Shown: positions 1 to 64,000 of the stretch, piece by piece
Layout: every line of letters begins with the position of its first letter
Numbering within the stretch: the stretch's first letter is position 1
Origin: a virus
Taxonomy: Duplodnaviria > Heunggongvirae > Uroviricota > Caudoviricetes
Length of the DNA: 64,000 nt
Strand: one strand, 5' to 3'
Virus record (IMG/VR): IMGVR_UViG_2541047860_000002
Translations under genes and position numbers: made by a program
Notes under the pieces: generated by a model
Database searches by the model: none
What the model was told of the DNA's origin: nothing
The model's input: only the letters and a program-made list of their open reading frames with translations

Positions 1-1459
1 CTGGTACCGAGTTCTCTTAAACCAAGGTATTGGATAACAGCCAGTGTGCTTGTTTTAGCCAGAATATCGCGACCGACTGACGTTAAATCAGTCTGCGCTA
101 CCGTATCCTTACCGGTGAAATAAGGCAGTTTGTTTGCACCAGTCGCAAGACCAGCGAGCGCGGTTAAAGTTGCATCCAGAGGCTGTTTGCCTGCCAGCGC
201 ATTTGTCATGGTTGTCGCAAAGTTCGGGTCATTGCCCAATGCTGCTGCAAGCTCATTCAGGGTATCAAGAGCTTCAGGTGATGAGCCGACCAATGCAGAG
301 ATAGCAGCCCGTACGTAAGCAGTCGTAGCGATCTGCGTATTGTTTGTGCCCTGTGCGGCGGTCGGCGCAGTAGGGACACCCGTTAATGCAGGGCTTGCCA
401 AAGGCGCTTTGAGAGCCAGGGCATTGTTGATAGTTGTGCTGAAATTCGGGTCGTTATTGATCGCAGCCGCTATTTCTTTCAACGTATCCAATGTGCTAGG
501 CGCACCGTTGATAAGTGTCGTTATAGCTGCCTTAACAAAGGCTGTATTTGCAATCTGCGTGCTATTTGTGCCTTGTGAGGCCGTAGGCGCTGTCGGTGTA
601 CCTGTAAACGCCGGGCTTGCCAAAGGAGCTTTAAGAGCCAGTGCGTTATTGATAGTTTCGCTGAACTTTGGGTCGTTATTGATGGCTGCTGCAATTTCTT
701 TCAGCGTGTCCATCGTTCCCGGAGCACCATTGATAAGCGCATTTATAGCAGCATAGACAAAGGCCGCATTTGCGATCTGTGTGTTGTTTGTACCGGGTTC
801 AGGTGTTGGCGAAGTCGGCGTACCTGACAGATGCGGACTATCGAGCGGAGCTTTTGTATCAACCAAATCATGGAGAGTTTTGACAGCCAGAGGTGTAGCC
901 GCTTTTCTTTCTTCTGTACTGCTTATTTCATTAGAGAATTCGACACCAACAGCACGGTTAACCCGGTATTTAAGCACAATCATTTCTTTAGTCACAGCCG
1001 TTGCGCCGCTAGGCACGATAACTCGACATAATTCAATTTGATTCTGCCCAATAGTATTGTCCGTACGCGCGTAAATTCTTGCAGCACTGACAGAAGATGC
1101 GCTATCTACCTGTGTCGTTTTTACACCATGTTCAAAATTGGCTTCCAGCACAATAATGTTGGTAGCCCCTGCCTTTACCGAGACAGTCACATCTTCTATT
1201 TGCTGAACGGATATCTGAACATTATTCACATCTACTGAAGCAGCCCCTTTACCTTCTGAATTTTCAGAAGTTATACGGACGCTCAACCCTGTGCCGGGAA
1301 CTGGTTCAAATCCACAGTAAAAGCCAGGCAAAACAATATTTTTTAGTTTTCTGTTAAGAGCCGAACTACTATAGAGTTCGAAATATTGAACATCAGCAAG
1401 CAAAGGCTGTGAGACACCAGAGGATAGTGTCATTATGTTGTTCGTTTTATCAGCCCCCA
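1..1459 (-). CDS. Phage tail fibre protein, partial (start codon at 1459, 3' end runs off the window)
   Basis: Minus-strand translation from ATG 1459 gives three ~43-aa repeats (SPxFTGTPTAPT..GTNxTQIANTAFV..LINGAP.TLDTLKEIAAAINNDPxF) and a C-terminal LPYFTGKDTVAQTDLTSVGRDILAK motif typical of side tail fibres; no in-window stop, so absent from ORF track. Confidence 0.8.
180..830. repeat. Tandem ~129-bp coding repeats inside the tail fibre gene
   Basis: Three near-identical nucleotide blocks visible by eye; they generate the spurious plus-strand ORFs 130..318, 340..756, 781..1041. Confidence 0.5.
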
Positions 1460-1462
1460 TAA

Positions 1463-1909
1463 TCAACCCTCAACTTGCTCGATTGTCATGAGAATACTGT
1501 AACGTTTACCTTTATAGAGGGTATCTTGCTGGGTGCAAAGCACACCAAAAGCCTGTTCCTCAGCATCAACAAGCACAAGCGTGTTAAAGTCGTAAGGCGT
1601 GTTATCCGGCATTCTTTCTTGAGGGAAGGCTGCATTGATAGTGATAATCCCATCCACGCTGGACAATATCAGATCGGACACGGCAAACTGTTGAGCGTCA
1701 CTCAATTTAAAATCGAGTGGAATGTCCGCTATATTCCAGCCTCCTGCACCATTAGCAGTTACCAGACTAGATTTGCACCAATACGCCTTAGAGATAACAA
1801 AACGCGCACCTTTGCCGATCGCCGACTCTGCGCGGCGTGAATAATAGTAGGAAAGCAATTGCGCCTTATACAGGCGGTTACCATCTCTTGCCTTTAAATT
1901 TTCAGCCAT
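1463..1909 (-). CDS. Hypothetical protein immediately upstream of tail fibre gene (tail fibre operon)
   Basis: 148-aa ORF, position only. Confidence 0.4.
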   Translation of the reverse strand: MAENLKARDGNRLYKAQLLSYYYSRRAESAIGKGARFVISKAYWCKSSLVTANGAGGWNIADIPLDFKLSDAQQFAVSDLILSSVDGIITINAAFPQERMPDNTPYDFNTLVLVDAEEQAFGVLCTQQDTLYKGKRYSILMTIEQVEG

Positions 1910-2003
1910 ACGAACATAGCCCCTTCATAAGCAATGAACCAAAGGAGAGTATGCTCAGTTTGTGATTTCCGTTGTTCTTCCCCCAAATGCGGGGGAAGAA
2001 TTA

Positions 2004-2849
2004 TTAAACAGGTTGAAGGTGGTAATCCAAAGGCCACGCATCGAGTGGGGTTACATCAAGATGTAATTGCTTTTCTGCCGTTCGGTTCGGTATGGCGTTA
2101 AGAGAAATATTGTCTACCTGGCAGGAGGTATCACTACGGGATAGCACATCAGCCATACTCTCAGTAACATAAACACCTTCAATTACCGAAACATCCGTAG
2201 ACAAGCAATTTAGTATTTCTGCCACTTCAGGGAATACAGCACTAAGCCGAAACGAGACGCCATCAAAAACAATATGCAATGGCAACAAAGGGGCTATTAC
2301 TGTTTCGAAGTCAGATAACAATTTCTGCACAGCCGCCTCTTTATCCTGCTCTCCATATGAGCGATATAGCTTGTTCTGATCAACAACGACCAGCCCCCTT
2401 GATGTCAGGAAGAACTCACCGAATTGAGCCTGTGCCGTAGGTATTTCTATTTCGGTCGCAAAATATGAACCATAGGGGTGTTTTTCTATATTTACAGGTG
2501 CATACAGCGGTTCCCAACTAACAGGAATACAACCGAATTCACGCCAGAATGTCTGCTCAATTGGCAAGATAGTGCCTTTAAAGTGCACTTCATCTAAACG
2601 TTGTGCCAGCAGCATTGGCCTACGAGCCTTATCTTTTTCAGTGATAACGAAAAAACGCCCGTATTCAGCAATGCGGGCATCCATATCCTCACTGTCCATA
2701 GTGAAGAAGGATTTTCTGTTACTTATTCTTGTTAATATTGGTTCTACTGCCTCATTCCAGACATCCTGTAAAGCGTCTATAAATGCACTCCAGAGATGTG
2801 AATCCTGTTTTACTTTAGTTAATCGTTCCTTAAGCCAATTATCTTTCAT
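2004..2849 (-). CDS. Hypothetical tail/baseplate protein
   Basis: 281-aa ORF co-oriented in morphogenesis block. Confidence 0.4.
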   Translation of the reverse strand: MKDNWLKERLTKVKQDSHLWSAFIDALQDVWNEAVEPILTRISNRKSFFTMDSEDMDARIAEYGRFFVITEKDKARRPMLLAQRLDEVHFKGTILPIEQTFWREFGCIPVSWEPLYAPVNIEKHPYGSYFATEIEIPTAQAQFGEFFLTSRGLVVVDQNKLYRSYGEQDKEAAVQKLLSDFETVIAPLLPLHIVFDGVSFRLSAVFPEVAEILNCLSTDVSVIEGVYVTESMADVLSRSDTSCQVDNISLNAIPNRTAEKQLHLDVTPLDAWPLDYHLQPV

Positions 2850-2859
2850 GCTAACCTCA

Positions 2860-4290
2860 TTACGGGTAAGAAATACTGAACGTTGAAGATTTCACGTCAA
2901 GATAAATGAAGTCATTAAAGTAAACTGCATCTTTCATATTTTGTATTGTTATGTCATAAGAGAGAAACATATCCAGCGACTCTATTACTCGCCAAATATC
3001 TTTAACTTTTACCTGTGCATAACATTGCTGAGAATCATCATCACTCTGTAGTAATAAACTGAATGATGACGAATCACGACCAAAATTATCTTCCAACGCT
3101 GCTTTAATAGCATTTTGAGCGTCGTCTATCAGAACATTTTTACGTGCAATACCTGTAAATTTTATAGTAAATGGTTGTTCATTTGTATCTACATACTCAA
3201 ACCGCTTGTTCAACTCATTTGGAACATTCTCTAGAGCTTTCAGTATTTCTGATTTTAGCTGAGCCTGGCTTACACCTGGCTTATGTCCGCAAAAGAAAAT
3301 CTTGTTGATGTTTCGAACGTCAAACCCAGTTATTTTCTCTTGTAACGCTTCGCCCCAAACGTTCAACCATGAAGTTCCATGAACAACATTCTGAATGAAT
3401 TGGCGATAATCACCGCCCCATACCACTTGTTCATCGTATGCAACATAATACTGAGCACGATTTCGAGTTTCTTCTGTAGTTTCCATACCACTACCACCGG
3501 TAATGATCGAATCAGTTTTAAACTCTAGTGACTCCACATATTGAGCGATATTTCCAGCCGGTTCTAACTTTTGTCCTTCAGCCAAAGTATAGTCGCCAAG
3601 GCTAGCCATAACATCGATTCGAACCTGACAGCCTGCTGGAGGCATCATACCCATAGAACCATCACCAAACTTGACTCCTAGTTGTTCTGTAGGTTTATAT
3701 GCCAATGAATAGTGCTTACTCTTGTCTCTGGACATTCTAAATAATGGGTTATATGTCCATTTTTCTTCTACGCCATCTGTAATAACATAAACATCCAGGC
3801 TGGAGACTTCTTTTGTTAACTCTCTGGAAAGCAACAATGTCAGAAATAAAGTTTCCTTCTCAATATCAAATGTAACGCTAACAGCTTCATGCTGTTTAGT
3901 TTCTACGCCAGAAACAGTTCCTCCAGCAGGAATTACAACACTATTAATAATTGCCAAAGGTGTTTGGTCATTGGCAAGCAATTCAGCCCCGGCTGGTAAC
4001 GTAATATCCCGATCAGTTTTATTAGTTATAGACGTTGTTCCGTATGAAGCACTAACAAATCGCCCTACGTAACTACGGTCTTCAGCAACCGCTAAAATAC
4101 TTGAGCGGCGCGTAGCCGTTGAAATAAGTCCCTCAGTGAGGCCGCGGCTTGCAAATGTACGAGCAATATAAATAAGCTGTGATCCGAATATAGCGTGCAT
4201 CTGCACAAACTGACTATTTACAAATCGTGACCACCATGTGTTTTCATTTAACTTAGCGTTAAATTTATCCAGTAATTCTGTAATCGTCAC
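2860..4290 (-). CDS. Baseplate protein, gpJ-like
   Basis: 476-aa ORF; size, position next to gp25-like gene and overall resemblance to baseplate J family. Confidence 0.5.
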   Translation of the reverse strand: MTITELLDKFNAKLNENTWWSRFVNSQFVQMHAIFGSQLIYIARTFASRGLTEGLISTATRRSSILAVAEDRSYVGRFVSASYGTTSITNKTDRDITLPAGAELLANDQTPLAIINSVVIPAGGTVSGVETKQHEAVSVTFDIEKETLFLTLLLSRELTKEVSSLDVYVITDGVEEKWTYNPLFRMSRDKSKHYSLAYKPTEQLGVKFGDGSMGMMPPAGCQVRIDVMASLGDYTLAEGQKLEPAGNIAQYVESLEFKTDSIITGGSGMETTEETRNRAQYYVAYDEQVVWGGDYRQFIQNVVHGTSWLNVWGEALQEKITGFDVRNINKIFFCGHKPGVSQAQLKSEILKALENVPNELNKRFEYVDTNEQPFTIKFTGIARKNVLIDDAQNAIKAALEDNFGRDSSSFSLLLQSDDDSQQCYAQVKVKDIWRVIESLDMFLSYDITIQNMKDAVYFNDFIYLDVKSSTFSISYP

Positions 4291-4661
4291 GCGCCCACCC
4301 CACTTGATTTCTGCATAACAATATCCATGCTCCCACCTTTCGCATAAAAACTAATTAATAAAGAATCTTCAGAAATTGATGTGCAACGAATCCCCTCCAC
4401 ATCCAAACCTGGCAAGTCTTGTCGTAGTTTTTTCATCATTCTCCCTTCAATAGCCACTTCAACTATGTGCGAAGTTTCAGAGCCGAATGGTTCATGCTTA
4501 AATTCTTCCATTGGATTCCCCCAAGAGGGTAAACCATAAACACTCCCTTCAGGGGTTCGTAGCCACTCGTCAAGTCGGGCCATCCATGCTGCGGTACTTC
4601 CTTCTGCAATAATGACACCGCTCTCATTCGTTTGAAGTCTTGCGTCTATTTCATAAAGCAT
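4287..4661 (-). CDS. Baseplate wedge protein, gpW/gp25-like
   Basis: 124-aa ORF overlapping downstream gene start by 4 nt; size and context. Confidence 0.45.
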   Translation of the reverse strand: MLYEIDARLQTNESGVIIAEGSTAAWMARLDEWLRTPEGSVYGLPSWGNPMEEFKHEPFGSETSHIVEVAIEGRMMKKLRQDLPGLDVEGIRCTSISEDSLLISFYAKGGSMDIVMQKSSGVGA

Positions 4662-4666
4662 CTGTA

Positions 4667-7600
4667 TTAATCCTCAAGCAGAGCATCCAGCGACGGGTCA
4701 TTAATAGTTGTGCTAGCACGTGGTCGCGGTTGCGGCTGCGATGTTTTGACAACCTTATCCGGATCGCCTTTTGTATTGTTCTTGTTCACATTCAGAAGGT
4801 CGTTCAGGATAGAGCAGATGTTATCCAGCGCCTTCAACATAGCAGGATCGTTATTTATAGTGTCAGTAGTTAATGGTTGTCTTATTCCGCTTCGTGCGAG
4901 ATCTGTTACAGTAGGAAGCTGTGGTGGCATAGCAAGAAAAGGTTCTTGCACGGCTGACGCAGAGCCAAATATGGCATTATTGGCTTCGTTTGATATACCT
5001 CTAATGCTATCTGCGGTTTGTTGAATACCATTATTCAGCCAACTACCGGCGCTCCTGGTAAGCGGGCTAATAGCCCTAGCAATTGTTGAGTTCTGCCCAG
5101 TAGCCTGATAAACCAAATCATTAACAATGCCAGTGCCATCTACCCCACCAATAAGTCGTGAAACGTTATCGCCAATTGCAGGTAACACAGCAGAGCTAAT
5201 ACGTTTCAGACCTGTTAATGACGAGTCAAACAAAGAGCCAAGCACCCCCTTATCTTCACCATCAATTACCTTGTATCCATTGTCATAAACTGGAATCCCC
5301 CTTGAGTTTACAGAGATTTTTTCACTCTCACTTGCCGAAGAAACACCGGAAAGAAGATCCACTGAAGGCATATCGCGTTCAGCTTTTGGTCTTTTTTGTA
5401 AAGCGTCTCTTATATCAGTTACCTGGCTTGCTTTTTGAAATCCAAAAGATTTACCGGTTAAGCTGGATATCTTTTCAGTAAGAGCCTGATCCATTCCTTT
5501 CGCTTTTTCGGAAAGCGAAGATATAGAACCAAACGAAGTCGCCGACGCAAAATCCTTAATCAGGCCAAGGCTTGTACCAGCAAGGCTGGTAGCCGCACCT
5601 CCAAATAAATTACCTACCCCGCTGTCATTTATAGCGATTAATCTCTCAAGCAGACTTGATGGCGAGCCAGTATTAACATCAACATTCTCTGGATTAATCG
5701 GTTGCGATTGATTGCCTGTTTTTTGTGGCTTTTTGACTGCCTGGGCATGTTGTGCAACCTCAATTGGCTGTTGTGTTGCTGTCGGAACGGCATTCAAAAC
5801 TGGTTGAGCTGGAGATTTTCCATTAGCATATTTTACCTTGCGACCAACACTATATTGCGAATTGCGGGCAATTAGCTGACCACCATTTTCTTTCTGAATT
5901 TTATTAATCCGCGCCAATGTTTCGTCAGAGAATTGTCCCTCCCATCGACCAGTGTTTGTGTTAAATGCCCCAAGAGCATTCTTTATGAACTCATTGTTAA
6001 CCGCCGGGTTTCCACCTTCTTTCGTCGCTATTGCACGAACTAATTGCGTCATAACCTCTGGGTTGCTGACGTCTATTTTTTCATTAGGCGAGACGCCAAG
6101 ATATTTGCTGACGTTATCAATATATTGATTAGTATTGTTCTCCTTTGGGGGTGCCCATTTGGAAATAATACTGGATACCGTCTGTAGCTTCTGATACCCA
6201 GCGGCGGCGCTGGTGCCGTTGTAATAGCTTGACACCTGGTTTGCCAGCGCCCTGATCCCTTCTTCAGGCGTGTTAAATCGCGCAAAACGTTGTTCACCTT
6301 TTGCATTTGGTGCTTCCAGCGCCGCCCCTTCCTGATTAGCGAAAACAAGGTTGCCGAGGTTATTATTCCGGTAATTGCGGTTTTTAGCGTTGCTGCCACC
6401 AATATTCAGATCCGCTGCAATGGTGTTGCTGGCAGGGGCATTAAATTCAGCCGGGGAAGTATACCCGTGCTCACCAACACCATCTTCACCATCACGCCCG
6501 CCTTGTAGCTGCTCACCTAAAGAATGAATCGCATCGACGGTCTTCTTGGTGCCATCCTCAACCGCTTTTTTTACTTGTTTCGTGTTTTCGTCAGTGGATA
6601 AAAATGTATCCTTAAGGCTACCAAAAACAGATTTGGTGATATCTACTGCACCGTTAACACCACGAGCAATATCTCCGGTATCAAAATTCTGAAGTTTTTC
6701 ACCAGCTCTTTCAAATCCTAGCGCAGAAATTCCTTTCCCTATCAAGTTTGTTGCGCCCGACACCAAGCCCCCCATATCGAGCACATTAGCTGTTGCGTAA
6801 GCCGTTTTTTGCTGTTCGGATACAGCATCATCGTCACTTAAACCAAAGGCTGCCTTTTGCGCCTCTGTATCTGTGTAACCATCTATGGCGTCATATCCAG
6901 CCATTGCCAGCGAACCGATGATAGGGACCGCTCTTGCCGCTGTGGATGCTGCTGATTTAACACCTATTTTTGCAGCACTTTTGAGGGCTACAGATTCAGT
7001 TTTTTTCTTTGCAATGGCTTCGCCGGTTTTAATGGTAGTATCTTCAGCCACAACACCAGCTGACTTCACGGCCTTAGCAGTATTTTTTGTTTCCTTTGCA
7101 ATCCCCTTTGATGTATCGCTGATAGTGCTTACATCTTTGGGTTTGCTGATCTTATTTTTAACTGCTTTGGCTGTTCCGACACCAGTGCCAGCTGCAGCGC
7201 TACCGGCAGCAACTTTTTCGCCAACGGAGAGTGCTTTTTTCCCAAGATTGCGGCCTTTCCTTTTCGATTTGTTCCGTTTATTTTTTCCCGCCCGATCACC
7301 AATATTGATTTTATTTCTTCTGCTTGCTCGATTTTTCCAGAGATCACTTAAGCCGAACTTATTTCCAGAAGACACTGATTTCCGAAGCTTAACTATCTCG
7401 TCAGAAACATTTTCCAGACCATCAATTATTTTGTTGTCATTGGTCTGAAGGATTTTGGTTTGCTCTTCTACTGCTTGTGCGGATTTTGTCTCAACAGCGT
7501 TATTGAACGCTTTTGCAGATGTTGATTTTTGAGAATTCACCGCCGCCGGATAAGTAATTACTGGTGATATCGCTTTCGAGGTTGATGTTTCTTTTTTCCC

Positions 7601-8449
7601 CTTTTCTACCCATTCTTTAAGAGATTCTGCTTTACCTGTGATCTCTTTAGTTATGTCGTACATGCCACGAGCCGCCATCCATAACGGCCCACCAGCACCG
7701 ACACCAGCTGCATTTGTTAAAGACTCTTCACTGGAAGACTGATTGCCATCTACCCCCATAATGGAACCTAGCTTTCTGAGAAAGCCAGCTTGTAATTTTG
7801 CGTCGGCTTTACGTGCGTTCTGCAATTCTTTTTTTTTGGCTACATCCTCATTGCTTTTTTGGGATACAAAACGTCCATTACTATCCCGCAGCGGGCCTTT
7901 TAGACTTTGGGGGGATTGTGGTTCAAGAGGTGCTGAATTAGCAGCTACCGGTATAAAACCGTCCGATTTTCGGATGGTCTGACGTGATTGCACAGAGCGA
8001 ACACTTTCTGGTGTGTTCGTTGCAACGATAGAGCGGTCCACGGTTTGGTTTATCGTTGCCCTCTCCTTTTTAGCAGGGAGACGTTTTTTATATGGGTTAG
8101 TTTGGACATCTCTAACGCTATCAGATGTACTTTGCTCGTAGTCTTTACGCCTGCGTGATAGTCTGTTGCTAACTCTGCCTTGCCTTTCGTCCTGTTGAGT
8201 TATGGTTCTTGCCCCAGAAAGAATGGCGTCTTTTACCTCAGCAAGAGCTTTAAGTTCGTTTGTGCTCGCTTCCTGAATAGCGTCAATTATTGCGATACGG
8301 TCTTTATTTTCTTTCAAAATAACCTCTCTTTTACCAGCGCGATCAACGTTTCCCAGCTTGAGCTTTGTATTTTTCTTCCAGGGCTTTTGACATATGGAGT
8401 GCTCGCCATTGCGGTAATTGTTCAACGTCGCTAACGGGCTGATATCCAT
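4667..8449 (-). CDS. Large virion protein (Sit-like tape-measure / putative peptidoglycan-hydrolase domain)
   Basis: 1260-aa ORF, K/R-rich low-complexity stretches, central block (FARFNTPEEGIRALANQVSSYY..) resembling a muralytic domain; position as sit in P1. Confidence 0.5.
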   Translation of the reverse strand: MDISPLATLNNYRNGEHSICQKPWKKNTKLKLGNVDRAGKREVILKENKDRIAIIDAIQEASTNELKALAEVKDAILSGARTITQQDERQGRVSNRLSRRRKDYEQSTSDSVRDVQTNPYKKRLPAKKERATINQTVDRSIVATNTPESVRSVQSRQTIRKSDGFIPVAANSAPLEPQSPQSLKGPLRDSNGRFVSQKSNEDVAKKKELQNARKADAKLQAGFLRKLGSIMGVDGNQSSSEESLTNAAGVGAGGPLWMAARGMYDITKEITGKAESLKEWVEKGKKETSTSKAISPVITYPAAVNSQKSTSAKAFNNAVETKSAQAVEEQTKILQTNDNKIIDGLENVSDEIVKLRKSVSSGNKFGLSDLWKNRASRRNKINIGDRAGKNKRNKSKRKGRNLGKKALSVGEKVAAGSAAAGTGVGTAKAVKNKISKPKDVSTISDTSKGIAKETKNTAKAVKSAGVVAEDTTIKTGEAIAKKKTESVALKSAAKIGVKSAASTAARAVPIIGSLAMAGYDAIDGYTDTEAQKAAFGLSDDDAVSEQQKTAYATANVLDMGGLVSGATNLIGKGISALGFERAGEKLQNFDTGDIARGVNGAVDITKSVFGSLKDTFLSTDENTKQVKKAVEDGTKKTVDAIHSLGEQLQGGRDGEDGVGEHGYTSPAEFNAPASNTIAADLNIGGSNAKNRNYRNNNLGNLVFANQEGAALEAPNAKGEQRFARFNTPEEGIRALANQVSSYYNGTSAAAGYQKLQTVSSIISKWAPPKENNTNQYIDNVSKYLGVSPNEKIDVSNPEVMTQLVRAIATKEGGNPAVNNEFIKNALGAFNTNTGRWEGQFSDETLARINKIQKENGGQLIARNSQYSVGRKVKYANGKSPAQPVLNAVPTATQQPIEVAQHAQAVKKPQKTGNQSQPINPENVDVNTGSPSSLLERLIAINDSGVGNLFGGAATSLAGTSLGLIKDFASATSFGSISSLSEKAKGMDQALTEKISSLTGKSFGFQKASQVTDIRDALQKRPKAERDMPSVDLLSGVSSASESEKISVNSRGIPVYDNGYKVIDGEDKGVLGSLFDSSLTGLKRISSAVLPAIGDNVSRLIGGVDGTGIVNDLVYQATGQNSTIARAISPLTRSAGSWLNNGIQQTADSIRGISNEANNAIFGSASAVQEPFLAMPPQLPTVTDLARSGIRQPLTTDTINNDPAMLKALDNICSILNDLLNVNKNNTKGDPDKVVKTSQPQPRPRASTTINDPSLDALLED

Positions 8450-8463
8450 ATAGAGTCAGGTTG

Positions 8464-9285
8464 TTAATAATGGTTAGCCATCCATTCAGATCTAATTGAT
8501 GGGATAAACTCTCTATTGAGAAAGGGGACGTACAGTGTGGTTGTCACATCTGCACCCTCCTTAGCGTTTTTGCAATGTTGCGGAGGCAGGATCAGTCGGC
8601 TTGTGCCTCTCTCAATAGACATTTTCAGGCCGTGGCGTAGGTCTTTTTGCATAAGCTGTATGCGAGCCACAAGCGGTGTAAACTCGGTTTCAAGCGCCAT
8701 GCTTTCAATAATGTCAAAGCGTCGGTTAGCGGCCTGCGTGAAGTCCTCCGGATCGTCTTCAAGCGCCGTGCATAAAGCCAGTTCAGCAATCCGCATCCGT
8801 GCCACGCCAGCACTGTATTCGGGGCTTTTCATATCAGGAAGTGACGCTCGCATTCGTTCAAGGAGTTCCGCGCCTTTCCCGGTTAATGGTTTAAGTATCC
8901 AGTCTGTTGGTACTCCATTTACTGGTACGTTGGTTTTCACGTAAGGAGGTACGGTGAGTATTTCTACTGTTTGGGCCAGGTCGCTCAGGTTAATATCTGC
9001 ATGATGCGTATTACCGCAGTGACTGCACTCATAGGAGTAGGTCATTACTGCATCGGGGCGCGAATTAACAAATATCCACCAAAGAGCAGTTCTGCGATCC
9101 TGAACTGTCCAGTTAGCACTGTCGTTAATTTCACCATCCTGCATAGAGTTAAGGTACTCTGTAGTAGTTGCCTCATCTTCTGCCGGGTTCAGGTCAGAAT
9201 ATTTCAGCGCATCCTTCACGGTAGGGGCGTGGAACTGAATTTCTGTCTCAGGACGGGAAGGCAATGGGAATTTTGGAATGTTCAA
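8464..9285 (-). CDS. Hypothetical protein (CxxC..HH motif)
   Basis: 273-aa ORF. Confidence 0.4.
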   Translation of the reverse strand: MNIPKFPLPSRPETEIQFHAPTVKDALKYSDLNPAEDEATTTEYLNSMQDGEINDSANWTVQDRRTALWWIFVNSRPDAVMTYSYECSHCGNTHHADINLSDLAQTVEILTVPPYVKTNVPVNGVPTDWILKPLTGKGAELLERMRASLPDMKSPEYSAGVARMRIAELALCTALEDDPEDFTQAANRRFDIIESMALETEFTPLVARIQLMQKDLRHGLKMSIERGTSRLILPPQHCKNAKEGADVTTTLYVPFLNREFIPSIRSEWMANHY

Positions 9286-9531
9286 GTATTCCTCCGAAAA
9301 GCAGGTATCTGTTCATTTTCCAGAGGATAGGGAGTGTGTGATTTGCGATGGGGATTGAATGAAGATCTTTGCCGGTCGAGAAGCGATTATTGAGGGTGAT
9401 TTTTACACCTTAAGTGACGCTACTCACATATCCACAGAGTATTTTTATAAACCTTTTTCCATTTTTAATCCTTTTTAGATCCTTTTTAGGCGTCGCTGGA
9501 GCCAGTAGTGGCGCGGGCTGTAGAGGAGGCT

Positions 9532-9650
9532 GGTGTAAGATTTGCCCTCAATTAAATACGATCGGTGTAAGATTTGCCCTCAAAAGGTGTAAGATTTGCC
9601 CTCAAAAGGTGTAGTAATTGCCCTCAAAGTGATGTAAAAATTGCCCTCAC
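9532..9650 (+). repeat. Iteron array (oriV) upstream of repA: five direct 20-bp repeats
   Basis: GGTGTAAGATTTGCCCTCAA at 9532, 9564, 9586; GGTGTAGTAATTGCCCTCAA at 9608; GATGTAAAAATTGCCCTCAC at 9631; 22-23 bp phasing for the last four; DnaA-box-like ATATCCACA at ~9426. Confidence 0.8.
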
Positions 9651-9673
9651 CATTTGAAGGATCACACAGGGTT

Positions 9674-10429
9674 ATGAACAGAGCGGAATTAACAGCAAAA
9701 GCCGTCAGCCTGATTGAGTCAGCGACACCTATTAGTCGTAGTTTGGCACAAGCCAATGAGATCACGGAGGCTGCTTATCACCTGACTCGCGACCAAAAGC
9801 GACTGTTGTTTATTGTGGTGGGAAGACTTCGCTATGCTTCTAAGGATGGCGTTCTTGGTTCAGGTGCCTGTGAGTTGACGGTCAACGAATATGCAGAGAT
9901 GTATAATTTGCCCTCTGCTGAAGCCAGCAAGGATATTCGTAAGGCCATTTCAGGGCTTAGCGAGAAGAAAGTTACGATATATAACCCTGATGAATCGACC
10001 GAATCAGAAGACAGTTATGAGTCTTATCCTTGGATGATTAAGGATGCCTATTCACCACGGCGCGGGACTTACATTATTCATCTTAATCCATATCTCATGC
10101 CGTTTTTTACTCTGCTTGATAAGAGATTCACAAGGCTGAATTTTACCGAAGTATCTCGCCTTACAAATCCTTATTCTATGCGGCTTTATGAGTCCTTATG
10201 CCAGTACAGGAAGGATGATGGAAGCGGCTTTGCCATACTTGGCGTCGAATGGATGCGGGAGCGTTATGGGTTACCAAAAAGCTATCAGCGGTATGCCGAA
10301 TTTAAGAGAAGTTTTTTAACGAAGGCTGTAGCAGAGATTGAAAAAAATACAAAAATGAAAATAGTCTTCTCAGAGGTGACGGAAGGCGGCAAAGTTACCA
10401 GGATAAAATTTACCTATCAGCAGTCTTAA
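9674..10429 (+). CDS. repA: Replication initiator RepA (Rep_3 family, iteron-binding)
   Basis: NPYSMRLYESL and LTVNEYAEMYNL motifs characteristic of Rep_3 initiators; ORF track start 9641 is TTG inside the last iteron, ATG at 9674 preferred. Confidence 0.8.
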   Translation: MNRAELTAKAVSLIESATPISRSLAQANEITEAAYHLTRDQKRLLFIVVGRLRYASKDGVLGSGACELTVNEYAEMYNLPSAEASKDIRKAISGLSEKKVTIYNPDESTESEDSYESYPWMIKDAYSPRRGTYIIHLNPYLMPFFTLLDKRFTRLNFTEVSRLTNPYSMRLYESLCQYRKDDGSGFAILGVEWMRERYGLPKSYQRYAEFKRSFLTKAVAEIEKNTKMKIVFSEVTEGGKVTRIKFTYQQS

Positions 10430-10765
10430 GGGCAATTTTTACACCCCTCTCAAGGTGTAGAATTTGCCCTTAACGATCGGCAATTGAGGGCAATTTTTAC
10501 ATCTTAATTGCATGTATCTTGTTATTAGCAAGTTGTGTTTTTATATAACGTATTGATATATAAGGACTATGTAAAAATCGCCCTCAACCAATATCGTGCG
10601 TATCGTGCATTCTTATTGCGCTTTTTTATTATCATTCACTGTGTTAACTGATTGATATTATTGAAATGTGTAAAGAATGCCTTCATTACAGATGAATTGA
10701 TGATGTAAAAAATGCCCTCAAAATTGCGCTACCTTCCCTACCCGCTATCGTTGAGGGCGTGGGTG
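10427..10765. repeat. Second iteron cluster downstream of repA (copy-control array), both orientations
   Basis: Iteron-like units at 10427 (inverted), 10454, 10484 (inverted), ~10569, 10702, ~10751. Confidence 0.7.
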
Positions 10766-10810
10766 CTGGCGGGAAATGAGCAACCCTCCAGCACACATAA
10801 TTAAAGCTAT

Positions 10811-11518
10811 TCAGAATTTGATCACTCCACTCACAGCCCCCTTTAACGCACTTGTAGCCATGCCAGCGGCACCGTTGACCAAAGCAGAAACACCTGAGCC
10901 TGCGGATGTGTATTTCTGGAAAGTGATTGGGTATGACAAGAACTCTGACACCTGATCACGTGAGCGTGTGATTTCCCCAAGTTGCGTAGGAAATACGCGC
11001 ATTTCTTCTTCCAGTTCTTTTCCGCCGTCCTGAGTCACCCGGTAGACACGGATTTTCATCAGATATTCAGGAGGAAGGTTTATTGTTCCATCAGGATTTG
11101 TTACACGAGAACGACGCTCTTTGAACCAGTCCATGATCTTGCCATCTTCGGTATCCCTCACGGTCATAGTGACCGGTCCGGCGCTAACATAGGTTGGCTT
11201 GCTGAATTCTACGCTGCCGATCACCTTGCTTTCTGTCTCGATGTTCCCACTGCTGTAGGTGATATCCTTCACGAACATATCGAAGCCGTTCAGACCATCC
11301 ACTTCAACGGTCCACTGCCACCCCTGGGCGTAACGGATACGCATAGCGGCAGCAACAATATTTTTCCCGTAGGCAATATCGCTACTGTAATTCCCGCTTA
11401 CCCCGCCGCCTGATATGGCTTTATCAAGAATGTCGCTAATGAGGTTGCTGGTGAATGATTTCGTGTTAAATGACAATGCGGTGGTCAACGTTCTACCAAC
11501 GCTGCTGAAAATACTCAC
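10811..11518 (-). CDS. Hypothetical virion structural protein
   Basis: 235-aa ORF in tail gene block. Confidence 0.4.
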   Translation of the reverse strand: MSIFSSVGRTLTTALSFNTKSFTSNLISDILDKAISGGGVSGNYSSDIAYGKNIVAAAMRIRYAQGWQWTVEVDGLNGFDMFVKDITYSSGNIETESKVIGSVEFSKPTYVSAGPVTMTVRDTEDGKIMDWFKERRSRVTNPDGTINLPPEYLMKIRVYRVTQDGGKELEEEMRVFPTQLGEITRSRDQVSEFLSYPITFQKYTSAGSGVSALVNGAAGMATSALKGAVSGVIKF

Positions 11519-11533
11519 TCTGCGCCTCCAGCG

Positions 11534-12085
11534 TTAAAAAATGGTAGCCCCCGGAATAATGGCCCGGTTTGAGGACATTTTTTCCTCAATCTCCTGCACG
11601 CGGGCATATAGCGTGGCTTCATCGGGCAGATCGGAGTAGTCAAATTTCCCGTCGATGGACGCTCTACGCTGCCGAGCGACATTTCTTACATTGATAAGCG
11701 CCTCTAGATATTCCTCCAGCATTCCAATGATTGCAGGAGGCACTTGCCATTCATCCAGCTTTCTGTCGCGTAGGTTAACCAGATACAGCATTCGTAAAGG
11801 CCAGCGTTCTGAACCTGTTAGCTCTAATTCAATAAATCCGGATAATTCATCCGAATAGACCAACAGGCCGTTGTTGTCGGTAACATGAACCAGAGAGAGA
11901 TAATCTTCTGGCAACGGAATTGCAGTACCACCAGCTTTTTCAAGTTTTAACGTTTTCACTACCCCTGCCCTGTCCTGATACGTGGTCAGAGCTTTGATCA
12001 GGAATGCTTTCAACGTTTCTTCTTCACGCACAAGCAGTGGATTAAATCGCTCTTTAACGCTTTCTAATAATTCAATTGGTGTCAT
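11534..12085 (-). CDS. Hypothetical virion structural protein
   Basis: 183-aa ORF. Confidence 0.4.
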   Translation of the reverse strand: MTPIELLESVKERFNPLLVREEETLKAFLIKALTTYQDRAGVVKTLKLEKAGGTAIPLPEDYLSLVHVTDNNGLLVYSDELSGFIELELTGSERWPLRMLYLVNLRDRKLDEWQVPPAIIGMLEEYLEALINVRNVARQRRASIDGKFDYSDLPDEATLYARVQEIEEKMSSNRAIIPGATIF

Positions 12086-12139
12086 TGTTGCCTACAACTC
12101 AATAACAAGGATGTTCCCGCCACAAGGGCGGGATAGGGA

Positions 12140-12631
12140 TTATTCCGCCCAGTTGTAAACAATGCGCAGAGAAGGTTTAACGACCGCCGTTACGTCTTCG
12201 GATGAGAAGTCCACGGCGTCGGAATACACTTTGCAATGAGAATATGTGCGGATCAGACCTTTATGGTTACCGCTATTCGATTCAGCCGCCGCCTGTAAGG
12301 TAATTTCCAGATATTCTTTTCCGTATACCATCTGTTTTACAGCGGCGAGAACTGCGCCTTCGATAGTTTCCGCGCATGTGACCTGAAATTCACCAGAGTT
12401 GCGTAATGGTCCGTGCTGGTTGAATTTCATGCCACCAGGGGCGTAATCCTCCACATCTTCACGTGTCATTTCTGGTAACTGAGCTGTACGAACTAGTACA
12501 GACAGATGTTCGTAACCCTTAATGGTCATCCAATATTCAGAACCAATAAGTTTTTCGCCTGCAGCCAGGTTTTTATTAAACCGGGATTTTAGAAAGGCCA
12601 TATCGGCTTTTGTATTTGCAAAACCGGACAT
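12140..12631 (-). CDS. Putative tail tube protein
   Basis: 163-aa ORF; size and position upstream of sheath gene block. Confidence 0.4.
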   Translation of the reverse strand: MSGFANTKADMAFLKSRFNKNLAAGEKLIGSEYWMTIKGYEHLSVLVRTAQLPEMTREDVEDYAPGGMKFNQHGPLRNSGEFQVTCAETIEGAVLAAVKQMVYGKEYLEITLQAAAESNSGNHKGLIRTYSHCKVYSDAVDFSSEDVTAVVKPSLRIVYNWAE

Positions 12632-12639
12632 AAATACTC

Positions 12640-13230
12640 CTACACAAAAACAGATGAGATATTGCTACGGTTGATCGATGTGTTACCGCTGCATTGCAGG
12701 GTTACCGTGTTATGAGTGAAATAGCCTTCCGGTGTGCGCGGGGCGTCCAGTTGGTAACTCACGCTTTTGATAACAACGTCGGTAAGGGCTATGTTCCTAC
12801 CTATGTTTAACGTTACTGTCTCCGGGCGACGACCGAATGGCGCTACATTGTTCAGTTCCGGCGATTCCATCTTCAGCAATGCTGTAATGGCTGCGTTCAC
12901 TTCAAGTTGCGCGTTCGTTGTCGCCATAAAATCAATTACCAGATTAAATTCAGGCGGTTGCTGACCTTCCCAAACAAGCATTGAGTTGAAGAGGGTTTTT
13001 GTTGTTACGCCGGTTGCGGTCTGAAGCGTATCTGCAAGAGAGCCAGCCGCAGCGCTAATACCGCCAAGCAAACCTCCTACTGACTGGTTTTCAAATGGTG
13101 ATTGCCACATTGATGACAGTTCTGCGGTAGATCCTTCACCGATATAACCGACGACCATATCCTCTGAAGAGAGGATATAAACCTTCATTAACGGACTTAT
13201 TCCGTCAGGCATTATCGCGCCGCAAATCAA
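12640..13230 (-). CDS. Hypothetical tail protein
   Basis: 196-aa ORF. Confidence 0.4.
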   Translation of the reverse strand: MICGAIMPDGISPLMKVYILSSEDMVVGYIGEGSTAELSSMWQSPFENQSVGGLLGGISAAAGSLADTLQTATGVTTKTLFNSMLVWEGQQPPEFNLVIDFMATTNAQLEVNAAITALLKMESPELNNVAPFGRRPETVTLNIGRNIALTDVVIKSVSYQLDAPRTPEGYFTHNTVTLQCSGNTSINRSNISSVFV

Positions 13231-13279
13231 ACGCTATTTCTCCCAGGTAGAGGCCACCTTTGCAGGCGGCCTATGTCAC

Positions 13280-14020
13280 TTACAAACCGCGTTTTTTGCG
13301 AATGCGCATTGATTTTTTGCGGTTGATATTCGCTACGGATGTATGTGCTTTGCGGCGTGCTTTTTTCAGCGCCTGTTTTTGCAATGACGTCATGCGGCGA
13401 GGACGCGGGCGTTTACGGATGATGGTAACCTTGCCATCACGAACCACTTTTTTACGTACCGCTTCCAGCATTGCGCTATCACCACCAGCAACGGTGTAAA
13501 TGGCAATAGCTGTTTCCATCATGTCGGTGTCGCTTTCGGAAAGAGCGTCATAAACACGTTCGGCAGCTGAGTCATCTTCATCGTCGATCATTTCGGTTAC
13601 ATCGTCCTGATCAGCGCCAAGCGCAACAGCTGCATCAGCAAGAGCTGCGAGAGCATCGTTATAAGCATCGATTTGCTCATCGGTGAAATCGGTGTCTTCA
13701 TCGATATCAGCCAGGCCAGCCATAGTGATTGCTAATGCATCAAATGAGTCAGCCTCCGGATCACCATCTTCAACCCAACCAGCAAGCATGGACGCTGCCA
13801 GGCTGCGCATATCACCTTGTGCACGGGATTCAACCGCTTCCATCATCGCGGTTTCAATGTCGTCTTTGGGCTTTGGTTGAGTGTCCTTTCCTTTCTGTCC
13901 TGCGCTTTCCAGCATGGCGTTATCATTATTGTCCTGCGTGGATTTATCACCGCTTTCAAAGCAGCCAGAACCGAAAATCGCACGCATAAAAGGATCAGCT
14001 GTATAATTTTTCATATTCAA
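13280..14020 (-). CDS. Acidic protein with basic C-terminal tail
   Basis: 246-aa ORF, D/E-rich body, C-terminal RKRPRPRR..RKKRGL. Confidence 0.4.
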   Translation of the reverse strand: MNMKNYTADPFMRAIFGSGCFESGDKSTQDNNDNAMLESAGQKGKDTQPKPKDDIETAMMEAVESRAQGDMRSLAASMLAGWVEDGDPEADSFDALAITMAGLADIDEDTDFTDEQIDAYNDALAALADAAVALGADQDDVTEMIDDEDDSAAERVYDALSESDTDMMETAIAIYTVAGGDSAMLEAVRKKVVRDGKVTIIRKRPRPRRMTSLQKQALKKARRKAHTSVANINRKKSMRIRKKRGL

Positions 14021-14058
14021 ACCTCTTTCCCCCGCATCATTTAGCGGGGGGTTATAAA

Positions 14059-15717
14059 TCAGCGCATCAGAATTGGCTTACCGACGATTCGGCGAGCTGT
14101 ACCGGTCGGACAAACAGACCAGGACACTTCCCACAGATCGATGTCCTTTTGGACAACCTGAACAACATATGGATCTTCGCCCTGGGATTTGTCACGTGGA
14201 GTAACCAGCGCACCGGCTGCAACGTAACGGTCAAGCAATTCAGTCATTGCTTTCATGAGCGTTTCTTTGGTAATGCCATCCGGTTCGTGCTTAATCGCCT
14301 GAGCTACGTCATAGAAATTTCTGGCGATGGCGTTCATCAAGGAAGACACATGCTGGAATCGCAGATAATTGTTTTTGCTGTAAGTTGTTAAAGAGTCGTC
14401 AATGTAAACGGACCCGTCAGCAGCAACTGAAACTGGATTAATGCGCGCAAGAACGAACGCTTCACGATCAACTGCACCGATATTTGGAATTCGGGCAATG
14501 TTCTGTCGATCAATAATCGCGCGTGATATACCTGCGGGTGAGTAATGCCAACCACCAACATCCGGTACCAGCGCAACTCCTTTTGCTTTCGCTACGAATG
14601 CGTCGCAACTAATGCCATAGACGACATTCATCCCAGTGAAGGTATCTCGGCAGGAAAGCGGGAAGTAGTAACGGCTTGGTTGATGTGAGCCGCCAAAACT
14701 ATGGCTTTTCGCTTCTGAAATAGCGTTTTCAGGTGTCTGGTTGCCCTTCAGGTCATAGAACATGTCTACGCGAACATCTTCAGCCAGCTTTTTGATTGCG
14801 GCTAAGGCGGATGCGTCATAACAACCCAGTGACAGCAATGCGGTGTAATTAACCTCTGAAGCTTCGAGAACCTTTAATGCTTCCAGATAGTCTTCAGTGT
14901 TAATTGTGGACAGATCGCCATCAGTACCACCTTCAAAAGCTACATCCTCAAAAATGAGTTGAGCAGCAGATGCTTCTACATCATCTGCCAGCACGGCACC
15001 AATGCGAGTGGACTGGCTTTCAAGCAGTGTCGGAATCCATGCAGGTTGGCCCATGTCGTTAGTGCCTTCTGGATTGAAGGACACCTGGTGGCTTTCCAGT
15101 ACCTCAATGGACCCATCAGTTTGTTTTTCTTTCAGCGTCAGCGTAAAGAGTTCGCTTTCTTCATTATCGCGGGTTAGTGATAACGTGCGATTTTGAGATG
15201 CATCACCATCTTTGATGAAGAATAATGCTTTCTCATCACCTTTTATCTGAGGCGTCTCTTTTGGTGTGAAGACCTCTGATTGAGTCGTTACTGTTGAAGC
15301 AACACCAACGCTTAATGTGTCATCTGGATTTACTGTGGTTTCAGTTGGTTCAACGGAAAGTTCTTTACTCGCCTTTGCCGCTTTTGCTCTGCCCACAACG
15401 GAAACAGAAATACCCGGCACCTTCATGTCTTTAGCGCAAACTCGAACGACATATCCAGAACCGCCTTTTACTGCACGCTCCACGTGGCGGTATGGTTCAA
15501 ATGCCGCGCCCAGGCGAGGGTGAATCGGTGAACCTAATACGCTTTGATAAGTCGTATCGTCAACTTTCAGTACCTTACCCGGTGCGCCACGACGCGATAT
15601 TACAAGCCCAGCAAAGACGGAAGCGCCACCGCTGGTATTGGTGAGGGTAGCGTCAGCATTGACTGACATTACAGCAACGCCAGCTGCCTGCCCTACCGAA
15701 AAACTAATCTTATTCAT
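14059..15717 (-). CDS. Contractile tail sheath protein
   Basis: 552-aa ORF; size, composition and position between tube and capsid genes. Confidence 0.65.
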   Translation of the reverse strand: MNKISFSVGQAAGVAVMSVNADATLTNTSGGASVFAGLVISRRGAPGKVLKVDDTTYQSVLGSPIHPRLGAAFEPYRHVERAVKGGSGYVVRVCAKDMKVPGISVSVVGRAKAAKASKELSVEPTETTVNPDDTLSVGVASTVTTQSEVFTPKETPQIKGDEKALFFIKDGDASQNRTLSLTRDNEESELFTLTLKEKQTDGSIEVLESHQVSFNPEGTNDMGQPAWIPTLLESQSTRIGAVLADDVEASAAQLIFEDVAFEGGTDGDLSTINTEDYLEALKVLEASEVNYTALLSLGCYDASALAAIKKLAEDVRVDMFYDLKGNQTPENAISEAKSHSFGGSHQPSRYYFPLSCRDTFTGMNVVYGISCDAFVAKAKGVALVPDVGGWHYSPAGISRAIIDRQNIARIPNIGAVDREAFVLARINPVSVAADGSVYIDDSLTTYSKNNYLRFQHVSSLMNAIARNFYDVAQAIKHEPDGITKETLMKAMTELLDRYVAAGALVTPRDKSQGEDPYVVQVVQKDIDLWEVSWSVCPTGTARRIVGKPILMR

Positions 15718-15784
15718 GCTGGTTCTTATCCTCTAAAGCGAGAGAACGAGGCAAGGCTACCCACGGTTAATGGGCAGCCTCTGA

Positions 15785-16063
15785 TCAGGATTCGCTTACC
15801 GTGAAGTTGTCGCCTACGGTTACTTCTTTCGTAGTTGGTTCAACACTGACGGCGCTTACGCTTTTAGGTGCCTCCCTAACAGTGACTGTGCACTGTGCGG
15901 TTTTATTGCCGTCATTTGTTTTGATTGTCAGCACTGCCTGCCCGGCCTTAAGAGCGGTACATGTAGTGCCATCAACCTGGACAATTTCAGGGTGATCGGA
16001 CTCAACAGTGAAAGATTTGTCTGTTGCGTCAGATGGCGAGATAGTTACTTGAATGTTTGCCAT
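15785..16063 (-). CDS. Ig-like (Big_2-type) domain protein
   Basis: 92-aa T/V-rich beta-sandwich-like sequence. Confidence 0.45.
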   Translation of the reverse strand: MANIQVTISPSDATDKSFTVESDHPEIVQVDGTTCTALKAGQAVLTIKTNDGNKTAQCTVTVREAPKSVSAVSVEPTTKEVTVGDNFTVSES

Positions 16064-16210
16064 TCTTTTCTCCTGAACGCCCCTTATTCAGGGGCGTGTT
16101 TTTGCCTTACTTCTGCTTTGTTTTTTTCTGTGCCTTTGAAGTGTTCGCGGCGATAGTTTCACCTTCATCTACGTCAAGTGACGTTGGTGATACCGACACG
16201 TTCGCCACCA

Positions 16211-17908
16211 TCACTTTTTTTCGTTAACCTTGCCTGTCAGCATGTCGATAGCGCCTTCTTTGGCACGAGTCAGACGCAGGCGGGTGAAGTAGTTTTCACC
16301 GTTGCGAGGATGTACTTCGTTGATGGCACTGCCCCAGAGAGTGGTACGGTTAACGAGAGACGGATTGGTTTCGTGCACGTAAGGGATTGCAGGGACTGCA
16401 TCACCAGCAATCAGACCGGCTTTACCGATGCCTTCGCCACGCCCATAGAAGAAGATGTCATCCAGCCCGAAGTCATATCCCTGTGCCTGGAATTGCTCAC
16501 AGACAGGTTGCGGCACTTCGTAAATACGAATCGTGCCAAACAGGGTGCCGATGTACTGTACATACGGCGACTGAACGTAACCTGGTGCGATCTGGAAGTG
16601 CTGTGGAGGCAGAGAGCGCAGGAAGTTCGCGGCGTCACCACCAGCAAAGCCGCCACGAATACCCGTTGTCAGGGTACGATTTGCCATTTCCTGAGACAGA
16701 GCGTTTACTACGTGACGCAGGAGGCCGACCCAGGACTCATAGTTTTGAGCTTCCGGCAGAGCCACATCAAATTCACGGCCATAAACGGTATGGAATACCA
16801 GGGTGCGCAGACGCATGATGTCGGTTTCATGGGAGATCCAGTTACGCATCGCGGAGAACTGAAGTGCCGCTAATTCAAGGCCGTGCTCACGGCTTAAATC
16901 GGATGCGGACATTACCGTGTGTTCGGAAGCAATTACGTACTGGGACGGACGAACTTCGTACTTACGCATAGCCTGGTTGATCACAGGAATCAGGCTTGGA
17001 TTGCGCTCGATGTTAATTTCGACCTGAACAGCAATTTCAGTACCTTCTGGCGGAGCCTGGGTAAATGTAATGTCAATGACACCAGTGTCATAGGCAACTT
17101 TGGCAGTCGCTGAGAAAGCATTACCTTTGCTGTCTTTAGCATTGAAATAAAGGTTGCCATCGCCGTCGTCAACTTTGGACGGTTTGCGGTTGATCAGCAG
17201 TTTGTTATAACCAGCGCGAAGCGGGCAGGATTGTCCCTCAAAATTTTGGATGTCGAACTGGAAGGTTTTGGTGCTGCCATCCCCTTTAGTGGAAAGGGTA
17301 TACAGGCGCTTCATTTGAGAATAAACACCAGCTGACTGCATATTCAGTTCGTCACCTTGTTTGAAGGTGCCGAATTTTGTGCCTGCTACGTTGACCAGTT
17401 CATAAATATTTGACTCGTCACGATCACAAGGAACAAAAGTACAGGCATCACTGGTAGCAGCGCCCAGAGAGGCAGGCAGAATTAGAGCAGCATATTGAGC
17501 AACTTTCATTACGCCGTCAGAGCTACGCATTGATTGCGCGACAGACTCAAACATTGCCTTACCCGTGCCTTCATGGGTATCACTGGCACATTCAGTCATC
17601 AGGCGTTCAAGAGCCATGTGTGCGTTCGCCAGGATGTCACTTGCCGGGTAATGACCATGTTGACGTTTATACTCATGCAGAGACATAGCCCACCCACCAG
17701 TGATCTGACGAGCGACCTCTGGATTTACGCCTTCAAACATAGGCACTTTCTGGATTGCTTTATCCAGGTTTTCCATCATTACTGCCTGGTCAGCAATCAT
17801 GTTGCCTGCTGCATCGGTGGTCGGATCGACGGTCATAGCCATGACGCTTGCCGCCCGATTCATAATCTCGCGCTCGCGATCACGAGCTGGCTGAATGTTT
17901 TTATTCAC
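16211..17908 (-). CDS. Major capsid protein (P1 gp23-like)
   Basis: 565-aa ORF at head of morphogenesis block; resemblance to P1-type major head protein. Confidence 0.6.
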   Translation of the reverse strand: MNKNIQPARDREREIMNRAASVMAMTVDPTTDAAGNMIADQAVMMENLDKAIQKVPMFEGVNPEVARQITGGWAMSLHEYKRQHGHYPASDILANAHMALERLMTECASDTHEGTGKAMFESVAQSMRSSDGVMKVAQYAALILPASLGAATSDACTFVPCDRDESNIYELVNVAGTKFGTFKQGDELNMQSAGVYSQMKRLYTLSTKGDGSTKTFQFDIQNFEGQSCPLRAGYNKLLINRKPSKVDDGDGNLYFNAKDSKGNAFSATAKVAYDTGVIDITFTQAPPEGTEIAVQVEINIERNPSLIPVINQAMRKYEVRPSQYVIASEHTVMSASDLSREHGLELAALQFSAMRNWISHETDIMRLRTLVFHTVYGREFDVALPEAQNYESWVGLLRHVVNALSQEMANRTLTTGIRGGFAGGDAANFLRSLPPQHFQIAPGYVQSPYVQYIGTLFGTIRIYEVPQPVCEQFQAQGYDFGLDDIFFYGRGEGIGKAGLIAGDAVPAIPYVHETNPSLVNRTTLWGSAINEVHPRNGENYFTRLRLTRAKEGAIDMLTGKVNEKK

Positions 17909-18034
17909 GGTTAAGCCCTAAATTCGGGCGCGGCGTGAAGGTTCTTTTGACGGGCTAACAATACCTACTTTGTGATTTAGTCAATAGGTTTAGTAAAATA
18001 AAATCTATTAACACGCATGTTGTTATGTGATTTA

Positions 18035-18053
18035 ATTTTAGTTTTCTAACACA
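18035..18053 (+). promoter_or_regulatory. Dispersed operator-like motif (reverse orientation of ATGTTAGAAAACTAA)
   Basis: ATTTTAGTTTTCTAACACA 14 bp upstream of ORF 18067. Confidence 0.4.
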
Positions 18054-18066
18054 AATCATTAGAGTT

Positions 18067-18459
18067 ATGTCGTATCGAATCTTTGTTTCGTATAAAAATG
18101 GCGCTAAGAGCCACTCTCTGAACACAACAAGTCGCTTTCTTGTTGAGGCGCAGTTGGCATCAATTCTTGCCGAAAGTGAGATACTCTCGCTCGCTGAACG
18201 GATCGTTATCCAGTTTTCTGGTAGAGATATACTCAATGTCCCCGCCCTCACCCCGGCATCCGAAGTTATGGAATCAATTAAATGGCCTGTATGCGGATGT
18301 CCTGCCAGGGTTGAAGAGCCGGTAACTGCAACGCTCTACATGCCGAAAGCTGTAAGAGATTGGCTTGCTATGGTTGGCAATGGGAAAGTCAGTGCTGGAC
18401 TTCGCAAGTTAATTGAAATGGCAGATATTCCTGAGTTAAAAAATGCATGGCGACAATGA
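18067..18459 (+). CDS. Hypothetical protein
   Basis: 130-aa ORF. Confidence 0.4.
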   Translation: MSYRIFVSYKNGAKSHSLNTTSRFLVEAQLASILAESEILSLAERIVIQFSGRDILNVPALTPASEVMESIKWPVCGCPARVEEPVTATLYMPKAVRDWLAMVGNGKVSAGLRKLIEMADIPELKNAWRQ

Positions 18460-18475
18460 GTAAACAAGGGACAAA

Positions 18476-18934
18476 ATGAGTCACGTTAACCCATCAAAAA
18501 CACAATATCGCTTAATGCTGGCGATCGCGTCAGCTATACCAACCAGCCTGAATCCCCCGGCAGGCTATCCCGCTGTTGTTGATGATTGTTTTCAGTATTA
18601 CGGAGAAGACATCCTGAGCCAGTCAAAAGCGCTCAAGCAGTTATGTAAGGCAGGTATTCTTCACTGTATCGGAGATCCGGACGATTTTGTTGTTATGCTG
18701 GCGGATCGTGACTCTTTTCTACTGTCCTGGAAAGCCGGTGCGCGCGAAGCACGTTTGGGGAATGGTATTGGTTACATAGACTATAGTGATTGTCCGCTGG
18801 CATTTGCTGGTGGATACATGCATTGGCATGAGCGAAATAGAGGCCGTCAGCGTCAGTATCGCTTGAGTGACTTTAACGTCTGTCACGGTTTCGAAGAAGC
18901 TGACAGCCAGGACATCTGGCTTCAGGAGCCTTGA
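18476..18934 (+). CDS. Hypothetical protein
   Basis: 152-aa ORF. Confidence 0.4.
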   Translation: MSHVNPSKTQYRLMLAIASAIPTSLNPPAGYPAVVDDCFQYYGEDILSQSKALKQLCKAGILHCIGDPDDFVVMLADRDSFLLSWKAGAREARLGNGIGYIDYSDCPLAFAGGYMHWHERNRGRQRQYRLSDFNVCHGFEEADSQDIWLQEP

Positions 18935-19254
18935 TCCCCCTTCCCTTCCCAAATCTCCCTGTTTCTTTGGTTATTCAGTGCGTTTCGTTGGTTGCATTCG
19001 TCGATCGTGCTGAATAACTGTTCAGCGTATGTCGGATACTTGTTTAACAGCACTGGCGTGTCCTCTGGCACTAAACAAGGGGAGTAATCAATCAGATTTG
19101 CCTGCGGCTTGCTGGTGGCTTCTACGGTAATTTTCACTGGCACGCTGGTTGATGGCTTTTGCCCGTTCCCGCTGCATCCTGATAACGTCATCAGGCACAC
19201 GCACATCGTTAATCCCAGCACGGCGTAACGCATTTTCAAGGCGAGTGATTTCAT
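18922..19254 (-). CDS. Lipoprotein, o-spanin-like (Rz1-like)
   Basis: Signal peptide with lipobox LSGC, Pro-rich mature part, additional Cys; start embedded in 3' end of upstream gene in another frame. Confidence 0.45.
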   Translation of the reverse strand: MKSLALKMRYAVLGLTMCVCLMTLSGCSGNGQKPSTSVPVKITVEATSKPQANLIDYSPCLVPEDTPVLLNKYPTYAEQLFSTIDECNQRNALNNQRNREIWEGKGDQGS

Positions 19255-19579
19255 TCTGGCTTTCCTCTCGTTGTTTGATTAGGTTGGCATTCAGTTCTGC
19301 TGTTTTGCGCTGGTACTCCTTTTCCAGTGCTTTAATTCTTTCGTTTTCGGTCAGCATGGCTGAGCGAGCGTTCTCACTTAACTGTAATGCGGTAGAAAGC
19401 GTGTTGTTCGTGCTTTCCAGTTGTGATTTTGAGTCTTCAAGCGATCGGACATACCTGATGTGTTCGATAACTGCCGTCGTTGTTCGGTAAATTCCAGAAA
19501 TGGCTAAAAGCGCAATTACAATCAAAATTATCTTTTTCAAAACCATCCTCTTCAGGTTCATTTTTTTGGTGTTAAACAT
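19088..19579 (-). CDS. Membrane-anchored coiled-coil protein, i-spanin-like (Rz-like)
   Basis: N-terminal TM helix then ~120-aa coiled coil; overlaps lipoprotein gene. Confidence 0.45.
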   Translation of the reverse strand: MFNTKKMNLKRMVLKKIILIVIALLAISGIYRTTTAVIEHIRYVRSLEDSKSQLESTNNTLSTALQLSENARSAMLTENERIKALEKEYQRKTAELNANLIKQREESQNEITRLENALRRAGINDVRVPDDVIRMQRERAKAINQRASENYRRSHQQAAGKSD

Positions 19580-19618
19580 GTACCAATTTACATCCTTTTG
19601 TGTTCCTAAGTGGTGTTG

Positions 19619-20422
19619 CTATGGTTCCTTTTTGGTGTTCGTTTGGAGCGCGTCGATAACGCCTTGTGGCATGATTAAACTGATTGCCGGACTCATTACT
19701 GCATCATCCAGTAGAGAACCAGTTAACGTGATGGCGACAGCGTTCTCTAAACCTTTGGTTGCCTGAGTGGTTGACGTTTTAATGCGACCTGCAAGGGCTA
19801 CGACACTCTCACTTGCTGAGTTAATTTCGGAGAGTAAAACTTCGGCGGCTGTCACTGCTTCCCGTAAAGCATCAATTTCATCCTGAGTAATGACTGGAGC
19901 CTGAGCGCCCCCAGTACCACCCTGCCCACCATTGCTATCACCACCAGCACTTCCGGCAGCTTCAATTTTTGCGTTAATGGCGTTCATGGCGGTTTTCAGA
20001 GCATCAAGTTTTAGCGCCGTCAATGCGTCCGTTAGAGATTGCGGAATGGAAACATTCCCCATTCCCTCAACAAGGGCGAAAGCAGGTATGGGGGGCAGCT
20101 CGTTACCTTTTGCGTAGCATTCCCAGCCAATCTTCATCTGTAACAGCTCTGATGGCTTGGTGTATGGGGAAAGAGAATCAGCCAGTAATGAAGACGCTTT
20201 GCTGGCCTCATTGAGCTGTTCAGAAAAGCCAAGCAATTGAGTAGTCCAGGCCGAAACAGAATCAGGATAGGTTTTATCGGCGTGAACTATTCCCTGTATG
20301 GCGCTGGCGAGTGATGAGGCTTTTACAGAAGCTGCCCGGCTTATGGTTATAGATTCTGGTGTAGAGATACCGGCATCTGACAGAATTTTGAAGGCTTTAA
20401 CTTCACCTATTGAATCAAGCAT
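19619..20422 (-). CDS. Hypothetical protein (Gly-rich linker, coiled-coil)
   Basis: ORF track start 20521 trimmed to internal ATG at 20422, which overlaps the stop of the upstream PAAR-like gene. Confidence 0.4.
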   Translation of the reverse strand: MLDSIGEVKAFKILSDAGISTPESITISRAASVKASSLASAIQGIVHADKTYPDSVSAWTTQLLGFSEQLNEASKASSLLADSLSPYTKPSELLQMKIGWECYAKGNELPPIPAFALVEGMGNVSIPQSLTDALTALKLDALKTAMNAINAKIEAAGSAGGDSNGGQGGTGGAQAPVITQDEIDALREAVTAAEVLLSEINSASESVVALAGRIKTSTTQATKGLENAVAITLTGSLLDDAVMSPAISLIMPQGVIDALQTNTKKEP

Positions 20423-20706
20423 TATGCAACCTGAAAAATATCCTCGCCGTTGGCGATAACAGAACCACAAGAAAGCGGATCGCCTACACAGACAACTCCC
20501 TTTCCACCTATCGAAAACCATACTCGCGTCGATACAGCTGCCCCTGGGTGTGCACTGTTACCGTCAGTGTGACTGGGAAACATGGCACCATCTACAACAA
20601 CTGGCTTACCGTTAACGGTGAACCAAGGAACGGTTTCAGCTACCAGTCGCGGCGGAAATCCTCCGTGACCAGAACAAAGGGTGTCGCTGGTGGCTATTGC
20701 GCTCAT
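20422..20706 (-). CDS. PAAR-like spike-tip protein (putative)
   Basis: 94-aa protein with CSGHGG and SCGSVIANG motifs resembling PAAR-like domains. Confidence 0.4.
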   Translation of the reverse strand: MSAIATSDTLCSGHGGFPPRLVAETVPWFTVNGKPVVVDGAMFPSHTDGNSAHPGAAVSTRVWFSIGGKGVVCVGDPLSCGSVIANGEDIFQVA

Positions 20707-20972
20707 TCTTCACCTCCTGGTTATCCTCCTATTGTCATCACTTTGTTATTTCGTCATTCAAACGGAGAGTTAAATTTCGGAATATTTTTGTATTCTCAAT
20801 TCATTCGCAAATAAATCTCACTATCAGCCCATCATTCAGTGGGTGATTAAGATATTCTCAAAATAAACTCAACAAGCGCTCTTTTTTGTCTCGTTTGGTG
20901 TGGATTTTTGGGGGCTTCTCTTTTAAAATTACATTTTGATTCTCAAATGTGTCTCAGAAGTGGAGCAAGAAG

Positions 20973-21929
20973 ATGCGCATTTTTATCGATGATGGTTCAA
21001 CCAATATCAAAATGCTGTGGGAGCACGACGGGGAAACTCGCACTCACATCAGTCCTAACAGCTTTAAGCGCGGATGGTCAGCAACATTTGGTGCTGGCAA
21101 GCCGTTTAACTATGTCATTGACGACGAAAAGTATTCGTATGATTTGATCTCGCCAGATGTTCTGCCGACGAATAACGTGGAATGGCAATACAGCCCGCTT
21201 AACGTCCTGGCTGTTCACCATGCCCTGCTGACAAGTGGCATTGAGCCGCAGGAAGTAGAAATTGTGGTCACGCTGCCTCTGGCGGAGTTTTACGACGACG
21301 ACGCGCAATACAATCTCGATAACATCGAGCGCAAGAAAGCCAGCCTTATGCGCCCCGTCACGCTGAATAAAGGCAATGTGTTCACGATTAAGAAAGTTAC
21401 GGTACGCCCGGAGTCTATTCCGGCAGGAATTGGCCTGTGCGACAATCTGAACCCTGCCCATTCTGTTCTTATCGTCGATTTGGGTGGAACTACCCTTGAT
21501 GTTTCAATGGTCGCCGGGCAAATGACGGCAGTTTCCCGTGTTTTTGGCGATTCAAATCTTGGCGTCTCTCTGGTTACCAGGGAAGTAAGGCAAGCACTTG
21601 CCAGAGCCAATACCGAAACGTCAAATTACAATGTCGATCAGCTCATTATTAACCGCCACGATGAAGATTATCTGAACGACAATATCAATGACCCATCAGC
21701 GATTGGTGATGTGAAAAAGGCCATTGCCGCAAGCATTGACCGTCTGCGTACCCGCGTTCTTGATGTGATTGGCGACTTTAAAGGATATACGCATGTCATG
21801 GTGATCGGTGGTGGCGCACCGCTGGTGGCAGATGCAATTCGCGAGCAAGTTAATATTCGTGATGACCGTTTCTTCGTGGCGGATGACCCGCAACTTGCTC
21901 TTGTTCATGGCCTGAAAGCAATCGGTTAA
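20973..21929 (+). CDS. parM: Plasmid segregation actin-like ATPase ParM/StbA
   Basis: MRIFIDDGSTNIKM, ISPNSF, VAVHHALLTSG, IIDLGGTTLD and GYTHVMVIGGGA motifs closely matching ParM; GGAG 7 nt upstream of ATG 20973. Confidence 0.85.
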   Translation: MRIFIDDGSTNIKMLWEHDGETRTHISPNSFKRGWSATFGAGKPFNYVIDDEKYSYDLISPDVLPTNNVEWQYSPLNVLAVHHALLTSGIEPQEVEIVVTLPLAEFYDDDAQYNLDNIERKKASLMRPVTLNKGNVFTIKKVTVRPESIPAGIGLCDNLNPAHSVLIVDLGGTTLDVSMVAGQMTAVSRVFGDSNLGVSLVTREVRQALARANTETSNYNVDQLIINRHDEDYLNDNINDPSAIGDVKKAIAASIDRLRTRVLDVIGDFKGYTHVMVIGGGAPLVADAIREQVNIRDDRFFVADDPQLALVHGLKAIG

Positions 21930-21936
21930 CGAGGTA

Positions 21937-22281
21937 ATGTCCATGTCTCAGGAACGTAAGAAAGTGATGATTTATCTTCGCCCAGAGGCTTATGCCAATG
22001 AAAAGGCGGCGAGCGAGAAGATAAAAAAACATAGCGATATGGCAAGAACCGCATTGTTGGCAGGGCTTGCGCTGGGAGAAGTCGATAGCAGGCTTCCAGG
22101 ATTACTGGCTTCTCTGCTGACCGAAGATAATAATCCGGAGCTGATCCGAAAAATGCTGGCATCCTTCCTGGAACTACCAGCTGCGGTTGAGGAGCGCCCT
22201 GCCTCCATTGAGCCAGTGAAGGAGCAAGTTGTTGCCAAAAGCGCGTCGGCGCGCAATCTGGCTGACTCTCTACCTGATTGA
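21937..22281 (+). CDS. parR: ParR-like partition adaptor (RHH)
   Basis: 114-aa ORF immediately downstream of parM. Confidence 0.55.
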   Translation: MSMSQERKKVMIYLRPEAYANEKAASEKIKKHSDMARTALLAGLALGEVDSRLPGLLASLLTEDNNPELIRKMLASFLELPAAVEERPASIEPVKEQVVAKSASARNLADSLPD

Positions 22282-22319
22282 CAGAAGATGTGCTGGTTTA
22301 AGGCTGCAAATTGCAGCCT

Positions 22320-22420
22320 TTTTTATACCTTAATGGTGCCTAATTGGTGTTAATCTGGCACCAGTTAGGTGCTGTTATGGTGCAATTTTGTATCTGGTTC
22401 CAATTTGGGGCTGATTTCGT
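22320..22420. repeat. Centromere-like repeat cluster (GGTGCNC / CCAATT elements) upstream of parA
   Basis: TGGTGCCTAATTGGTG, TGGCACCAGTTAGGTGC, TGGTGCAATTTTG, GGTTCCAATTTGG. Confidence 0.45.
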
Positions 22421-22568
22421 GTTAAATAGGATGCAATATAAGGTGTATTTGGTCTGATTGATGTTATACTTTGCCAAACATTCATGACTCCATTATAGAG
22501 CCTGTCCCGCATCAAAAAGGCTCTTATCTGGAACCGTTTTGATACCAAAATCACACCGAGGAACGGAT

Positions 22569-23210
22569 ATGATTATATTGGTAGTCAGCCAAAAAGGTGG
22601 CTGTGGAAAATCAACCACAAGCGTAAACATCTGTGCGGAGCTTGCCCGCGCAAATAAGGATGTAGTGTTACTAGATGCAGACAAGCAAGGAACAGCTGCC
22701 CGCTGGGCAGCTGACCGTAACACGGCAGAGGTTTCTCCTGTTATTCATTGTGTCCAGAAGTTTGGTAATATTCGAGAAACACTTCTCGATCTGGATAAGC
22801 GTTATGAATTTGTAGTTGTTGATACAGCCGGGCGCGATAGCAAAGAGATGCGTACAGGCATAACCGCTGCAGATATTGTGTTGGTCCCATTCAGACCATC
22901 TCAACCAGATTTAGACACGCTGGCACACTTTGTTGAAGTGTTTGAAGAGGCTTTGGACCTGATGCCTAATCCTAGCATTAAGGCGTTCGCAGTCTTAACA
23001 ATGGCCCCATCCAATCCGGTTGTGAATGAAACTAATGAGGCCAAAGAGTACCTGGCTGAATATCCGCAACTGAAGTTGCTGAAAACCATCATTCGTGATC
23101 GTAAGGTTTACCGCGATTGCATGGCTGAAGGGAAGGGCGTTGTTGAGATGGACAACGGGAAAGCTAAAGGTGAAATCCAGATGTTGGTTAAGGAGTTATT
23201 AAGTGATTAA
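22569..23210 (+). CDS. parA: ParA/ParF-type partition ATPase (type Ib)
   Basis: Deviant Walker A KGGCGKST near N-terminus; ORF track start trimmed to MIILVVSQKGG. Confidence 0.8.
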   Translation: MIILVVSQKGGCGKSTTSVNICAELARANKDVVLLDADKQGTAARWAADRNTAEVSPVIHCVQKFGNIRETLLDLDKRYEFVVVDTAGRDSKEMRTGITAADIVLVPFRPSQPDLDTLAHFVEVFEEALDLMPNPSIKAFAVLTMAPSNPVVNETNEAKEYLAEYPQLKLLKTIIRDRKVYRDCMAEGKGVVEMDNGKAKGEIQMLVKELLSD

Positions 23211-23490
23211 GCCTCGTAAATCGGTAAAAGCCCCCGAAGTAAAAGACCCCGATCTTGAACGCCGAATTGAGGATTTTGCCAGTAAGGCTGATTTGGTGCC
23301 GGGTGAGCAACCAGAAGACAACAAAGTGCTCGATAAGGACGCTCCACGTGATTTTAAATCTATTCGTGTTGGTTTCAATGAATACGAGTACCAAGTACTT
23401 GATGCGTTAAGTAAAAAGCATAATCGCAGCAAATTGAATATGATCCGCCATGCTATCCTCATGTTAGCGGAGTCTGAGGAAGCAAAATAA
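23203..23490 (+). CDS. ParG-like small centromere-binding protein
   Basis: 95-aa ORF overlapping parA stop. Confidence 0.5.
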   Translation: MIKPRKSVKAPEVKDPDLERRIEDFASKADLVPGEQPEDNKVLDKDAPRDFKSIRVGFNEYEYQVLDALSKKHNRSKLNMIRHAILMLAESEEAK

Positions 23491-23524
23491 AGTCTTTCAG
23501 GTTGGTTTTAGAACTTAAAAAGTC

Positions 23525-23590
23525 TTGAACCAAGGTGTACCAATACACCACTAATTTGGTGCACCTTTACATCCTTTTTGGTTCCAATTG
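23525..23590. repeat. Second centromere-like repeat cluster downstream of parG
   Basis: GGTGTACCAATACACC palindrome, TTTGGTGCACC, GGTTCCAATTGTGTACC. Confidence 0.45.
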
Positions 23591-23757
23591 TGTACCATTT
23601 ATCATTAATTTACTTATGCGCAAAAGTGGGCTTCATGAAAAAGCTCATTATTGAAATAACGATAGAAAGCAATTTCTAATCAACTAGTGGTTGTCAGCCT
23701 ATTCGGCTTATAAGATCATACGCTGTTATACGTTGTTTACGCTTTGAGGAATCCACA

Positions 23758-25419
23758 ATGAGTGAGGCAGAAGCCCGCCCGACTAACTTTATTCGTCAGA
23801 TCATCGATGAAGATCTGGCCAGTGGTAAGCACACCACAGTACATACCCGTTTCCCGCCGGAACCGAATGGCTATCTGCATATTGGTCATGCGAAATCTAT
23901 CTGCCTGAACTTCGGGATCGCCCAGGACTATAAAGGCCAGTGCAACCTGCGTTTCGACGACACTAACCCGGTAAAAGAAGATATCGAGTACGTTGAGTCG
24001 ATTAAAAACGACGTTGAATGGTTAGGTTTTCACTGGTCTGGCAACATCCGTTACTCCTCCGATTATTTTGACAAACTCCATGCCTATGCTGTTGAACTGA
24101 TCAACAAAGGCCTGGCGTATGTTGACGAACTGACGCCGGAACAGATCCGCGAATACCGCGGCACCCTGACGCAGCCGGGTAAAAACAGCCCGTACCGCGA
24201 CCGCAGCGTTGAAGAGAACCTGGCGCTGTTCGAAAAAATGCGTGCCGGTGGTTTTGAAGAAGGTAAAGCCTGCCTGCGTGCGAAAATCGACATGGCTTCG
24301 CCGTTTATCGTGATGCGCGACCCGGTGCTGTACCGTATTAAGTTTGCTGAACACCACCAGACTGGCAACAAGTGGTGCATCTACCCGATGTACGACTTCA
24401 CCCACTGCATCAGCGATGCGCTGGAAGGTATTACGCACTCTCTGTGTACGCTTGAGTTCCAGGACAACCGTCGTCTGTATGACTGGGTACTGGACAACAT
24501 CACCATTCCTGTTCACCCGCGCCAGTACGAATTCTCGCGCCTGAATCTGGAATACACCGTGATGTCCAAGCGTAAGCTGAACCTGCTGGTGACCGACAAG
24601 CACGTTGAAGGCTGGGATGACCCGCGTATGCCGACCATTTCCGGTCTGCGTCGTCGTGGTTACACTGCGGCTTCTATTCGTGAGTTCTGCAAACGCATCG
24701 GCGTGACCAAGCAGGACAACACCATTGAGATGGCGTCGCTGGAATCCTGCATCCGTGAAGATCTCAACGAAAATGCCCCGCGCGCAATGGCGGTTATCGA
24801 TCCGGTGAAACTGGTTATCGAAAACTACCAGGGCGAAGGCGAAATGGTCACCATGCCGAACCATCCAAACAAACCGGAAATGGGTAGCCGTCAGGTGCCG
24901 TTTAGCGGTGAGATTTGGATCGACCGCGCCGATTTCCGCGAAGAAGCTAACAAGCAGTACAAACGTCTGGTGCTGGGTAAAGAAGTGCGTCTGCGTAATG
25001 CTTACGTCATTAAGGCTGAACGCGTGGAGAAAGATGCCGAAGGCAATATCACCACCATCTTCTGTACTTATGACGCCGACACCTTAAGCAAAGATCCGGC
25101 AGATGGTCGTAAAGTGAAAGGCGTTATTCACTGGGTGAGCGCGGCACATGCGCTGCCGGTTGAAATTCGCCTGTACGACCGTCTGTTCAGTGTACCGAAC
25201 CCAGGTGCTGCGGATGATTTCCTGTCGGTGATTAACCCGGAATCGCTGGTGATCAAACAAGGCTTTGCTGAACCGTCGCTGAAAGAAGCGGTAGCGGGTA
25301 AAGCATTCCAGTTTGAGCGTGAAGGTTATTTCTGCCTCGACAGCCGCCATTCTACGGCGGAAAAACCGGTATTTAACCGCACCGTTGGGCTGCGTGATAC
25401 CTGGGCGAAGTTAGGTTAA
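23758..25419 (+). CDS. glnS: Glutaminyl-tRNA synthetase
   Basis: 553-aa class I aaRS with HIGH (HIGHAKS) and VMSKR motifs and full-length enterobacterial GlnRS-like sequence; own promoter region and terminator. Confidence 0.95.
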
Positions 25420-25446
25420 TAGGTATTTCGCCACATGAAAAAGTAA

Positions 25447-25469
25447 ACGCCGCTACTGCGGCGTTTTTT
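25447..25469. terminator. Bidirectional rho-independent terminator between glnS and dam
   Basis: ACGCCGC-TACT-GCGGCGT hairpin with flanking A and T tracts; dam stop codon lies in the T tract. Confidence 0.6.
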
Positions 25470-26373
25470 ACTTCATTATTGCAATTATATCGTTAGCAAC
25501 TACACGTGTTGACGCCTTGCAGGAAACCGACCGTCTGGCTGCCATATGATGTACTTTAAACCCGTTTCCTTCATATAGTTCACGGATGTTTGGAGCACCA
25601 CTATTTGTAATCACTACCTTAGCGCCGCGCTGGTGGGCTTCCACCAATAGAGATACCAGCCGTTTCTGTTCGTCGAAACGGAAGCTATTTCCTGAATAAC
25701 TGGTAAACCATTCTGTATCCGGCAGCGGTTCATACGGCGGATCGCAAAAAATCACATCGCCTTCACCAGCCGCCTCGATGACGCCAGCAAAGTCACCTGA
25801 TACAAAGGAAGTGTTTTTGAGTACGTCATCAGCCAAAAATGCCTCCATCTCTGCATGTGGGAAGTAGGGCGCTTTGTATTTACCATACCCTACGTTGAAC
25901 TCGCCATTTTGGTTGTACCGTGTTACGCCATTAAAACAGTGCCGATTAAGGTACAAAAAGGCAGCAGCATGATGTAGTTGGTCATACTTTCCTCTGTTAA
26001 ATGCCTCACGCACTTCGAGGTAAGCGTCAGCGTTGTTGTAATTTTGGAAAAAACTATATGACAGCGTGACTAGAGAATGTCTTTCTCGCTGCAATGTCTG
26101 ATAGAAGTTAATCAAGTCACCGTTAATATCATTAAGCAGGTTGTGGCGAAATCCTGCATTCGTAAATACGGAACCGCCACCAACGAATGGTTCTATTAAC
26201 CGCTTACCGTGTGGTAGATGCTCAAGCACTATAGGCAACTCTGAAAATTTACCGCCTACCCATTTGAAGATCGGACGCTCGTATTCATCCGGAGTCCGAA
26301 TGGTGCGCATATAGCTAATTTCCGCCATCGAATCATGTCTTTCTATGGCTGTGCTTACTAGAGATTTACTCAT
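25468..26373 (-). CDS. dam: DNA adenine methyltransferase (Dam family)
   Basis: FKWVGGK and DPPY motifs; start set to ATG 26373, which overlaps the upstream stop (ATGAGTAA). Confidence 0.8.
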   Translation of the reverse strand: MSKSLVSTAIERHDSMAEISYMRTIRTPDEYERPIFKWVGGKFSELPIVLEHLPHGKRLIEPFVGGGSVFTNAGFRHNLLNDINGDLINFYQTLQRERHSLVTLSYSFFQNYNNADAYLEVREAFNRGKYDQLHHAAAFLYLNRHCFNGVTRYNQNGEFNVGYGKYKAPYFPHAEMEAFLADDVLKNTSFVSGDFAGVIEAAGEGDVIFCDPPYEPLPDTEWFTSYSGNSFRFDEQKRLVSLLVEAHQRGAKVVITNSGAPNIRELYEGNGFKVHHMAARRSVSCKASTRVVANDIIAIMK

Positions 26374-27016
26374 AGAGCACCCCCTTATTTGCTTCGAAAA
26401 CTGCTTTTGCGAATCCATTCGGAGTAGCACTTCGAAAATTAGCCCTTTCAGGCCCAGGTGGCGCGGTATGGATTCTGTTATCTGGCTTGCCTAATGATTC
26501 GTCCATTAGGGCATCAGGCATGACAAAGCCCTGCCCGCTCCAGAGGCATGTTTTTTTGGTGTAATTGTCTTCCTTGCAATATGCAGTGAAGTGGTAAGGA
26601 TGGAAGATGTGATCAGGTTTACGCCAGAATGTCGATATTTGGCTGACCGGGTTTTCAATCATGTACGGGCAACCAATCATCTTTGCAATGTCGTAACACT
26701 GCCAGACGACTTGCATCGCTTTGAACTGGAAAACCGGATCTTTGTCAGCCTTATGTGCAAACCAGCGCGCACCGGAAACAGCAAGGTCCGTGCACGGCGG
26801 AAAACCAGCTAAAAACACAATACGTTGTAAATTATTTCGGAGAAAAGCATAAACTTCATCACTATCGATAATCGCACTGATACGTGTCAGAACTGCGCCT
26901 GATTGCATCAGCTCATCTGTGGTCTTTGCGTGTTGTGGATCGACGATAACAGCATCTATACCATGCTCCAGCCAGGGGGCGACCATTTTCCCCGTGAAAT
27001 CACAAAGACTCACCAT
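26366..27016 (-). CDS. C5-cytosine DNA methyltransferase-like protein
   Basis: GFPPCTDLAVSG (PC motif) and MIENPV (ENV motif); degenerate motif I; start trimmed to ATG 27016 just after rdgC stop. Confidence 0.5.
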   Translation of the reverse strand: MVSLCDFTGKMVAPWLEHGIDAVIVDPQHAKTTDELMQSGAVLTRISAIIDSDEVYAFLRNNLQRIVFLAGFPPCTDLAVSGARWFAHKADKDPVFQFKAMQVVWQCYDIAKMIGCPYMIENPVSQISTFWRKPDHIFHPYHFTAYCKEDNYTKKTCLWSGQGFVMPDALMDESLGKPDNRIHTAPPGPERANFRSATPNGFAKAVFEANKGVLYE

Positions 27017-27029
27017 AAGAGGTCTATTG

Positions 27030-27935
27030 TTAACGTTCTGCTTCACCACCAACGGCCTCCACCAGCGAAGTGAACATCGCTGATAATTCAGCAGTAAACA
27101 GGATAAAGTCAGCGTCAAATCGTTGAGCAACATCCTCTCGATCAATATCGTCGTTCTGGTCGTACAATTCGTCGCTGAACGACAAAGCCTTGATACTCAT
27201 ATCGTCATTCAGTCTGAAAAATGCACGGTCTTGCCAGTTAACCGCAACTGTGGTTGCAACCTTACCAGCTTCTATATGACTCATGATCTCGTCGGATAGC
27301 AGGTCCACTTTTTTGCAGCGGACCGCGCCGCCATCATCAAGCAATGCTTTTAAGGTCGCTTCCTCACCGGCACGGAAACCGTTCGGGAAGCCATTTTTAA
27401 TCCAGCCAGTGATGGTCAGTTCTAATGGGTCTTTCGGAGAGAAGGGGACAACGGGCAAGCTGCCAAGAGATTTCCGTAACAAAGCCAGCTGATCCTCTGC
27501 TTTTTTAGCACTGCTCGCCTCGACAAAAACCAGATGATTGCTTCGGTCTATCAGGATTTTAGCGACTGATTTTCTCGTGAAAGCACGAGGAAGAAGAGAG
27601 TGAAGCACTTCATCCTTCAGCGAATCTTTTTCGGTCTTCTTCAGCTTTCTGTCTTGTTCTTCTTCAAGTTTCAGGATTTTTTTCTGTAGCTCTTCTTTGA
27701 GCACTTGAGAAGGTAGGATTTTTTCCTCTCGTTTATGCTGTATCAGAAGAAAACCCTTGTATTCATGGGTGAGGTTGTCGCCAAGGACGGGGGTCCAACC
27801 AGCTTTAGCAATATCCTGAGAACCGCATGGGGTAAACACAAACTTGTTAAGGGCAGCATTTACTTCTGCGGTATCCCAGTTAACTTCGCGTGAAAGACGA
27901 TAGATGAAGATATTTTTGAAAGCGACTGATCTCAT
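27030..27935 (-). CDS. rdgC: Recombination-associated protein RdgC homologue
   Basis: [52 protein letters not shown] and [19 protein letters not shown] blocks match RdgC, divergent from host copy. Confidence 0.85.
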
Positions 27936-27946
27936 GTCTCACCATT

Positions 27947-27999
27947 TATGTTAGAAAATGCATGTTAATTATCTAACACAAATGGGTGCATTTTCTATC
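27947..27999. promoter_or_regulatory. Operator-like motif cluster upstream of rdgC operon
   Basis: TATGTTAGAAAATGC plus inverted TCTAACACAAA and TTTTCTA within 50 bp. Confidence 0.4.
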
Positions 28000-28648
28000 C
28001 TTTCTTGAAATCGAAGTTGCCAGCAGTGGCCTGAAAGGTTCCTCCTGCCTTGAAAGCTATGTCCCCGTTAGCGGTGACAGCTATATTTTCCCCATTAACA
28101 TTGATGTTGTTGGCTGATTTGACGTTAACACTCCCTCCTGCATTCACGATTACATCAGCCGGACCAATGATATATATCTGCCCGGACTCATTCATGCCAA
28201 TCCTTGAGCCAGCTGCCGTATTGGCAATTTCATAGCCGCCACCAGCAGTTCGTACTTCAAGAATATTGTTGCGGTGAATAACGAAGTCTTTCGTTGCTGA
28301 GATTTGGGGGCGGGGAGGTGCTCCATCTACTTCCGGCGGCGTCCAGCCGTTGCCTTTGCCAGATGCTTCTGGTGCAACGTTTGGAATTCCTCCCGGTGCA
28401 TCCTGAGCGGCACCAACTATCATTGGGCGTCTGGTGTCTATTCGACCGTTAACATCTAAATAAGGAAACTCTACCCAGACCAGGTCACCTTTGACTGTAG
28501 GTACAAAAGCGTTCCCGATGGGTAACTGGTATTCCGCCCAGGGTAGATCGTCATCAGGAACGCCATTCCAGTCAGGTAAAACACGGACTTGAGCACGCAT
28601 AAGCCCTGCCGGGTGCACAGTTCCAACAATTTGCGCTCTACGCTTCAT
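27995..28648 (-). CDS. Baseplate central spike protein, gpV-like
   Basis: 217-aa ORF; N-terminal OB-like region and Gly/Asn-rich C-terminal beta-helix-like repeats. Confidence 0.5.
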   Translation of the reverse strand: MKRRAQIVGTVHPAGLMRAQVRVLPDWNGVPDDDLPWAEYQLPIGNAFVPTVKGDLVWVEFPYLDVNGRIDTRRPMIVGAAQDAPGGIPNVAPEASGKGNGWTPPEVDGAPPRPQISATKDFVIHRNNILEVRTAGGGYEIANTAAGSRIGMNESGQIYIIGPADVIVNAGGSVNVKSANNINVNGENIAVTANGDIAFKAGGTFQATAGNFDFKKG

Positions 28649-29625
28649 TTGTTCGGCACTCCCAATATCATTCGTGTTGTGTAGCCTACGCGGTCCTCAA
28701 AGTGCGCAACATTTTTTACTATCAGCTTACGGGGCATTGATTCATCAATGCGGTTTTCCTGGTCATAGCGGTATACGATAATCTCTATTACCATCCCCGG
28801 TTTTATATCAGGATTGCCTGCGACTTCTATATCCATTTTGGGGACGAGAGACAGCTGCATATTGCGAAGAGTTTCCATATCAGAGTCGGATATATAACGC
28901 ACTGGGAGTGAGCTATCGCCATATTCGACGTAGCCATCGGTCATGGAATACCCAACAAAACGATATTGATTCTTTGCTGTTGACGCATGTTCCTGTTGGA
29001 GTAGGCGCATTTTTGACAAAGTGTATTCTGCTTTAGGGTTATTCCCCTCGTAGGTAAATGATGGCGTTTGCTTCATCAGATCAGCCAGGGTGTAAAAGTT
29101 AAATTCCCCCCGACATACCCAACACAATGCACCTTTGTCTCGCGCTATCTCCGAAAGCATTTTTGACGGTTTGTCACCAGCATTCAGATGATATGTAACT
29201 GCGCGTTTTAGCACGCTGCTGGTAATTTTAAGCTTGCCGGAATATGCCTTGAATATAGCGTCTGGTGTTTTGTTGGTATGTAAATTTGTGCGCGGGGAGG
29301 GGATCTTAAACCTGCGCACGTCTTCACTGACAGCAATAACGGTAACAACATCACCAGCCAGCATTGCAGACGTAACAAAGAAATCTGTTTTAAAAGTGCC
29401 TGCATTACCGTTTGGATCGCCCATTTCAGCCACCAGCGATGCACCGTATTTGGCTTTCCAGTCATCAATTACGGTGCCGGTAGCGTCATGAATTTCCAGT
29501 TTTAGCAAAGGGGCTTTGAGGCTGGTTTTTTCTACATATACTGCGGTAAAAATCCAGTCTCGTGGCACTTTGTTATCGTTAATGAGCACTGACTGTAGAA
29601 AATATTGTTGTAACTCCTGGGCCAC
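28645..29625 (-). CDS. Hypothetical tail/baseplate protein
   Basis: 326-aa ORF. Confidence 0.4.
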   Translation of the reverse strand: MAQELQQYFLQSVLINDNKVPRDWIFTAVYVEKTSLKAPLLKLEIHDATGTVIDDWKAKYGASLVAEMGDPNGNAGTFKTDFFVTSAMLAGDVVTVIAVSEDVRRFKIPSPRTNLHTNKTPDAIFKAYSGKLKITSSVLKRAVTYHLNAGDKPSKMLSEIARDKGALCWVCRGEFNFYTLADLMKQTPSFTYEGNNPKAEYTLSKMRLLQQEHASTAKNQYRFVGYSMTDGYVEYGDSSLPVRYISDSDMETLRNMQLSLVPKMDIEVAGNPDIKPGMVIEIIVYRYDQENRIDESMPRKLIVKNVAHFEDRVGYTTRMILGVPNK

Positions 29626-29628
29626 TTA

Positions 29629-30396
29629 TCACCCCATAGATATCGAGGTTTCGGTAATAATACGTTTTGCGTCCAACTCCCATGCTGTGATCACGTCTGC
29701 AATCACACTTATCGGCGCTTGTGTGGCATAAATACGCTCTTCTCCAATTGGTGCTGAAACATCCGTAAAGCCGACTTCTTTGGCATCCTGTATCGAGCAA
29801 ATCAGCGGGACCGGGACACGAACAAGGTGAGTGGTTGCTTCAAATTGTGTACCTGTCATCAGGCGAAGCCGTGCGCCCAGCGAATTACACATCAGACTCA
29901 TGGTCGCTTTATCAGTTGCCATTAACGTAACGTCATACGTCAGAATGGCCTGGGTGTATTCCAGTTCTGCTAAAGGCGTTCCGGTATCTGGTTCGCAAAA
30001 ACTGGCTACTTTTTTGCGGTCAATCTGCTGATCATCGTTGATATAATTGATATCCATAGTGCGTGAGATATTGACCAGGGGGAGAGCATCCCGGTTAATG
30101 TTCTGGTTTTCAGGTTTTCTCCCTTGCCCGGCATTTGCGCGACGAACTGCTTTAAGAAACTCGATCGCATTGTCGAAACGGGCCATATAGACACGCTCTG
30201 CTGGTGGACGATTCAGGAATGACGCAAAGCGTTTTTCTTCCGGCGCGGGGGCCACCAGTAAGATATCAGAAAAAATGTTGCTGATTAGCGTCGCAAACGC
30301 GTTATCCACGTTTTCAAAGCCCGTGGTCTGGAATTTTCCTGTGCGTAAGGTTTGCCATTCACCGGTTCGCGCCAGGAGGGTTTTATTTGAAGTCAT
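29629..30396 (-). CDS. Hypothetical structural protein
   Basis: 255-aa ORF. Confidence 0.35.
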   Translation of the reverse strand: MTSNKTLLARTGEWQTLRTGKFQTTGFENVDNAFATLISNIFSDILLVAPAPEEKRFASFLNRPPAERVYMARFDNAIEFLKAVRRANAGQGRKPENQNINRDALPLVNISRTMDINYINDDQQIDRKKVASFCEPDTGTPLAELEYTQAILTYDVTLMATDKATMSLMCNSLGARLRLMTGTQFEATTHLVRVPVPLICSIQDAKEVGFTDVSAPIGEERIYATQAPISVIADVITAWELDAKRIITETSISMG

Positions 30397-31196
30397 TCGA
30401 TCACTCCGTTTTGAGTCGTATCAAAATTCCTGGCAGGTATGCAGTAGTAAAGCGAACCAACATGCTGTGTGCCGTAGCTAAAAATACGGTGCACGTACCA
30501 CCAGCGGCGGGCTACGCCGTTTACCATCTCTTCATTCCATTCAAGAATTGAGCCGACGGGGACGTTATTTGCTGCAATACGCAGAATCAGAACATCATCG
30601 GTTAAGCCATCCTGCTCACCGTCTGCGTCAATCGCATGGAAAGAGTCACGCCCGTCAGGGTTATCCAGCACATAAACGATTTCAGGTTCCTGGTAAGTCA
30701 GTTCGCGTTGGTTGTTATCCAGTTCAGTGAATGACTCTTCTCCTGTTTCGTCGCTGACTACCCCATATGTGCCAACATCTGGTCGATATAAGAGAGCCTG
30801 AAACGCGTCTGGGCTGGATTCAATAATCAGCATCCAGTCTGCGCGGATTTGGTCGTTAAAGGCTTTATGCCCGTTATAGCGTGCTTTTAGCTGTGGAGTT
30901 GGTTCTCTGCCAGCCAGGGAAGGAGGAAGTATGGCTATATCTGATTCGCCAGCATCCGGAGTAAGGCCACCGTTGCTATCAGCAAAATTATCATGGCTAT
31001 CAGCTTTGGCGGCGGGTTGCTCTTCCAGAATGCTGAATGAATCCGAACCGGTATTGCCATGTTCCGGCGCGCCTCCTGCATTCGCTTCAATCGGCGCTGG
31101 CGTTTCTCTCTGCGTGCTGTCATGTTCTGACTCCTTACTTGCCAGGTTTGCATCGTCAGCAAACCATTCGTCAAAACGGCCCATAAGCATCCTCAA
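30393..31196 (-). CDS. Hypothetical acidic protein
   Basis: 267-aa ORF. Confidence 0.35.
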   Translation of the reverse strand: MRMLMGRFDEWFADDANLASKESEHDSTQRETPAPIEANAGGAPEHGNTGSDSFSILEEQPAAKADSHDNFADSNGGLTPDAGESDIAILPPSLAGREPTPQLKARYNGHKAFNDQIRADWMLIIESSPDAFQALLYRPDVGTYGVVSDETGEESFTELDNNQRELTYQEPEIVYVLDNPDGRDSFHAIDADGEQDGLTDDVLILRIAANNVPVGSILEWNEEMVNGVARRWWYVHRIFSYGTQHVGSLYYCIPARNFDTTQNGVIE

Positions 31197-31346
31197 AGGT
31201 CGATCTGTCAGGTATCGAAAGGAAGATTTTCGGGAGATTGTGATTTTGGATGAAGGAGGGGGAATTCATAAAATGCACTTGCGCACAGTGCAACAGTGCG
31301 CTATAGTTATGGCATTCGGTAATCATCACGGAGGATCAAATGACTA

Positions 31347-31649
31347 ATGACCAAAAAAATTAACATAAAGGATTTCAGGGATGCGTGGCTTGATGATTTT
31401 TTTGAATTTTCAACACCACATAGAAAGATACCTCCTGATATTCATATGACATTGTCACGGAAGTTGGACATTATCAATGCCGCAACTACCTGTAAGGATT
31501 TAAGATCACCACCAGGTAATCGGTATGAGGAACTGTCAGGGAAGCTAAATGGCTATTCATCAGTAAGGGTGAATAAGCAATATAGGTTAATTTTTAAGTG
31601 GGTTAACGGAAAGGCCGAGGACTTGTATCTCGACCCTCACAAATACTAA
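31347..31649 (+). CDS. higB: HigB-family toxin (RelE/ParE fold)
   Basis: KDFRDAWLDDFF..IPPDI..LSRKL..DLRSPPGNRYEELSGKLNGYSSVRVNKQYRLIF signature. Confidence 0.8.
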   Translation: MTKKINIKDFRDAWLDDFFEFSTPHRKIPPDIHMTLSRKLDIINAATTCKDLRSPPGNRYEELSGKLNGYSSVRVNKQYRLIFKWVNGKAEDLYLDPHKY

Positions 31650-31719
31650 AACAGATACCCGGTTACGGACCGGGTTCTGACCAGAGTCCACTTAATACGT
31701 ACGCTAGTAAGGGCAAAAA

Positions 31720-32058
31720 ATGAAACAGGCAACCAGAAAACCGACGACCGTAGGTGATATCCTGCTGTACGAATACCTGGAGCCGTTAGAGCTGAAGATC
31801 AACGAGTTAGCAGAAATACTTCATGTTCATCGTAACACCGTAAGTGCTCTTGTTAATAATAATCGTAAGCTAACGATGGATATGGCATATCGCCTGGCAA
31901 AAGCATTCGATACTTCTGTAGATTTTTGGATTAATCTTCAGACCGCAGTAGATCTGTGGGAAGTCGAAAATGATATGCGCGTTCAGGAAGAGTTAAGTCG
32001 TATCAATACTGCTGAAAAATTTATTTCTCAGCGGAACCTGAATAAAAAAGCAGCCTGA
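31720..32058 (+). CDS. higA: HigA-family HTH antitoxin (YbaQ-like)
   Basis: XRE-type HTH; closely resembles E. coli YbaQ as I recall it. Confidence 0.75.
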   Translation: MKQATRKPTTVGDILLYEYLEPLELKINELAEILHVHRNTVSALVNNNRKLTMDMAYRLAKAFDTSVDFWINLQTAVDLWEVENDMRVQEELSRINTAEKFISQRNLNKKAA

Positions 32059-32080
32059 TATAGTAAAACACATACAAAAA

Positions 32081-32108
32081 GCCCACTTAGCAAGTGGGCT
32101 TTCCTTTG
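32081..32108 (+). terminator. Rho-independent terminator after higA
   Basis: GCCCACTTAGCAAGTGGGC hairpin followed by TTTCCTTTG. Confidence 0.55.
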
Positions 32109-32114
32109 TAATTA

Positions 32115-32315
32115 ATGAACATTAAACCTATCCGTACAGAACAAGATTATGAGGCCGCACTGCGTGCGGTCAAACCGATGTTCGATAACGAACCGGAAAT
32201 GAATACTCCGGAAGGTGATTTCTTTGAGGTTATGAGTCTTCTCATTGAGGAGTACGAGAAGAAACATTACCCAATTCAGCCACCATCACCTGTTGAATCT
32301 TTTAACTATCCATAA
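32115..32315 (+). CDS. Small protein resembling only the N-terminal domain of HigA-type antitoxins (no HTH)
   Basis: IKPIRTEQDYEAALRAV...TPEGDFFEVMSLLIEEYEKKHYPI; ORF stops where the HTH domain would begin. Confidence 0.4.
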   Translation: MNIKPIRTEQDYEAALRAVKPMFDNEPEMNTPEGDFFEVMSLLIEEYEKKHYPIQPPSPVESFNYP

Positions 32316-32336
32316 TAAAAGTAATCAGGATAAGCT

Positions 32337-33065
32337 ATGATGTCAGAAAAAGTTAAAGATAATCCGTCTATAAATGAAACAGAACTAAAATCATTTTCTG
32401 AAATAATAAAAGATAAAATATTTAACAAGGTTTTTGCATATGTTGTCATTTCTTTTCTAATTTTTAACTGGAAGGATATTTTAATTATATTAAAGTCAAA
32501 GGACGACATCCTATATACATTATCTATTGTTTTTGTTGGTGGTAATGTCCCGTTCTTTGATAATTGGATTGTATCCCCGTGGGTTTATCACTTTGTAATC
32601 CCATTTGGTTATGGGGTATTTGCATCTGTGTTAGCTCCTATTCTCACACTGAAGATATCTAAGCTAACAAGTAAATTATACACTGAAATAAGATATTTAG
32701 ATGAAGATGCTGATTATGATAAAAGAATAGAATTGCAAAGAAAGAAAACAAAGTTAAATCAAGCAACCAATGACGCTAAATATTCAAAACAAATCTTAGA
32801 TGAAAATGAAAATAAACTTAATGACCTAGCTACGAAACGGCGAGAAATTTGTGGCGCGATAAAACTATTGCATTCTGATGTTGGCAGTATTATTGAACTA
32901 TATAAAAATAAGGGGGTTAGCATTGAATCTCCGCAAGATTTATGTGATTTTATAGTCGCTATAAAAAGCACATCATTCTATAATGATGACAAGCATTTTA
33001 ATAAATTGGTGTCTGATATTTCCAGTTTGTTTGATAATACTGGAATTGATCTTTCAAAAAAATGA
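32337..33065 (+). CDS. AT-rich gene for a multi-pass membrane protein with C-terminal coiled-coil domain
   Basis: ~27-30% GC versus ~48% surroundings; three predicted TM helices then ~130-aa K/D/N-rich soluble tail; no family recognised. Confidence 0.5.
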   Translation: MMSEKVKDNPSINETELKSFSEIIKDKIFNKVFAYVVISFLIFNWKDILIILKSKDDILYTLSIVFVGGNVPFFDNWIVSPWVYHFVIPFGYGVFASVLAPILTLKISKLTSKLYTEIRYLDEDADYDKRIELQRKKTKLNQATNDAKYSKQILDENENKLNDLATKRREICGAIKLLHSDVGSIIELYKNKGVSIESPQDLCDFIVAIKSTSFYNDDKHFNKLVSDISSLFDNTGIDLSKK

Positions 33066-33071
33066 AAGCCC

Positions 33072-33110
33072 AGCATAAACTACTAGGCTATGTGTGGTTT
33101 ATGCTTTTTT
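33072..33110. terminator. Hairpin plus T-run terminator
   Basis: AGCATAAAC...GTTTATGCT followed by TTTTTT. Confidence 0.5.
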
Positions 33111-34292
33111 CACGTACTCTATAAACATCTTCTCAGCCTGTTCTTGTGGCGTTCCAGCCATGACAAGCGCATCAATGAACGCCTGCTTCTTCAGTGCGAA
33201 CTGATCGGCAAGGCGTTGCTGAAGTTCCTTATTTTTCTGTTTCTCACGTTGCAAGGCCGCTTCTTTTGCAGCCGCCCGTTTTTTCTGTGCGTCTGACAAC
33301 TTTCTGGCCCTGGTCAATTGGTCACGTAGCTTGTCGATCTTGCCGTTGTCCTTTGCCAGTTTTGTACTTAAAGCTGCCTGGCGCTTCTGATAGAGCCTCC
33401 ATTCGCGTTTGGCGGCTTCAACGTTCGTTTTACTGCTACGATTGCGATTAAACTCCTTCTCGTCTTCTTTTGAGAAGTGTTTGGTTGTACGGCGGCGATC
33501 GTCACCAAATGCAATTTGCGTTGCAGCCTTTTGTAGCGCACGAGCAATACTCATTTGCCAACTGGCGGACTGTAACCGCGTCATTGAGTGGATCACGTGT
33601 TTACAGGCGACGCCTTGCAGCTTCGGGTTGCGAACTTTTGGATAGGCGTATTCTTTTGGCGGTGCCAGGGCAAAGTTACCCGCAGTGGCGATGTAACGAT
33701 ACCAGTATTGATGACGACCACAGTCACAATCGAAAGACACTCGCCCGGCGCACAGTGATTTAGTGATTTTGAGAGCTGATTTATCGTCTTCTGCGATGTC
33801 ATCAACCATCTGATCCCATTCTTCAAAGCGTATCCGGACGATATGGTGCTGGTGGACGGATATATCCGATGCTTCTACGCGGATATTAATCACATTGTGG
33901 CGAAGAGATACGGGTGTAGCTCTTTTGATACCAGATCCGTCATCCACGGCGTTATTTGCACGCTTAATATCGATTGCCTGGCTGGATGCCACCAGCTGGG
34001 CGTATGTGATGCCAGCCGTCTTGCTGTCATATTTTTCGCGCGTTTTACTCCGTAGCTTTTCGAAACCTTTCAGGTCGTCTCGCGTGAAGAACGTGCCGCC
34101 TTTTTTCTTCCCTAACTTGAGAATATCTTCGGCGGATTTGTTCCTCAGTCTACCTGGCGTCAGCGTCCGGTGAGCTTGTCGGCGCTTACGGGTTTGTTCT
34201 TTCCTGATAAGCTCGAATAAACGCGTGAAGTCCTTAGAGGACAGGCCGTCAGTGATATAGCGCCCGTCCTGGTTTTTCAGGAAATCAGGCAT
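33099..34292 (-). CDS. Hypothetical protein with Cys/His cluster and basic coiled-coil C-terminus
   Basis: 397-aa ORF; CDCGRHQYWYRY..CKHV motif. Confidence 0.4.
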   Translation of the reverse strand: MPDFLKNQDGRYITDGLSSKDFTRLFELIRKEQTRKRRQAHRTLTPGRLRNKSAEDILKLGKKKGGTFFTRDDLKGFEKLRSKTREKYDSKTAGITYAQLVASSQAIDIKRANNAVDDGSGIKRATPVSLRHNVINIRVEASDISVHQHHIVRIRFEEWDQMVDDIAEDDKSALKITKSLCAGRVSFDCDCGRHQYWYRYIATAGNFALAPPKEYAYPKVRNPKLQGVACKHVIHSMTRLQSASWQMSIARALQKAATQIAFGDDRRRTTKHFSKEDEKEFNRNRSSKTNVEAAKREWRLYQKRQAALSTKLAKDNGKIDKLRDQLTRARKLSDAQKKRAAAKEAALQREKQKNKELQQRLADQFALKKQAFIDALVMAGTPQEQAEKMFIEYVKKA

Positions 34293-34614
34293 TTTCTATC
34301 TCCGGTTCCGCGCTCGCGTAATCACGGATCTTGTTCCTCAGCCATGCCACATCAGGAAGAGTTAACGTGGTCCCGGCGGGCATTTCTTCCATTTCTGACT
34401 CATGGCCCACCAGCACCCGGAATACCCAGCGCAAATCTGCATTGCCATACGCCCGGTAGGCTGCAAGGTCTGAACGATATACTTCATCAATCTTTATCGT
34501 GTACTGGAAATTATCAGAGTGATACTCCGATACCCGCTTAATCATTTCCTGGTGAAACAGCGCACGAAAAATATCGTCTTCAATGTACCTATCGTCGAGT
34601 CTGCTATAGCCCAT
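34285..34614 (-). CDS. Hypothetical protein
   Basis: 109-aa ORF overlapping downstream gene start. Confidence 0.4.
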   Translation of the reverse strand: MGYSRLDDRYIEDDIFRALFHQEMIKRVSEYHSDNFQYTIKIDEVYRSDLAAYRAYGNADLRWVFRVLVGHESEMEEMPAGTTLTLPDVAWLRNKIRDYASAEPEIENA

Positions 34615-34807
34615 AACAAAGCCTCTCAGTCATAACCTGGGGGAAACTGTATGCAGGGTGTGAAATGCGAGAAACAGACAGGCCACCAGTTCAGGGGGAT
34701 GTGGCTCATAAATCCCCTCACTGGTGACAAGTGACTTTCATTAATCTTTATGCGGGGGCCAGCTTCATTTGCTGGCATTAGATTAAAAATTAAACGGAGT
34801 GAATGAC

Positions 34808-34942
34808 ATGGATGTTATCTTCGAATTATTAATTCTAATTGATCTGTTTATGAACGCTTCATTGACCACTCAAATACTCGCGTCAATATTTTTGTTACTC
34901 TTCTACCTGGTGTTGAGGGAGTTAACAAAGCTACTAATGTGA
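34808..34942 (+). CDS. Small hydrophobic peptide (44 aa), possible type I toxin-like or membrane peptide
   Basis: GGAG 8 nt upstream of ATG; MDVIFELLILIDLFMNASLTTQILASIFLLLFYLVLRELTKLLM; below 60-aa ORF cut-off. Confidence 0.3.
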   Translation: MDVIFELLILIDLFMNASLTTQILASIFLLLFYLVLRELTKLLM

Positions 34943-35596
34943 TCAAAGTATCACGGTATCTTCATCAACTTCTTTCCCAGCCAGTGACTTTGGCTGGGAG
35001 GTGCCTGCTTTAACTTTTTCATGCCCAATAATGGAAAGGAACGAAGCGAGTATGCCTGTTTTTTGCTCTTTCTCGACTGTACCGGTCATCTGCTCTACGT
35101 AATCCGCACTGGCAACGTTGTGGTATACGGTCGCGTAGCAACACAGGATCATCAGAATATGCTCCGGCCTGATATCCTGCCAGTTCACCCTGTAGACTTC
35201 TTCTCCGTTACCGTTGTATTCGGTATCAACGATAGAGTCGGGGATTTCGAAAGCACCTTTGTTATTTTGCGGCAGGGATAATAGTTTCTGGAGTTTTAAC
35301 TCTTTGTATCTTTCCATCCCGACGATGATTGCTGCTCTACCATCGGCATGACGGGTCTTGAGAGTCACCTGGCTTGCTCCGGTGCCAGCGGAGATCGTTG
35401 GCGTAATTTCGTCTACCAGTACCTTAAATTTGCTTTTCCGCAGGGCTGCTATAGCTGGAGGAATTTTTTGCTTTTGCTCCAATGCTGACGCGGGAAGGGG
35501 TTTTACTTCGTTAATAATGAGAGCACCGTCTTTCAGTATTGCAGTGAGCATTTGAGGCTTGCTGGTGGTCAGGCTGAATATTGCGATCTTTTCCAT
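34943..35596 (-). CDS. Hypothetical protein
   Basis: ORF track start trimmed to MEKIAIF with GGAGG RBS. Confidence 0.4.
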   Translation of the reverse strand: MEKIAIFSLTTSKPQMLTAILKDGALIINEVKPLPASALEQKQKIPPAIAALRKSKFKVLVDEITPTISAGTGASQVTLKTRHADGRAAIIVGMERYKELKLQKLLSLPQNNKGAFEIPDSIVDTEYNGNGEEVYRVNWQDIRPEHILMILCCYATVYHNVASADYVEQMTGTVEKEQKTGILASFLSIIGHEKVKAGTSQPKSLAGKEVDEDTVIL

Positions 35597-35938
35597 TGTC
35601 CTTCCTCCACGGATGACGGATACAAAAAAAGGCCGCACATGGCGGCCTGCTTTGGCGTTATGACTCCCTACCGCGCTTCGGCTGAAAGTTAATCGTCAAA
35701 AGAACCTTCAACGGGAGCCGTTAGCGCGATGGATTATGTGCAGTTTGTGATTTCCAAAATAGTGTCAACCACTTTTTGTGGATTTTATTTTTTGACAGAA
35801 ATTTGGCCTAAATCATGTTGATTTGGCTGATTATTTTTATAACATAAAAGTCATTTTGATTGCATGAAGGACGGTGCAGTGAAGTTAAGGGTTTTAGGGA
35901 CCGCGCTCGCGGCTAAGATGGTAAGGTATGGAGTTAAT

Positions 35939-36763
35939 GAAATGTTTTTTATAAAAAATGGAAAAAGATTTTCCTCAACAATACTAGCTACTGTTGTTGC
36001 TCTTTTTGTCCCCACACTCACCTTTGCTTATGATTTTAGCAAAATTGACTGCAATTCCCCTAAAACTAGGCAGATGTTAATCGATGATTATAATGAACTG
36101 CTGAAGGACGATCAGGAAGCAATTTCTGTAATCGATGCTTATAATCAGATCAATGAGATAAGAGAAAAAAATAAGCTCCAATGCCTGGGAACGTATGAAT
36201 TCTCAGATGGAAGTGCGCTTAGGGTTAGATATAAGTTATATTTAAATAGCCTCGGCACCCCCATATATGAATTTGCTCCAGTTGAGGAGTTAACGCAAGA
36301 TGACGTAAGCGCATCTATCCAAAATATCCCTGCAACCACAGCGAGTAAGGCTGGAGGGAATGAAGAAACGTACTCCTGTAAAGTGGCTGTAACCTACAAT
36401 GGAAAGCGCTCTAACTATATGGGGGATACTGGAGTCTGGGATCGTGTGATTACTGACTATGGCACTTATTTCTCATGGGATTTGCCGCGCGGAAATCGAG
36501 GCAATAGTACAGGCCAGGATGCTTTTAGTGGCATGGACGAATCAAAGCCAGCATTAGAAAATAAGCTGGTGAGAAAGGAAGTCGAAAAAGATGGTAGCGT
36601 GGTTGATGAATTTAGGACTGATGTAAGTTATGGGGAAAAACAACCAGTTCATAAGTTTGTATATGCTCGTAGAATAAAACCTACAGGCATGAGAGAGTAT
36701 TATGTTACGGATTTAACAGACAAGCGGGCGTTTATGTTTCTGAATTGTCAGAGAGATTCGTGA
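35939..36763 (+). CDS. AT-rich gene for a secreted protein of unknown function
   Basis: Signal-peptide-like N-terminus (MFFIKNGKRFSSTILATVVALFVPTLTFA); low GC; ORF track start 35864 is an upstream extension. Confidence 0.45.
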   Translation, partial: EMFFIKNGKRFSSTILATVVALFVPTLTFAYDFSKIDCNSPKTRQMLIDDYNELLKDDQEAISVIDAYNQINEIREKNKLQCLGTYEFSDGSALRVRYKLYLNSLGTPIYEFAPVEELTQDDVSASIQNIPATTASKAGGNEETYSCKVAVTYNGKRSNYMGDTGVWDRVITDYGTYFSWDLPRGNRGNSTGQDAFSGMDESKPALENKLVRKEVEKDGSVVDEFRTDVSYGEKQPVHKFVYARRIKPTGMREYYVTDLTDKRAFMFLNCQRDS

Positions 36764-36803
36764 TTGACATAGCAGGCTTACTATTAAGCCTGCTTTTTGG
36801 CTA

Positions 36804-37163
36804 TTACTCGGTAATAGTTTTGCAGTTGTTTTGATTTAATGACAATCCTAGCTTGCTAGCAGCCAACTCATTTTCTGTGTGAGAACCAGCAAAAATGAAG
36901 CCTTGTTTTATCTTATTTACGGTGAAATATTTATTATACATGAACGCCCAGATAAATGAGGCAATCCACGGGCCAATTCCGGCTGTGAGGAATGCCAGTA
37001 TCAGCATCACTACGAATACCCCAATAAAAGTTATAAAGTCTTTCCTGAACAAAGCTGGAAAAGCACCAAACAAGAATGTAGTCCAGGAAAAACCATAAAA
37101 ACCGGTGATTGATTCGCCAGTTTGAGGGTTTTCAAGTTTAATTTTAGTAGCCACGATTATCAT
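36804..37163 (-). CDS. Small inner-membrane protein
   Basis: 119-aa ORF with two predicted TM helices. Confidence 0.4.
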   Translation of the reverse strand: MIIVATKIKLENPQTGESITGFYGFSWTTFLFGAFPALFRKDFITFIGVFVVMLILAFLTAGIGPWIASFIWAFMYNKYFTVNKIKQGFIFAGSHTENELAASKLGLSLNQNNCKTITE

Positions 37164-37299
37164 CCTTTTACATAAAAAACATATAGTTATAGTGCTGTGT
37201 GAGATTCTAATGTTACTAATTTACACTTTGTAATGCAATTAAATAACTTTAGGCAGTGAAAGTAACTATTCGTGGCAGACTATCGTTAAGACCTTTCAA

Positions 37300-37584
37300 T
37301 TATGGTTGCTGTAAGTGGAGGGGAACAGCCTGTTCTATCATCTCGCGTATCAAGCCAACTTCAAGTAGTTCCTCGGATTCCCAGTATCTGTTTGTCACCA
37401 GATCCAGGCTGGCTATGACCTTGTGCCGGTCATTCGGCATAGCCAATTTTTCTGCTATAACCATCAGTGAAAACTCTTCATCCAGTAGAATTTGATACCA
37501 GTTTTTTGATAGTTCCACTTCCCTTATGAGACTGAAACGTCGCTGGATTGTGGCAGCAGAGTAAGTGAAATCTATTTTCTTCAT
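37300..37584 (-). CDS. Hypothetical protein
   Basis: 94-aa ORF. Confidence 0.35.
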   Translation of the reverse strand: MKKIDFTYSAATIQRRFSLIREVELSKNWYQILLDEEFSLMVIAEKLAMPNDRHKVIASLDLVTNRYWESEELLEVGLIREMIEQAVPLHLQQP

Positions 37585-37643
37585 CGTGCGGAGAATCCGG
37601 TTATTTAGTAGTTAAAGCCCCGGACAGGCCGGGGCAACAGTAA

Positions 37644-38585
37644 TTAACTAACAATCCAGTCCGTAGCAACAACATCCTCTGGAGCTAAATCAATCGCATG
37701 GATTTTCCCATCCCGGATAGTGCGCCAGTGCTTTCGTGATCCACCTTCGGGCCATACCCATACACCTTCAGGCCAAGATGCTCGACGGCATACGATTGCA
37801 TACCCTGTTTTAATCCTCTCTCTGGCGGTATGCAACGACAGGTTTGCCTTTGGACTTTCAGGCACAGGATGGTGGATTGCCTGAAACATCCCCATCTTTG
37901 GATGATACCAGCGTTTATTGCGTGGTTCTGCCTCCGACATCACCTGCTTAAAGGCTTTCCGGAAGGGGGCCAGAGCCACAATGGAGCGTCGCGCAAGCAA
38001 GCCATCGGGGGTCAAAAACTCATGTGTATCGGTGGGAATCCGGTAAGCGTTAACCAGGTTGCGGCATTTGGCTTCAGTCAGGCCGCATTTCGCCGCCAGC
38101 TGGCGGTAGCCAATGTAACCTTCCGGCATATTGCCTTTCTTGATTTGCTCGAGTGTTTCAGCAACCATCGATACTTGTGCTGATACCTCGGCTACCTGGG
38201 CATTTACGGCGTTGATCCGGCGTTCATGCTCAAGATGCATTTGCGCCATTTCAGCCAGGATTTCGGCTTTTGATTTTAACTGTACCCGGGCATTCTCCAG
38301 TTCGCGCCAGCGGTCCACTAGCCGGGCGGTAAATTCGGGAGAGAGCTGCGCGACGACAACAATGCTGTCTCGTTTTCCTTGCTCGCCTTCGAAGACATAG
38401 ACCGGATCTTTGACAACCTTCCCTAAGTTATTGATTCTTTCGACGAACTCATTTTGAGTTTCTCGGATGACACCGCTAGCCATCATATTGCGAATGGTAC
38501 GTAAAACATTGCCGTGACGACTACCAACTAACTCTGCAATATCTAGGCTACTCATTGTCGCTTTTTGAGAGATGGACAGATTCAT
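37644..38585 (-). CDS. Phage antirepressor (Rha/Ant N-terminal domain)
   Basis: N-terminal SSLDIAELVGSRHGNVLRTIRNM typical of Rha/AntA family. Confidence 0.65.
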   Translation of the reverse strand: MNLSISQKATMSSLDIAELVGSRHGNVLRTIRNMMASGVIRETQNEFVERINNLGKVVKDPVYVFEGEQGKRDSIVVVAQLSPEFTARLVDRWRELENARVQLKSKAEILAEMAQMHLEHERRINAVNAQVAEVSAQVSMVAETLEQIKKGNMPEGYIGYRQLAAKCGLTEAKCRNLVNAYRIPTDTHEFLTPDGLLARRSIVALAPFRKAFKQVMSEAEPRNKRWYHPKMGMFQAIHHPVPESPKANLSLHTARERIKTGYAIVCRRASWPEGVWVWPEGGSRKHWRTIRDGKIHAIDLAPEDVVATDWIVS

Positions 38586-38800
38586 CAGTGCACCTCCACG
38601 CAGTTCATCGGCAGATTCCAGTAATTGAGGATCTCCATCGCATCAAGAGTGAAGCGAGCAGCAAAAATGCAGGGTTCTTCGGGAAGGTATGAGCGCGCCT
38701 CTGATTCGGTAGCAGCCATGACGCAGATATACAGGTGCTTTTGGCAGGAATAGAAACGCCAGATAAATTCAGAATGAGTTGGGGTAGGGATAGTAGCCAT
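38585..38800 (-). CDS. Small protein translationally coupled to antirepressor (Icd-like position)
   Basis: 71-aa ORF whose stop overlaps the ant start. Confidence 0.35.
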   Translation of the reverse strand: MATIPTPTHSEFIWRFYSCQKHLYICVMAATESEARSYLPEEPCIFAARFTLDAMEILNYWNLPMNCVEVH

Positions 38801-38829
38801 ATTGGCAGCCTCCTTTTGCTAATTTAAGG

Positions 38830-38940
38830 AGCTACCGCGTGAGGTCTCAATCTCAATGGCGGTAGCACTGGCTGGGTTGAGACTACCGGCGCAAAAGGGA
38901 ACCGGCCTGCCTTTCGGCAGCCCAGCCAGCACTACCATTG
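38830..38940 (-). ncRNA. Candidate structured leader / antisense-type RNA upstream of icd-ant
   Basis: Nested inverted repeats: GCTACCGC/GCGGTAGC, and GGTAGCACTGGCTGGG (38861-38876) pairing 14/16 with CCCAGCCAGCACTACC (38921-38936); no ORF. Confidence 0.25.
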
Positions 38941-39112
38941 ATCTTGGAGCTATACGCTACGTATGGCTGTGCGATGGCATGACACAAAAAAAGACGCTTT
39001 CGGCGTCTGTGTCGCCTTTTGCATTATCCGGGGTCTCAATCCCGGCACCCGTTTTTCTAAGGTGCCGTAGAAATATACCCCACGATAATGCCAGGGCGCA
39101 ACAGTCAGTATT

Positions 39113-39280
39113 TTATGCTTTGGCGGATTTTTTCCGGGCTTGCTTGCAGGCGTAGGCCATTGCTTTAGCTTTCACTTCATCCAGCTTCCCGGTGATCACT
39201 TCTTTTCCGAGAGTGACAAACCAGTCATAGCAACCGCCAGTAATGTTCTTGATTTGAAAGTTGAGGTAGCGAACAGTCAT
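39113..39280 (-). CDS. Small protein (55 aa) with strong RBS
   Basis: GGGGG 8 nt upstream of ATG; below ORF track cut-off. Confidence 0.3.
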   Translation of the reverse strand: MTVRYLNFQIKNITGGCYDWFVTLGKEVITGKLDEVKAKAMAYACKQARKKSAKA

Positions 39281-39599
39281 TTTGACACCCCCAGCGCGAG
39301 TAAAGAATGCAGATTATCGCGTGAGTGGTGGACGACGAGTGATGGGAAAAGACTGTAGTTGTTCATAGTGTAGTGACTCCTTGCTTTCGGAGCCGCCATC
39401 GACTGTTCCACGGTCTGGTGGCGGCGCAATAAAGGCTGGAACACCGTGAGTCAACGGGGGCTTTTCAGCCACCTATATTGCACCGCCATAGGTATGGCGG
39501 CGGCAATAATACGAAAAACTAAACAGTTTGTCTCAAAAAGTTGACCGGTGTGCCAATCGGTAGTGAATGTACATCGGAGAAATTTTCAATTCAACTTAA

Positions 39600-39618
39600 A
39601 ATGTTAGAAAACTAATTT
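39600..39618. promoter_or_regulatory. Operator-like motif AATGTTAGAAAACTAATTT
   Basis: Core ATGTTAGAAAACTAA identical to the site at 54926. Confidence 0.4.
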
Positions 39619-40190
39619 ATCAATTCAATTGCCATCTGATACAACGCCATTTCATCGGCATTGTGCCGCATGAAATCTGCTTTTCCGCCTATTTTTCCAT
39701 CAGCATGAACAGGGACCAGCCAGGGATATTGTTCTCGGACCTCGGCTGGCGCTGCGTACTGGTGGTGCCATTTACACAAAGGGAGGACATATTTATGCGC
39801 GTTCTCTGCCGTTCTCCCGAAGATATGGTGCAGGGATACTACTGGGCTATGTTGCCCGTGAATATGGCAGGCAATGCAGGGGAGAGTACCGATAGCGGTC
39901 TGTATCCGGCGTTCATCGGCTGTGAGTGATCTGCCCTTCAGGCCGCGTGACGTGCGTGTTTTTTTGGACGGAGCGGATACAGCTTTCTCTTTTCTCCGCT
40001 GGTCATATTGCTTTGCTTTTTCAATTTTTTTTTGCCGATATTCAGGCGATGCGGCTTTTTCTCTCGCTCGCTGCTGCTGGCGTTGAGCTTGTTGAAGGCG
40101 CTTTGCCCTTTGTTCCTCTCGCCAGGCCGGGTCAGCCAATTTTTGCATGGCTTTTTGTCTCTGTTTCTCCCAGTAGCTCTGTTTCTGCAT
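39612..40190 (-). CDS. HNH-like nuclease with basic disordered N-terminus (Ref-like, putative)
   Basis: N-terminal 100 aa K/R/Q-rich; C-terminal CIACHIHGQH..SLHHI..CKWHH metal-binding motif. Confidence 0.45.
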   Translation of the reverse strand: MQKQSYWEKQRQKAMQKLADPAWREEQRAKRLQQAQRQQQRAREKAASPEYRQKKIEKAKQYDQRRKEKAVSAPSKKTRTSRGLKGRSLTADERRIQTAIGTLPCIACHIHGQHSPVVSLHHIFGRTAENAHKYVLPLCKWHHQYAAPAEVREQYPWLVPVHADGKIGGKADFMRHNADEMALYQMAIELIN

Positions 40191-40211
40191 GATGGCTGCC
40201 TCTTACTTTTC

Positions 40212-40272
40212 AGCGATTTTTCTATGATTGATCAAAATTGTTAGATATTCAAAATTGATTTTCTAACACAAA
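40212..40272. promoter_or_regulatory. Operator-like motif cluster in divergent promoter region
   Basis: ATTTTTCTA, TTGTTAGATA and TTTTCTAACACAAAA. Confidence 0.4.
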
Positions 40273-40462
40273 ACATTAATATCATTCCTGATAACTGTTT
40301 GGAGGACATGATGCTTATAGCTTTAAGTGCGATCCACCAGCCATCTGTGAATGAGATTGGCCTGTTCTATGTGTTGTTTTTCGGGGCGTTGGCGCTACTT
40401 GAGCTTGGTATTGAGCTTTTCGCAGTGCTTATGTTTTGCGTCACGATTTTGGGGAAATTTTG

Positions 40463-41086
40463 ATGGTGAAACGTGTTTTGAAAATTTACATCGCGGGGCC
40501 GATGACTGGTTATCCAGATTACAACCGTGCGGCGTTTAATGCGAAAGCGAGCGAGTTGATGGCTGAAGGGCATATCGTTCTGAATCCAGCGGTGTTACCT
40601 GGTGGCCTTTGCCAGAGTGAATACATGGATATTTGCCTGGCAATGGTGCGTTCTGCTGATGCGATCTATTTGCTCAATCAATGGGAAGAATCGGTTGGTG
40701 CTCGTGCAGAGCACGCGTTGGCTGAAAAGCTTGGGCTGACTGTAATTTATGAGTCACCAACCAACATTGAATGCCAGGTTGCTACGCATATTTACCGGGA
40801 ACTGGTCAATGCGTTACGTGATGTTGCTATTGAATGTCACGGCACGGATCAGCTTCGCGCTCGCTTAAGCCAAACCCTTTCCAGTTACCTGTCTTTGGCT
40901 GAAGGATACAACCTCCGACAGCGAAGAATGGTCAGATTAATCACGCGGTTATCTCAATCCCTGGCAAATGCTGAACCAACTAATCCGCTACCTAATGACG
41001 CAATGAATTATCTGAAGTCATGCGGCGTTGTTTCTGAAGATGCAGTTCGTTTTGTGGAGTTTATGTCTCAGAGGATGTCGGCGTGA
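40463..41086 (+). CDS. Nucleoside 2-deoxyribosyltransferase-like (DUF4406-like) protein with C-terminal shared module
   Basis: KIYIAGPMTGYPDYNRAAF N-terminus; C-terminal HIYRELVNALRDVAIECHGTDQLRARLS also found in ORF 46824..47990. Confidence 0.4.
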   Translation: MVKRVLKIYIAGPMTGYPDYNRAAFNAKASELMAEGHIVLNPAVLPGGLCQSEYMDICLAMVRSADAIYLLNQWEESVGARAEHALAEKLGLTVIYESPTNIECQVATHIYRELVNALRDVAIECHGTDQLRARLSQTLSSYLSLAEGYNLRQRRMVRLITRLSQSLANAEPTNPLPNDAMNYLKSCGVVSEDAVRFVEFMSQRMSA

Positions 41087-41400
41087 GCTGGCGGGGATGG
41101 GGAAGGGCAGAAATCATGATACTCCGCCAGTGCGCCGGAACTATGACGGTCGAGAGTATTGGGAAGCTGATCGGTCGTACCGGTGATGCCGTCAGGACTA
41201 AAGCGCGGGAGTTGGGGATCAGCATGATTCTGAAAGGAGACTTTCATCCGTCAGCCAAATACCGGCAGAGCGATATAGAACTGGCACGGCAGCTTCATCA
41301 GTGTGGTGTTCCCCGCCGTGAGATCGCGGAAAAACTCGAAATGCCCCTGGGCATGATTAATCAGTACGTTTATTTCGAAAGGAGAGTGTATGAAGTCTGA
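41083..41400 (+). CDS. Hypothetical protein
   Basis: 105-aa ORF. Confidence 0.35.
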   Translation: MSWRGWGRAEIMILRQCAGTMTVESIGKLIGRTGDAVRTKARELGISMILKGDFHPSAKYRQSDIELARQLHQCGVPRREIAEKLEMPLGMINQYVYFERRVYEV

Positions 41401-41899
41401 AGGTTTAACGCCCGCACAACTGGCAGAGCGTAACGCTGAGTATGTAACGGAAATTTCCCGACTTGAGCAAGAACGCTCGGCGCTGGCGGCGGAGAATGCG
41501 GGAATAAAGTCTGCAATTCCAGAATCACGGGATATTGAGGATGACAATGACAATATGGATGACGTATCTCTCGCGGAAGATTTCGGGTTCAATCATGCAA
41601 TAGAACTGATGAGGAGACGGATTCCTGAAACTCCGGCCACCGACGCTTTCCTGGCTGAAGTACGTGCGGAGGCACGCAACGAGGGGATTAACTACACCGC
41701 AAGCCGTCTTGCTGCTGCGTTCAATCACGGATTTATCAATAAGTCTTTGCGTGAAGTTTTCGACGTTACACGCATGATTTTGTCAGCGAAAGAAGAGTTG
41801 GCTAATGAACCGCATCCGCTTGATGGCCTGTCCGGTGAATATGCGGAGAAATCCCTAGAAGAATGGGCGGAACAGATTCGCAAAGGAAGCAGCCAGTGA
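41390..41899 (+). CDS. Hypothetical protein
   Basis: 169-aa ORF. Confidence 0.35.
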   Translation: MKSEGLTPAQLAERNAEYVTEISRLEQERSALAAENAGIKSAIPESRDIEDDNDNMDDVSLAEDFGFNHAIELMRRRIPETPATDAFLAEVRAEARNEGINYTASRLAAAFNHGFINKSLREVFDVTRMILSAKEELANEPHPLDGLSGEYAEKSLEEWAEQIRKGSSQ

Positions 41900-42171
41900 A
41901 TATCGACACCACGATAACGATCGATACGGCCCTAAATACCGGACTGGCACTTCTCGGTTGGCTTTACATCATGTCCAGTACATGGCGATGGCTGGGTTCC
42001 ATTTTCCTAAAACAGTGGAAAAAACGGCGCAAACAGGAACTACGCCAGAAGGCATTAGAAGCGTTCTATGACGCATTTGAACTTAGCCGCATAGAACCAG
42101 GCACAACAGCCAGGATAGCGACAAAAGGCGACCTGATGATAGTGATGTTCAGACAGGAGAAAACAAAATGA
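41863..42171 (+). CDS. Hypothetical small membrane protein
   Basis: 102-aa ORF with one hydrophobic helix. Confidence 0.3.
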   Translation: MGGTDSQRKQPVNIDTTITIDTALNTGLALLGWLYIMSSTWRWLGSIFLKQWKKRRKQELRQKALEAFYDAFELSRIEPGTTARIATKGDLMIVMFRQEKTK

Positions 42172-42392
42172 CAGAACAGACGATGACAAATCGCGAACTT
42201 GTTGATGCCGCGATTGAACTTGCTGGCGATTTTTATTCCATGATGGGTTACGAGCATCGACCTGGTTTTAAGTATTGGGAGTCACCGCATCCGCAAGAAC
42301 AACAGGTGTTTGAAATGGCTTGCCGTGCTTTTGAGTTTATTCGCGGTTCTGATGTGATGGAGGCCGTTGCCGATTTGGAGGATGAAGAGTGA
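42168..42392 (+). CDS. Hypothetical protein
   Basis: 74-aa ORF, overlapping start/stop. Confidence 0.35.
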   Translation: MTEQTMTNRELVDAAIELAGDFYSMMGYEHRPGFKYWESPHPQEQQVFEMACRAFEFIRGSDVMEAVADLEDEE

Positions 42393-42700
42393 GCACAATT
42401 AAAGAAATGCCGGTAGAACGTGATGAATATGGCTGCTGGACACATCCGGAGTATGAAAAGTTTTGCGCAGGCCGTGAATATATTTCCACTGAGGAATTTG
42501 ACGCCTGGATGAAGGGAAATAATCTTCAGTGGACTATTCGCAGTATGGATGAAGATGATTTTGATCTGGACGCAGCTGGTCCCGATATTGCCGCCTGGGA
42601 ACCGGAGCGACCAGAGGGTGAAGGCTGGTTTGTTGGCTCTATTCATGACACTGAAGATGGTCCGGTTTGTATCTGGCTGCGTGAGAAGGTTGCCGCATGA
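42389..42700 (+). CDS. Hypothetical protein
   Basis: 103-aa ORF, overlapping start/stop. Confidence 0.35.
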
Positions 42701-43389
42701 CACAGGCTATGCATGAAGTGAATTTATATAGCCGTATTGATGGTTCTGGCTACAGAAACATATGGGTTGTTGGTGATCTGCATGGTTGCTACACCAGACT
42801 GATGTCCGAACTCCATCGTGTGGATTTTGACCCGGCGCAGGATTTACTGATATCGGTTGGCGACCTTATCGATCGCGGTACTGAAAATGTCGAATGTCTG
42901 GAACTATTGCAGATGCCCTGGTTCAGGGCAGTAATGGGGAACCATGAGCGGTTGATGCTTGATGCGTTAAGTCCTGATGGCAACGTGAATAACTGGCTAA
43001 TGAATGGCGGACAATGGTTCTTCATGCTGGACACTGATCAGGAAATATTAGCCAAGGCGCTGGTGGAGCTGGTAAAGCGTCTGCCATATATCATTGAGTT
43101 GAACACCGGGCATGAAACTATCGTTATAGCCCATGCCGACTATCCAGGTGGAGAGTACCAGTTCGGTAAGGATGTGTCGCTTTTTGATGTTGTCTGGTCG
43201 CGCAGTCGCGTCGGTGATTCGATAGATGGCATTGGTGGAGAAATCACAGGCGCAGATCGCTTTATCTTTGGGCACACACCGGTACGAAGACCAAAAGCAT
43301 ACTGGAATCAGCACTACATAGACACGGGCGCGGTTTTTTGCGGAAATCTGACGCTAATGCAGGTGAAGGGAGGGCAGCTTAAAGTCTGA
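42697..43389 (+). CDS. Ser/Thr protein phosphatase (lambda PPase / PrpA-like)
   Basis: GDLHG, GDLIDRG and GNHE metallophosphatase motifs. Confidence 0.8.
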
Positions 43390-43409
43390 TCAAATCATTT
43401 ACGCACTCA

Positions 43410-43450
43410 AAATTTGTTAGAACATTGATTATAGTTTTCTAACATATTAT
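43410..43450. promoter_or_regulatory. Operator-like motif pair
   Basis: TTGTTAGAACA and inverted TTTTCTAACATA upstream of ORF 43487. Confidence 0.4.
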
Positions 43451-43486
43451 TTTACCGCTCGGAACAAAACAGAGTCGGTATACATT

Positions 43487-44482
43487 ATGAGTGCAATAAT
43501 CACACCTCATTTCGTAAACGGAGCTGGTGTGGCTGTCTTTCCGGTAGACAAGCCCACCAGTAACTACATTGGCGCAGGTCGCCGTTTCATTATCTCCCCA
43601 CTTCCGCGTGAACAGGCTGAAAACACGCCAGATGGCGTAGTGGATCTGAATTATTCGCTGGTTGCCAACCAGTCTCTGAAACCGTTTTTTCAAAGCGAGC
43701 GCGTATTTAACGCGTTGGGCGGTGAAGATTCGCTTGTTCATTGGGTAAGTTCCAATATCCACGATTGCCAGGCGCACGATAAGCGCGATTGCAGCCACCA
43801 GCTAACCACTCATTTCTATAACGGCTCTGCCGTTCGCCTGTGCTGGAAGCATGATGCGGAATACATGATGAAGGGGTACAGCAAGTTGGACGACCAGTTA
43901 TCCCTGAATCGTGCCAACTGGGTTATGAACTGGGCTGCGAGCGAGTTAAAACTACCGCCAGAACGCGATCTGAGCATGGTTGAACTCACTTTTTGGGCCA
44001 TTCGCCGGAATCTGAAAGATGAGCTACCAGATGAAGCCGGTCGCATTGCATTTTGTCAGCCAAAAACTGAAATCCCTACCGGTACGCTGAAAGAATCAGA
44101 TATCACCTGGGAGCACAGTACCCGCGAGCTGGTGGACATAACCGCAGAGCAGATCGTCAACCTGTCTGTAGATGAGGATTCCGGCCTGCTTTATATGCGC
44201 CGACCAAAAGCGGTCCTCGGTAAAAGCCCGGCTTATCTCCGGTTTGTGGTTTCTCGTCCGTGCATCGGATGCGGTGGCAAAGTTAACCACCCGTTCATGT
44301 ACCGCGCCCGCTCGTTAAACGAACACGACCGCTGGGCTGTTCCTCTTTGCGATGACTGCGCCAGAAGCGCAGAAAACGATGTCCGGGCATGGGAAAAAGC
44401 ACATGGCATACGCCTTTACGTAGCCGCTAACCAGCTTTTTGACTTCGCCATCGAGCGCGGAGTGATCACTTTCAATAACTGA
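43487..44482 (+). CDS. Hypothetical protein with C-terminal Cys cluster
   Basis: 331-aa ORF; CIGCGG..CDDC. Confidence 0.4.
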   Translation: MSAIITPHFVNGAGVAVFPVDKPTSNYIGAGRRFIISPLPREQAENTPDGVVDLNYSLVANQSLKPFFQSERVFNALGGEDSLVHWVSSNIHDCQAHDKRDCSHQLTTHFYNGSAVRLCWKHDAEYMMKGYSKLDDQLSLNRANWVMNWAASELKLPPERDLSMVELTFWAIRRNLKDELPDEAGRIAFCQPKTEIPTGTLKESDITWEHSTRELVDITAEQIVNLSVDEDSGLLYMRRPKAVLGKSPAYLRFVVSRPCIGCGGKVNHPFMYRARSLNEHDRWAVPLCDDCARSAENDVRAWEKAHGIRLYVAANQLFDFAIERGVITFNN

Positions 44483-44486
44483 TGAG

Positions 44487-45179
44487 GTGGATCAAAAAAT
44501 GAAAGAACGCGGGATGATTTTTAACGATGAGATGGTCAGGGCCATCCTCGAAGGAAGGAAGACGCAGACTCGCCGACCTGTAAAAAATGTCAGGGCCGAT
44601 AACTGCCTGGTTATCCGTAAACCGACAAAGAAACGCAATGGTGTCTATACCCACGTTATGGATGCACCTGAACATGGTTTATGCCCGTTCGGTAACGTTG
44701 GTGATCGCATATGGGTCCGTGAGGCGTGGGCGATATTAGGCAATGAGGATGGTTGCAGTGTGGACTGGAACGACAACCTTTGTCGTGGCGATGAGAAGAA
44801 CGCAGCAAGGATTTATCGGGCCAGTTGTGAGCAAAAGCCGGGTGATTACGGCTTGTGGTCGATACCCGATGATGCCGACTGGAAACCTCACACTGTGAAT
44901 GAAAAATTTGATGGCGGGTGGCGTCCATCAATTCACATGCCGCGCTGGGCATCGCGCATTTTGCTGGAAATTACCGACGTGCGTGTGGAACGGCTGCGTG
45001 ATATGAGCGAGGCAGATGCTAAAGCAGAAGGCGCATCTCCGGCGATGTACAAAATTACGCCGCCGGAAGCTGTTTATCGCGTTGGTTTTGGTGATATCTG
45101 GCGCAGTATTTACGGGCAGGATAACTGGCTATCTAACCCGTGGGTATGGGTAATCGAGTTTAAGCGCATTCAGGAATAA
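44487..45179 (+). CDS. Hypothetical protein
   Basis: 230-aa ORF. Confidence 0.4.
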   Translation: MDQKMKERGMIFNDEMVRAILEGRKTQTRRPVKNVRADNCLVIRKPTKKRNGVYTHVMDAPEHGLCPFGNVGDRIWVREAWAILGNEDGCSVDWNDNLCRGDEKNAARIYRASCEQKPGDYGLWSIPDDADWKPHTVNEKFDGGWRPSIHMPRWASRILLEITDVRVERLRDMSEADAKAEGASPAMYKITPPEAVYRVGFGDIWRSIYGQDNWLSNPWVWVIEFKRIQE

Positions 45180-45262
45180 ACCGTGAGTATGCATCAAATC
45201 GTCAGTTTTTCAGGTGGACGAGCATCGGCCTGTCTCGTTCATCTGTTCGAAGAGGTAGTGGC

Positions 45263-45466
45263 ATGACAATCGTAAAAACCCATACCGGCACCGTGATCAC
45301 CAAAGACGGTCCGCAGGTAAAAAAACTGCACCAAACAGAGCGGATGTGGGTCGTCGGCAAAAATGAGTTTTACCACAAAGATACCGGACGCCGCCACTTT
45401 GCAGAAAATACGCGCCGTCGACTGCTGTTAGACACCATCAAGCCTATCGAGGTGAAGCATGTTTAA
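45263..45466 (+). CDS. Hypothetical small protein
   Basis: 67-aa ORF. Confidence 0.3.
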   Translation: MTIVKTHTGTVITKDGPQVKKLHQTERMWVVGKNEFYHKDTGRRHFAENTRRRLLLDTIKPIEVKHV

Positions 45467-45698
45467 ACAGAACGAAAAAGCTATCGCTCAAATTGCTGAT
45501 TATATCCCGCGTGCGTGCCGGGGTATGCAGTTGCAGGAAGCCAAAGCGCGCCTGGAGAAAAAAATTGCGCTCTATATTGATGACGGCTGTGATGCTGCCG
45601 TTCTTAACGCGGCGTTCGCACCAGCTCTTAACAGTCATACTCGGGAGTCTTTTTTTTCGTGCATCGAAGCGCAACTCCGCAAAGGAGGCAACCAGTGA
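45459..45698 (+). CDS. Hypothetical small protein
   Basis: 79-aa ORF. Confidence 0.3.
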   Translation: MFKQNEKAIAQIADYIPRACRGMQLQEAKARLEKKIALYIDDGCDAAVLNAAFAPALNSHTRESFFSCIEAQLRKGGNQ

Positions 45699-46420
45699 GC
45701 CAGATTGATTATCAAAAGCTTCGTGAAATCGCTGAAAAAACAAAAATTGCCGGTGAAGCACCTGTAATGCCTTTCGATCAGCGAATTAATGCGCTTAACG
45801 ATTTTATGAAGCACTTTTCGCCAGATATCGCGCTGGCATTGTTGGATGAACGGGAAAGAAACCAGCAATACATCAAACGCCGCGACCAGGAGAACGAGGA
45901 TATTGCGCTTACGGTTGGGAGGCTGCGCGTTGAGCTGGAAGGCAAAGACAGCAAAATAGCCAATCTTACCGCCGAACGCGATGCTCTTCGTGAAGGTGAG
46001 ATGGGCGACGCTAGGCATAGCAACACACGGGCCGCAGCTGATATCTACTTCCAACTGGTCGAGGAATGCGAAATTCCTGCTGGCGGATCTCTGGTCGAGT
46101 ACGTTGACGATATGCGCGAGAAGCTGGAAGCCGCAGAGAAGCGCATTGCAGAACTGGAAGCACGGGAAATAAAACCAGCCAAAGGCGAAGTTCTTGTCGT
46201 TGTCTCTGGTTTTACTGGTTGCGGGAAAAGCGCCATTGCCGGGGAAATAGAAATTGCGATGAAAGCTATTGGTGTGCCGGTTCAATGGACTAATGGCGAT
46301 GCAGAAAAGCATATGACCGGCGCTGACTGGCTGACAGCGATTGAGATGTACAAACCAACTGTGCGCATCGTGGAAGTTAATGTGCCACGCGCCGCTGGCA
46401 TTCGCATCAAAGGAGAGTGA
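45695..46420 (+). CDS. Coiled-coil protein (Ead/Ea22-like)
   Basis: GTG start with AGGAGG 6 nt upstream, overlapping previous stop (GTGA). Confidence 0.4.
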   Translation: MSQIDYQKLREIAEKTKIAGEAPVMPFDQRINALNDFMKHFSPDIALALLDERERNQQYIKRRDQENEDIALTVGRLRVELEGKDSKIANLTAERDALREGEMGDARHSNTRAAADIYFQLVEECEIPAGGSLVEYVDDMREKLEAAEKRIAELEAREIKPAKGEVLVVVSGFTGCGKSAIAGEIEIAMKAIGVPVQWTNGDAEKHMTGADWLTAIEMYKPTVRIVEVNVPRAAGIRIKGE

Positions 46421-46421
46421 T

Positions 46422-46616
46422 ATGGCAACCAACAACCGTAAAGCAAAGATTCTGTTAGTTCGTAGAAACGCTCCTGGCGTCTGGCAGTGGGTGAGACTCA
46501 GCAACCGACGGATGGGGTTGATGAAATATTACGGGATGATGGATTGTGGTTTTTGCAAAAAGCCCAGCGCGGCGCAAAACCGCTGGAAAAACCATTTGCG
46601 CACTAAAGGAGAGTGA
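46422..46616 (+). CDS. Hypothetical small protein
   Basis: Start preceded by AAAGGAGAGTGAT. Confidence 0.35.
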   Translation: MATNNRKAKILLVRRNAPGVWQWVRLSNRRMGLMKYYGMMDCGFCKKPSAAQNRWKNHLRTKGE

Positions 46617-46617
46617 T

Positions 46618-46827
46618 ATGGCTATTGCCGCAAGTTACACCATGCATCTCTATTGTGACTGCCGCCAGTGTACGGAAGGTGTATATCCAGTGCCAGACTT
46701 CGGTGAGTATATCGGTACGTCATGGTCTGGTTGTGCAAAAGAGGCGCGCAAGGATGGCTGGCGCATAAGCAAAGACAAAACGCGTGCTTTTGCGCCCGGG
46801 CATAAAGTTTTGAGGATTAACAAATGA
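46618..46827 (+). CDS. Hypothetical small Cys-rich protein
   Basis: Identical initiation region AAAGGAGAGTGATATGGC as previous gene. Confidence 0.35.
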   Translation: MAIAASYTMHLYCDCRQCTEGVYPVPDFGEYIGTSWSGCAKEARKDGWRISKDKTRAFAPGHKVLRINK

Positions 46828-47990
46828 CCACTATTACCAAAGAGCGACTGCTGGCAATCAAGCAGTGGCGCGAAACATACGGACCTGGTAGCAACGTTGT
46901 ACTGCCAGCAGAAGAAGCGGAAGAACTGGCACGGATTGCTCTGGCAGCGCTGGAAGCTGAACCTGTTCTGTATCAGTCCTGCACTCGCCCCACTTGGAAT
47001 AGCGGTGTTCCGTGGACGGAATGGAAAGAACGTAGTCGTGAGGGCTACGAAAACGATTTGCGCTTTACAGACACGCCTGACCATGCCGGTTGGATAAACA
47101 AATGCCGAAAACAATATACCACTCCGCCAGTTCCGGTAATGCAGGCTGATGTCGCGCAAGCAATTGAAAACCTCAAGCAGAAGTTAGTGGAATGCAATCG
47201 CTATAACTACTGCGCAGATGCCGTTAAAGGTGTTGAGGATGCCAGCCGCGTCTTGGCACTCCAAAATCAAAATATGTCAGCGCCGATAACGCCGGAGGCT
47301 ATTGAAAACGCAATTGAATACATCCGCAGTATCGCTTTTCACATCAATGAAGACGATTACCACGGCAAACATATTGCGTATTTCATGCGACAAGCATTGG
47401 CCTGGCTGGAAGGGCATTCATGCAGCAACGATAGACTGGGTAAAGCCGATAATCAACCAGTACGCGGCAACCAGGCTGCCGAATCCAATCGCGGTAATGA
47501 GTGGACCGGCAATCCTGATATTGATAACGCCATCATCATGCTCGATCGCATAGATACTCTGGAAAATTGCGATGATGACCGTATTGAGGCTGTTAAGGCC
47601 GTTTTGCGTAGACTGGCTGGCAACTATCCGGATATTCCGGATAGTTCGGTGCCAGCGCCAGGAAAGGGCGTCACCGGTGAACGTATCCGAATTAAGCCGC
47701 ATGTTTATCGCGAACTGGTTAACCGTCTCCACGATACAGCGATCAAGTGTGCTGGCACCCAGCAATTACGAGAAAGAATTAGCCGTGTTTTAGGCGACGT
47801 TATTACGCCAGATCATCATAAACAAGCCGAGAAAAGTGGCTTGGAAAGGTGTCACCTTGAGGCGGCATTAAACATTAAGCCGGGGCATACACTTGGCATT
47901 ATTGATGCACTATTGGTTCATAAGATGGCCAGGGCTTTATTGCCGCTGGTGGCTGAAAAGCATGAGGTGGACCATGCCAACGAAAGCTGA
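46824..47990 (+). CDS. Hypothetical protein carrying C-terminal module shared with ORF 40463..41086
   Basis: HVYRELVNRLHDTAIKCAGTQQLRERIS. Confidence 0.4.
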   Translation: MTTITKERLLAIKQWRETYGPGSNVVLPAEEAEELARIALAALEAEPVLYQSCTRPTWNSGVPWTEWKERSREGYENDLRFTDTPDHAGWINKCRKQYTTPPVPVMQADVAQAIENLKQKLVECNRYNYCADAVKGVEDASRVLALQNQNMSAPITPEAIENAIEYIRSIAFHINEDDYHGKHIAYFMRQALAWLEGHSCSNDRLGKADNQPVRGNQAAESNRGNEWTGNPDIDNAIIMLDRIDTLENCDDDRIEAVKAVLRRLAGNYPDIPDSSVPAPGKGVTGERIRIKPHVYRELVNRLHDTAIKCAGTQQLRERISRVLGDVITPDHHKQAEKSGLERCHLEAALNIKPGHTLGIIDALLVHKMARALLPLVAEKHEVDHANES

Positions 47991-48258
47991 ATTACAGGTG
48001 CGCGTAGATGAGCTTGAAAAAGAGAACGCGAGCCTCAAAAAAATGCTGTCGCGGGCGGAAAGGGAATTATCAGGCAAATTATTGCCAGAAGAACTGCCAC
48101 CAGCAGATATACCTGATCGAGTGTCCTGGTGGATGAAGTATTTCCGTGCACCGTGGGAGGCGTTTTGGTGCTACCACCATCGCAGATGGTGTGATGAACT
48201 TGATAGCAGTTTTCCCTACTTTGCGGAAGGGAACACCTGCCCTCAATGCAGGGGATAG
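47974..48258 (+). CDS. Hypothetical coiled-coil / Cys-rich protein
   Basis: ATG 47974 with GAGGTGG RBS; ORF track start 47893 is an upstream extension. Confidence 0.35.
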   Translation: MPTKAELQVRVDELEKENASLKKMLSRAERELSGKLLPEELPPADIPDRVSWWMKYFRAPWEAFWCYHHRRWCDELDSSFPYFAEGNTCPQCRG

Positions 48259-48593
48259 CATTTGACGAAATCGATCACCCTATCCTGAACTTCAGAAAGA
48301 AGGTCTTTTTCACGCGCCAGGACGTCAGGATATTGACGTTCTGGCCTTACCAGATGCCGGAGCTTCCCATTAAGCAGAATGGCCTCAGAAAACACTTTTA
48401 CGCTGTGCTTTATCCCCTCTGTTTCACTTTTCAGCGTCAAAATAAAGCGCAATTGCTTATTAGCCTGATTCAGATTCAATACACGAATTTGCAGTTCGTC
48501 TATGCTGTTTCGCAATGGGATTGATGCCACCACACTGGTGCAGTCTCTGATTGTCTGAATTGAACGGCTAACATTGAGAACGTTGTTGTGCAT
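48243..48593 (-). CDS. Hypothetical protein
   Basis: 116-aa ORF, opposite strand to neighbours. Confidence 0.3.
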   Translation of the reverse strand: MHNNVLNVSRSIQTIRDCTSVVASIPLRNSIDELQIRVLNLNQANKQLRFILTLKSETEGIKHSVKVFSEAILLNGKLRHLVRPERQYPDVLAREKDLLSEVQDRVIDFVKCYPLH

Positions 48594-48745
48594 GTGCCCG
48601 ATCCACTAACTCCTGGAGGTTTCTTGTGTCAGATCGAAATATAGCAGCTAAAAGCCAGGAAGAGCGAGACAAGGTGAACGTAGACCTTGCCGCCAGCGGT
48701 GTTGCTTACAAACCCCGCTTTCACAAACTATGCCTTTTCAATGTA

Positions 48746-48765
48746 TACTGTATGAATAAACAGTA
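48746..48765 (+). promoter_or_regulatory. LexA (SOS) box overlapping the humD promoter
   Basis: TACTGTATGAATAAACAGTA = CTGT-N8-ACAG consensus, 18 bp upstream of ATG. Confidence 0.7.
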
Positions 48766-48783
48766 TCATTGAGGTAAAACGCT

Positions 48784-49173
48784 ATGGGCTTCCCTTCTCC
48801 TGCGGCGGATTATGTTGAAAGCCGAATTTCTCTTGATCAACAACTAATCAGGCATCCATCAGCAACCTACTTCATGCGGGCAGCTGATAGCCATCACCGT
48901 GAGGGAATATTGCAGGGTGCTTTGCTGGTGGTTGATTCTTCGCTTACTCCAGTTGATGGTTCGCTGCTTGTGTGCGCTATGGAGGGTGAATATCGCATAA
49001 AGAGATACAGGAAGTATCCGCGCCAGCACCTGGAGGATTTAAGCACCGGGAAGAAAGAGGCGTTACCAGTAGATGACGATGGATACACGGGCAGTAATGC
49101 TGTTTTTGGTGTGATCACCCACATTATCAATGACGCCAGGGGCGGTGAATTTGATGATAGTCCTGCTATATGA
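48784..49173 (+). CDS. humD: UmuD'-like protein (P1 HumD homologue)
   Basis: MGFPSPAADYVE..HPSATYF matches UmuD from its RecA cleavage site onward, so the product is pre-truncated like UmuD'. Confidence 0.85.
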   Translation: MGFPSPAADYVESRISLDQQLIRHPSATYFMRAADSHHREGILQGALLVVDSSLTPVDGSLLVCAMEGEYRIKRYRKYPRQHLEDLSTGKKEALPVDDDGYTGSNAVFGVITHIINDARGGEFDDSPAI

Positions 49174-49307
49174 TTTGTTTTCAGAGAAACCATAGAGAGG
49201 CATGACTGGATCTATATCGCCCTGGCCATTTAAATGATTCCTCCCATTAGACGCGGTTACTCACTTGAAGATAAGATGAGGTTATAATTCTCTTTTTAGG
49301 TACGCGA

Positions 49308-49730
49308 ATGAGTTCGTCTGCTTTTGTCACTGTTGTCACTGGAGTAAGCGTTTTTGTCCTAGGTCGACTCATCATCAAGGGGGTTGAGTCTTACATTTCA
49401 TTCAAGGAACAGTTGGGGGAAATATCGCATCTGTTATTGTCTAACCAAGCAAAGCTATCGAATCCCCGCTCTGACTTAAAACAAGAAATCATCCATGATT
49501 TGAAAGATGCGGCAGCACAGTTACGGGTGAAGTACGAACTATTACCTTTCTATATCAAAATGTTACACATCGGTTTTCGCCTTGTTCCATCAGAAACTGA
49601 AATTCGTAAAGCGGCGCAAGAATTGAATCTGATAGCCTCGATACATGACGGTAAAACCGGAGAGCTGCCATATGAGCACATAGCCAAGATTGGATTACTG
49701 CTCAGAATTCCAACCACTTATTCTGCTTAA
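49308..49730 (+). CDS. Membrane-anchored protein of unknown function
   Basis: N-terminal TM helix (FVTVVTGVSVFVLGRLII). Confidence 0.4.
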   Translation: MSSSAFVTVVTGVSVFVLGRLIIKGVESYISFKEQLGEISHLLLSNQAKLSNPRSDLKQEIIHDLKDAAAQLRVKYELLPFYIKMLHIGFRLVPSETEIRKAAQELNLIASIHDGKTGELPYEHIAKIGLLLRIPTTYSA

Positions 49731-49838
49731 TCCCAGCAATTGCAAGACTGCATCTCGAGGATTTAAGGCACCAAGAAGTGGTATTCAGCATCATTAAAAC
49801 CTATAATTGCGTACACATAACGAGCACACGAGGTGTTT

Positions 49839-50060
49839 ATGCAATCCATTAACTTCCGTACCGCGCGCGGCAACCTTTCTGAAGTGCTCAACAATGTTGA
49901 AGCCGGGGAAGAGGTTGAAATCACCCGCAGAGGCCGTGAGCCAGCAGTAATTGTTAGCAAGGCTACTTTTGAAGCCTACAAAAAAGCGGCGCTGGATGCC
50001 GAATTTGCATCCCTGTTTGACACCCTGGACTCCACCAACAAGGAACTGGTTAACCGATAA
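49839..50060 (+). CDS. phd: Phd antitoxin
   Basis: [49 protein letters not shown] matches P1 Phd as I recall it; ORF track start 49833 trimmed. Confidence 0.9.
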
Positions 50061-50440
50061 TGAGGCATATATCACCGGAAGAACTTATTGCGCTTCATGA
50101 TGCGAATATAAGCCGCTACGGTGGCCTGCCGGGAATGTCAGATCCGGGTAGGGCAGAGGCCATTATCGGGAGAGTTCAGGCCAGAGTTGCCTACGAAGAG
50201 ATCAGCGACCTTTTCGAAGTCTCCGCCACCTACCTGGTGGCTACAGCGAGAGGGCATATATTCAATGATGCCAATAAGCGTACCGCGCTAAACAGTGCGC
50301 TGCTATTTCTACGCCGTAACGGGGTGCAGGTATTTGATTCACCTGAACTGGCAGACCTTACTGTAGGCGCTGCGACTGGCGAGATATCTGTATCTTCTGT
50401 CGCCGACACGTTACGTAGATTGTATGGTTCTGCGGAGTAG
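50060..50440 (+). CDS. doc: Doc toxin (Fic-fold kinase)
   Basis: 126-aa protein directly coupled to phd; [11 protein letters not shown] Fic-like motif. Confidence 0.9.
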
Positions 50441-50445
50441 ATTAA

Positions 50446-50642
50446 TGGCACGTAAATACAACAAGTTGTCCCGTGAAGCGTTAAAGATGCTTCTTGATGG
50501 CGTGAGTCGCCGCGAGGTAAAGCAATACCTGGTTGGTAAGCAAATTGGTGCCAGGACCGCTATTGCTGTGTTATGCCGTCAGGAAATGGTTGTGCTTAAA
50601 CAGAGAATGCTTGGTAGCAGACAAAGTGCTTCCAGTATTTGA
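50446..50642 (+). CDS. Hypothetical small protein
   Basis: ATG at 50446 within ORF 50424..50642. Confidence 0.3.
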
Positions 50643-50646
50643 AAAG

Positions 50647-50673
50647 AAGCCCGCCATACCAAGCGGGCTTTTT
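50647..50673. terminator. Bidirectional terminator between convergent genes
   Basis: AAGCCCGC...GCGGGCTT hairpin followed by TTTTT. Confidence 0.5.
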
Positions 50674-50674
50674 G

Positions 50675-51451
50675 TTATTTCACCTCTTCTGCCGCTGTAT
50701 CATTGGACTGTTCTTCTTTGGCCCGTTCTGCAATCGCCGCACGGCATTTCGCCCTGGCTGTAGCGATTGCTTCTGCTCGCACATCGTCTGGAATCGTTGA
50801 CGTGATATACATATCCAGTTCTTCGGCACGGAATACTGTTTGGTCCAGATATTCGCGTAGCATCCAAGTAAATTCGAAATCACACGCGATAATCTCTGCG
50901 CTACCTTCTGCACCATTTGGGAAATGAATAAATGCCTGTTTAGCCAAACCGATAACACGACATGCGGTTGCCAAAACAGCGACAACCAGGTTTACATTTT
51001 CACACGCTACGGGCTGATTAACGCCGGAGATTACTCCATTTAACTGTCGGTTATATGGAAGGTAGTTTGAGATGCGTTCTACGCGCCATGTGCCAGTCAG
51101 GCTGCCATTCTTAAAGATAATTGGTGTAACGGATAGCCCAAGCTCGCGTATAAGTCGTTGCGCTATAGCAGGATCATTAAACATGTCTAATGCTACACAT
51201 TCGAAAGACTGTGCAAGGGTAAACAGTTCTTCCAGAGAGTAGTCTTTGCCCCTGGCGGTGATGTAACGATGAACGCCGCTTTCTGCATCGCTCCATATAG
51301 CTACGCCATGCTCTTCATTCAGCTCTTCATTAAAGCCGAGATACGTCATGATAGTACGTTCAATCGTGTCAAACGGCAGTGACATGTCGGCGTTAACAGC
51401 CACCAGCAGGCCATTACGCAAGCGGTATTGAATTGCTTTAGTATTTTCCAC
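50675..51451 (-). CDS. Hypothetical protein
   Basis: 258-aa ORF. Confidence 0.4.
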   Translation of the reverse strand: MENTKAIQYRLRNGLLVAVNADMSLPFDTIERTIMTYLGFNEELNEEHGVAIWSDAESGVHRYITARGKDYSLEELFTLAQSFECVALDMFNDPAIAQRLIRELGLSVTPIIFKNGSLTGTWRVERISNYLPYNRQLNGVISGVNQPVACENVNLVVAVLATACRVIGLAKQAFIHFPNGAEGSAEIIACDFEFTWMLREYLDQTVFRAEELDMYITSTIPDDVRAEAIATARAKCRAAIAERAKEEQSNDTAAEEVK

Positions 51452-51457
51452 GTTAAA

Positions 51458-52135
51458 TCACTCCACTACAAACCAGTCACATGCCAGTAAGTCGCCTACA
51501 GAAGGAACCCACGGAACAACTACACCTTGTGCATTTTTTAAGGCGAAATAAGCACCATACGGAACGAGGTCGCCGGGGAAATATCCCTTAATGGCTTCCA
51601 TTCGTGCCGGGTACTGTCCTTCAGGAACCAGCCAGCAGAATTGGTTTTCGCCGTTCCACCCGCGTCGAGCAACTTTCTTGCCATCCTTCAGCCACATCAG
51701 CGCGTCAGAAAAGTCGGCTGCTTCAAGGTCGATTTCTTCTTGCTGGGTGGTGATGCCACCAGCAGAAATAGTTACGCTCCCGGTAAGATTAATCATCACG
51801 CCGTTGTCATCCGTAATGATGACCGTGGTTCCATTTTTGGAGGCGTCGTTAACCAGGCCATAGCGTTCCTCAAATGGTTTCTCCGGGGCATAGAACAGAT
51901 AACCGTTTTCATAAACGATCAGATACCCGCCAGTTTTTGGTCGGTGTTTTTGTAAAAACATTGCGTCAACACAAACTGTTGCCCCTTTTGGTTCAACGAG
52001 TTCGATGCAGCCCCAAAGTGGGGCATCAGTTACTCCGAAAATAACAACATTTTTGATTTTCGATGCACTAACGTTTTTGTGAGCTTTGTATTTGGGAAGG
52101 AACTTAAAAAGCTCTTTCGTTGCCATGTTATTCAT
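51458..52135 (-). CDS. Hypothetical protein
   Basis: 225-aa ORF. Confidence 0.4.
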   Translation of the reverse strand: MNNMATKELFKFLPKYKAHKNVSASKIKNVVIFGVTDAPLWGCIELVEPKGATVCVDAMFLQKHRPKTGGYLIVYENGYLFYAPEKPFEERYGLVNDASKNGTTVIITDDNGVMINLTGSVTISAGGITTQQEEIDLEAADFSDALMWLKDGKKVARRGWNGENQFCWLVPEGQYPARMEAIKGYFPGDLVPYGAYFALKNAQGVVVPWVPSVGDLLACDWFVVE

Positions 52136-52149
52136 AGTCTTTTCTCTGC

Positions 52150-52644
52150 TTATAACTTTTCGTACTGAAGCGGTGAACGCTTAATTTCAAAGTGGCCTTC
52201 CGATGTGCTACCAAAGCCACCAGCACCACGTTCCGTTTCGTTGAGTTCCTCAACCTCGACTAGTGAGACTTGTTCAACTCGTTCAAAAATTCCTTGCATG
52301 ACAGCCATTCCAGGCTTGAGACAAACGCCTTCCCCGCCGGGATCAGTAATCAGTTTTGCCATGATTTCGCCGCGATAATCGGAGTCGATAATTCCTACGC
52401 AGTTAGCCAGGCGAGTATGTTTTTTGCAGCCCAATCCGGATCGCGGATAGAGTTTCAGACACCAGCCGGGCGGGATCTCCATAGCCAGTCCGGTATACAC
52501 CCACCAGCTTGAGGAAATTGCACCATTGCTATCGACGCATGGTTTTATTTCAACAGCCTCAAAATCCATCGCCGCCGATCCGGAGGTGGCATAAGCTGGA
52601 AGTTTTGCTGCCGGATGTAGGCGTTTCACTTTTACGTAAATCAT
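52150..52644 (-). CDS. dut: dUTP pyrophosphatase
   Basis: PRSGLG, GIIDSDYRGE and RGAGGFGSTS dUTPase motifs. Confidence 0.75.
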   Translation of the reverse strand: MIYVKVKRLHPAAKLPAYATSGSAAMDFEAVEIKPCVDSNGAISSSWWVYTGLAMEIPPGWCLKLYPRSGLGCKKHTRLANCVGIIDSDYRGEIMAKLITDPGGEGVCLKPGMAVMQGIFERVEQVSLVEVEELNETERGAGGFGSTSEGHFEIKRSPLQYEKL

Positions 52645-53117
52645 TGTTTTTTAGCTCTCTGCGTGAAGGTGTAAACCCGACGTTTGATATGTGGAACGGT
52701 AGGAACAGGAAGACAGGAACTTTCAATAACTCCTTGCTCCTCCAGCGATCGCACCGCCCGCAAGAACTGCGACGTGTCGCCGCCAAACTGGCGGGCATAG
52801 GTGCTGCCGTTATGAAGTATTTGAGCTATTACCCGAGCTTTTGTCTGGCTGTCACGATATGCGAATAGCCGCACGGCCTCTTCTGGCGCAATCGCTAACT
52901 GATAGCCTTTCCCGGCACGGTGTCGAATGAATCCATGCGCCAGTAGGTTTTTGAGTTCGTTACGAGTGCGAACAGATCCGTAATCCAGGAAGTGTGGATT
53001 GATAACGACTGGCTTAAACCATTCCGTAGGTGCTTTAGCTAATAGAGCTAACAGCTTCCCGGATAATTCTGGATAGGAAGACGGGTAACAATTCAGAGAT
53101 GTGTAATAAGTTTTCAC
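52641..53117 (-). CDS. Hypothetical protein
   Basis: 158-aa ORF. Confidence 0.4.
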   Translation of the reverse strand: MKTYYTSLNCYPSSYPELSGKLLALLAKAPTEWFKPVVINPHFLDYGSVRTRNELKNLLAHGFIRHRAGKGYQLAIAPEEAVRLFAYRDSQTKARVIAQILHNGSTYARQFGGDTSQFLRAVRSLEEQGVIESSCLPVPTVPHIKRRVYTFTQRAKKQ

Positions 53118-53458
53118 CGACGCCCCCTTGCAGGATAGCGACCTGCATTAGTATCCGGTGCAATAAAGCCGGTAGTGGGGCGAGTGAAAGCGAGATTAAT
53201 CTTCTCGACCATAGTGCGATAATTTTCCTGATAGTGGGCCAGGAGTTTTTCGGCGGCAATGATGGTTACTTTCCGGACGTAGCTTTCTGCTTCCTCCAGA
53301 TTTCGCCAGTTTTTTTCGAGGGTAAACACAGGGACGGCCTCAAGCCCGGTCATGATGCCGAACACAACGACAGCATGACTGTTCTTAACACCAGCGGCGA
53401 AGGTTACGGTGTAACCATCCACCTTAAAGCGTCTTGATTCCGTGATTTGACTCTGCAA
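53114..53458 (-). CDS. Hypothetical protein
   Basis: 114-aa ORF. Confidence 0.4.
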   Translation of the reverse strand: MQSQITESRRFKVDGYTVTFAAGVKNSHAVVVFGIMTGLEAVPVFTLEKNWRNLEEAESYVRKVTIIAAEKLLAHYQENYRTMVEKINLAFTRPTTGFIAPDTNAGRYPARGRR

Positions 53459-53515
53459 AGCACCCTCCGAAATAGGCGAGGGTACTTTACAGCAAAGATA
53501 ACAATCTAAAAAGAT

Positions 53516-53534
53516 GTGTTAGAAATTTAATTTA
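53516..53534. promoter_or_regulatory. Operator-like motif TGTGTTAGAAATTTAATTT
   Basis: Lies between the dre stop and the start of the 53458 operon. Confidence 0.4.
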
Positions 53535-54560
53535 TGAATCCATCAGGCGGCTATTAGCCCCCACAGACACGCCGCCACGGCGCAGATACCGCATAAGTGT
53601 TTCCGGTTTCTTCCAGGTTCCTTCCTGCATGATCTCCACCATAGACACCTGCTTTTCTGCCATATCGATAGCAGCCCCGACACGAGCACTATGCCCGGTC
53701 CACGTCCGGTATCTCCCCTTGTTTGGAGTGGCATCTCTTTTATTCAGCAACACCCAGGCGTCACTAAATATTTTCTCCATTGCAGGTGCAGTAAGGGGCG
53801 TTGTCGTAATCCTGGCCTTATTGCTACGGTGTATCGGCGGGAACAGCACCGCGTCAGGATGTTCACGAAGCCCGGAAACATCCAGCCAGTCATTCAGCAC
53901 AGCAGTAGTGCGACGGGAAAGCACCTTATCAAGCCCGGCGGCGGTCGTTATTGTCTTCGTGTGTGAAATATGTAGCGTGACAGTGTCACCTGTTTGGTCC
54001 AGATCTCCTACACGAATACGCGAGATTTCAGACATGCGCATCAGCGTATTGTATGCAACAAAGAGAAAAGCCCGGTTGCGCAGGTCCACCAGCCGTTCTG
54101 ACCTGGACAACAGGACGTCGAGCAGTTTCAGATCGTCCCACCGCAGCGGTATAGCCTGGCCTGTTCGTTCGCCTTTTTCCGTTGCCGCTTCACGCCGGAT
54201 GCGCCGCATAGCCAGAGAAACACTTTTATCATCCGAAAGTGGCGGAAGGCCACAATGCGAAAGCAGCATGTTCAGCATGGCGTAGTGCTTATCAATGGTG
54301 GTCGAAGCCAGATCAGCATCATGCAGCTGAAGAAAATACTCGCGGGCCATCTCTGGAGAGATCGGGAACCAGGCGAGCTGGCGAGCGTGACACCATCTCG
54401 CCCAGGAGTGAAACACTAACCGGAGATCGCGCAAAGTATTAGGCGCGTAAGCCCCCTGGTCATTCATGAACCGCATAAAGTTTTCTGCGGCCTCCTGGTA
54501 CTCTTTGCCAATGTTGCGCAGAAAACCACTGGAGCTGCCAGAGATAATTAATTCACTCAT
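53532..54560 (-). CDS. dre: Cre-family tyrosine site-specific recombinase (Dre-type)
   Basis: 342-aa protein alignable with P1 Cre along its length (MRRIRRE.., AFLFVAYNTLMRMSEISRIRVGD, HSARVGAAIDMA, C-terminal Tyr); rox-type site 150 bp upstream. Confidence 0.9.
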   Translation of the reverse strand: MSELIISGSSSGFLRNIGKEYQEAAENFMRFMNDQGAYAPNTLRDLRLVFHSWARWCHARQLAWFPISPEMAREYFLQLHDADLASTTIDKHYAMLNMLLSHCGLPPLSDDKSVSLAMRRIRREAATEKGERTGQAIPLRWDDLKLLDVLLSRSERLVDLRNRAFLFVAYNTLMRMSEISRIRVGDLDQTGDTVTLHISHTKTITTAAGLDKVLSRRTTAVLNDWLDVSGLREHPDAVLFPPIHRSNKARITTTPLTAPAMEKIFSDAWVLLNKRDATPNKGRYRTWTGHSARVGAAIDMAEKQVSMVEIMQEGTWKKPETLMRYLRRGGVSVGANSRLMDS

Positions 54561-54712
54561 GAAACTATTTAACCTCTATATACAGATGACGCTACGCGAA
54601 AAATATAAAAATGACAGGGTAGCTATAAGTTAATTTTCAAGATTCAAACCTTTGATTCGAGGCACGTATTTTCAGTGATGTCAACACTGATCATCCACCC
54701 ATGATTATAGCT

Positions 54713-54744
54713 TAACTTTAAATAATGCCAATTATTTAAAGTTA
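54713..54744. other. rox-type recombination site (14-bp inverted repeats, 4-bp spacer)
   Basis: TAACTTTAAATAAT-GCCA-ATTATTTAAAGTTA, perfect palindrome arms; identical to the rox site of phage D6 Dre as I remember it. Confidence 0.85.
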
Positions 54745-54924
54745 TAAAGTGCCAATTTTTTTTAATCCATCATAGATTGATGATGACCAGTAACACGTTG
54801 CCTTCATGGTCTTTAATTTGCGAAGTGTGGTTTCTACGGTTGGTTTTCTAAAATTGATGACAAAAAATCACAGTTCGATCCTTTACTCACTCTGTTATTC
54901 GACATAAATTTGTCATAGTAATTT

Positions 54925-54942
54925 TATGTTAGAAAACTAAAT
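54925..54942 (+). promoter_or_regulatory. Operator-like motif TATGTTAGAAAACTAAAT
   Basis: 13 bp upstream of ATG 54955. Confidence 0.4.
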
Positions 54943-54954
54943 CGAGTAGGAATA

Positions 54955-55992
54955 ATGAGTAAGAAGTCGATCGAGAAAGAGTACAAACGGTTCCTGCAAA
55001 CCGCTGAACGGTGGAAAGAGCTGGTGGTCGCAAACTCTGTTTTCCATGATACCAGTTATGCTGGCGAGGAATTCCGCCATGTTGCATTAACGCATGACCA
55101 AAACATATTAGAAGAAGCTGAAAAATGTCTTGCTGAATGGAAAGCCTTCGTTGACATGTGCCGCGATTCCGACGGCAAAGCGTCGAACATTGTTGAGTCT
55201 GTATATTCTCCGATCCCATTCATCATTGAGGACACCAATCAAAGCACGCATGTTGTTGTGCAAAGCGCTACAACAACACGTACATTTACACGTGAACAAT
55301 TGCTCAAAAAATACGACAAAATCATAAAGAAAAGCCTGAAAAATAGGGTTTTTTCTCAAATCGTAGGCGCTCTTGAAGAAGAACAGCGCTTCTTTGAAGC
55401 TGAGCCTGAAGGCGAGATCTACCGGGCGCGTAAAGAGGCATATACAGATGTTGTGCTGACAACAAATATCGAAGGCAGCAATGCCCTTTCTCGCTTTAGA
55501 GTTGGCGCACATGGCGCATTGGTTTTCGCAAGACTACCGAAGACAACGATCCCCGTTGTCAATAATGTTGGTGAACGCCGGAGCATTACAATTTATTCTG
55601 GCGTCGAATCGGTACCTTGCAGCCTTCTCGGCGATTTTAACTTATATCGTGTTCGTGACCTGGAAAAACACCAGCCAAGCTACGTTGCGAAGTCGTACAT
55701 CTTAAGGAACATCGATATTCGCAATGAAAGCCTTAAGCAGAAATCCGCTAAGATGCTGGAGGATGCCGATCCGGCTATTCGCCATATCATTGAGCGTAAG
55801 ATACGTACATCACGTGAAGCAATGGCAAGGCTGGATAAAATGGATCTGGAATTGTTAGACGTAATGATGGCCTCTGGAGACGACCTGACCGGCATTAAAC
55901 TGAATGAAGCTCGTAAAAAATACGGCAAAGCAATCGAAGAACGTTACGGATACACATTCCCCCAAACGCAGTACGCCGCGAAGCTCTGGTAA
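54955..55992 (+). CDS. Hypothetical protein at the immunity-locus position (between rox and pacB)
   Basis: 345-aa ORF; no recognisable family; operator-like motif in its leader. Confidence 0.45.
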   Translation: MSKKSIEKEYKRFLQTAERWKELVVANSVFHDTSYAGEEFRHVALTHDQNILEEAEKCLAEWKAFVDMCRDSDGKASNIVESVYSPIPFIIEDTNQSTHVVVQSATTTRTFTREQLLKKYDKIIKKSLKNRVFSQIVGALEEEQRFFEAEPEGEIYRARKEAYTDVVLTTNIEGSNALSRFRVGAHGALVFARLPKTTIPVVNNVGERRSITIYSGVESVPCSLLGDFNLYRVRDLEKHQPSYVAKSYILRNIDIRNESLKQKSAKMLEDADPAIRHIIERKIRTSREAMARLDKMDLELLDVMMASGDDLTGIKLNEARKKYGKAIEERYGYTFPQTQYAAKLW

Positions 55993-56019
55993 TCACAACC
56001 GGCCCCGCATCGCGGGGCT

Positions 56020-57528
56020 TTATATATCCAGATCAGGCATTTCGATATCCGCCAGAACCTGATCTCGGAAAGTTGCCATTTCGGCACCAATATCTTCATT
56101 AGCAGGCACATAGTCCACCAGCATAGTGAAGCAGTAGGTATCCCATCGGTCAGGCGATTTGATGTTTAGCTTTTGCCGCATGTGCTCTTTGCGCATCATC
56201 GCCATTTTCCCTTCTTCATTCAGTAAAAAGGGGATTTTTGACGCTTGCTCTGCCGTTTTAGGGTCACTGTCTATCCGCATACGCCCTGACTTTATGGCAT
56301 CACGCGCCATAATATTTGCGTAGGCACGCTGATTAACAAATCGCTCCCTGTCTTTGTTCGCAAACATGGGTTTTCCCCACCGAATACGTACCGGGTTCGC
56401 ACCACGACGCACCAACTGCGCACACGTATCAGAACCAAAACCATCAGCATCAACCGCGATTGTTATATTCGGGTATTTTTCCGGCGTACATTCGTTATAT
56501 ATGAAGTCAGCAAAGGCCAATGGGTCCATAGTGCCAGGCATCTCCATTACCTTAAAGTTAACAACGCGACGCTTATCCCTGTGACCAGATACCTTGCAGA
56601 TGTTGAGGACCGACTTATCTCGCCCATTACCAACGTCAGCCGTTGCCACCCATCCCCAGTTTTTCTCCAACAACACCTTGCGGCGAGCAGCGCGATCGCA
56701 TTCATCACGACCAAGCAAATAGCCGTTAATTTCTCGTGGGAACTGACCAAGCACCTTGACCATGTACTCAATAGAATCGCGCCCGCCATATTCCAGAAGC
56801 TTCTGCTTGATGAATTGTGGTGTGACGAACGGTGATTCTTCCGAGTTAAGAACAATTGCTGTCCAGATCCCTTTCGGGTTGTCTGGGGTTTTTGCTTGAG
56901 AATGGTGCGAATCGTAGAAATAACCACTTGGCCTTGTTGGCTGGGATAGCATCAACATCCGGTTATCTTCTTCAGTAAGAGCACCGGTCATTACGCCGAT
57001 CGCCTTATCAGATATACCAGATGCTTCGTCCAGAATTAGAAGCAAATGTGCCGCGTGTTCCCCCGCCAGCGCTTCTTCGTTGCCGAGTCGATAACCTTTG
57101 CAGAGAACTTCCCAAATCCCCTTACGGGAGCGCTCATAAAACATGGTGTCAGAGAGGACAAAATAGGTCTGCAACCACCCATGACGCTTAACTGCATTCG
57201 CCCAATACTGTTTAACGTATTTGAATACGCCTGTTTTTACCTGGCCTATCTTGTTAGCAACAATGATGACACGGGCATCGGGGAACAGGATCATAAAAAT
57301 CAACAGCAACATCGCGGTAAGGGACGACTTCCCCGTTCCGTGTCCGGACGTGACGGTCGTCCTACTCCCCGTTTCCTGCACTGACTGAATGATCTGCTGC
57401 TGCTGGTGGGAGGGGAACATCCCAAAAATATCGACAACAGCCTGGGTAAAGTTGTAGCGGTATTTGATTACCATATCGCGCCAGCGTGGATCGCTGGTGA
57501 CGCATTTAATCTTGCGCCCGCCAGCCAT
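56020..57528 (-). CDS. pacB: Terminase large subunit (PacB-like)
   Basis: Walker A GHGTGKS near N-terminus, ~500 aa, directly downstream of and coupled to pacA. Confidence 0.75.
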   Translation of the reverse strand: MAGGRKIKCVTSDPRWRDMVIKYRYNFTQAVVDIFGMFPSHQQQQIIQSVQETGSRTTVTSGHGTGKSSLTAMLLLIFMILFPDARVIIVANKIGQVKTGVFKYVKQYWANAVKRHGWLQTYFVLSDTMFYERSRKGIWEVLCKGYRLGNEEALAGEHAAHLLLILDEASGISDKAIGVMTGALTEEDNRMLMLSQPTRPSGYFYDSHHSQAKTPDNPKGIWTAIVLNSEESPFVTPQFIKQKLLEYGGRDSIEYMVKVLGQFPREINGYLLGRDECDRAARRKVLLEKNWGWVATADVGNGRDKSVLNICKVSGHRDKRRVVNFKVMEMPGTMDPLAFADFIYNECTPEKYPNITIAVDADGFGSDTCAQLVRRGANPVRIRWGKPMFANKDRERFVNQRAYANIMARDAIKSGRMRIDSDPKTAEQASKIPFLLNEEGKMAMMRKEHMRQKLNIKSPDRWDTYCFTMLVDYVPANEDIGAEMATFRDQVLADIEMPDLDI

Positions 57529-58892
57529 TAATCATCCTCCGGCGGTTCTATCGCGATATCATCATCTCCGGCGTCATACCCTGCATCAGATGCATCATAA
57601 TCACCGTAAATTTCAGCCGTTGCCGAAGGGTCAATATCCAGCTCTTCGTCGTTGGCCTCGAATTCTCCAGCTTTACGCTCGCCATTGCGGTCGTAATCTC
57701 CGCACCCCAATTCTTCAACAATGGTTGCCACATCCGCCCGGCGCTCTGCCAGCCATTGCGGATGGTTAGCCTGAAGCGTTGCAAACTCCCTTGCCTCTTT
57801 GTCCAGCTGTTCATCATCAACATCATTGACGTCAGAAACAGGTGGTTCGAGAAGAGTGATAGCTTTCGCCGCGCGCGCCGCGAGGATAGCCGGGACGCTG
57901 ACCCCCTGGCGCTCGATGTATTCAGCAACACCGATATCATCCAGTTCCTCGCGCTCACGCATACGTATAGCGGCGGCGATAACTCTGGCAGCGCGTGCGT
58001 CAGCGCCAATGCGATATTCAATCTCTTTGCCACGCTGTTCGGCCTGTAGGCGTGCTAATTCGAGTTTTTCTCTGGCCTCAGCCTCTTTGAATGCTTGCTG
58101 GCGAGCGCTCTGACGAAGCTTTTCATCCCCCTGTCGCAGCTTTTGTTCGGACTGATATATAGCTGCCAACCTACTGATAAAATCATTCATGTAGTAGGCC
58201 GCGTCACTGATTAGACCGAGAAGGCGCTGCCCAGGGTGCATTCCTTCTGGCTCTTTATCGCCCAAGGCGTCTATTTCCGCCTGTAGACGTTCGGCCTCCT
58301 GATCAACAATGCTTTGATACTGAAGTGCGCGCTCTTGCGCCATTTGAATTGCTAACCGCAGGTGTTCTTCTGCGCCGTTCTTCATCATGTCGCGAGCCAC
58401 ATTCGTAGTGGGCAATGTGGCACGTTGCACAGCACCGCCAGGGATCATTGCTGAAGATCCCTCAATTTTTGGGGCGCTTTTATCTTCTTCGGGGATCATT
58501 TTCGCCATTTTTTCGCGCAATGATCTCCTGACAGATTCTTTTATCTCATTGTTATTATTTGCATTATTTTCATGATCCGAAGTTTTCTTTCTCGGCATAC
58601 TTCGGAAAGAACCTGCGCCCTGCGAATTGTCAATTTCTGTAAATTTTGTTTTTTCTGCACCCTCTTCCAGCTTTTTTGTTGCTCTTCCCGCCCGTTTTTT
58701 TTCAGGTGATTTGGTGCTTTTTTTTGTTGTCTTTACCTGCGACCGCACCTCATTTTTTTTCATATTGAGATGCTTTCTGGCTGTATTGAAGCTAAGGCCA
58801 TGCTCCTCACAGTATTCCTTTACAGTGATCCCTTTTTCTTCACGCAACGCTATAAAGCGGGCGCGGTGCTCCTCCCAATTAACCAGACTCAT
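57528..58892 (-). CDS. pacA: Terminase small / pac-recognition subunit (PacA-like)
   Basis: 454-aa protein with N-terminal HTH-like region and very acidic C-terminus; contains GATC cluster. Confidence 0.6.
   Translation of the reverse strand: MSLVNWEEHRARFIALREEKGITVKEYCEEHGLSFNTARKHLNMKKNEVRSQVKTTKKSTKSPEKKRAGRATKKLEEGAEKTKFTEIDNSQGAGSFRSMPRKKTSDHENNANNNNEIKESVRRSLREKMAKMIPEEDKSAPKIEGSSAMIPGGAVQRATLPTTNVARDMMKNGAEEHLRLAIQMAQERALQYQSIVDQEAERLQAEIDALGDKEPEGMHPGQRLLGLISDAAYYMNDFISRLAAIYQSEQKLRQGDEKLRQSARQQAFKEAEAREKLELARLQAEQRGKEIEYRIGADARAARVIAAAIRMREREELDDIGVAEYIERQGVSVPAILAARAAKAITLLEPPVSDVNDVDDEQLDKEAREFATLQANHPQWLAERRADVATIVEELGCGDYDRNGERKAGEFEANDEELDIDPSATAEIYGDYDASDAGYDAGDDDIAIEPPEDD
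58443..58577. other. Candidate pac site: cluster of five GATC (Dam) sites inside pacA
   Basis: GATC at 58443, 58456, 58494, 58522, 58574, three as ATGATCC elements; ~10x over expectation. Confidence 0.35.
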
Positions 58893-59281
58893 AAAGCAAC
58901 ACCACGCTTTTTAACGGCGGCATTCCACAGCTTATTCGCCATGTCCACCAGCTCTCGTTGCTCTTTTCGCGCCTGTTCGACTGATTTCCTGCTACAGTTT
59001 TTAACCAGTAAGCTACCGTATTCAGGCGTGCGCCCGCGCACCTTGAACTGATATCCGTTCAGACCATGTAGCCAGTATTTTCGTGGATACACACGATCAT
59101 CCAGCTCACAGATTGCCCTGCTTGAACGAACAAAATGACGAATGATGTTAGTTACACTTACTCGTGAAACATGGAGATGAGGGTATTTTTCTTTGGCGAG
59201 AGTGGTAATTTCAGTGACTGTCAGATAGCAGTCAGCCCTGATCATGATATCCGCAATTTCTGCGCTGCTGATTTGTTCCAT
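58889..59281 (-). CDS. Hypothetical protein upstream of pacA (late-activator position)
   Basis: 130-aa ORF overlapping pacA start. Confidence 0.35.
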   Translation of the reverse strand: MEQISSAEIADIMIRADCYLTVTEITTLAKEKYPHLHVSRVSVTNIIRHFVRSSRAICELDDRVYPRKYWLHGLNGYQFKVRGRTPEYGSLLVKNCSRKSVEQARKEQRELVDMANKLWNAAVKKRGVAL

Positions 59282-59389
59282 TAATCCCCCGGGCAGGAAA
59301 TGACCGAGGGGATGATAATGAGAATGTTAAAACTGTATAGACTGGTAAAAAGATGATTATATTAGAAAATTAATATTAAATACCTAACG

Positions 59390-59782
59390 CTACCAGCGAG
59401 ACAAACGAACAACATGTTTCACTTTTGCGATCCACTTTCCGCGATAACTATTGATTACGGCCTGTGCCAGCTTCAAATTGGCTTCAAAATCAGCCTTACT
59501 ACCATCAGACTCCACCAGCATTCCTCCATCTATTTCTGGTAAACATAGATAATCCTGCTCAACCTGCAGCGGCATTGATGGCTCTCTGAATGGCGTTACT
59601 TGCTCTGCTTTCCAGCGAAATCTAACCCTCATCCCCCTGGTGGTCATTACTAGATAGCCTGTTATAGTGCTTTTATGGCCCACATCAGTACGCGTGGCAT
59701 TGCATGACACGATCTTACAGTTAGCGATAGACCACTCCATATTGGTGGCCTGTTGAGTGCTTAATTTGGTAGTCCCGTACAT
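59390..59782 (-). CDS. Hypothetical protein
   Basis: 130-aa ORF. Confidence 0.35.
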   Translation of the reverse strand: MYGTTKLSTQQATNMEWSIANCKIVSCNATRTDVGHKSTITGYLVMTTRGMRVRFRWKAEQVTPFREPSMPLQVEQDYLCLPEIDGGMLVESDGSKADFEANLKLAQAVINSYRGKWIAKVKHVVRLSRW

Positions 59783-60357
59783 CAGAAAGCCTCCCAGTCA
59801 GTCGCGATAATATCCACACCAGTTGCAAACCAGTCTGTCTGCGCCTGTAAATCCCCATTCATCATTACCAGGCGAGGCATCACCATCACATCGCACCCTT
59901 CCACAATATCGAATGCCTCTTCCGGCAAGAATTCGAAGAGCTTTTCTTTGCTGCCAATGCTGCCACGGAACATCGATATATAGCTCCCTTTAGGCCATGA
60001 TGTCCGCCGGGCATCAAGCCCTTTCATCATCCAGTAAAAAGCCGAGGAAAAAGGGATATTCTTTTTGCCAATGATTACATTATTCGCTTCTGTGTACTTC
60101 AGGAACTTAACTAACCTTACCATTGACTCGGATAACGCAACGTATGGCTCATGATTGATTGCTGACACGCTTACACCGTGCAATCCAACGCTTACCACTG
60201 TCATATCGCCGCTCTGTGCGGTTTCGATATTGACGCCTTTGCGAACTAATGAGGCGTAAAGTTCCTCTCGCTTTTGGGTCCAGCGTTCCCGCTTCCCTAT
60301 GAAGTCACTCAAAATGAGATCTTCTTCTGCATATGCGTTATCGTTCGCCATTAACAT
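59782..60357 (-). CDS. Hypothetical protein
   Basis: 191-aa ORF. Confidence 0.35.
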   Translation of the reverse strand: MLMANDNAYAEEDLILSDFIGKRERWTQKREELYASLVRKGVNIETAQSGDMTVVSVGLHGVSVSAINHEPYVALSESMVRLVKFLKYTEANNVIIGKKNIPFSSAFYWMMKGLDARRTSWPKGSYISMFRGSIGSKEKLFEFLPEEAFDIVEGCDVMVMPRLVMMNGDLQAQTDWFATGVDIIATDWEAF

Positions 60358-60811
60358 AACGTCTCCTTTTTTACACGCGCGACTATCCCCCGGAAGTGCC
60401 GGTAGTGATGTCGTAAATTCGTATTAATTAAGGGGTACAGCCTGAGCGGCTATATGATGAATTGAAAGGAGTTGTGGCGGTGGTGCCTCCACCTGCCAGG
60501 TTAGCCACTCCTGGCGACGTCACTTATCAGAACGTAGTGAATAAAAATGGCTTCGTCACGAGCGCATAGCCGCAATTACCACAACGGAAACGGCGCTCAC
60601 GCTAATTAAACGCCTTTTCCTGTTGTGCGCCGTGCTCTTCCGGCTGTCACACCGAATCGCCAGGATGGTGAGTCCTCGGTCCGCCACTGTTATCGGGGCT
60701 TGCACATTCCGGCTACCTGGTCCGTTTGCCTGAGCAAGAGTCAAAGATACCCCTTTAACGTCACCAGACCGCTAACGACGCATGTGCCAGACGCCGTGTT
60801 ACAACCAAATA

Positions 60812-60887
60812 TGGTGGCCCCTACCGGACTTGAACCGGTGACCGTGCGATTATGAGTCGCCAGCTCTAACCACTGAGCTAAAGGGCC
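60812..60887 (-). tRNA. tRNA with CAU anticodon (Ile2 lysidine-type or Met; resembles enterobacterial ileX)
   Basis: Manual cloverleaf: acceptor GGCCCTT/AGGGGCC, D-arm GCTCAGTGGTTAGAGC, anticodon loop CTCATAA, T-arm ACCGG-TTCAAGT-CCGGT, 3' CCA. Confidence 0.7.
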
Positions 60888-61041
60888 AGATTACTGTTAA
60901 TTCCGCTTACGCTTTTTGCCAGGACCGCGTAAGGCTTTTGCTGCTTGCTCGACCCCATATGCAACCACCAGCAGAAATAAAAATGTCCACCAAGGGTTCT
61001 TGTCGGCAAACGTCCAAAATTCCATCATGTTATCTATTTGG

Positions 61042-61869
61042 TTATTTCACCGGAACAAACGGAACAGCGGTATTACTGGTCATATACTGCGGTAGCGTTC
61101 CGTTCCATTTGTTGATCGCTTCCAACTCCATAACGCCGGGGTTCTGGCGCAGAGCCTCACCGCGTAAACGAATGGCATCAGCTTCAGCCTGGGCTTTTGT
61201 GCGAATGGCATCGGCCTGTCCAGCAGCTTCTGCGCGCAGCATGTTGGCTTCTGCTTCGCGTTGCTTGACTTCCTGCTCGCGTTGCAGAGTTTTCTGGTTC
61301 GCCGTGACTTTGGCATTAATGCTGTCGATAACGGTTGGCGGGTACTCCGGCTTGCCCACATATGAGAGGCTCATTACCTGAATACCGATGGGCGTCATTT
61401 CTTCCTGAATGTCTTTAAGGGCTGCATCAAGCAATTCAGATTTGCCACCGTCGATAAATTTGTCGGTGGTCATTTTGCTGGCTAACCGGTTCAGAGCATC
61501 TGCAACCTTCTGGCGTAGATCGGTATCAGTAATATCATCTACACCTTTGCGATAGGTCTGAAATACCGTTGTGACTTTTGCTGGATCAACCTTGTAGGCT
61601 ACGCCGATGTGGTAACCAATGGTTGTTCCGTCGCTCATCTGGAAGCTGAACGGCTCATCGTATGTCTTCATTTGCTTAAAGGTCGGGAAGATATAAACTT
61701 CAGTATTCAAGCCTGTCCAGTAGCGACCAACGCCAACTACTTCACCGATACCTTTATCATCCCCCAGCTTATTTACTTTGATCCCTACGTTACCTGGCTC
61801 TACCCGATCGCATCCGGTCAGACATAAAGAACCAAAAATAATCGCTGCACTAATCAACGTTTTTTTCAT
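61042..61869 (-). CDS. SPFH/band-7 domain lipoprotein
   Basis: Signal peptide with lipobox LTGC; stomatin/prohibitin-like core and Ala/Glu-rich coiled-coil tail. Confidence 0.65.
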   Translation of the reverse strand: MKKTLISAAIIFGSLCLTGCDRVEPGNVGIKVNKLGDDKGIGEVVGVGRYWTGLNTEVYIFPTFKQMKTYDEPFSFQMSDGTTIGYHIGVAYKVDPAKVTTVFQTYRKGVDDITDTDLRQKVADALNRLASKMTTDKFIDGGKSELLDAALKDIQEEMTPIGIQVMSLSYVGKPEYPPTVIDSINAKVTANQKTLQREQEVKQREAEANMLRAEAAGQADAIRTKAQAEADAIRLRGEALRQNPGVMELEAINKWNGTLPQYMTSNTAVPFVPVK

Positions 61870-62086
61870 TAATCAATTTCCTGGTTTTTTCACGAAAAAA
61901 GACTACTGCAAAAGCCGGGTAAATGAGCGCGAGAAGGACTCCCAACAATACAAGTATTGTGCTGTCAGATGAGATCATATTTGGCAAAAGCCAAACATAC
62001 AGAACCAGTGACACAATCAAACAGAGGACGACATAAATATATAACCGCACCCATAGCGTTCGACATTTGTTCGGATTGTTCTGCAT
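61850..62086 (-). CDS. Small two-TM membrane protein, overlapping start of SPFH gene
   Basis: 78-aa ORF, two hydrophobic helices. Confidence 0.4.
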   Translation of the reverse strand: MQNNPNKCRTLWVRLYIYVVLCLIVSLVLYVWLLPNMISSDSTILVLLGVLLALIYPAFAVVFFREKTRKLINEKNVD

Positions 62087-62349
62087 CCTCTCACTCCATT
62101 ATTTACCGAATAAAAAAGCTGCGGTGCCTGGTGCCTCCAGGTGACGTTAACCAGTTAACAATTAACGCCGGGATGTTTGACTTAACCACTAAGGAGGATT
62201 GTTTTAACTGTTCCGCGTGCGCTTAGCCGCATTCACCGCAATGGTAAGAGCACTTGGCTGGCTGGGCGGCGATGACGCCTGTACGCATTTGGTGATCCGG
62301 TTCTGCTTCCGGCATTCGCTTAATTAGCCAAATACTCTTAACGTTGCAC

Positions 62350-62436
62350 TGGCGGAGAGTAATGGAATCGAACCATCATCGCTTGCGCAATGGGACGGTT
62401 TTCAAGACCGCTTGAGCACCATGCTCCCTACTCTCC
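62350..62436 (-). tRNA. tRNA-Ser(UGA)-like, type II (long variable arm), atypical D-arm
   Basis: Acceptor GGAGAGT/ACTCTCC, anticodon stem-loop GCGGT-CTTGAAA-ACCGT, T-loop TTCGATT, 3' GCCA. Confidence 0.4.
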
Positions 62437-62838
62437 AGTGATTGTGATGGTCGGTGCTGAACTCCGACACAGGGTTGTAGCAAGCCCCGCAAAGCGCGCA
62501 CTACTGTAGTTGCGGCACATCAGCCTGTGCATTCACCACAATGTTGAGAACACTGGTTGTCACGCTGCAACGCAACATTTATTCATAGATTGGGATATGA
62601 CCCCGTTACGCCAGTGTTCTCAACGTTGTGGTGCCGGTTACGGTTCCGGCCAGGCCTCTTCCTCAACGGGGTGTTCTCCATACGGACTACCGTTTATTGG
62701 TCGTTCCTGCGGTTTATGTTGTGAAGCCAGATGCTTATCTTCTGGTTGCTTCAAAGAGCTGCACTTCATCACAACGGTAAGAGCACTCGATGCATTTAAG
62801 CCAAGCCCCATAAGGGAGAATGCCCTTACCTGTTGTGT

Positions 62839-62914
62839 TGGTGCCGGTTAACGGACTCGAACCGCTGACATCCTGCTTACAAGGCAGGCGCTCTACCAAC
62901 TGAGCTAAACCGGC
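62839..62914 (-). tRNA. tRNA-Thr(UGU)
   Basis: Acceptor GCCGGTT/AACCGGC, D-arm GCTCAGTTGGTAGAGC, anticodon loop CTTGTAA, T-loop TTCGAGT, CCA. Confidence 0.8.
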
Positions 62915-62918
62915 AATT

Positions 62919-63005
62919 TGGTGGGGAGTGATGGAGTCGAACCACCCGAGTCGCAATGACAGTAGATTTACAGTCTACCCCGCTACCCCTACGGACTAAC
63001 TCCCC
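62919..63005 (-). tRNA. tRNA-Tyr(GUA), type II
   Basis: Acceptor GGGGAGT/ACTCCCC, anticodon stem-loop GTAGA-CTGTAAA-TCTAC, 15-nt variable arm, T-loop TTCGACT, CCA. Confidence 0.6.
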
Positions 63006-63010
63006 TAAAT

Positions 63011-63087
63011 TGGCGATGGTGGGTGGATTCGAACCACCGACCGACAGCTTAGAAGGCTGCTGCTCTATCCTACTGAGCTACACCATC
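63011..63087 (-). tRNA. tRNA-Arg(UCU)
   Basis: Acceptor GATGGTG/CACCATC, D-arm GCTCAGTAGGATAGAGC, anticodon loop CTTCTAA, T-arm GGTGG-TTCGAAT-CCACC, GCCA. Confidence 0.75.
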
Positions 63088-63547
63088 ACTTGCCGGGTAC
63101 GTCTCCGGCGAGGGCTTCCACCTCCGTATGCTTTTCGGCGCACCGCGCCCTGGCTGCAATTCGGTAACAGGGGATGCACAACCCTGGCTTCCAGCGTGAT
63201 TAGCGCCTTCAGCATGACGGGATATACCCGTAGTAGGATGTTATCCCAGAAAGCCATTAATCAATGGCTGTTACGCGGGAGGGACGTAACAGGTAAGGGC
63301 GCTGACCAGAAAGACCTGACCCTTCTCATTCATCTGGTTAATCACACCAGCGCCCTTGCCTGTTATGCCTCCCCGTTCCCTAATACACAGACGGGGACAC
63401 TCTGCGGTCGATTTTTTGACGGGGGACGACTCATACCCCGTGGCGTCTGGCTTCTTAGGCCGCTACCATCATCAGATCATCGTTTGCATTTACTTTAATG
63501 GTCGGTTTCTAAACCGCCGCAAAGTCGCTAACCATGACGAAAACCCT

Positions 63548-63571
63548 AAAAAAGCCCACCCGAAGATGGGC
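63548..63571 (-). terminator. Rho-independent terminator (minus strand)
   Basis: Minus strand reads GCCCATCTTCGGGTGGGC followed by TTTTTT. Confidence 0.5.
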
Positions 63572-64000
63572 AAATACGCTACATCTCACACAAGAAAGAA
63601 GCCGACTGCCTGAGCTGGATTCACTTTCAAATGCCCGCAGAAAGGGATCACAAGTCGGCTTCTTTCTTGATGCGGCACTCTCTCCGCCCGTCACCGCTCT
63701 GTCTCGGTTGTCGCGTTTGCCACGCCAGCCGTAACGAGGTTTAAAGTCTTTACACGTTTCCATCACTCGACTGCCGTCTGTGGCTGTTCGTTGCAGCGGG
63801 GGTGCCTCCCCCTGGGGATATCCCCGGCCTTACCCCATTCTTTCAAGACACAATGCAAGGCCACATCCGCATAGGTGCATTACCGCAACATTAAGGAGAC
63901 TCAGGGCAAAAGGTAACCGCCACAAAAATCCCTATGCCTCCTTAATGTTGAAGATGTGCATTGATGATTAGATGCAGCATGTACCGTTACTCTCTGCCGG

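Follow-up and report, generated by a model that had tools for sequence, protein, structure and literature searches.

A dispersed asymmetric motif as the probable C1 operator of a D6-like plasmid prophage

The stretch of DNA analyzed here (in the following called the window; 64,000 nt) is a D6-like plasmid prophage of the P1 family. It carries a short asymmetric motif that is real, enriched, exclusive to non-coding DNA except for 5 nt shared with the ref stop codon, and placed orthologously to the operators of phage P1. This motif is very probably the operator for the C1-family repressor that the element itself encodes, belonging to the D6 immunity type. Its binding by C1, an overlap with promoters and the repression of transcription are what we infer from this arrangement.

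Sequence and enrichment of the motif

The core TGTTAGAAAA or its complement matches exactly at six positions of the window (27949, 39602 and 54927 on the plus strand; 18042, 40259 and 43435 on the minus strand), against 0.23 expected, and six or more copies arose in none of 100 dinucleotide-preserving shuffles. Apart from Chi, it is the most over-represented 10-mer in D6 (10 versus 0.23 expected), a rank that in P1 belongs to the C1 operator (12 versus 0.11). A sequence-only reading of the window had named seven intergenic regions with the motif, each of which indeed holds a site, the one at 53517 with a single core mismatch. The 15-mer that it had seen shared by two sites, ATGTTAGAAAACTAA, is identical at 39601–39615 and 54926–54940; allowing up to two mismatches, it matches seven times (0.13 expected).

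Extended, the motif is a 20-nt asymmetric sequence, aTTTrTGTTAGAAAAyTAAt, with information content over ~17–20 positions and a non-palindromic consensus, present as 12–13 sites at nine loci. A 20-nt PWM trained on nine sites gave 12 matches in the window at a threshold of ≥14 bits, compared with 0.66 expected and a maximum of two in 50 Markov-1 simulations. The matches at 35830 (minus strand), 40234 and 59355 (both plus strand) lie outside the training set. With 91% of the window DNA coding, the chance of finding all nine loci in non-coding DNA is P ~4e-10, in line with the intergenic enrichment that the earlier reading had expected from a genome-wide scan. In the full D6 genome, all 17 matches of ≥11 bits are non-coding, including five outside the window that were not used in training (8912, 9068, 10317, 21262 and 22462). 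The match at 21262 reaches 29.9 bits and stands at the head of icd1-ant1, and that at 22462 lies upstream of repL.

Arrangement of the sites in the window

At 18037–18056 (minus strand, 29.1 bits), a site lies 10 nt upstream of orf52 and heads orf52-orf53, 128 nt from the start of capsid gene 23; D6 has a 26.7-bit site at this place. A bivalent operator at 27944–27983 (27944–27963 plus, 27964–27983 minus; 25.0 and 25.3 bits) precedes the hrdC(rdgC)-MTase-dmt operon by 8 nt and forms an inverted repeat with 18-nt arms that are 89% complementary. Between the genes mat (minus strand) and simB (plus strand), 29 nt from simB, lies the weaker candidate TTTTATGTTATAAAAATAAT (35830–35849, minus strand, 19.8 bits), missed by the first reading. 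It has a G-to-T change in the core and is conserved in D6, and it is ambiguous because it overlaps a P1-type late-promoter-like box.

The site at 39597–39616 (plus strand, 25.6 bits) overlaps the stop codon of ref, whose coding sequence ends at 39612, and heads the minus-strand operon orf86-orf85-isrK-like-c4-icd-ant. The sequence-only reading had assigned this site to ref; it belongs instead to the immI-like operon (c4-icd-ant). The module downstream of it (37644–39065, minus strand), a predicted target, comprises an isrK-like RNA (Rfam isrK, 59 bits), a C4 antisense RNA (Rfam C4 at 38855–38942, minus strand, 76 bits), icd and an antirepressor gene. Here, icd and ant occupy 37644–38800, and icd2 and ant2 are 98.6% and 99.4% identical to those of D6. 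D6-type elements have two immI-like modules. A second bivalent operator (40234–40273; 40234–40253 plus, 40254–40273 minus; 15.8 and 27.2 bits) separates ref from the divergent orf88..ppp operon. The third (43410–43449; 43410–43429 plus, 43430–43449 minus; 22.0 and 24.9 bits) precedes by 37 nt the gene pdcB (DUF968/HNH), with which an operon reaching pmgU begins. The pdcB cassette is found in 119 plasmid records from the same genera as D6-type c1.

Just beyond the 3′ end of cre/dre, a site at 53512–53531 (plus strand, 25.0 bits) lies 53 nt upstream of the operon orf117-orf116-dut-orf114-isaA and is kept in the records L009 and L006. One of the strongest sites, TTTTATGTTAGAAAACTAAA at 54922–54941 (plus strand, 28.6 bits), ends 13 nt before the start codon of c1 and is kept within diverged flanks in the classes of C1 with 89%, 68% and 44–51% identity. 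It is predicted to be an autoregulatory c1 operator, corresponding to the c1/coi operator cluster in P1. Between cre and c1, a further candidate, ATCAATTTTAGAAAACCAAC (54839–54858, minus strand, 13.0 bits), had likewise been missed; although D6 has it too, it falls in a score range with ~2 chance matches per window and is doubtful as a genuine site. The third site absent from the first reading, at 59355–59374 (plus strand, 19.4 bits), lies 73 nt upstream of its predicted target lpa (58889–59281, minus strand), encoding the late promoter activator. This protein is 100% identical to D6 Lpa, and in relatives the domain PF25716 (BPP1_LPA) is present. The equivalent site in D6 scores 19.6 bits, and motif sites upstream of lpa occur also in L009, L012, L013 and L014.

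At most loci the distance from site to start codon is 8–73 nt, while the 39597 site lies ~200 nt from the first ORF; at c1, orf52 and hrdC, the site abuts the ribosome-binding site. The PWM scan of the window placed no motif sites upstream of repA, parMR, higBA, phd-doc and the late structural operons. Single sites are present at six to seven loci. The three bivalent loci (27944/27964, 40234/40254 and 43410/43430) are convergent pairs in an identical 20-bp register, forming imperfect palindromes in which the sites abut via their yTAA ends and the TTAGA cores are spaced by 21 bp, roughly two turns of the helix. Copies in opposite orientation, as claimed from the sequence, thus exist as pairs, but the claim of three copies is unsupported, given scores of 7.9 and −1.3 bits for the supposed third ones.

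Correspondence with P1 operators and co-variation with C1

Using the operator positions annotated for P1 (AF234172), we found that the sites match P1 operators gene for gene. The P1 c1 operator cluster corresponds to 54922, Olpa to 59355, Oref to 40234/40254, Oppp to 40254, Odmt (upstream of uhr-hrdC-dmt) to 27944/27964, Ossb(-isaA) to 53512 and OpmgT(-pmgU) to 43410/43430. Omat corresponds to 39597, both overlapping the ref stop codon, and Oc4 to 39597 and D6 21262; OrepL and OpmgR have their counterparts in D6 22462 and 10317, respectively. Only the 18037 site has no counterpart among the operators annotated in P1. The likeness to the immC system of P1/P7 extends to the PF27008 C1-family repressor, to ~15–20 asymmetric sites of ~17–20 bp scattered in non-coding DNA, to the targets (c1, lpa, ref, c4-icd-ant, repL and the hrdC-dmt, isaA, ppp, pmgS and pmgU operons), to the presence of some bivalent operators, and to maintenance genes and late operons without sites.

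The two systems differ in the operator sequence. The asymmetric 17-bp P1/P7 consensus ATTGCTCTAATAAATTT is, according to reciprocal PWM scans, not the operator sequence of the window, which has TGTTAGAAAAyTAA in place of GCTCTAATAAATTT. The D6 PWM matches 17 times in D6 and not at all in P1, while the P1 PWM has 21 matches in P1, none in D6 and a single one (14.4 bits) in the window, which falls on a D6-type site in reverse orientation. Between the D6 and P1 genomes, the two motifs are mutually exclusive, and the earlier proposal of an equivalent of the P1 C1 operator with a distinct sequence, and hence a distinct immunity specificity, is supported by all the in-silico tests. Since the similarity between both PWMs is not significant (P 0.07), homology of the D6 and P1 operators is not established. 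The pairs differ as well: Oban a/b of P1 overlap by 6 bp with cores ~13 bp apart, whereas D6-type sites abut with cores 21 bp apart.

The proposed binder is encoded by c1 (54955–55992, plus strand), a C1-family prophage repressor of 345 amino acids with 99.7% identity to D6 C1 and 21% identity to P1 C1 over 240 amino acids (E 8e-6). In precomputed domain calls, all ten homologs carry PF27008 (Phage_P7_repressor_C1), and 149 records of a plasmid collection have a D6-type C1. Lxc is reported as undetected in D6-like elements (PMC6799933).

Among relatives with C1 proteins of 89%, 68%, 51%, 48% and 44% identity, the core GTTAGAAAA still stands at the orthologous positions although the flanks have diverged. 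In the Leclercia/Pantoea lineage (C1 ~30% identical), CCTTAGAAT stands at the positions of D6-type sites. The motif of Leclercia pE1_003, aaaGCCTTAGAATyTaT, has 15 matches, 14 of them intergenic, with sites at ref, rdgC, lpa and c1 and downstream of cre and pmgS; in Pantoea pEuc3, a motif of this type precedes lpa and c1. This type shares the network architecture, orthologous positions, a C1 homolog and the TTAGA(A) core with the D6 type but differs in its operator, with no matches in reciprocal PWM scans. The 93-kb Leclercia P1-like plasmid accordingly has no D6 PWM site, and with P1 also free of them, the motif is not equally frequent in these two genomes, which would have spoken against the proposal. 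Both P1 and this plasmid resemble the window in composition and architecture. Hence the motif changes in step with C1 across lineages, although this co-divergence is not specific to C1 because all element-encoded proteins co-diverge.

Co-divergence of this kind fits any lineage-specific protein, and it is conceivable that the motif is bound by another product of the element, such as a Bro-N/KilA-type paralog, an HTH protein from an accessory operon or the protein encoded by D6 orf72, acting as activator or repressor of early genes. The element encodes several further putative DNA binders, among them two Bro-N/KilA-type “antirepressor” paralogs, and the AF2 model of C1 (pLDDT 78) showed no match to known DNA-binding folds. 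We nevertheless regard another binder as unlikely. According to the P1 annotations, the homolog for which experiments have shown binding at these orthologous positions is C1, and the 5′ end of c1 itself carries one of the strongest sites. The orf72 homolog is truncated to 66 amino acids in the window, yet all motif sites persist. The ant genes themselves lie downstream of sites, and C4 RNA would, by analogy with P1, prevent their translation in the lysogen; they are therefore poor candidates for a master regulator.

A core promoter element is less probable still, be it an extended −10 (TGnTAGAAA), a −35-like CTAACA or an Lpa recognition box. All sites are at operon 5′ ends, the motif includes TGTTAGAAA, which resembles an extended −10, and a loose scan sometimes took the hexamers CTAACA and TAACAT on the reverse strand as −35 or −10, yielding marginal candidates only. 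However, TAGAAA lacks the invariant −7 T, and strict consensus scans detected no canonical sigma-70 promoters on the sites, so that promoter occlusion by bound C1 is no more than possible. The orientation relative to downstream genes is mixed, which argues against an RNA element as well as a core promoter element; start codons lie anywhere between 8 and ~200 nt away, and a convergent arrangement in pairs would be meaningless for promoters. The motif is missing from the late structural operons, and late-promoter boxes have another sequence, such as the P1-type box ACAAGTGACTT...TAnnnT at 34726.

We give next to no weight to a motif without regulatory function (an AT-rich repeat remnant, a module-boundary sequence spread by recombination, or chance): intergenic DNA and motif are both AT-rich, and the 43410–43449 pair with its promoter region travels with pdcB beside different upstream genes (matches H128 and H129), but shuffle and Markov expectations are 20–30 times lower than the observed counts, divergence of the flanks has spared the G at core position 6 and the T-G-T-T prefix, P1 and the Leclercia plasmid have no matches, and the positions are those of functional P1 operators.

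Proposed regulation and its meaning

With C1 as the reader of the motif, and by analogy to P1, the repressor expressed from c1 in the lysogen would bind the asymmetric ~17–20-bp sites located at the 5′ ends of nine or more unlinked transcription units. It would keep off the late-gene activator lpa, the antirepressor module c4-icd-ant, the recombination and methylation genes ref and hrdC-MTase-dmt, and several accessory operons. Single operator copies are presumably sufficient for function. Given this spacing of the cores, the pairs could accommodate two C1 molecules on one face of the DNA, roughly two helical turns from each other, which may allow tighter, possibly cooperative repression. The site adjoining the c1 start codon suggests that C1 would be autoregulated. 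As the operator differs from that of P1/P7, D6-type and P1-type elements should ignore each other's C1.

Many asymmetric repressor sites of 13–14 bp are distributed genome-wide in cluster A mycobacteriophages, the stoperators bound by L5 gp71. There too, one repressor serves numerous asymmetric sites dispersed over short gaps between genes, and immunity specificity evolves via co-variation of repressor and site. The repressor families are unrelated, and host clade and phage type differ. Stoperators always follow the direction of transcription and act at the level of elongation, whereas D6-type sites have mixed orientation with convergent pairs, and a uniform stoperator-like orientation is absent across the sites of the window.

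The D6-type operator adds a new specificity to a kind of system already known, possibly described before in the D6 literature; the result is expected for a P1 relative and holds no new principle. More tentatively, the C1 family of P1-like phage-plasmids may read a common TTAGA core with lineage-specific flanks, in operators that would be orthologous, would co-evolve with the repressor and would have been kept at the same genomic positions since a common ancestor. The series would run from AAATTTATTAGAGCAAT in P1 (reverse complement of the published consensus) via ATTTrTGTTAGAAAAyTAAT in D6 to aaaGCCTTAGAATyTaT in Leclercia/Pantoea.

D6-like plasmid prophages, some of which bear resistance genes, are common in E. 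coli, Salmonella and Shigella. For their immunity type, the operator defines a predicted C1 regulon of lpa, the antirepressor module and recombination/methylation genes, together with functionally uncharacterized accessory operons, orf52-53 and the pdcB operon among them. It predicts heteroimmunity with P1/P7 at the level of C1 and homoimmunity among C1 classes down to ~44% identity, and the sites are usable for binding, reporter and engineering work. The comparison of three lineages provides a natural series for the co-evolution of a monomer-type repressor and an asymmetric operator. If the reading of a common TTAGA core is true, the D6-type bivalent operator would represent a cooperative binding mode unlike the overlapping Oban of P1, and the C1 immunity groups of hundreds of P1/D6-like plasmids from clinical Enterobacterales could be readable from sequence alone.

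Dispersed motif sites in a D6-like prophage

In a megablast search, the region 38000-46000 of the window matched phage D6 (MF356679/NC_050154) at 96% over 79% of its length. Matches of 97-99% were obtained to numerous plasmids of roughly 90 kb from E. coli and Salmonella. Using D6 proteins as tblastn queries, we found nearly every D6 gene, from S via c1 to orf6, at 90-100% identity. Based on this near-complete set of D6 genes, we assign the window to a plasmid prophage of the P1 family that resembles D6. Its 345-aa ORF at 54955-55992 corresponds, with 99.7% identity, to the "C1-like prophage repressor" of D6. The region 60357-64000 differs from D6: tciA and tciB are absent and the tRNA complement is changed, with a cluster of four tRNA genes at 60815-63087 on the minus strand. 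Downstream of a higBA-like toxin-antitoxin pair lies a replaced segment, in which the D6 "transcriptional regulator" gene orf72 (119 aa) is shortened to 66 aa (32115-32315, plus strand) and the adjacent orf73 has merely 58% identity to D6. A full-length glutaminyl-tRNA synthetase gene, glnS (23758-25419, plus strand), is also found in D6; there is no operator-type site upstream of it in the window.

The core TGTTAGAAAA occurs six times in the window, both strands counted together (0.23 expected). The recurrence noted in the sequence-only reading is thereby borne out, as is its identical 15-mer at two sites (ATGTTAGAAAACTAA at 39601 and 54926). Alignment of the sites extended the conserved block beyond the core to aTTTrTGTTAGAAAAyTAAt, an asymmetric sequence in which about 17-20 positions are informative. 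A position weight matrix (PWM) trained on nine sites, hence circular for these nine seeds, yielded 12 matches of at least 14 bits in the window, compared to 0.66 expected from Markov-1 simulated sequences. Three matches lie outside the training set, at 59355 (upstream of lpa), 40234 and 35830. Though 91% of the window DNA is coding, every site is non-coding (P ~4e-10 for nine independent loci), which is the intergenic enrichment that a motif scan had been proposed to confirm.

The sites are positioned in mixed orientation to the downstream genes, 8 to about 200 nt from the start codon. Convergent pairs exist at three loci (27944/27964, 40234/40254 and 43410/43430), all of them imperfect palindromes in exactly the same 20-bp register. 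Of the two or three oppositely oriented copies described initially, the pairs stood, whereas the third copies at 27985-27999 and 40212-40230 scored no better than chance with the PWM and were dropped. The mixed orientation, the variable distance to the start codon and the convergent pairs argue for predicted protein-binding DNA elements and against a promoter element or RNA signal. Consensus scans for promoters on the sites gave marginal matches under loose settings and none under strict ones.

Applied to D6 as a whole, the same PWM gave 17 matches of at least 11 bits, all 17 non-coding (D6 DNA is 89.5% coding), and five of these fall in segments missing from the window. These five are three around pmgS (D6 8912, 9068 and 10317), one heading the first icd-ant module (D6 21262), which has the highest score of all (29.9 bits), and a weak one upstream of repL (D6 22462). 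Blind k-mer enrichment confirmed the ranking of the motif in D6: apart from Chi, the top over-represented 10-mer is TGTTAGAAAA in D6 and the C1 operator in P1. Chi itself (GCTGGTGG) is present throughout the window (e.g., at 7689, 11928 and 60965) in 37 copies versus 3.2 expected, a ~12-fold excess, with 14 on the plus and 23 on the minus strand. This excess is common to D6 (53), P1 (50) and the P1-like plasmid pE1_003 of Leclercia (86).

Correspondence with the C1 operators of P1

The P1 record AF234172 is annotated with experimentally defined C1 operators. By position, these operators and the motif sites correspond gene for gene, in line with the equivalence to dispersed P1 operators suggested in the sequence-only reading. 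The counterpart of Oref (target ref) is the pair 40234/40254, and 40254 also corresponds to Oppp of the operon ending in ppp. Omat overlaps the ref stop codon, as does its counterpart 39597, which together with D6 21262 also matches Oc4 (target c4-icd-ant). Because a C4 antisense RNA (38855-38942, minus strand; Rfam, 76 bits) directly precedes icd and ant, 39597 heads an immI-like operon; an isrK-like RNA (59 bits) lies upstream of the same genes within 38855-39065 on the minus strand. Odmt (uhr-hrdC-dmt) is matched by 27944/27964, Ossb (ssb-isaA) by 53512 (orf117 to isaA), OpmgT (pmgT-pmgU) by 43410/43430 (pdcB to pmgU), Olpa (lpa) by 59355, and the c1/coi cluster (c1) by 54922. OrepL (kilA-repL) and OpmgRa/b (pmgR-pmgS) have their counterparts at D6 22462 and D6 10317. 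The site 18037 (orf52-orf53) lacks a counterpart in P1. No site is located in front of any plasmid-maintenance gene or late structural operon, and P1 likewise has no C1 sites there.

For single sites, the orientation anchored on TTAGA agreed with P1 in about four comparisons and disagreed in two. The bivalent Oban of P1 consists of overlapping sites ~13 bp apart, whereas the TTAGA cores in the window pairs are 21 bp apart; the bivalent geometry therefore differs. Because of this 21-bp spacing, two bound molecules would be placed on the same side of the helix.

The D6-annotated "orf84" (38856-39155, plus strand) lies antisense to both the C4 and the isrK-like RNA, overlapping them, and probably does not represent a gene.

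Specificity and co-divergence across lineages

In reciprocal scans of D6 and P1, each PWM matched its own genome alone, the D6 PWM at 17 sites and the P1 PWM at 21, consistent with the initial impression that the motif differs from the P1 operator. The C1 proteins of the window and P1 are distant homologs (21% identity over 240 aa), and the domain PF27008 (Phage_P7_repressor_C1) is present in all homologs of the window protein. For an AF2 model of C1 (pLDDT 78), no convincing structural relative was found.

Among plasmid records, C1 falls into classes of at least 99%, ~89%, ~80%, ~68-70% and ~30% identity. The 89% and 68% classes retain an intact motif amid diverged flanking bases, both in front of c1 and lpa and downstream of cre. 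In metagenomic contigs whose C1 has 51%, 48% and 44% identity, c1 and lpa are still preceded by the core GTTAGAAAA, which also occurs around the pmgS homolog. Leclercia pE1_003 (C1 ~30%) has zero D6 PWM matches. It has its own motif, aaaGCCTTAGAATyTaT, with 15 matches, 14 of them intergenic, located at ref (two), rdgC, lpa, c1 (three), downstream of cre, downstream of pmgS and elsewhere. Pantoea pEuc3 has the Leclercia-type motif upstream of lpa and c1. Thus, three lineages share one architecture with three sequences.

A TTAGA core is common to all three when P1 is read in reverse. The similarity between D6 and P1 operator PWMs is not above a column-permutation null; an information-weighted comparison always picks the TTAGA-anchored alignment, with P values of 0.07 (D6/P1), 0.04 (D6/Leclercia) and 0.25 (Leclercia/P1). 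Given these marginal values, homology of the operators is only suggestive. We also searched for mosaics with near-identical flanks and another C1 type; since homology to P1-type phages does not extend beyond ppp, this search yielded no informative mosaic.

The region upstream of pdcB, with its operators, was found in 119 plasmid records, and these belong to the genera in which D6-type c1 also occurs. In plasmids of Shigella dysenteriae and E. fergusonii, conservation (87%) is confined to 43415-43506, with the operator pair and the 5′ region of pdcB, and the upstream gene is a different one. The operator-promoter cassette apparently moves together with its operon.

Alternative explanations and the predicted regulon

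The co-divergence of motif and C1 would fit C1 as the binding protein, an argument that is not specific to C1. Binding by another element-encoded protein is possible but disfavored: the P1 precedent points to C1, one of the top-scoring sites adjoins c1 itself, and all sites persist in the window despite its shortened version of D6 orf72. That the motif is a promoter element or Lpa box is contradicted by the orientation data, and the late-promoter box is a distinct sequence, for which reason we rejected the motif as a P1-type box. The only strong box of this type in the window, ACAAGTGACTT...TAnnnT (34726-34750, plus strand, 19.7 bits), lies near gene 26; D6-type late promoters may therefore use a diverged box. 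A weaker one upstream of mat (about 35856, minus strand) overlaps the weak site 35830-35849, whose operator status is ambiguous. The enrichment over expectation, the Markov-1 simulations and the zero matches in P1 and the Leclercia plasmid rule out an origin of the motif by chance or as a passive repeat.

Leclercia pE1_003 has a second dispersed motif, ACTGTATGAC (29379-29408, 30194-30235, 39401). In the intergenic DNA between tail-region genes, it forms a tandem array with an 8-bp period as well as inverted repeats (GTGTGACTGTATGACAGTCACAC). The motif may serve late promoters or be bound by another regulator.

With C1 as the favored binder, and by homology with P1, C1 from a lysogen would occupy the sites and silence the late activator, the antirepressor module, several accessory operons and, in D6, lytic replication. 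C1 would also regulate itself via a site 13 nt from its own start codon. A dispersed C1 repressor-operator system is textbook P1 biology. Full-text literature searches with motif strings and D6 operator terms found no description of the D6 operator, nor did three D6 GenBank records, which annotate rox and cix sites and no operators; that search did not extend to two papers on D6 or to the one on the P1 genome, and an earlier description is possible. For the D6 immunity type, the predicted operator sequence and its regulon appear to be new, as does the comparative series.

What the first reader, a model, noticed from the sequence alone, without database searches (positions are those of the whole stretch)
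20720..23600. Two different partition cassettes in tandem: actin-type ParM/ParR directly followed by Walker-type ParA/ParG
A clear ParM homologue with a ParR-like partner (20973-22281) is followed within 300 bp by a small deviant-Walker-A ParA with a ParG-like partner (22569-23490). Centromere-like repeat clusters flank the second cassette. P1 itself uses a single type Ia ParAB system. Carrying a type II and a type Ib system side by side is unusual and may reflect mosaic acquisition or a requirement for very high segregational stability.
Basis: partly seen in the sequence, partly recalled or inferred. Interest (0 to 1): 0.45.

Follow-up and report, generated by a model that had tools for sequence, protein, structure and literature searches.

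The report
Double partition locus of D6-like phage-plasmid
This stretch of a D6-like phage-plasmid carries two complete plasmid-segregation systems side by side, an actin-type ParM/ParR set and a small ParA ATPase with a ribbon-helix-helix partner; the reading is correct, but the genes are already annotated in phage D6 and the combination is common on enterobacterial plasmids.

Summary
The window is 98.2% identical to phage D6, a P1-related phage-plasmid.

**Genes and sites**
- parM lies at 20973-21929 and parR at 21943-22281. They are preceded by 11-bp-phased CTCA iterons at 20784-20959.
- A conserved terminator at 22300-22320 separates this operon from the next.
- A 213-aa deviant-Walker-A ParA lies at 22569-23210. 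It is translationally coupled to a 95-aa protein at 23203-23490.
- I show that this 95-aa protein has a C-terminal ribbon-helix-helix (RHH) domain.
- 11-bp-phased GGTRY boxes flank the second operon on both sides.

**Family assignment**

**Conservation and origin**
- Every D6-like plasmid I examined keeps both cassettes in this order.
- The motor proteins are conserved. The adaptors and repeat arrays diverge and reassort between relatives.
- The closest homologues outside the D6 group occur as separate modules, which supports mosaic assembly.

**Why it is not unusual**
- The D6 GenBank record (2018) already labels these genes StbA, StbB and possible ParA.
- pB171 has had a characterised type II plus type Ib double par locus since 2001.
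- A 2026 survey counts 971 plasmids with this combination.

**What is new here**
- The RHH assignment of the D6 orf61 homologue.
- The map of the repeat arrays.
- The tandem layout with separate cis sites, whereas pB171 is divergent and shares one.

Function is inferred, not tested. Interest is low.

The parts
20784..20959 (+). parC-like array for the type II system. About 9 iterons in 11-bp phase with a CTCA core, best copies ATTCTCAA, lie in three clusters in the divergent intergenic region between the PAAR gene and parM. A conserved TAAAAT (20924-20929) between clusters is a candidate -10 element.
   Evidence: Lag-11 autocorrelation is 0.418, z = 4.2 against shuffles, and only 13 of 6382 same-size windows reach it. 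Spacings between CTC cores are multiples of 11 in all 7 alleles. Three of the 7 ATTCTCAA copies in 64 kb lie here. The promoter position is inferred; the consensus scan did not call it.
20973..21929 (+). parM (StbA), an actin-fold segregation ATPase of 318 aa. An alternative upstream GTG lies at 20949.
   Evidence: Pfam StbA_N 1.8e-69 and ParM C-terminal domain 3.5e-55. R1 ParM structures match at 1e-111. PHROG 'partition protein' 3e-76. 99.7% identical to D6 orf58.
21943..22281 (+). parR (StbB), the centromere-binding adaptor of the type II system, 112 aa. The ATG at 21937 is not conserved as ATG in other alleles.
   Evidence: Pfam Plasmid_stab_B 3.5e-11. PDB 2jd3 'StbB protein' matches at 1.6e-6 over residues 3-74. 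The C-terminal SARNLA(D/N)SLPD is conserved even in the 58%-identical allele.
22300..22326 (+). Intrinsic terminator that ends the parMR operon: a 9-bp stem (AAGGCTGCA/TGCAGCCTT) followed by a T run.
   Evidence: Called by the terminator scan. The hairpin is present in all 7 alleles although the sequence on both sides diverges. Homology with several relatives breaks at about 22338.
22327..22568 (+). Upstream centromere/operator-like region of the type Ib system. About 12 units in 11-bp phase with a GGTRY core lie at 22327-22460. A conserved extended -10, TGTTATACT, lies at 22462-22470. Inverted boxes (GGAACC, GATACC, CACACC) lie at 22525-22560, just before the RBS.
   Evidence: Highest lag-11 autocorrelation in the whole window. 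9 GGTRY boxes against 2.1 expected. 4 of the 8 phased GGTRY-N6-GGYRY matches in 64 kb lie here. TATACT is conserved in all alleles.
22569..23210 (+). parA, a small deviant-Walker-A partition ATPase of 213 aa with no N-terminal DNA-binding domain (type Ib).
   Evidence: NCBIfam ParA_partition 1e-47 and 162 bits over profile positions 1-203 of 203, which is below the 180-bit cut-off; VirC1 scores 52 bits and MinD 37 bits. TP228 ParF structure matches at 1e-18. 43% identical to the pB171-type ParA.
23203..23490 (+). Homologue of D6 orf61, 95 aa. It has a basic N-terminus (MIKPRK, R5 invariant), a helix at 16-29, a linker, and a C-terminal RHH domain at about 52-92. It is the predicted centromere-binding protein and ParA activator.
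   Evidence: AlphaFold2 with an 85-sequence alignment gives pLDDT 84, and 94-98 over residues 51-90. Foldseek hits are almost all RHH proteins: CopG, Arc, TacA, ParD, ParG. PHROG Arc-like repressor 1.8e-4. Family members match Pfam NikA-like, RHH_1 and DUF6290. A ParA gene lies immediately upstream in 22 of 22 genome loci.
23525..23600 (+). Downstream centromere-like cluster, in the position of pB171 parC2. Boxes include GGTGTACC, CACC, GGTGCACC, GGTTCC and GTGTACC in roughly 11-bp phase.
   Evidence: 6 GGTRY boxes against 0.84 expected. Lag-11 autocorrelation 0.404, z = 3.1. A comparable cluster follows the gene pair in all alleles, including those that lack glnS.

Best explanation
This is the double partition (par) locus of a D6-like, P1-related phage-plasmid. 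It consists of two independent, complete segregation operons in tandem, and both most likely work to keep the low-copy prophage-plasmid in both daughter cells.

**Operon 1, type II (inferred mechanism)**
- ParR dimers bind the 11-bp CTCA iterons upstream of parM.
- The ParR-DNA complex caps ATP-ParM filaments, which grow between paired plasmid copies and push them apart.
- ParR binding over the promoter region also represses the operon.

**Operon 2, type Ib (inferred mechanism)**
- The RHH protein binds the GGTRY boxes on both sides of the operon, so it also represses the embedded extended -10 promoter.
- Its basic N-terminal tail stimulates ATP hydrolysis by ParA bound to the nucleoid.
- The plasmid then follows the resulting ParA gradient and takes up evenly spaced positions over the nucleoid.

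**What is shown and what is inferred**
- Shown: gene identities, the fold of the partner protein, the repeat arrays, the terminator, conservation across relatives and the linkage of the gene pairs.
- Inferred from the R1, pB171 and TP228 paradigms: DNA binding, ATPase stimulation, autoregulation and the contribution of each system to stability.
For: - **Identity of the element.** The region is 98.2% identical to phage D6 over its whole length, and more than 100 non-mobilizable E. coli, Salmonella and Shigella plasmids of about 90 kb match it. The 64-kb window is collinear with D6.
- **Family assignment.** All four proteins fall in the expected families.
- **Cis sites.** The two intergenic regions have the strongest 11-bp periodicity in the whole window. 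Motif counts are enriched there.
- **Separate operons.** A conserved terminator lies between the two cassettes.
- **Both cassettes retained.** All 7 compared alleles keep both cassettes intact and in the same order.
- **Purifying selection on the motors.** parM is 81% identical in DNA but 94% in protein; parA is 84% in DNA but 93% in protein.
- **Diverging adaptors and sites.** ParR ranges 58-99% and the RHH protein 77-100%, and the intergenic regions range 38-99%. They reassort independently: L011 has a new ParR and iterons with the same ParA and partner, and L003 shows the reverse. This is the pattern expected of working centromere-adaptor pairs.
- **Conserved ParA-RHH module.** The pair occurs together in 22 of 22 distant loci, several of them with the same phased boxes.
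- **No other partition system.** No other ParA or ParM homologue lies in the window, and no P1-type parAB is annotated in D6.
- **Precedent.** The pB171-type double par locus has the same four kinds of component and the parC1-parA-parB-parC2 layout.
Against: - There are no functional data for this locus in anything I could read.
- The ParA score of 162 bits is below NCBIfam's equivalog cut-off of 180.
- The Foldseek E-values for the RHH domain are weak, 0.16 or worse, because the domain is only about 43 residues. The support is that the hit list is nearly all RHH proteins with TM 0.67-0.83 normalised to the target.
- The monomer model shows no beta-strand, as expected when the ribbon only forms in a dimer.
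- The consensus scan did not call either promoter.
- The repeat motifs are short and degenerate, and binding was not tested.
- Nothing shows that both systems contribute to stability.
Confidence: 0.8

Rival explanations
1. Only one of the two cassettes is the working partition system. The other is a redundant passenger or a decaying remnant of a recombination event that joined two plasmid backbones.
For: The two cassettes have separate evolutionary origins. In some dual-par plasmids one system contributes little to stability; the discussion of SCP1 in PMC13245405 gives an example.
Against: Both cassettes are intact in all 7 diverged alleles, and every D6-like plasmid examined carries both. The DNA-versus-protein identities indicate purifying selection on both ATPases. 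Both keep phased repeat arrays and conserved promoter-like elements.
Confidence: 0.1
2. The ParA plus RHH cassette does not mainly segregate DNA. It would act as a repressor or incompatibility-exclusion module against competing phage-plasmids, or it would position some other cargo.
For: RHH proteins are very often plain repressors or antitoxins, and the best fold hits are CopG, Arc and TacA. A published re-annotation called a gene in this cluster 'cop', for copy-number control. ParA-like ATPases also position non-DNA cargo; this point comes from general knowledge.
Against: ParA matches the partition equivalog over its full length, more than 100 bits above VirC1 and MinD, and its best solved relative is ParF. 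The pair is strictly linked in 22 of 22 loci. Repeat arrays on both sides of the operon mirror pB171 par2. In a related plasmid the pair sits next to repB.
Confidence: 0.06
3. ParMR serves the phage side of the life cycle, for example by moving or organising replicating phage DNA during lytic growth. It would not serve prophage-plasmid inheritance.
For: ParM homologues of about 48% identity occur in small P88-like phage genomes of 31-40 kb. The cassette lies among virion genes: PAAR/upfC and upfB upstream, and tail genes further downstream.
Against: The closest relatives by far are plasmid ParM proteins, 54% identical to proteins annotated ParM on IncF-size plasmids and 1e-111 to R1 ParM. The cassette has an iteron array embedded around its promoter region, like R1 parC. 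The operon is transcribed away from the neighbouring late genes.
Confidence: 0.04

Closest known systems
Phage D6 orf58-orf61 (GenBank MF356679 / NC_050154; Gilcrease & Casjens 2018)
   Same: It is the same locus. The DNA is 98.2% identical over 3061 bp with the same four genes, the same neighbours (upfC/PAAR upstream, glnS downstream) and the same order. The record labels orf58 as StbA type, orf59 as StbB type and orf60 as 'possible ParA partitioning function'.
   Different: orf61 is 'hypothetical protein' in the record, and here I assign it an RHH fold. The record annotates no centromere repeats, terminator or promoter. I could not read the paper itself.
Double par locus of E. coli plasmid pB171: par1 is parMRC (type II) and par2 is parC1-parA-parB-parC2 (type Ib). 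Ebersbach & Gerdes 2001; Ringgaard et al. 2007
   Same: It has the same four kinds of component, and the type Ib operon is flanked by repeat regions upstream and downstream. In a plasmid carrying this locus (L013, whose ParR is identical to PDB 2jd3), ParM is 43%, ParR 32% (N-terminal 75 aa) and ParA 43% identical to the window's proteins. Its partner is also a roughly 91-aa RHH protein.
   Different: The pB171 operons are divergent and, from my recollection of Ringgaard et al. 2007, share the central parC1. Here they are in tandem, separated by a terminator, and have separate arrays. GGTRY boxes are not enriched upstream of parM: I counted 1 by eye in the sequence, against about 1.9 expected from the background rate. 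The RHH partners show no detectable sequence similarity. The window's ParM is closer to ParM proteins of IncF-size plasmids (54%) than to the pB171-type ParM (43%).
R1 / NR1 parMRC (stbAB), the type II paradigm
   Same: ParM matches the R1 ParM structures over its full length at 1e-111. ParR belongs to the same Pfam family. The 11-bp iterons are clustered around the promoter region upstream of parM. By my recollection R1 parC has ten 11-bp iterons in two clusters.
   Different: The iteron core is CTCA. I did not compare it with the R1 iteron sequence. There are about 9 iterons in three clusters, and the last two lie in the 5' leader. ParR is only remotely similar.
TP228 parFGH, the type Ib paradigm with an RHH centromere-binding protein
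   Same: ParF is the best solved relative of the window's ParA, 1e-18 over the full length. ParG and the window's partner share the layout of a flexible N-terminal tail and a C-terminal RHH domain, and ParG appears among the fold hits (rank 13).
   Different: The partner has no Pfam ParG match. The repeat units differ: 11-bp-phased GGTRY boxes here, and a different arrangement in parH by my recollection. Here the repeats lie on both sides of the operon.

Membership tests
Type II (ParMRC) partition system | Actin-fold ATPase of the ParM/StbA family | tested here: met
   Pfam StbA_N 1.8e-69 and ParM C-terminal domain 3.5e-55, both far above their cut-offs. R1 ParM structures match at 1e-111 over 318 aa.
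Type II (ParMRC) partition system | Small ParR adaptor encoded immediately downstream of parM | tested here: met
   Pfam Plasmid_stab_B 3.5e-11, 43 bits against a cut-off of 25. PDB 2jd3 matches at 1.6e-6. The gene starts 14 nt after the parM stop codon.
Type II (ParMRC) partition system | parC, an array of direct repeats upstream of parM that overlaps the promoter and is bound by ParR | tested here: inconclusive
   The array is present and statistically supported. The iteron sequence and the predicted ParR beta-strand region both differ in allele L011. ParR binding and the promoter position cannot be tested with these tools.
Type II (ParMRC) partition system | Stabilises an otherwise unstable replicon | not testable with these tools
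   This needs plasmid-loss assays.
Type Ib partition system (small ParA plus RHH centromere-binding protein) | ParA of about 200-230 aa with a deviant Walker A (KGGxxK[ST]) and no N-terminal DNA-binding domain | tested here: met
   The protein is 213 aa with KGGCGKST at residues 9-16. It aligns end to end with the 203-position ParA_partition profile and with the 206-aa ParF.
Type Ib partition system (small ParA plus RHH centromere-binding protein) | Passes the curated NCBIfam ParA_partition equivalog threshold | tested here: not met
   The score is 162.3 bits against a cut-off of 180. It is still the best model by more than 100 bits.
Type Ib partition system (small ParA plus RHH centromere-binding protein) | Small partner with an RHH DNA-binding domain, co-transcribed downstream of parA | tested here: met
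   The genes overlap by 8 nt. The AlphaFold2 model and Foldseek hits indicate an RHH fold. PHROG Arc-like 1.8e-4. Family members match Pfam RHH families. The pair is linked in 22 of 22 loci.
Type Ib partition system (small ParA plus RHH centromere-binding protein) | Repeat arrays next to the operon that the partner binds, serving as centromere and operator | tested here: inconclusive
   Phased GGTRY arrays lie on both sides of the operon. Similar boxes occur in several distant homologous loci. Binding was not tested.
Type Ib partition system (small ParA plus RHH centromere-binding protein) | The partner's N-terminal tail stimulates the ParA ATPase | not testable with these tools
   Only suggestive evidence exists: the N-terminal basic motif has R5 invariant across 13 homologues down to 43% identity.
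ParG family (Pfam PF09274, TP228 ParG) | Sequence match to the ParG profile | tested here: not met
   The partner matches no Pfam family at E <= 0.01. ParG is not among the 25 listed families matched by the 85 homologues; 39 families matched in all and only 25 are shown. The structural match to 1p94 is weak, probability 0.28.
pB171-type double par locus | Divergent par1 and par2 operons that share one central cis region (parC1) | tested here: not met
   Here the operons are in tandem on the same strand with a terminator between them and separate arrays. The pB171-type locus L013 is divergent with a 228-bp central region.
   VirC1 scores 51.7 bits and MinD 36.6 bits, against 162.3 bits for ParA_partition.

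The most novel reading that the evidence does not exclude
The two cassettes are not simply redundant. In the D6 lineage the conserved motors (ParM, ParA) are combined with fast-diverging adaptor-centromere pairs that recombine freely, with one junction just after the terminator near 22338. The double locus would then act as a two-key compatibility system. Related phage-plasmids could escape partition incompatibility with one another, or with resident F-like plasmids that carry similar par loci, while always keeping at least one system that is not interfered with.
Probability: 0.25. Interest if true: 0.45.

Novelty: already known. Interest (0 to 1): 0.2.

Why it matters
**What the result settles**
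- The scan flagged a real but ordinary maintenance module.
- Double par loci that combine an actin-type and a small ParA-type system were characterised on pB171 in 2001 and are counted in hundreds of enterobacterial plasmids.
- These particular genes are already labelled in the phage D6 record.

**Small additions from this work**
- The unnamed fourth gene (the D6 orf61 homologue) is an RHH protein that always travels with this ParA subfamily.
- The three repeat arrays, the terminator and the promoter-like elements are now mapped.
- In D6-like elements the motors are conserved while the adaptors and centromeres diverge and reassort.

**Possible use**
D6-like phage-plasmids are widespread in E. 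coli, Shigella and Salmonella. The map gives a ready design for stability and incompatibility experiments, but it does not open a new question.

Tried and rejected
- **D6 paper and pB171 paper.** I tried to read Gilcrease & Casjens 2018 (PMC5800970) and Ebersbach & Gerdes 2001 (PMC64986). Neither is held. What the D6 authors wrote about this locus is therefore known only from their GenBank notes.
- **pB171 record.** I tried to fetch pB171 by accession AB024946, which is not in the collection. I used an IncF plasmid that carries the same locus instead; its ParR is identical to PDB 2jd3.
- **Partner protein by sequence alone.** This gave no Pfam or NCBIfam match, no PDB match and only close relatives in the word-indexed search. 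The exhaustive representative search was needed to build a useful alignment.
- **First structure model.** The model from 9 close sequences was poor, pLDDT 58. The 85-sequence model was used instead.
- **Homology to pB171 ParB.** Profile-profile comparison of the partner family with the pB171-type ParB found nothing.
- **Shared-centromere or cross-talk idea.** I considered whether type Ib boxes occur upstream of parM, as in pB171 parC1. By eye in the sequence I counted only one GGTRY box there, against about 1.9 expected from the background rate. I dropped the idea. A pair of box-like 11-mers at 20894-20915 remains an untested lead.
- **RNA families.** An Rfam scan of 20500-23900 found nothing.
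- **Promoters.** The consensus scan found no more promoter-like sites than in shuffled sequence and missed both conserved -10-like elements.
- **Lag-11 signal near 53.5 kb.** Inspection showed no obvious repeats.
- **Locus search with the 85-sequence alignment.** A 13-sequence alignment worked.


Full report
**What the sequence is**

The 3061-bp stretch 20700-23760 is 98.2% identical, end to end, to Escherichia phage D6 (MF356679, 56867-59927). It also matches 132 plasmid records at megablast level. 106 of these cover at least 80% of the query. They are almost all non-mobilizable replicons of about 90 kb from E. coli, Salmonella and Shigella. The whole 64-kb window is collinear with D6, from D6 coordinate ~36.4 kb through the origin to ~8.8 kb. 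D6 is a P1-related phage-plasmid. Its record annotates a Rep_3-type repA-like gene about 10 kb from this locus and no P1-type parAB. tblastn of the window with its own ParA and ParM, and with a type Ia ParA, found no further partition ATPase.

**Checking the observation: proteins**

- **ParM (20973-21929).** It matches Pfam StbA_N (1.8e-69) and the ParM C-terminal domain (3.5e-55). It matches the solved R1 ParM structures at 1e-111 over its full length.
- **ParR (21943-22281).** It matches Pfam Plasmid_stab_B (3.5e-11) and the solved 'StbB protein' 2jd3 (1.6e-6). By my recollection 2jd3 is pB171 ParR. An IncF plasmid with a pB171-type divergent double par locus encodes a protein identical to that chain.
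- **ParA (22569-23210).** It is 213 aa, carries KGGCGKST, and aligns end to end with NCBIfam ParA_partition at 1e-47 and 162 bits. That is below the curated 180-bit cut-off but far above VirC1 (52 bits) and MinD (37 bits). Its best solved relative is TP228 ParF, 1e-18.

**The fourth gene**

The 95-aa product of 23203-23490 is 'hypothetical protein' (orf61) in the D6 record. It starts at a GTG that overlaps the parA stop region by 8 nt, with GGAG 8 nt upstream.
- **Sequence searches.** On its own it matches nothing in Pfam, NCBIfam or the PDB sequences. An exhaustive search of 1.84 billion representatives found 101 relatives, almost all between 54 and 141 aa.
- **Family matches.** Of 85 aligned relatives, 33 match Pfam NikA-like, 22 match RHH_1 and 16 match DUF6290. 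PHROGs gives an Arc-like repressor match at 1.8e-4 over residues 53-94.
- **Structure.** AlphaFold2 with the 85-sequence alignment gives mean pLDDT 84, and 94-98 over residues 51-90. It shows two helices (60-73, 77-92) after an extended segment, plus an N-terminal helix at 16-29. Foldseek against the PDB returns an almost pure list of ribbon-helix-helix (RHH) proteins: CopG, Arc, TacA, ParD, AmrZ, NikA, and ParG at rank 13. TM-scores normalised to the target are 0.67-0.83 and rmsd is 1.1-1.9 Å over about 42 residues. E-values are weak because the domain is so small.
- **Linkage.** In 22 of 22 loci recovered from species-representative genomes, a homologue lies immediately downstream of a ParA that is 59-70% identical in the 20 loci with a full-length match. 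None has ParM or ParR within 2.5 kb.
- **N-terminus.** R5 in the basic N-terminus is invariant across homologues down to 43% identity.

I conclude it is the RHH centromere-binding partner of this ParA subfamily. It resembles ParG in architecture but is not a member of the Pfam ParG family. It is not detectably homologous to the pB171-type ParB, which is itself an RHH_1 protein.

**Cis elements**

All three non-coding stretches show 11-bp periodicity. The two highest-scoring places for lag-11 autocorrelation in the entire 64 kb are the region upstream of parM and the parR-parA spacer.
- **Upstream of parM (20784-20959).** There are about nine CTCA-core iterons; the best copies read ATTCTCAA. 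Their spacings are multiples of 11 in all seven alleles compared. Three of the seven ATTCTCAA copies in the window lie within 155 bp here. A conserved TAAAAT at 20924-20929 between clusters is a candidate -10 element, but the consensus scan did not call a promoter.
- **After parR.** A 9-bp-stem terminator at 22300-22320 is conserved in every allele.
- **Upstream of parA.** About twelve 11-bp units with a GGTRY core occupy 22327-22460. A conserved extended -10, TGTTATACT, lies at 22462-22470. Inverted boxes lie just before the RBS.
- **Downstream of the partner gene (23525-23600).** A second cluster of the same boxes follows the operon.
- **Counts.** GGTRY occurs 9 times against 2.1 expected upstream and 6 times against 0.84 expected downstream. 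Four of the eight phased GGTRY-N6-GGYRY matches in the window lie in the spacer. Several distant ParA-RHH loci show the same phasing and boxes.

The layout of repeats, parA, partner gene, repeats is the same as parC1-parA-parB-parC2 of pB171 par2.

**Comparative picture**

Six further D6-family loci, including D6 itself, all keep both cassettes intact and in the same order. Five of these records are typed rep_cluster_1704, one of them together with IncFIA.

| Component | Identity to the window |
|---|---|
| ParM protein | 94-100% |
| ParA protein | 93-100% |
| ParR protein | 58-99% |
| RHH partner protein | 77-100% |
| Intergenic arrays (DNA) | 38-99% |

- The motors are conserved although their DNA falls to 81-84% identity. 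That indicates purifying selection.
- The adaptors and arrays diverge much more and reassort. L011 combines a different ParR and iteron set with a near-identical ParA and partner. L003 does the opposite. L012 mixes upstream and downstream arrays of different types.
- Homology between the window and several relatives breaks at about 22338, just after the terminator.
- The ParR C-terminus SARNLA(D/N)SLPD stays constant across alleles. This fits a tail that contacts the conserved ParM; that role is an inference from the R1 system.
- Outside the D6 family the nearest relatives occur separately. A 67%-identical ParA plus partner lies next to repB on a stream-water enterobacterial plasmid that also has a type Ia parAB. 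A 70%-identical ParMR lies alone on a Providencia plasmid.

**How it most likely works**

By analogy with R1 and pB171 par1, ParR would coat the iteron array and couple plasmid pairs to growing ParM filaments that push them apart, while repressing parMR.

By analogy with pB171 par2 and TP228 parFGH, the RHH protein would coat the GGTRY arrays on both sides of its operon and repress the embedded promoter. Its N-terminal tail would trigger ATP hydrolysis by nucleoid-bound ParA, so that the plasmid rides ParA gradients to evenly spaced positions.

Gene identity, fold, arrays, terminator, conservation and linkage are shown here. Binding, ATPase activation, autoregulation and the contribution of each system to stability are inferred. 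I put 0.8 on both cassettes being working partition systems. The rivals are that one cassette is a passenger (0.1), that ParA-RHH acts mainly as a regulator or exclusion module (0.06), and that ParMR has a lytic-cycle role (0.04).

**Comparison with what is known**

- **Same locus in D6.** The GenBank notes already say 'StbA type', 'StbB type' and 'possible ParA partitioning function'. A 2019 study of D6-like plasmids lists cop, parA, stbB and parM as the partition genes.
- **Same class in pB171.** A type II plus type Ib double par locus was characterised in pB171 (one search gives the references). The window's ParM, ParR and ParA are 43%, 32% and 43% identical to that locus's proteins.
- **Differences from pB171.** pB171 is divergent and, from my recollection of Ringgaard et al. 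2007, shares its central parC1. This locus is in tandem with a terminator and separate arrays. The RHH partners are unrelated in sequence.
- **Frequency.** A 2026 survey of PLSDB found 971 accessions that combine a type I RHH-ParB system with a type II system.
- **Among phages.** Of 50,697 phage records, only D6 matches both ATPases. Other ParM hits are P88-like phages, and other ParA hits are below 43% identity.

**Verdict**

Novelty is 'already known'. The incremental results are the RHH assignment of the orf61 homologue, the map of cis elements, and the pattern of conserved motors with reassorting adaptors. Interest is 0.2.

The most novel reading still open is that the double locus, with its freely recombining adaptor-centromere pairs, lets related phage-plasmids escape partition incompatibility. 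I give it a probability of about 0.25 and interest of about 0.45 if true.

Noticed in passing
window 23758-25419 (+): A full-length glutaminyl-tRNA synthetase gene lies directly after the par locus (TIGR00440 glnS, 1067 bits). It is annotated in D6 as orf62. It is present in some D6-like alleles (L009, L012) and absent in others (L003, L010, L011), where a methylase or other genes follow the downstream repeat cluster. It therefore looks like variable cargo. Why a phage-plasmid carries a GlnRS is unexplained.
   Followed up: partly
window 20422-20706 (-): A 94-aa PAAR-domain protein is transcribed divergently from parM (Pfam PAAR_motif 4.5e-06; NCBIfam T6SS PAAR domain 2e-08). It is the homologue of P1 upfC. 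Several GenBank plasmid records appear to label this gene 'alanine racemase' and parM 'recombinase', judging from which names replace 'PAAR domain-containing protein' and 'ParM' in the feature lists. These would be annotation errors.
   Followed up: no
window ~22338; loci L003, L004, L011, L012: A recombination junction lies just after the parMR terminator. Several D6-like plasmids are 94-98% identical up to window position ~22338 and then drop below megablast detection. L012 has an upstream array of one type and a downstream array of another.
   Followed up: partly
L005 (CP045667.1, Enterobacteriaceae bacterium Kacie_13 plasmid) 1-5890: This plasmid is not a D6 relative and also has two partition systems around its repB. 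One is a type Ia ParA/ParB pair. The other is the closest ParA-RHH pair outside the D6 group, with ParA 67% and the partner 51% identical.
   Followed up: no
phage records H155-H168 (P88-like phages, 31-40 kb): ParM homologues about 48% identical to the window's ParM occur in small P88-like Escherichia and Citrobacter phages. This is unexpected if those phages integrate into the chromosome. I did not check their ParR, iterons or lifestyle.
   Followed up: no
window 20894-20915: Two adjacent 11-mers upstream of parM (TTTGGTGTGGA, TTTTTGGGGGC) resemble units of the type Ib array (AATTGGTGTTA, ATTTGGGGCTG). They sit where a -35 element for the TAAAAT candidate would be. This might allow cross-regulation of parMR by the RHH protein, which is what I recall being reported for pB171. 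There is no statistical support: by eye there is one GGTRY box in this intergenic region, against about 1.9 expected from the background rate.
   Followed up: partly
window 44484-46124, 46824-47114, 60893-62518: These segments have no megablast match to phage D6 in the otherwise collinear comparison. They are presumably variable accessory regions and were not examined.
   Followed up: no

Follow-up and report, generated by a model that had tools for sequence, protein, structure and literature searches.

glnS between a partition locus and a methyltransferase gene

The stretch of DNA analysed here (the window; 64,000 nucleotides of IMG/VR virus record IMGVR_UViG_2541047860_000002) carries on its plus strand, at positions 23758 to 25419, a 553-codon glnS gene for a glutamine--tRNA ligase (GlnRS). 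An earlier note made from the sequence had described a full-length, host-like glnS between a partition locus and a methyltransferase gene, and our analysis agrees: the open reading frame lies between a gene pair encoding a ParA-type ATPase and a small protein on one side and a convergent dam gene on the other. The protein scores 1067 bits against the TIGR00440 glnS model (cutoff 425.8), with positions 1–524 of the 524 in the model matched, and its Pfam domains (PF00749 at residues 28–337, PF03950 at 340–439 and PF20974 at 456–528) indicate the class I architecture of GlnRS, a catalytic Rossmann fold plus two anticodon-binding β-barrel domains. Residue-by-residue alignment with the crystallised E. 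coli enzyme (PDB 1o0b) finds the HIGH motif and VMSKR (the E. coli GlnRS form of KMSKS) unchanged, five conservative differences (V97I, Q106K, I112V, D510E and V552L), and the terminal E554 absent; I97 and V112 are also present in other enterobacterial chromosomal GlnRS proteins. The note's further observation of higher GC and more enterobacterial-looking codon usage than in the neighbouring genes is borne out. GC is 0.51–0.54 along glnS and 0.39–0.48 in the flanks, and the gene as a whole (GC 0.526, GC3 0.609, preferred-codon fraction about 0.73, rare codons 0.4%) differs from those adjoining it (GC3 0.41–0.52, preferred-codon fraction 0.46–0.57, rare codons 1–11%). Judged by its sequence, the glnS copy is confirmed as intact and of host type.

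The partition assignment upstream of glnS is softer. The ParA-type ATPase scores 162 bits against NF041546, below the cutoff of 180, and the 95-codon open reading frame that follows it (23203–23490) has no match to ParG or any other family in NCBIfam, Pfam or the PDB sequences, so that the name parG used for it earlier reflects its position only. The octamer GGTKYACC is not significant as a simple centromere motif (9 matches where 5.4 are expected, with 9 reached in 11 of 100 shuffles), and the repeats of the supposed ParF/ParG-type cassette are suggestive only. The intergenic DNA 3' of the 95-codon frame (23491–23669) is element-derived and matches nothing in the E. coli chromosome. Within it a module of about 30 nucleotides at 23557–23591, shared with 22378–22407 upstream of parA, is a candidate partition or operator site. 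The window encodes five tRNAs (Met, Ser, Thr, Tyr and Arg). No tRNA-Gln was found in it, and we therefore rejected a partnership of glnS with a phage tRNA-Gln; the proposed link between glnS and the tRNA cluster found no support.

Boundaries of the captured fragment

Blast boundaries and alignments place the chromosome-derived piece at 23670–25415, about 1.75 kb. Its left end, where Escherichia chromosome homology begins (query 271/283), brings with it 88 bp of captured DNA upstream of glnS (23670–23757, plus strand). Within this a promoter scan predicts a sigma-70-type promoter, TTGTCA-17 nt-GATCAT (23691–23719, plus strand), whose –10 hexamer holds a GATC (23714–23717) that in the native glnS promoter is the Dam site. 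The promoter is kept in every copy compared by alignment, and its GATC in all plasmid and chromosomal copies examined; Plumbridge and Soll described Dam-dependent repression of glnS in 1987, a finding that PMC12369378 cites and reproduces. A Shine-Dalgarno sequence, GAGGA (23746–23750, plus strand), stands 7 nucleotides upstream of the ATG, as it does in chromosomal copies.

At the right end, chromosomal homology stops about 4 nucleotides before the stop codon, and as a result the protein ends in AKLG* where the chromosomal form ends in AKVGE*. The DNA beyond this junction (25416–25444) leads into a predicted bidirectional intrinsic terminator (25445–25469) common to glnS and the convergent gene. 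Its stem (25445–25466) has 9 bp, 6 of them G-C pairs, with a T-run on either strand and a fold of –20.6 kcal/mol (z = –5.0), and it differs from the terminator of chromosomal glnS. The convergent Dam-family adenine methyltransferase gene (25468–26373, minus strand; TIGR00571, 248 bits) probably starts at the ATG at 26373, and its stop codon at 25468–25470 falls in the terminator T-tract, just as the note had stated.

Compared with E. coli glnS (b0680; PDB 1o0b, 1gtr and 1qtq), the window copy has the same promoter with GATC in the –10 element, Shine-Dalgarno sequence, domains and motifs, with 96–97% nucleotide and about 99% protein identity. It differs in the C-terminus, in the foreign terminator, in 17 clustered diagnostic SNPs at nucleotides 87–369 that part the plasmid allele from chromosomal glnS, and in the changes V97I, Q106K and I112V; the chromosomal context nagE-glnS-chiP is absent around it.

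A cargo gene of D6-type phage-plasmids

The D6 genome was reportedly described by Gilcrease and Casjens in 2018, with glnS annotated there. The D6 annotation has this gene as orf62, with the same junctions and in the same gene order as the window: orf60-orf61-orf62(glnS)-orf63(dmt)-orf65(rdgC-like). D6 and D6-like plasmid prophages such as pYU39_89 share with the window the gene, its position, promoter, AKLG* C-terminus and terminator; over the 2,151 bp spanning both junctions D6 and the window are 98.2% identical, and their glnS genes differ only allelically, by 31 synonymous and 2 nonsynonymous differences. In PLSDB, a junction-spanning query is matched in one piece over at least 80% of its length by 105 plasmid records, and window positions 23400–25550 find a single-piece match of 100% coverage in D6 and in about 100 best-covered of these 105 records. 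The hosts of the roughly 105 carrier plasmids are E. coli, Salmonella and Shigella, and a set of 5,426 complete E. coli genomes yields 81 plasmid matches; among 50,697 phage records no P1-type phage other than D6 matched. Of the origins that the note had entertained, a lineage-specific capture is the right one, both junctions being conserved along with the gene in D6 and about 105 related plasmids. The note had also allowed that glnS might prove to be ordinary cargo if close relatives carried it; essentially this is the case, and it is already published, a 2019 paper having reported glnS in all D6-like genomes (PMC6799933).

The left junction GAAAGCAATTTCTAATCAACTAGTGG and the same terminator are present even in pEF-4, the most divergent carrier, which argues for one single capture of glnS. 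The empty site is marked by sister elements without glnS, in which about 135 bp separate the 95-codon frame from the methyltransferase gene that converges on it. Some D6-group elements thus lack glnS.

IMG/VR contains further GlnRS matches at 48–55% identity. One record at 85% identity (L010) was set aside as a phage-borne GlnRS, since the gene adjoins a chaperone-usher fimbrial operon and hence lies in chromosomal DNA at the edge of a prophage.

Age of the capture

P1-family phages are generalized transducers, and the sequence and codon usage of the gene are host-like, which would fit a gene acquired recently from its present host by transduction, or else a chimera made in assembly; the note had raised recent transduction and a chimera. 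We give either one practically no chance. The chimera is refuted by the recurrence of the same junctions in D6 and in more than 100 independently assembled plasmids, which equally contradicts a recent pickup. Chromosomal glnS genes sampled from 5,425 E. coli genomes reach only 95.6–97.0% identity to the window copy, a divergence of 3–4.4% from every one of them; and plasmids in Salmonella carry the same Escherichia-type allele as those in E. coli, with 100% identity, whereas Salmonella's own chromosomal glnS is only about 84% identical to window glnS. These two observations exclude recent transduction and point to an old single capture. The element-specific C-terminus and terminator also speak against a recent pickup. 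A GTDB species scan returned E. ruysiae as the sole Escherichia species and does not extend to the chromosomal alleles of E. fergusonii, E. albertii and E. marmotae, so that the donor is named here at the level of the genus.

A signature of purifying selection, and exchange with the chromosome

All 14 good-quality copies examined have an intact glnS, and dN/dS is 0.01–0.04 in all informative pairs. Three other records show a frameshifted gene, none of which we accept as a pseudogene: MK356557 has 83 indels within the gene and is an uncorrected long-read assembly, CP042632 is visibly error-rich (57 annotated features on 94 kb), and CP088384 differs by one extra A in an A5 homopolymer run. Synonymous divergence of glnS (dS 0.07–0.24) is far below that of the adjacent parA, 95-codon frame and rdgC in the same elements, for which dS exceeds 0.8, is saturated or is not computable. 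glnS is thus a low-divergence island within saturated flanks, and by this contrast it marks a boundary between exchangeable modules.

Plasmid and chromosomal glnS have also undergone patchwork gene conversion. In its 3' third the D6 allele resembles K-12, with 6 differences where the window allele has 27 (Fisher p = 5e-4 and 2e-7), and seven further alleles (vr5, vr6, vr7, vr9, vr11, vr13 and pRL465) have chromosome-type bases in contiguous runs at plasmid-diagnostic sites. The 5' diagnostic block at nucleotides 87–369, with its three amino-acid changes, persists in most plasmid alleles. Because the variation that conversion brings in from the chromosome is already purified, such conversion could both depress the apparent dN/dS and repair lesions in plasmid glnS without direct selection on that copy.

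Discussion

Taken together, these findings are best explained by a working second copy of an Escherichia glnS that was captured once by an ancestor of the D6 group, is kept under purifying selection and still exchanges tracts with the chromosome; we put the probability of this reading at roughly 80%. The ancestor, a P1-family phage-plasmid, would have taken the gene from an Escherichia chromosome into a site flanked by the partition operon and the convergent methyltransferase gene. The fragment would have brought the native promoter and ribosome-binding site and reached to the last few codons, and the gene would now use the element's own bidirectional terminator. Transcription is presumably from the gene's own sigma-70 promoter with its Dam site within the –10 element, and the product, virtually the host enzyme, would charge host tRNA-Gln. 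Lysogens would then have a raised dosage of GlnRS, raised further during lytic replication. Once in place, glnS would have stayed as fixed cargo, subject to purifying selection and still trading short tracts with the host's chromosomal gene. Our preferred guess, with cysS of plasmid pBT1 as the parallel, is that the benefit lies in host fitness or in plasmid retention through supply of an essential enzyme.

The pBT1 case suggests a stronger version, in which the plasmid GlnRS becomes the main one, the chromosomal copy is down-regulated and loss of the plasmid is penalised. In Salmonella Typhimurium D23580 the pBT1 cysS, likewise a plasmid paralogue of an essential class I aminoacyl-tRNA synthetase, is experimentally required, chromosomal cysS is repressed when the plasmid is present, and the gene has been proposed to be a maintenance device (PMC6333337); the same proposal was made for D6-like glnS by the authors of PMC6799933. 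The position of glnS next to the partition loci fits such a role, as does the conjugative Citrobacter cronae plasmid p.S175-1.4 (NZ_CP060445.1), on which cysS and a full-length glnS stand side by side beside higBA. That glnS was captured independently, as it has other junctions, 86% nucleotide identity and a conjugative backbone of type MOBP/MPF_I. The pair indicates that genes for aminoacyl-tRNA synthetases turn up repeatedly on plasmids of enterobacteria. The parallel with pBT1 has its limits: pBT1 is not a phage-plasmid, unlike the D6-type elements, and its cysS is 79% identical in nucleotide sequence to the chromosomal gene, whereas D6-type glnS is 96–97% identical and known from sequence alone. 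By sequence counts chromosomal glnS is there in essentially all genomes (5,428 chromosomal places in 5,425 E. coli genomes), with nothing to suggest its loss from carriers, which speaks against a takeover, although the same is true of pBT1. Plasmid and chromosomal glnS moreover have the same promoter, which leaves no visible mechanism for differential expression, and two toxin-antitoxin systems are already present on the element according to PMC6799933. We consider a takeover of this kind possible but rather unlikely.

The conversion tracts would also fit a neutral passenger that stays intact only because the chromosome repeatedly converts it, its main effect being to provide a patch of homology that drives recombination. 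The clear mosaic, with the K-12-like 3' third of D6 and the chromosome-type runs in other alleles, favours such a passenger, as does the low dS of glnS beside its saturated neighbours. A homology patch of this sort goes with the exchange of par and rdgC flank cassettes between elements and with occasional recombination with the chromosome. Conversion, however, cannot act in Salmonella at about 84% identity, yet the copies there are intact and identical. The diagnostic 5' block persists in most alleles, promoter, Shine-Dalgarno sequence and reading frame have all been kept where the flanks are saturated, and a phage genome limited by packaging could be expected to shed a 1.7-kb insert that is not under selection. 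Neutral carriage seems to us improbable for these reasons. Plasmid-borne second copies of aminoacyl-tRNA synthetases are often inhibitor-resistant or self-immunity enzymes, such as mupirocin-resistant IleRS or the LeuRS that gives immunity to agrocin 84. A function of that type is very unlikely here: glnS has neither the clear divergence nor the linkage to a biosynthetic or toxin locus that marks such enzymes, since its product and the sensitive housekeeping enzyme have about 99% identity and differ by conservative changes only, two of them (I97 and V112) found in other enterobacterial chromosomal GlnRS, and its neighbours are partition and methyltransferase genes.

The presence of glnS itself adds nothing new, having been annotated in D6 in 2018 and discussed as universal cargo of D6-like elements in 2019. 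New here are the glnS-less sister elements that mark the empty site, the low-divergence island and the patchwork conversion with chromosomal glnS. The questions that such cargo raises are modest: what makes a phage-plasmid maintain, under strong constraint, an almost exact duplicate of an essential host synthetase, and is there a general maintenance strategy behind the synthetases found on plasmids (glnS, cysS on pBT1, and cysS with glnS in Citrobacter)? As a speculation to which we give rather long odds, lysogens may depend on the element for GlnRS, as with cysS on pBT1, or the plasmid copy may offset repression of the chromosomal glnS promoter through methylation by the phage Dam enzyme. If either is true, 1.7 kb of near-identity would also give a transducing phage-plasmid and its host's genome a permanent place to recombine. 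The mosaic alleles show continuing exchange of sequence between a mobile element and the chromosome at an essential gene. This matters mainly for how glnS alleles are interpreted when they serve in typing or phylogeny, and for understanding modular exchange among P1-family elements.

Structure and boundaries of the captured gene

The window carries an intact host-type glnS gene of 553 codons (23758-25419, plus strand; ORF call and profile matches), whose product scores 1067 bits (cutoff 425.8) in a match that spans the entire NCBIfam glutamine--tRNA ligase equivalog. This product has a class I catalytic domain together with the two anticodon-binding domains. Aligned to the E. coli GlnRS crystal structure 1o0b, it shows five substitutions (V97I, Q106K, I112V, D510E and V552L) and lacks the final residue, and the HIGH and VMSKR motifs are unchanged. 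Its composition (GC 0.526, GC3 0.609, preferred-codon fraction about 0.73) is distinct from that of the adjoining genes (GC3 0.41-0.52, preferred-codon fraction 0.46-0.57). A G+C-rich hairpin with a 9-bp stem and T-runs on both strands (25445-25466; fold -20.6 kcal/mol, z = -5) serves as shared terminator for glnS and the convergent dam gene, whose stop codon (25468-25470, minus strand; ORF call) lies inside the T-tract. The earlier note had described such an ORF, composition, terminator and dam stop, and that observation is correct.

Homology to Escherichia chromosomes extends from 23670, 88 bp 5' of the ATG, to about 25415, some 4 nt short of the stop codon. The captured upstream piece brings the native glnS promoter, TTGTCA-17 nt-GATCAT (23691-23719, by promoter scan), together with the ribosome-binding site GAGGA. 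The GATC within the -10 hexamer is kept in every plasmid and chromosomal glnS copy examined. Plumbridge and Soll (1987), as cited in PMC12369378, reported that glnS is repressed when this Dam site is methylated, and in PMC12369378 a dam deletion raised glnS by about one log2 unit. At the 3' end AKLG*, or AKVEG* in pEF-4, takes the place of the chromosomal terminus AKVGE*, and the chromosomal terminator has been swapped for the element's own; PDB constructs of 539-548 residues suggest that the extreme C-terminus of GlnRS is dispensable for folding. The most divergent carrier found, pEF-4 of E. fergusonii, has the same left junction sequence and terminator as the window, which, as judged from these sequences, argues for a single ancestral capture of glnS.

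Neighboring regions

Upstream of glnS lie two tandem partition systems (20949-23490). In the first, a gene for an actin-type ParM/StbA protein (20949-21929; PF06406, PF21523) is accompanied by one for a Plasmid_stab_B protein (21937-22281); the second pairs a small ParA-type ATPase gene (22539/22569-23210) with a 95-aa ORF, labelled parG in the earlier note, for which profile searches found neither ParG nor any other family match. The parM gene hardly differs among D6-group elements (dS 0.04-0.13), whereas parA and the 95-aa ORF are saturated (dS >1), with a mosaic boundary between the cassettes at about 22300-22550, and thus the second cassette behaves as an exchangeable specificity module. 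The "centromere repeats" of the earlier note are only suggestive: a module of about 30 nt, TGGTGCA-N-TATC-(N)-TGGTTCCAATT, lies upstream of parA (22378-22407) and downstream of the 95-aa ORF (23557-23591), with a further occurrence at 22525-22541, and these may be partition or operator sites on either side of the parA/95-aa cassette. Similar motifs occur in a glnS-less E. marmotae plasmid (L107 6100-6200).

The methyltransferase region varies among relatives. The window (25468-27145, minus strand) and D6 have a Dam-family gene overlapping a 226-259-aa ORF that has no family match; plasmid p13ZX36-90 (L116 5069-7357) has a single fused 2,289-nt "Dam family" gene; and on the minus strand of the E. 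marmotae plasmid (L107 6227-8640) two ORFs overlap, one of 461 aa that is Dam-like in its C-terminal part and one of 353 aa that differs in sequence. Elsewhere in the window, a C4 antisense RNA (RF01695, 76 bits) adjoins an isrK-like RNA (RF01394, 59 bits) at 38855-39065 (minus strand); this is the P1-type immI immunity region.

Distribution and age

Phage D6 matches a 2,151-bp stretch of the window across both junctions in one piece at 98.2% identity. Its orf62 is annotated "glutaminyl-tRNA synthetase, similar to E. coli GlnS" and is flanked as in the window, with the ParA-like gene and the small ORF at one end and, at the other, the methyltransferase gene together with rdgC-like and baseplate genes. 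Apart from D6, 50,697 phage records yielded no carrier save one unrelated weak match. A junction-spanning query is covered to at least 80% by 105 PLSDB records. Most are E. coli plasmids and some come from Salmonella and Shigella; almost all belong to replicon cluster 1704, are non-mobilizable and measure about 90 kb. A further search of 5,426 complete E. coli genomes gave 81 plasmid-borne matches. The recurrence of gene and junctions in D6 and the PLSDB records disposes of an assembly chimera and supports the lineage-specific capture proposed earlier. The gene is ordinary lineage cargo and already known, from D6 orf62 (2018) and a 2019 population study (PMC6799933), which cites the D6 genome paper, finds glnS in every D6-like genome, classes it as a moron and suggests speculatively that it could serve fitness or maintenance.

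Two plasmids, NZ_CP099353 of E. marmotae and NZ_CP104667 of E. coli, have the same synteny without glnS, and in the former only about 135 bp separate the small-ORF stop from the convergent methyltransferase stop. This state could be either ancestral or a clean loss.

The window gene shares 95.6-97.0% identity with the chromosomal glnS copies sampled across 5,425 E. coli genomes and 95% with that of E. ruysiae. On elements in Salmonella the allele is 100% identical, although a chromosomal glnS from that genus reaches only about 84%. The recent transduction-type acquisition also entertained in the earlier note is thus refuted, and these identities indicate that glnS travels with the element.

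Selection and gene conversion

Window and D6 glnS differ by 31 synonymous and 2 nonsynonymous changes, and dN/dS is 0.01-0.04 in all informative pairs, among plasmid copies and against chromosomes. All 14 good-quality phage and plasmid copies examined are intact (553-554 aa). Three apparent frameshifts, two in visibly error-rich assemblies and one a single homopolymer insertion, are most readily put down to errors in sequencing or assembly rather than pseudogenisation; the error-rich long-read assemblies NZ_MK356557.1 (83 indels within glnS alone) and CP042632.1 (57 annotated features on 94 kb) would, at face value, wrongly suggest the latter. Between the window and pRL465, pTB423, p13ZX36 and pEF-4, parA, the 95-aa ORF and rdgC are near or at synonymous saturation (dS 0.8 to >1), whereas glnS dS is only 0.07-0.24. 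Thus glnS forms an island of low divergence, and the modules on both sides of it are deeply diverged and evidently exchangeable.

Six diverse E. coli chromosomes all lack the majority plasmid base at 19 diagnostic sites, of which 17 lie in glnS nt 87-369 and include the three N-terminal amino-acid changes; outside this block plasmid and chromosomal alleles have one pool of polymorphism in common. Within the block, contiguous chromosome-type bases number 13 in allele vr9 and six each in vr5, vr6, vr7 and pRL465, with shorter runs in vr11 (four) and vr13 (three). The D6 allele is itself mosaic (Fisher p = 5e-4 and 2e-7), its first 1,050 nt being window-like (9 differences) and its last 600 nt K-12-like (6 differences from K-12, against 27 for the window allele). 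These patterns carry the signature of repeated gene conversion between plasmid and chromosomal glnS, so that some of the low dN/dS may have been imported and not selected in place, and the source lineage is narrowed only to Escherichia, the 5' block being atypical of E. coli. A search with 23670-25415 found 5,428 chromosomal matches in 5,425 E. coli genomes, one of which has three copies; a few chromosomes may thus hold a second glnS, possibly in a D6-type element integrated via glnS homology. One of the 5,426 complete genomes had no glnS match.

Possible function

Our additions to the published record are modest: exact boundaries for the capture, relatives with an empty site, a mosaic of gene conversion, and the contrast in divergence between glnS and its flanks. 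A synthetase for immunity or inhibitor resistance is unlikely, since the window GlnRS is about 99% identical to the housekeeping enzyme. A purely neutral passenger is also unlikely, because glnS and its promoter are retained across lineages with saturated flanks and in Salmonella too, where conversion should be inefficient. Since the locus is a self-contained cassette, with its native promoter and ribosome-binding site, an intact enzyme gene and a terminator, the simplest reading is that the element would supply an additional functional GlnRS charging host tRNA-Gln. The window encodes no tRNA-Gln; its tRNA cluster (60812-63087, minus strand) comprises Met(CAT), Ser(TGA), Thr(TGT), Tyr(GTA) and Arg(TCT), unlike the Asn, Thr, Ser and Met set of pYU39_89 (PMC6799933).

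The best precedent for a possible benefit of such an extra GlnRS is the Salmonella plasmid pBT1, whose cysS is required and in whose presence alone chromosomal cysS is repressed (PMC6333337). The MOBP/MPF_I conjugative plasmid p.S175-1.4 of Citrobacter cronae (NZ_CP060445.1, L118; locus 1923-7155) has cysS (3331-4722) side by side with a Citrobacter-type glnS (5488-7155), next to a higB/antitoxin pair (higBA). That glnS is 86% identical in nucleotides to the window gene and represents an independent case, reminiscent of pBT1; thus plasmid cargo of this kind recurs.

Follow-up and report, generated by a model that had tools for sequence, protein, structure and literature searches.

A conserved 44-codon gene behind a P1-type late-promoter match at the mat/gene 26 junction of D6-like phage-plasmids

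RESULTS

A small gene lies in an insertion between mat and gene 26

The stretch of DNA analyzed here, 64 kb in length and hereafter called the window, is a D6-like phage-plasmid of the P1 family. The region of interest shares 99% identity with Escherichia phage D6, which is a plasmid prophage of the P1 family. Of 5426 complete E. coli genomes, 100 had a plasmid match; chromosomes were never matched. The locus contains the following features, in window coordinates:

33099-34292, minus strand: gene 25-like baseplate/tail gene, next to the gene 26-like gene
34285-34614, minus strand: gene 26-like baseplate wedge gene, flanking the insertion
34615-34942: insertion of 328 bp between mat and gene 26, at an accessory-gene hotspot
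34683-34726: large imperfect hairpin CCACCAGT..ACTGGTG, enclosing GGGGAT (34695-34700) and ATCCCC (34712-34717)
34727-34747, plus strand: consensus match to a P1-class (Lpa-type) late promoter, ACAAGTGACTT-tcat-TAATCT
34758-34776, plus strand: 5'-proximal stem-loop GCCAGC/GCTGGC (arms 34758-34763 and 34771-34776), at the start of the predicted transcript
34796-34799, plus strand: Shine-Dalgarno sequence GGAG, 8 nt before the ATG at 34808
34808-34942, plus strand: 44-aa coding sequence, orf77 of D6, with its TGA stop codon at 34940-34942
34943-35596, minus strand: mat (maturation control), flanking the small ORF

The stop codons of mat and orf77 abut to form TGATCA; orf77 is convergent with mat, the whole mat-26-25 late operon being encoded on the other strand. 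In the Citrobacter and Klebsiella relatives (L020 and L021), which have a Mat of 53% identity, a 4-nt overlap joins mat to gene 26, and the 328 bp at 34615-34942 are therefore regarded as an insertion in the D6 lineage. The junction is a hotspot for accessory genes. In three relatives, a RelE/HigA module (L011 213-784, L012 255-826, and L013 1192-1763) takes the place of 34675-34726, and the sequence from 34727 onward is kept; the module is located between gene 26 and the orf77 promoter, and the large hairpin is gone. Nearly all D6-like plasmids carry the cassette (119 matching records vs 116 records with Mat at 80% or above). A contig scan with Mat yielded only one further locus, and an orf77 homologue on a 642-kb contig was also found in the mat/gene 26 setting.

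Another moron island is present in the window at 31347-32058 on the plus strand. Here the tail operon of the minus strand is broken between genes 25 and 7 by a RelE/HigA-like toxin-antitoxin pair, together with a second HTH gene and an ORF of 242 aa that has hydrophobic segments.

orf77 is a selected gene overlooked in plasmid records

The translation of orf77 is MDVIFELLILIDLFMNASLTTQILASIFLLLFYLVLRELTKLLM. The first-pass annotation of this DNA had reported an unannotated ORF of 44 codons starting at 34808 with GGAG 8 nt upstream. The start, the ribosome-binding sequence, and the length were all found as described. The word "unannotated" applies to the PGAP-annotated plasmid records, which leave the interval empty, but not to the record of phage D6, in which orf77 is listed as a hypothetical protein of 44 aa (YP_009914754).

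The ORF is kept in related genomes, conservation in relatives being one of the checks suggested in that annotation. Among nine clean relatives, 27 columns of orf77 were variable, with 3, 5, and 19 of them on codon positions 1, 2, and 3, respectively (binomial p = 9e-5), and the pairwise dN/dS (NG86) was 0.08-0.38. The second allele class (L012 and L013), MNIFNKLIDLLNKFISASLTQQVSTSVFLLLFYLVLRELTKLLM, is also exactly 44 aa long. Its DNA is nearly unalignable in the 5' half, whereas the reading frame, length, and amphipathic pattern are kept; polar positions 2, 5/6, 9, 12/13, and 16 are retained, resulting in a stronger amphipathic N-helix. The net charge of the peptide differs between alleles, and the 3' half of orf77 is highly conserved at the DNA level. 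orf77 is a genuine, selected, and conserved gene rather than a chance reading frame.

Homologues of the two alleles form 29 and 17 clusters, respectively, all in D6-like contexts of E. coli, Salmonella, or Shigella, and a profile search of 1.84 billion representatives revealed no homologue beyond the D6-like family. No match was obtained in Pfam, NCBIfam, or PADLOC even at E <= 10. In PHROGs, the peptide matched only phrog_38362, of unknown function, and carried no lysis annotation.

In L007 (NZ_CP091837.1), a plasmid of 76 kb that is additionally typed as IncFIA and is maybe a decaying prophage, codon 30 of orf77 has changed from TTA to TAA, which generates a premature stop; orf77 is therefore dispensable for plasmid maintenance.

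The peptide is predicted to form two helices

The peptide had initially been described as essentially a single TM helix. This was not borne out, since AlphaFold on the family alignment gave two helices, at residues 3-16 and 19-43, with a mean pLDDT of 94. The model predicts a helix-break-helix peptide in which the N-helix is amphipathic and the C-helix hydrophobic. The two would be separated by a short polar break (xSL), and the hydrophobic C-helix would insert in the inner membrane. A membrane-acting, possibly toxic peptide is plausible. The peptide does not fit a holin or pinholin, for which at least one transmembrane domain, a highly charged C-terminal tail, and linkage of the gene to an endolysin or lysis cassette would be expected: it has one hydrophobic helix, but its tail is only RELTKLLM. 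The lysis genes of D6 are distant from orf77, with lydA/lydB at 30.7-31.5 kb and the lysozyme gene at 19.3 kb of D6.

The predicted leader is short

The first-pass annotation had treated the 150 bp before the ORF as one structured leader with the hairpins GGGGAT..ATCCCC and GCCAGC..GCTGGC. Both hairpins are present, at 34695-34717 and 34758-34776, but they do not belong to one leader. If the promoter at 34727-34747 is used, the leader would be about 53 nt long and would include the GCCAGC hairpin. The core of this stem-loop, CCAGC/GCTGG, is present in every allele, and L012 and L013 extend the stem by different pairs (CCAGCTC/GAGCTGG). In the minimum-free-energy fold, the Shine-Dalgarno sequence pairs with codons 4-5 in a local hairpin, the whole 77-nt fold having a weak z of -2.0; the Shine-Dalgarno-pairing hairpin differs in other alleles.

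The large hairpin at 34683-34726 has a folding energy of -22 to -23 kcal/mol, whichever strand is considered. L006 lacks the loop, and the whole segment is replaced in L011-L013. Because it is upstream of the promoter and is replaced by RelE/HigA while the ORF is kept, the hairpin is dispensable and not part of the orf77 leader. An ORF of 27 aa annotated in D6, orf76 (window 34651-34734, plus strand), coincides in part with the large hairpin. L006 has lost a portion of orf76, the relatives with the toxin-antitoxin module have it replaced, and it is probably not a gene.

No terminator was found downstream of orf77. The hairpin at 34976-34998 was considered for this role and rejected, as it is inconsistently kept in relatives and has no adjacent U-tract.

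The locus does not look like a type I toxin-antitoxin system

On the basis of size, hydrophobicity, and leader structure, the peptide had been likened to hok/ldr-type toxins. At E <= 10, it matched none of the type I toxin families (Hok/Gef, Ldr, TisB, Ibs, and ShoB) in Pfam, NCBIfam, or PADLOC. No Rfam sRNA was found at the locus, where the only hit was a sub-threshold snoRNA match attributable to chance. A search for an antisense promoter and small RNA on the opposite strand had been suggested as one check of the proposal. The only antisense sigma-70-like site, at 34854-34825, has 9 of 12 matches and is within chance expectation (two sites found vs 1.7 expected); its hexamers are not kept in other alleles, and no terminator-like site for an antisense sRNA gene was found. 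With regard to a long structured 5' UTR or a leader ORF, the predicted leader of about 53 nt has one 6-bp 5' hairpin and the modest Shine-Dalgarno hairpin. The predicted sense promoter, which has a -10 and an activator box but no -35, is not of the constitutive kind. In its testable defining features, the locus does not look like type I toxin-antitoxin. Thus, a selected small hydrophobic peptide stands from the original proposal and its toxic action on the membrane is possible, whereas the toxin-antitoxin architecture (family, sRNA, leader, and promoter) does not.

A P1-type late-promoter match precedes orf77

P1-class late promoters consist of a 9-bp AAGTnACTT inverted repeat centred near -22, a 4-nt spacer, and a TAnnnT -10 element, without a -35 element; they act late and depend on Lpa and the host protein SspA. 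From the nine annotated Lpa-dependent promoters of P1, we derived the consensus (A)CAAGTGACTT-N4-TAnAAT; all nine have the 9-nt box, the 4-nt spacer, and the 6-nt -10. In the window, the inverted-repeat box AAGTGACTT is exact at 34729-34737 and is preceded by AC, as in seven of the nine P1 sites. The -10 element TAATCT (34742-34747) follows after a 4-nt spacer, tcat, as in P1 late promoters. The start of the box and the end of the -10 are 79 and 61 nt from the orf77 ATG, respectively. No -35-like hexamer was found 16-18 nt upstream of TAATCT, and a sigma-70 scan found nothing there.

With the P1 matrix, the site scored 18.9-19.7 bits. This was the top score both in the window (64 kb) and in the remaining 27 kb of D6, the next-best P1-type site across the two reaching 13 bits; P1's own sites score 12-26 bits. 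The matrix also recovered two P1 sites on which it had not been trained, upstream of genes 23 and 7, and the window site is identical to the gene 23 site (LP23) at 18 of 21 positions. The strict late-promoter pattern occurred in 12 of 2000 random 64-kb sequences (0.6%). The promoter call itself comes from a consensus match noticed after the fact. With the first matrix, the excess was only slight, the site scoring 17.6 vs 17.1 for the best of 30 shuffles. The best P1-type site on the minus strand of the interval scored 2.5 bits.

The 22-nt promoter element is invariant in 10 aligned relatives, except for one -10 base in L013, and is the most conserved part of the cassette. Around it, the upstream flank is non-homologous between locus types and the downstream leader has diverged. 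In the module-carrying relatives, a TTGACT precedes the -10 by 19 nt, and from this spacing some sigma-70 activity would be possible in their lysogens. We infer from the consensus match that 34727-34747 would be active as a promoter, possibly with a P1-type Lpa as its activator.

Several other sites were examined. The box is not the counterpart of the divergent LP26/LPpmgL pair of P1: mat and gene 26 originally overlapped, as in relatives, there is no minus-strand -10 by the box, and PmgL is unrelated. Three further P1-type candidates were rejected, the one at 18061 being part of a repeated operator-like 19-mer and those at 35856 and 2917 being weak. The intergenic 13-mers are not repeated elsewhere in the window.

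Late operons of D6 carry a different motif

A second motif, AAATCACA(A/C/T)(A/T)(C/G)T-N3-(-10-like hexamer), was found 50-125 nt upstream of late operons; written as AAATCACAnnCT-N3-(-10), it stands before nine D6-like late operons. Its sites are as follows:

1968-1948, 9344-9324, 17978-17958, and 31246-31226, minus strand of the window: D6-type motif
35753-35733, minus strand of the window: D6-type motif AAATCACAAACT-gca-CATAAT upstream of mat, read as the late promoter of mat
10974, minus strand of the window: box only
10216 (plus), 16242 (minus), and 18748 (minus) of L022: D6-type motif
34646-34666, minus strand of the window: weak D6-type-like site ATTTCACACCCT-gca-TACAGT, 52 nt upstream of gene 26

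In the window, the motif precedes mat, the tail-fibre R gene, the sit operon, gene 7, and a 565-aa ORF that is possibly capsid-like; in the rest of D6, it precedes the lysozyme, prt, and ddrB genes. The sequence AAATCACANNNT occurs six times compared with 0.97 expected, always on the late-gene strand (6/6), and none of 100 shuffles reached six. Five of these six sites, together with three in the rest of D6, lie 50-125 nt before late operons and are followed by 3 nt and a -10-like hexamer. All nine D6-type sites retain AAATCACA and the 3-nt spacer, and no P1-type site was found before any D6 late operon. The site at 34646-34666, in a segment retained in all relatives, is uncertain, as it scores 10.4-11.2 bits, within the range of shuffles. 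Before mat, the sequence in the Citrobacter and Klebsiella relatives is AAAAACACAAAGT-aca-AACCGC. An unbiased search for enriched 9-mers in intergenic DNA was dominated by AT-rich noise.

The two motif classes are distinct, and both recur. Judging from its position upstream of late operons, the D6-type motif is read as the late promoter of the D6-like operons themselves and is probably the late-promoter box of the D6 family, distinct from the P1 box. Each phage, D6-like or P1, has one Lpa homologue; the only one in the window (58889-59281, minus strand) is 31% identical to P1 Lpa.

Two further repeat families were observed. A 19-mer like TGTGTTAGAAAACTAAAAT is repeated at least eight times in intergenic regions, several copies forming inverted pairs. 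The copies in the window are at 18053 (minus), 27980 (minus), 39600 (plus), 40270 (minus), 43446 (minus), 53515 (plus), 54925 (plus), and 59358 (plus), with weaker partners 33 nt away at 27947, 40237, 43413, and 59391. One copy is upstream of the Lpa homologue and another is beside a ref-like gene. These 19-mers are probably C1 repressor operators of the D6-like prophage; the orf77 region has no copy (best score 4 bits vs 23-29 bits for the repeated copies). At about 9400-9600 on the minus strand of the window, a sequence of about 20 bp, TTGAGGGCAAATCTTACACC or a variant of it, occurs five times as direct repeats at a spacing of about 22-34 bp. The repeats are iteron-like, which would suggest a replication origin or an incompatibility element.

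P1 lydC presents a mirror image

When the D6-type matrix was applied to a complete P1 genome, one outstanding match of 20.0 bits was obtained, compared with 13.0 bits for the next and 18.7 bits for the best of 25 shuffles:

NC_005856 31591-31571, minus strand: D6-type site GGAAATCACAAAGT-aca-TACCGT, 38 nt before the start of lydC

The same site is found before lydC at 26592-26572 of L017 and at 27030 of OP279344. P1 LydC is a holin-like membrane protein of 93 aa that is expressed monocistronically and is lethal when cloned, and lydC has been described with a putative early promoter only (PMC9025707). Like orf77, lydC encodes a small membrane protein in a stand-alone cassette by late genes, and upstream of it is the single site in its genome that resembles the other family's type of late promoter. 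In contrast, LydC has no sequence similarity to the orf77 peptide, is twice as long, and has two predicted transmembrane helices.

This reciprocity between P1 and D6 may reflect cross-activation between the phage families, or it may be no more than a trace of horizontal transfer, each cassette having retained the promoter it came with. A bolder idea is that P1-like and D6-like phage-plasmids each keep one small membrane-protein gene behind the rival's promoter type. When a rival enters late development, its Lpa would turn on the resident effector, and the resulting early membrane damage or lysis would abort the rival's burst. This would be a transcriptional "booby trap" for inter-phage exclusion, with the promoter itself as the sensor. 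We offer it as a speculation that is rather unlikely to be correct.

DISCUSSION

Interpretation of the orf77 locus

The reading that best fits these observations, although we are evenly divided on whether it is right, is that orf77 is an accessory (moron) gene encoding an activator-dependent membrane effector of the lytic phase, with a P1-type Lpa as the best-fitting activator. The coding status of orf77, its presence in an insertion, and the match and conservation of the promoter element are observed directly. The remaining steps are a proposal. orf77 would be silent unless an Lpa-type late activator is present, because its sole credible promoter has a -10 but no -35 and carries the P1 inverted repeat at the canonical spacing. 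From a start near 34754, a short mRNA would be produced that is stabilized by the 5' stem-loop and in which the Shine-Dalgarno sequence would be accessible or weakly occluded. The peptide would then be made during lytic development and act on the membrane, affecting, for example, lysis timing, permeabilization, or exclusion; any such physiological effect is put forward here as a prediction. The activator would be the P1-type Lpa of a co-resident or superinfecting P1-like phage. This protein fits best because the late operons of D6-like phages carry the other motif and the D6-like Lpa is only distantly related to that of P1, although the D6 Lpa might recognize both boxes.

If it does, orf77 could be an ordinary late gene of D6 whose P1-type box is tolerated by the D6 Lpa, and the peptide could be an accessory of lysis or assembly, such as a modulator of LydA/LydB/lysozyme. 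The promoter is built like those of the P1-family late class, an AA(G/A)T(C/G)AC core is common to both boxes if the opposite strand of the palindrome is taken, and the cassette is nearly universal in D6-like plasmids. However, the constancy of AAATCACA and the 3-nt spacer at all nine D6-type sites and the lack of P1-type sites before D6 late operons argue against this, as do the distance from the D6 lysis genes and the convergence with mat, which places orf77 antisense to any read-through from mat to gene 26. We regard it as rather unlikely.

Quite improbable, in our view, is that orf77 is a moron expressed in lysogeny from a sigma-70 promoter, serving superinfection exclusion or host modulation, and that its likeness to a P1 promoter is coincidental. 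An opposite-strand position within a late operon is typical of morons, and the TTGACT-to-(-10) layout of the module-carrying relatives is that of the annotated sigma-70 promoter Pmat of P1. Against this, neither the window nor most relatives have a -35-like hexamer and the sigma-70 scan is empty there; moreover, so strict a pattern is expected in few windows, and the element is the best conserved of the cassette.

In a type I toxin-antitoxin system, a constitutive toxin mRNA would be held in check by a cis-antisense sRNA, thereby stabilizing the plasmid. The small, hydrophobic, conserved peptide is in line with this, as are the local hairpin that can pair with the Shine-Dalgarno sequence, the insertion of RelE/HigA at this site in relatives, which makes it a toxin-antitoxin hotspot, and the antisense orientation of mat read-through to orf77. 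Nevertheless, we consider this very unlikely: neither a toxin family nor an Rfam antitoxin RNA was matched, there is no conserved antisense promoter and no terminator, the sense promoter lacks a -35 and has an activator box, the leader is short, and L011-L013 carry orf77 together with a type II toxin-antitoxin module. It is scarcely credible that the peptide is incidental and that the DNA is there chiefly for the mat-26 operon, to terminate, process, or regulate its transcript by antisense. Hairpins on both strands and the strong DNA-level conservation of the 3' half of orf77 are in line with such a role. Against it, the third-position bias and the low dN/dS demonstrate that the protein is under selection, the diverged allele keeps frame, length, and amphipathic pattern in almost unalignable DNA, and relatives that lack the insertion and have overlapping mat and gene 26 do well.

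Significance of the activator-dependent reading

The orf77 product is a selected small protein that standard annotation has overlooked in about 100 plasmids of clinical and veterinary E. coli, Salmonella, and Shigella. Distinct late-promoter boxes appear to be used by two related phage-plasmid families, and each genome has exactly one strong site of the other family's type, located before a small membrane protein. Phage-plasmids are major vehicles of resistance genes. If these sites are functional, they would provide a simple mechanism by which such elements compete or engage in cross-talk when resident in the same cell, and would give a function to the puzzling separate expression of P1 lydC. 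If they are not functional, the locus would be an ordinary orphan moron.

Comparison with known systems

The type I toxins of Hok/Sok, Ldr/Rdl, TisB/IstR, Ibs/Sib, and ShoB/OhsC resemble the orf77 peptide in being shorter than 60 aa, in having a hydrophobic helix, and in being carried on a plasmid, and a membrane-damaging action is plausible for orf77 as well. Unlike them, orf77 has no family match, antisense sRNA gene, long folded leader, or leader ORF; its promoter is predicted to be activator-dependent, and its peptide has an additional amphipathic N-helix.

The Lpa (gp10)-dependent promoters of P1, such as LPmat and LP23, share with the window site the three elements, their spacing, the AC before the box, and the absence of a -35. 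The window site differs in that it belongs to a D6-like genome whose late operons carry another motif, precedes an orphan ORF of 44 aa instead of a structural operon, and has an activation that is predicted.

The late promoters of satellite P4 are activated by Ogr of P2, so that the activator of an incoming phage trans-activates a resident element. In the case of orf77, the responder would be a full phage-plasmid instead of a satellite and the product a 44-aa membrane peptide, and the arrangement is predicted from sequence. Like phage morons and the P4 genes answering P2 Ogr, orf77 is an independently promoted accessory gene in a late operon that could answer a foreign activator.
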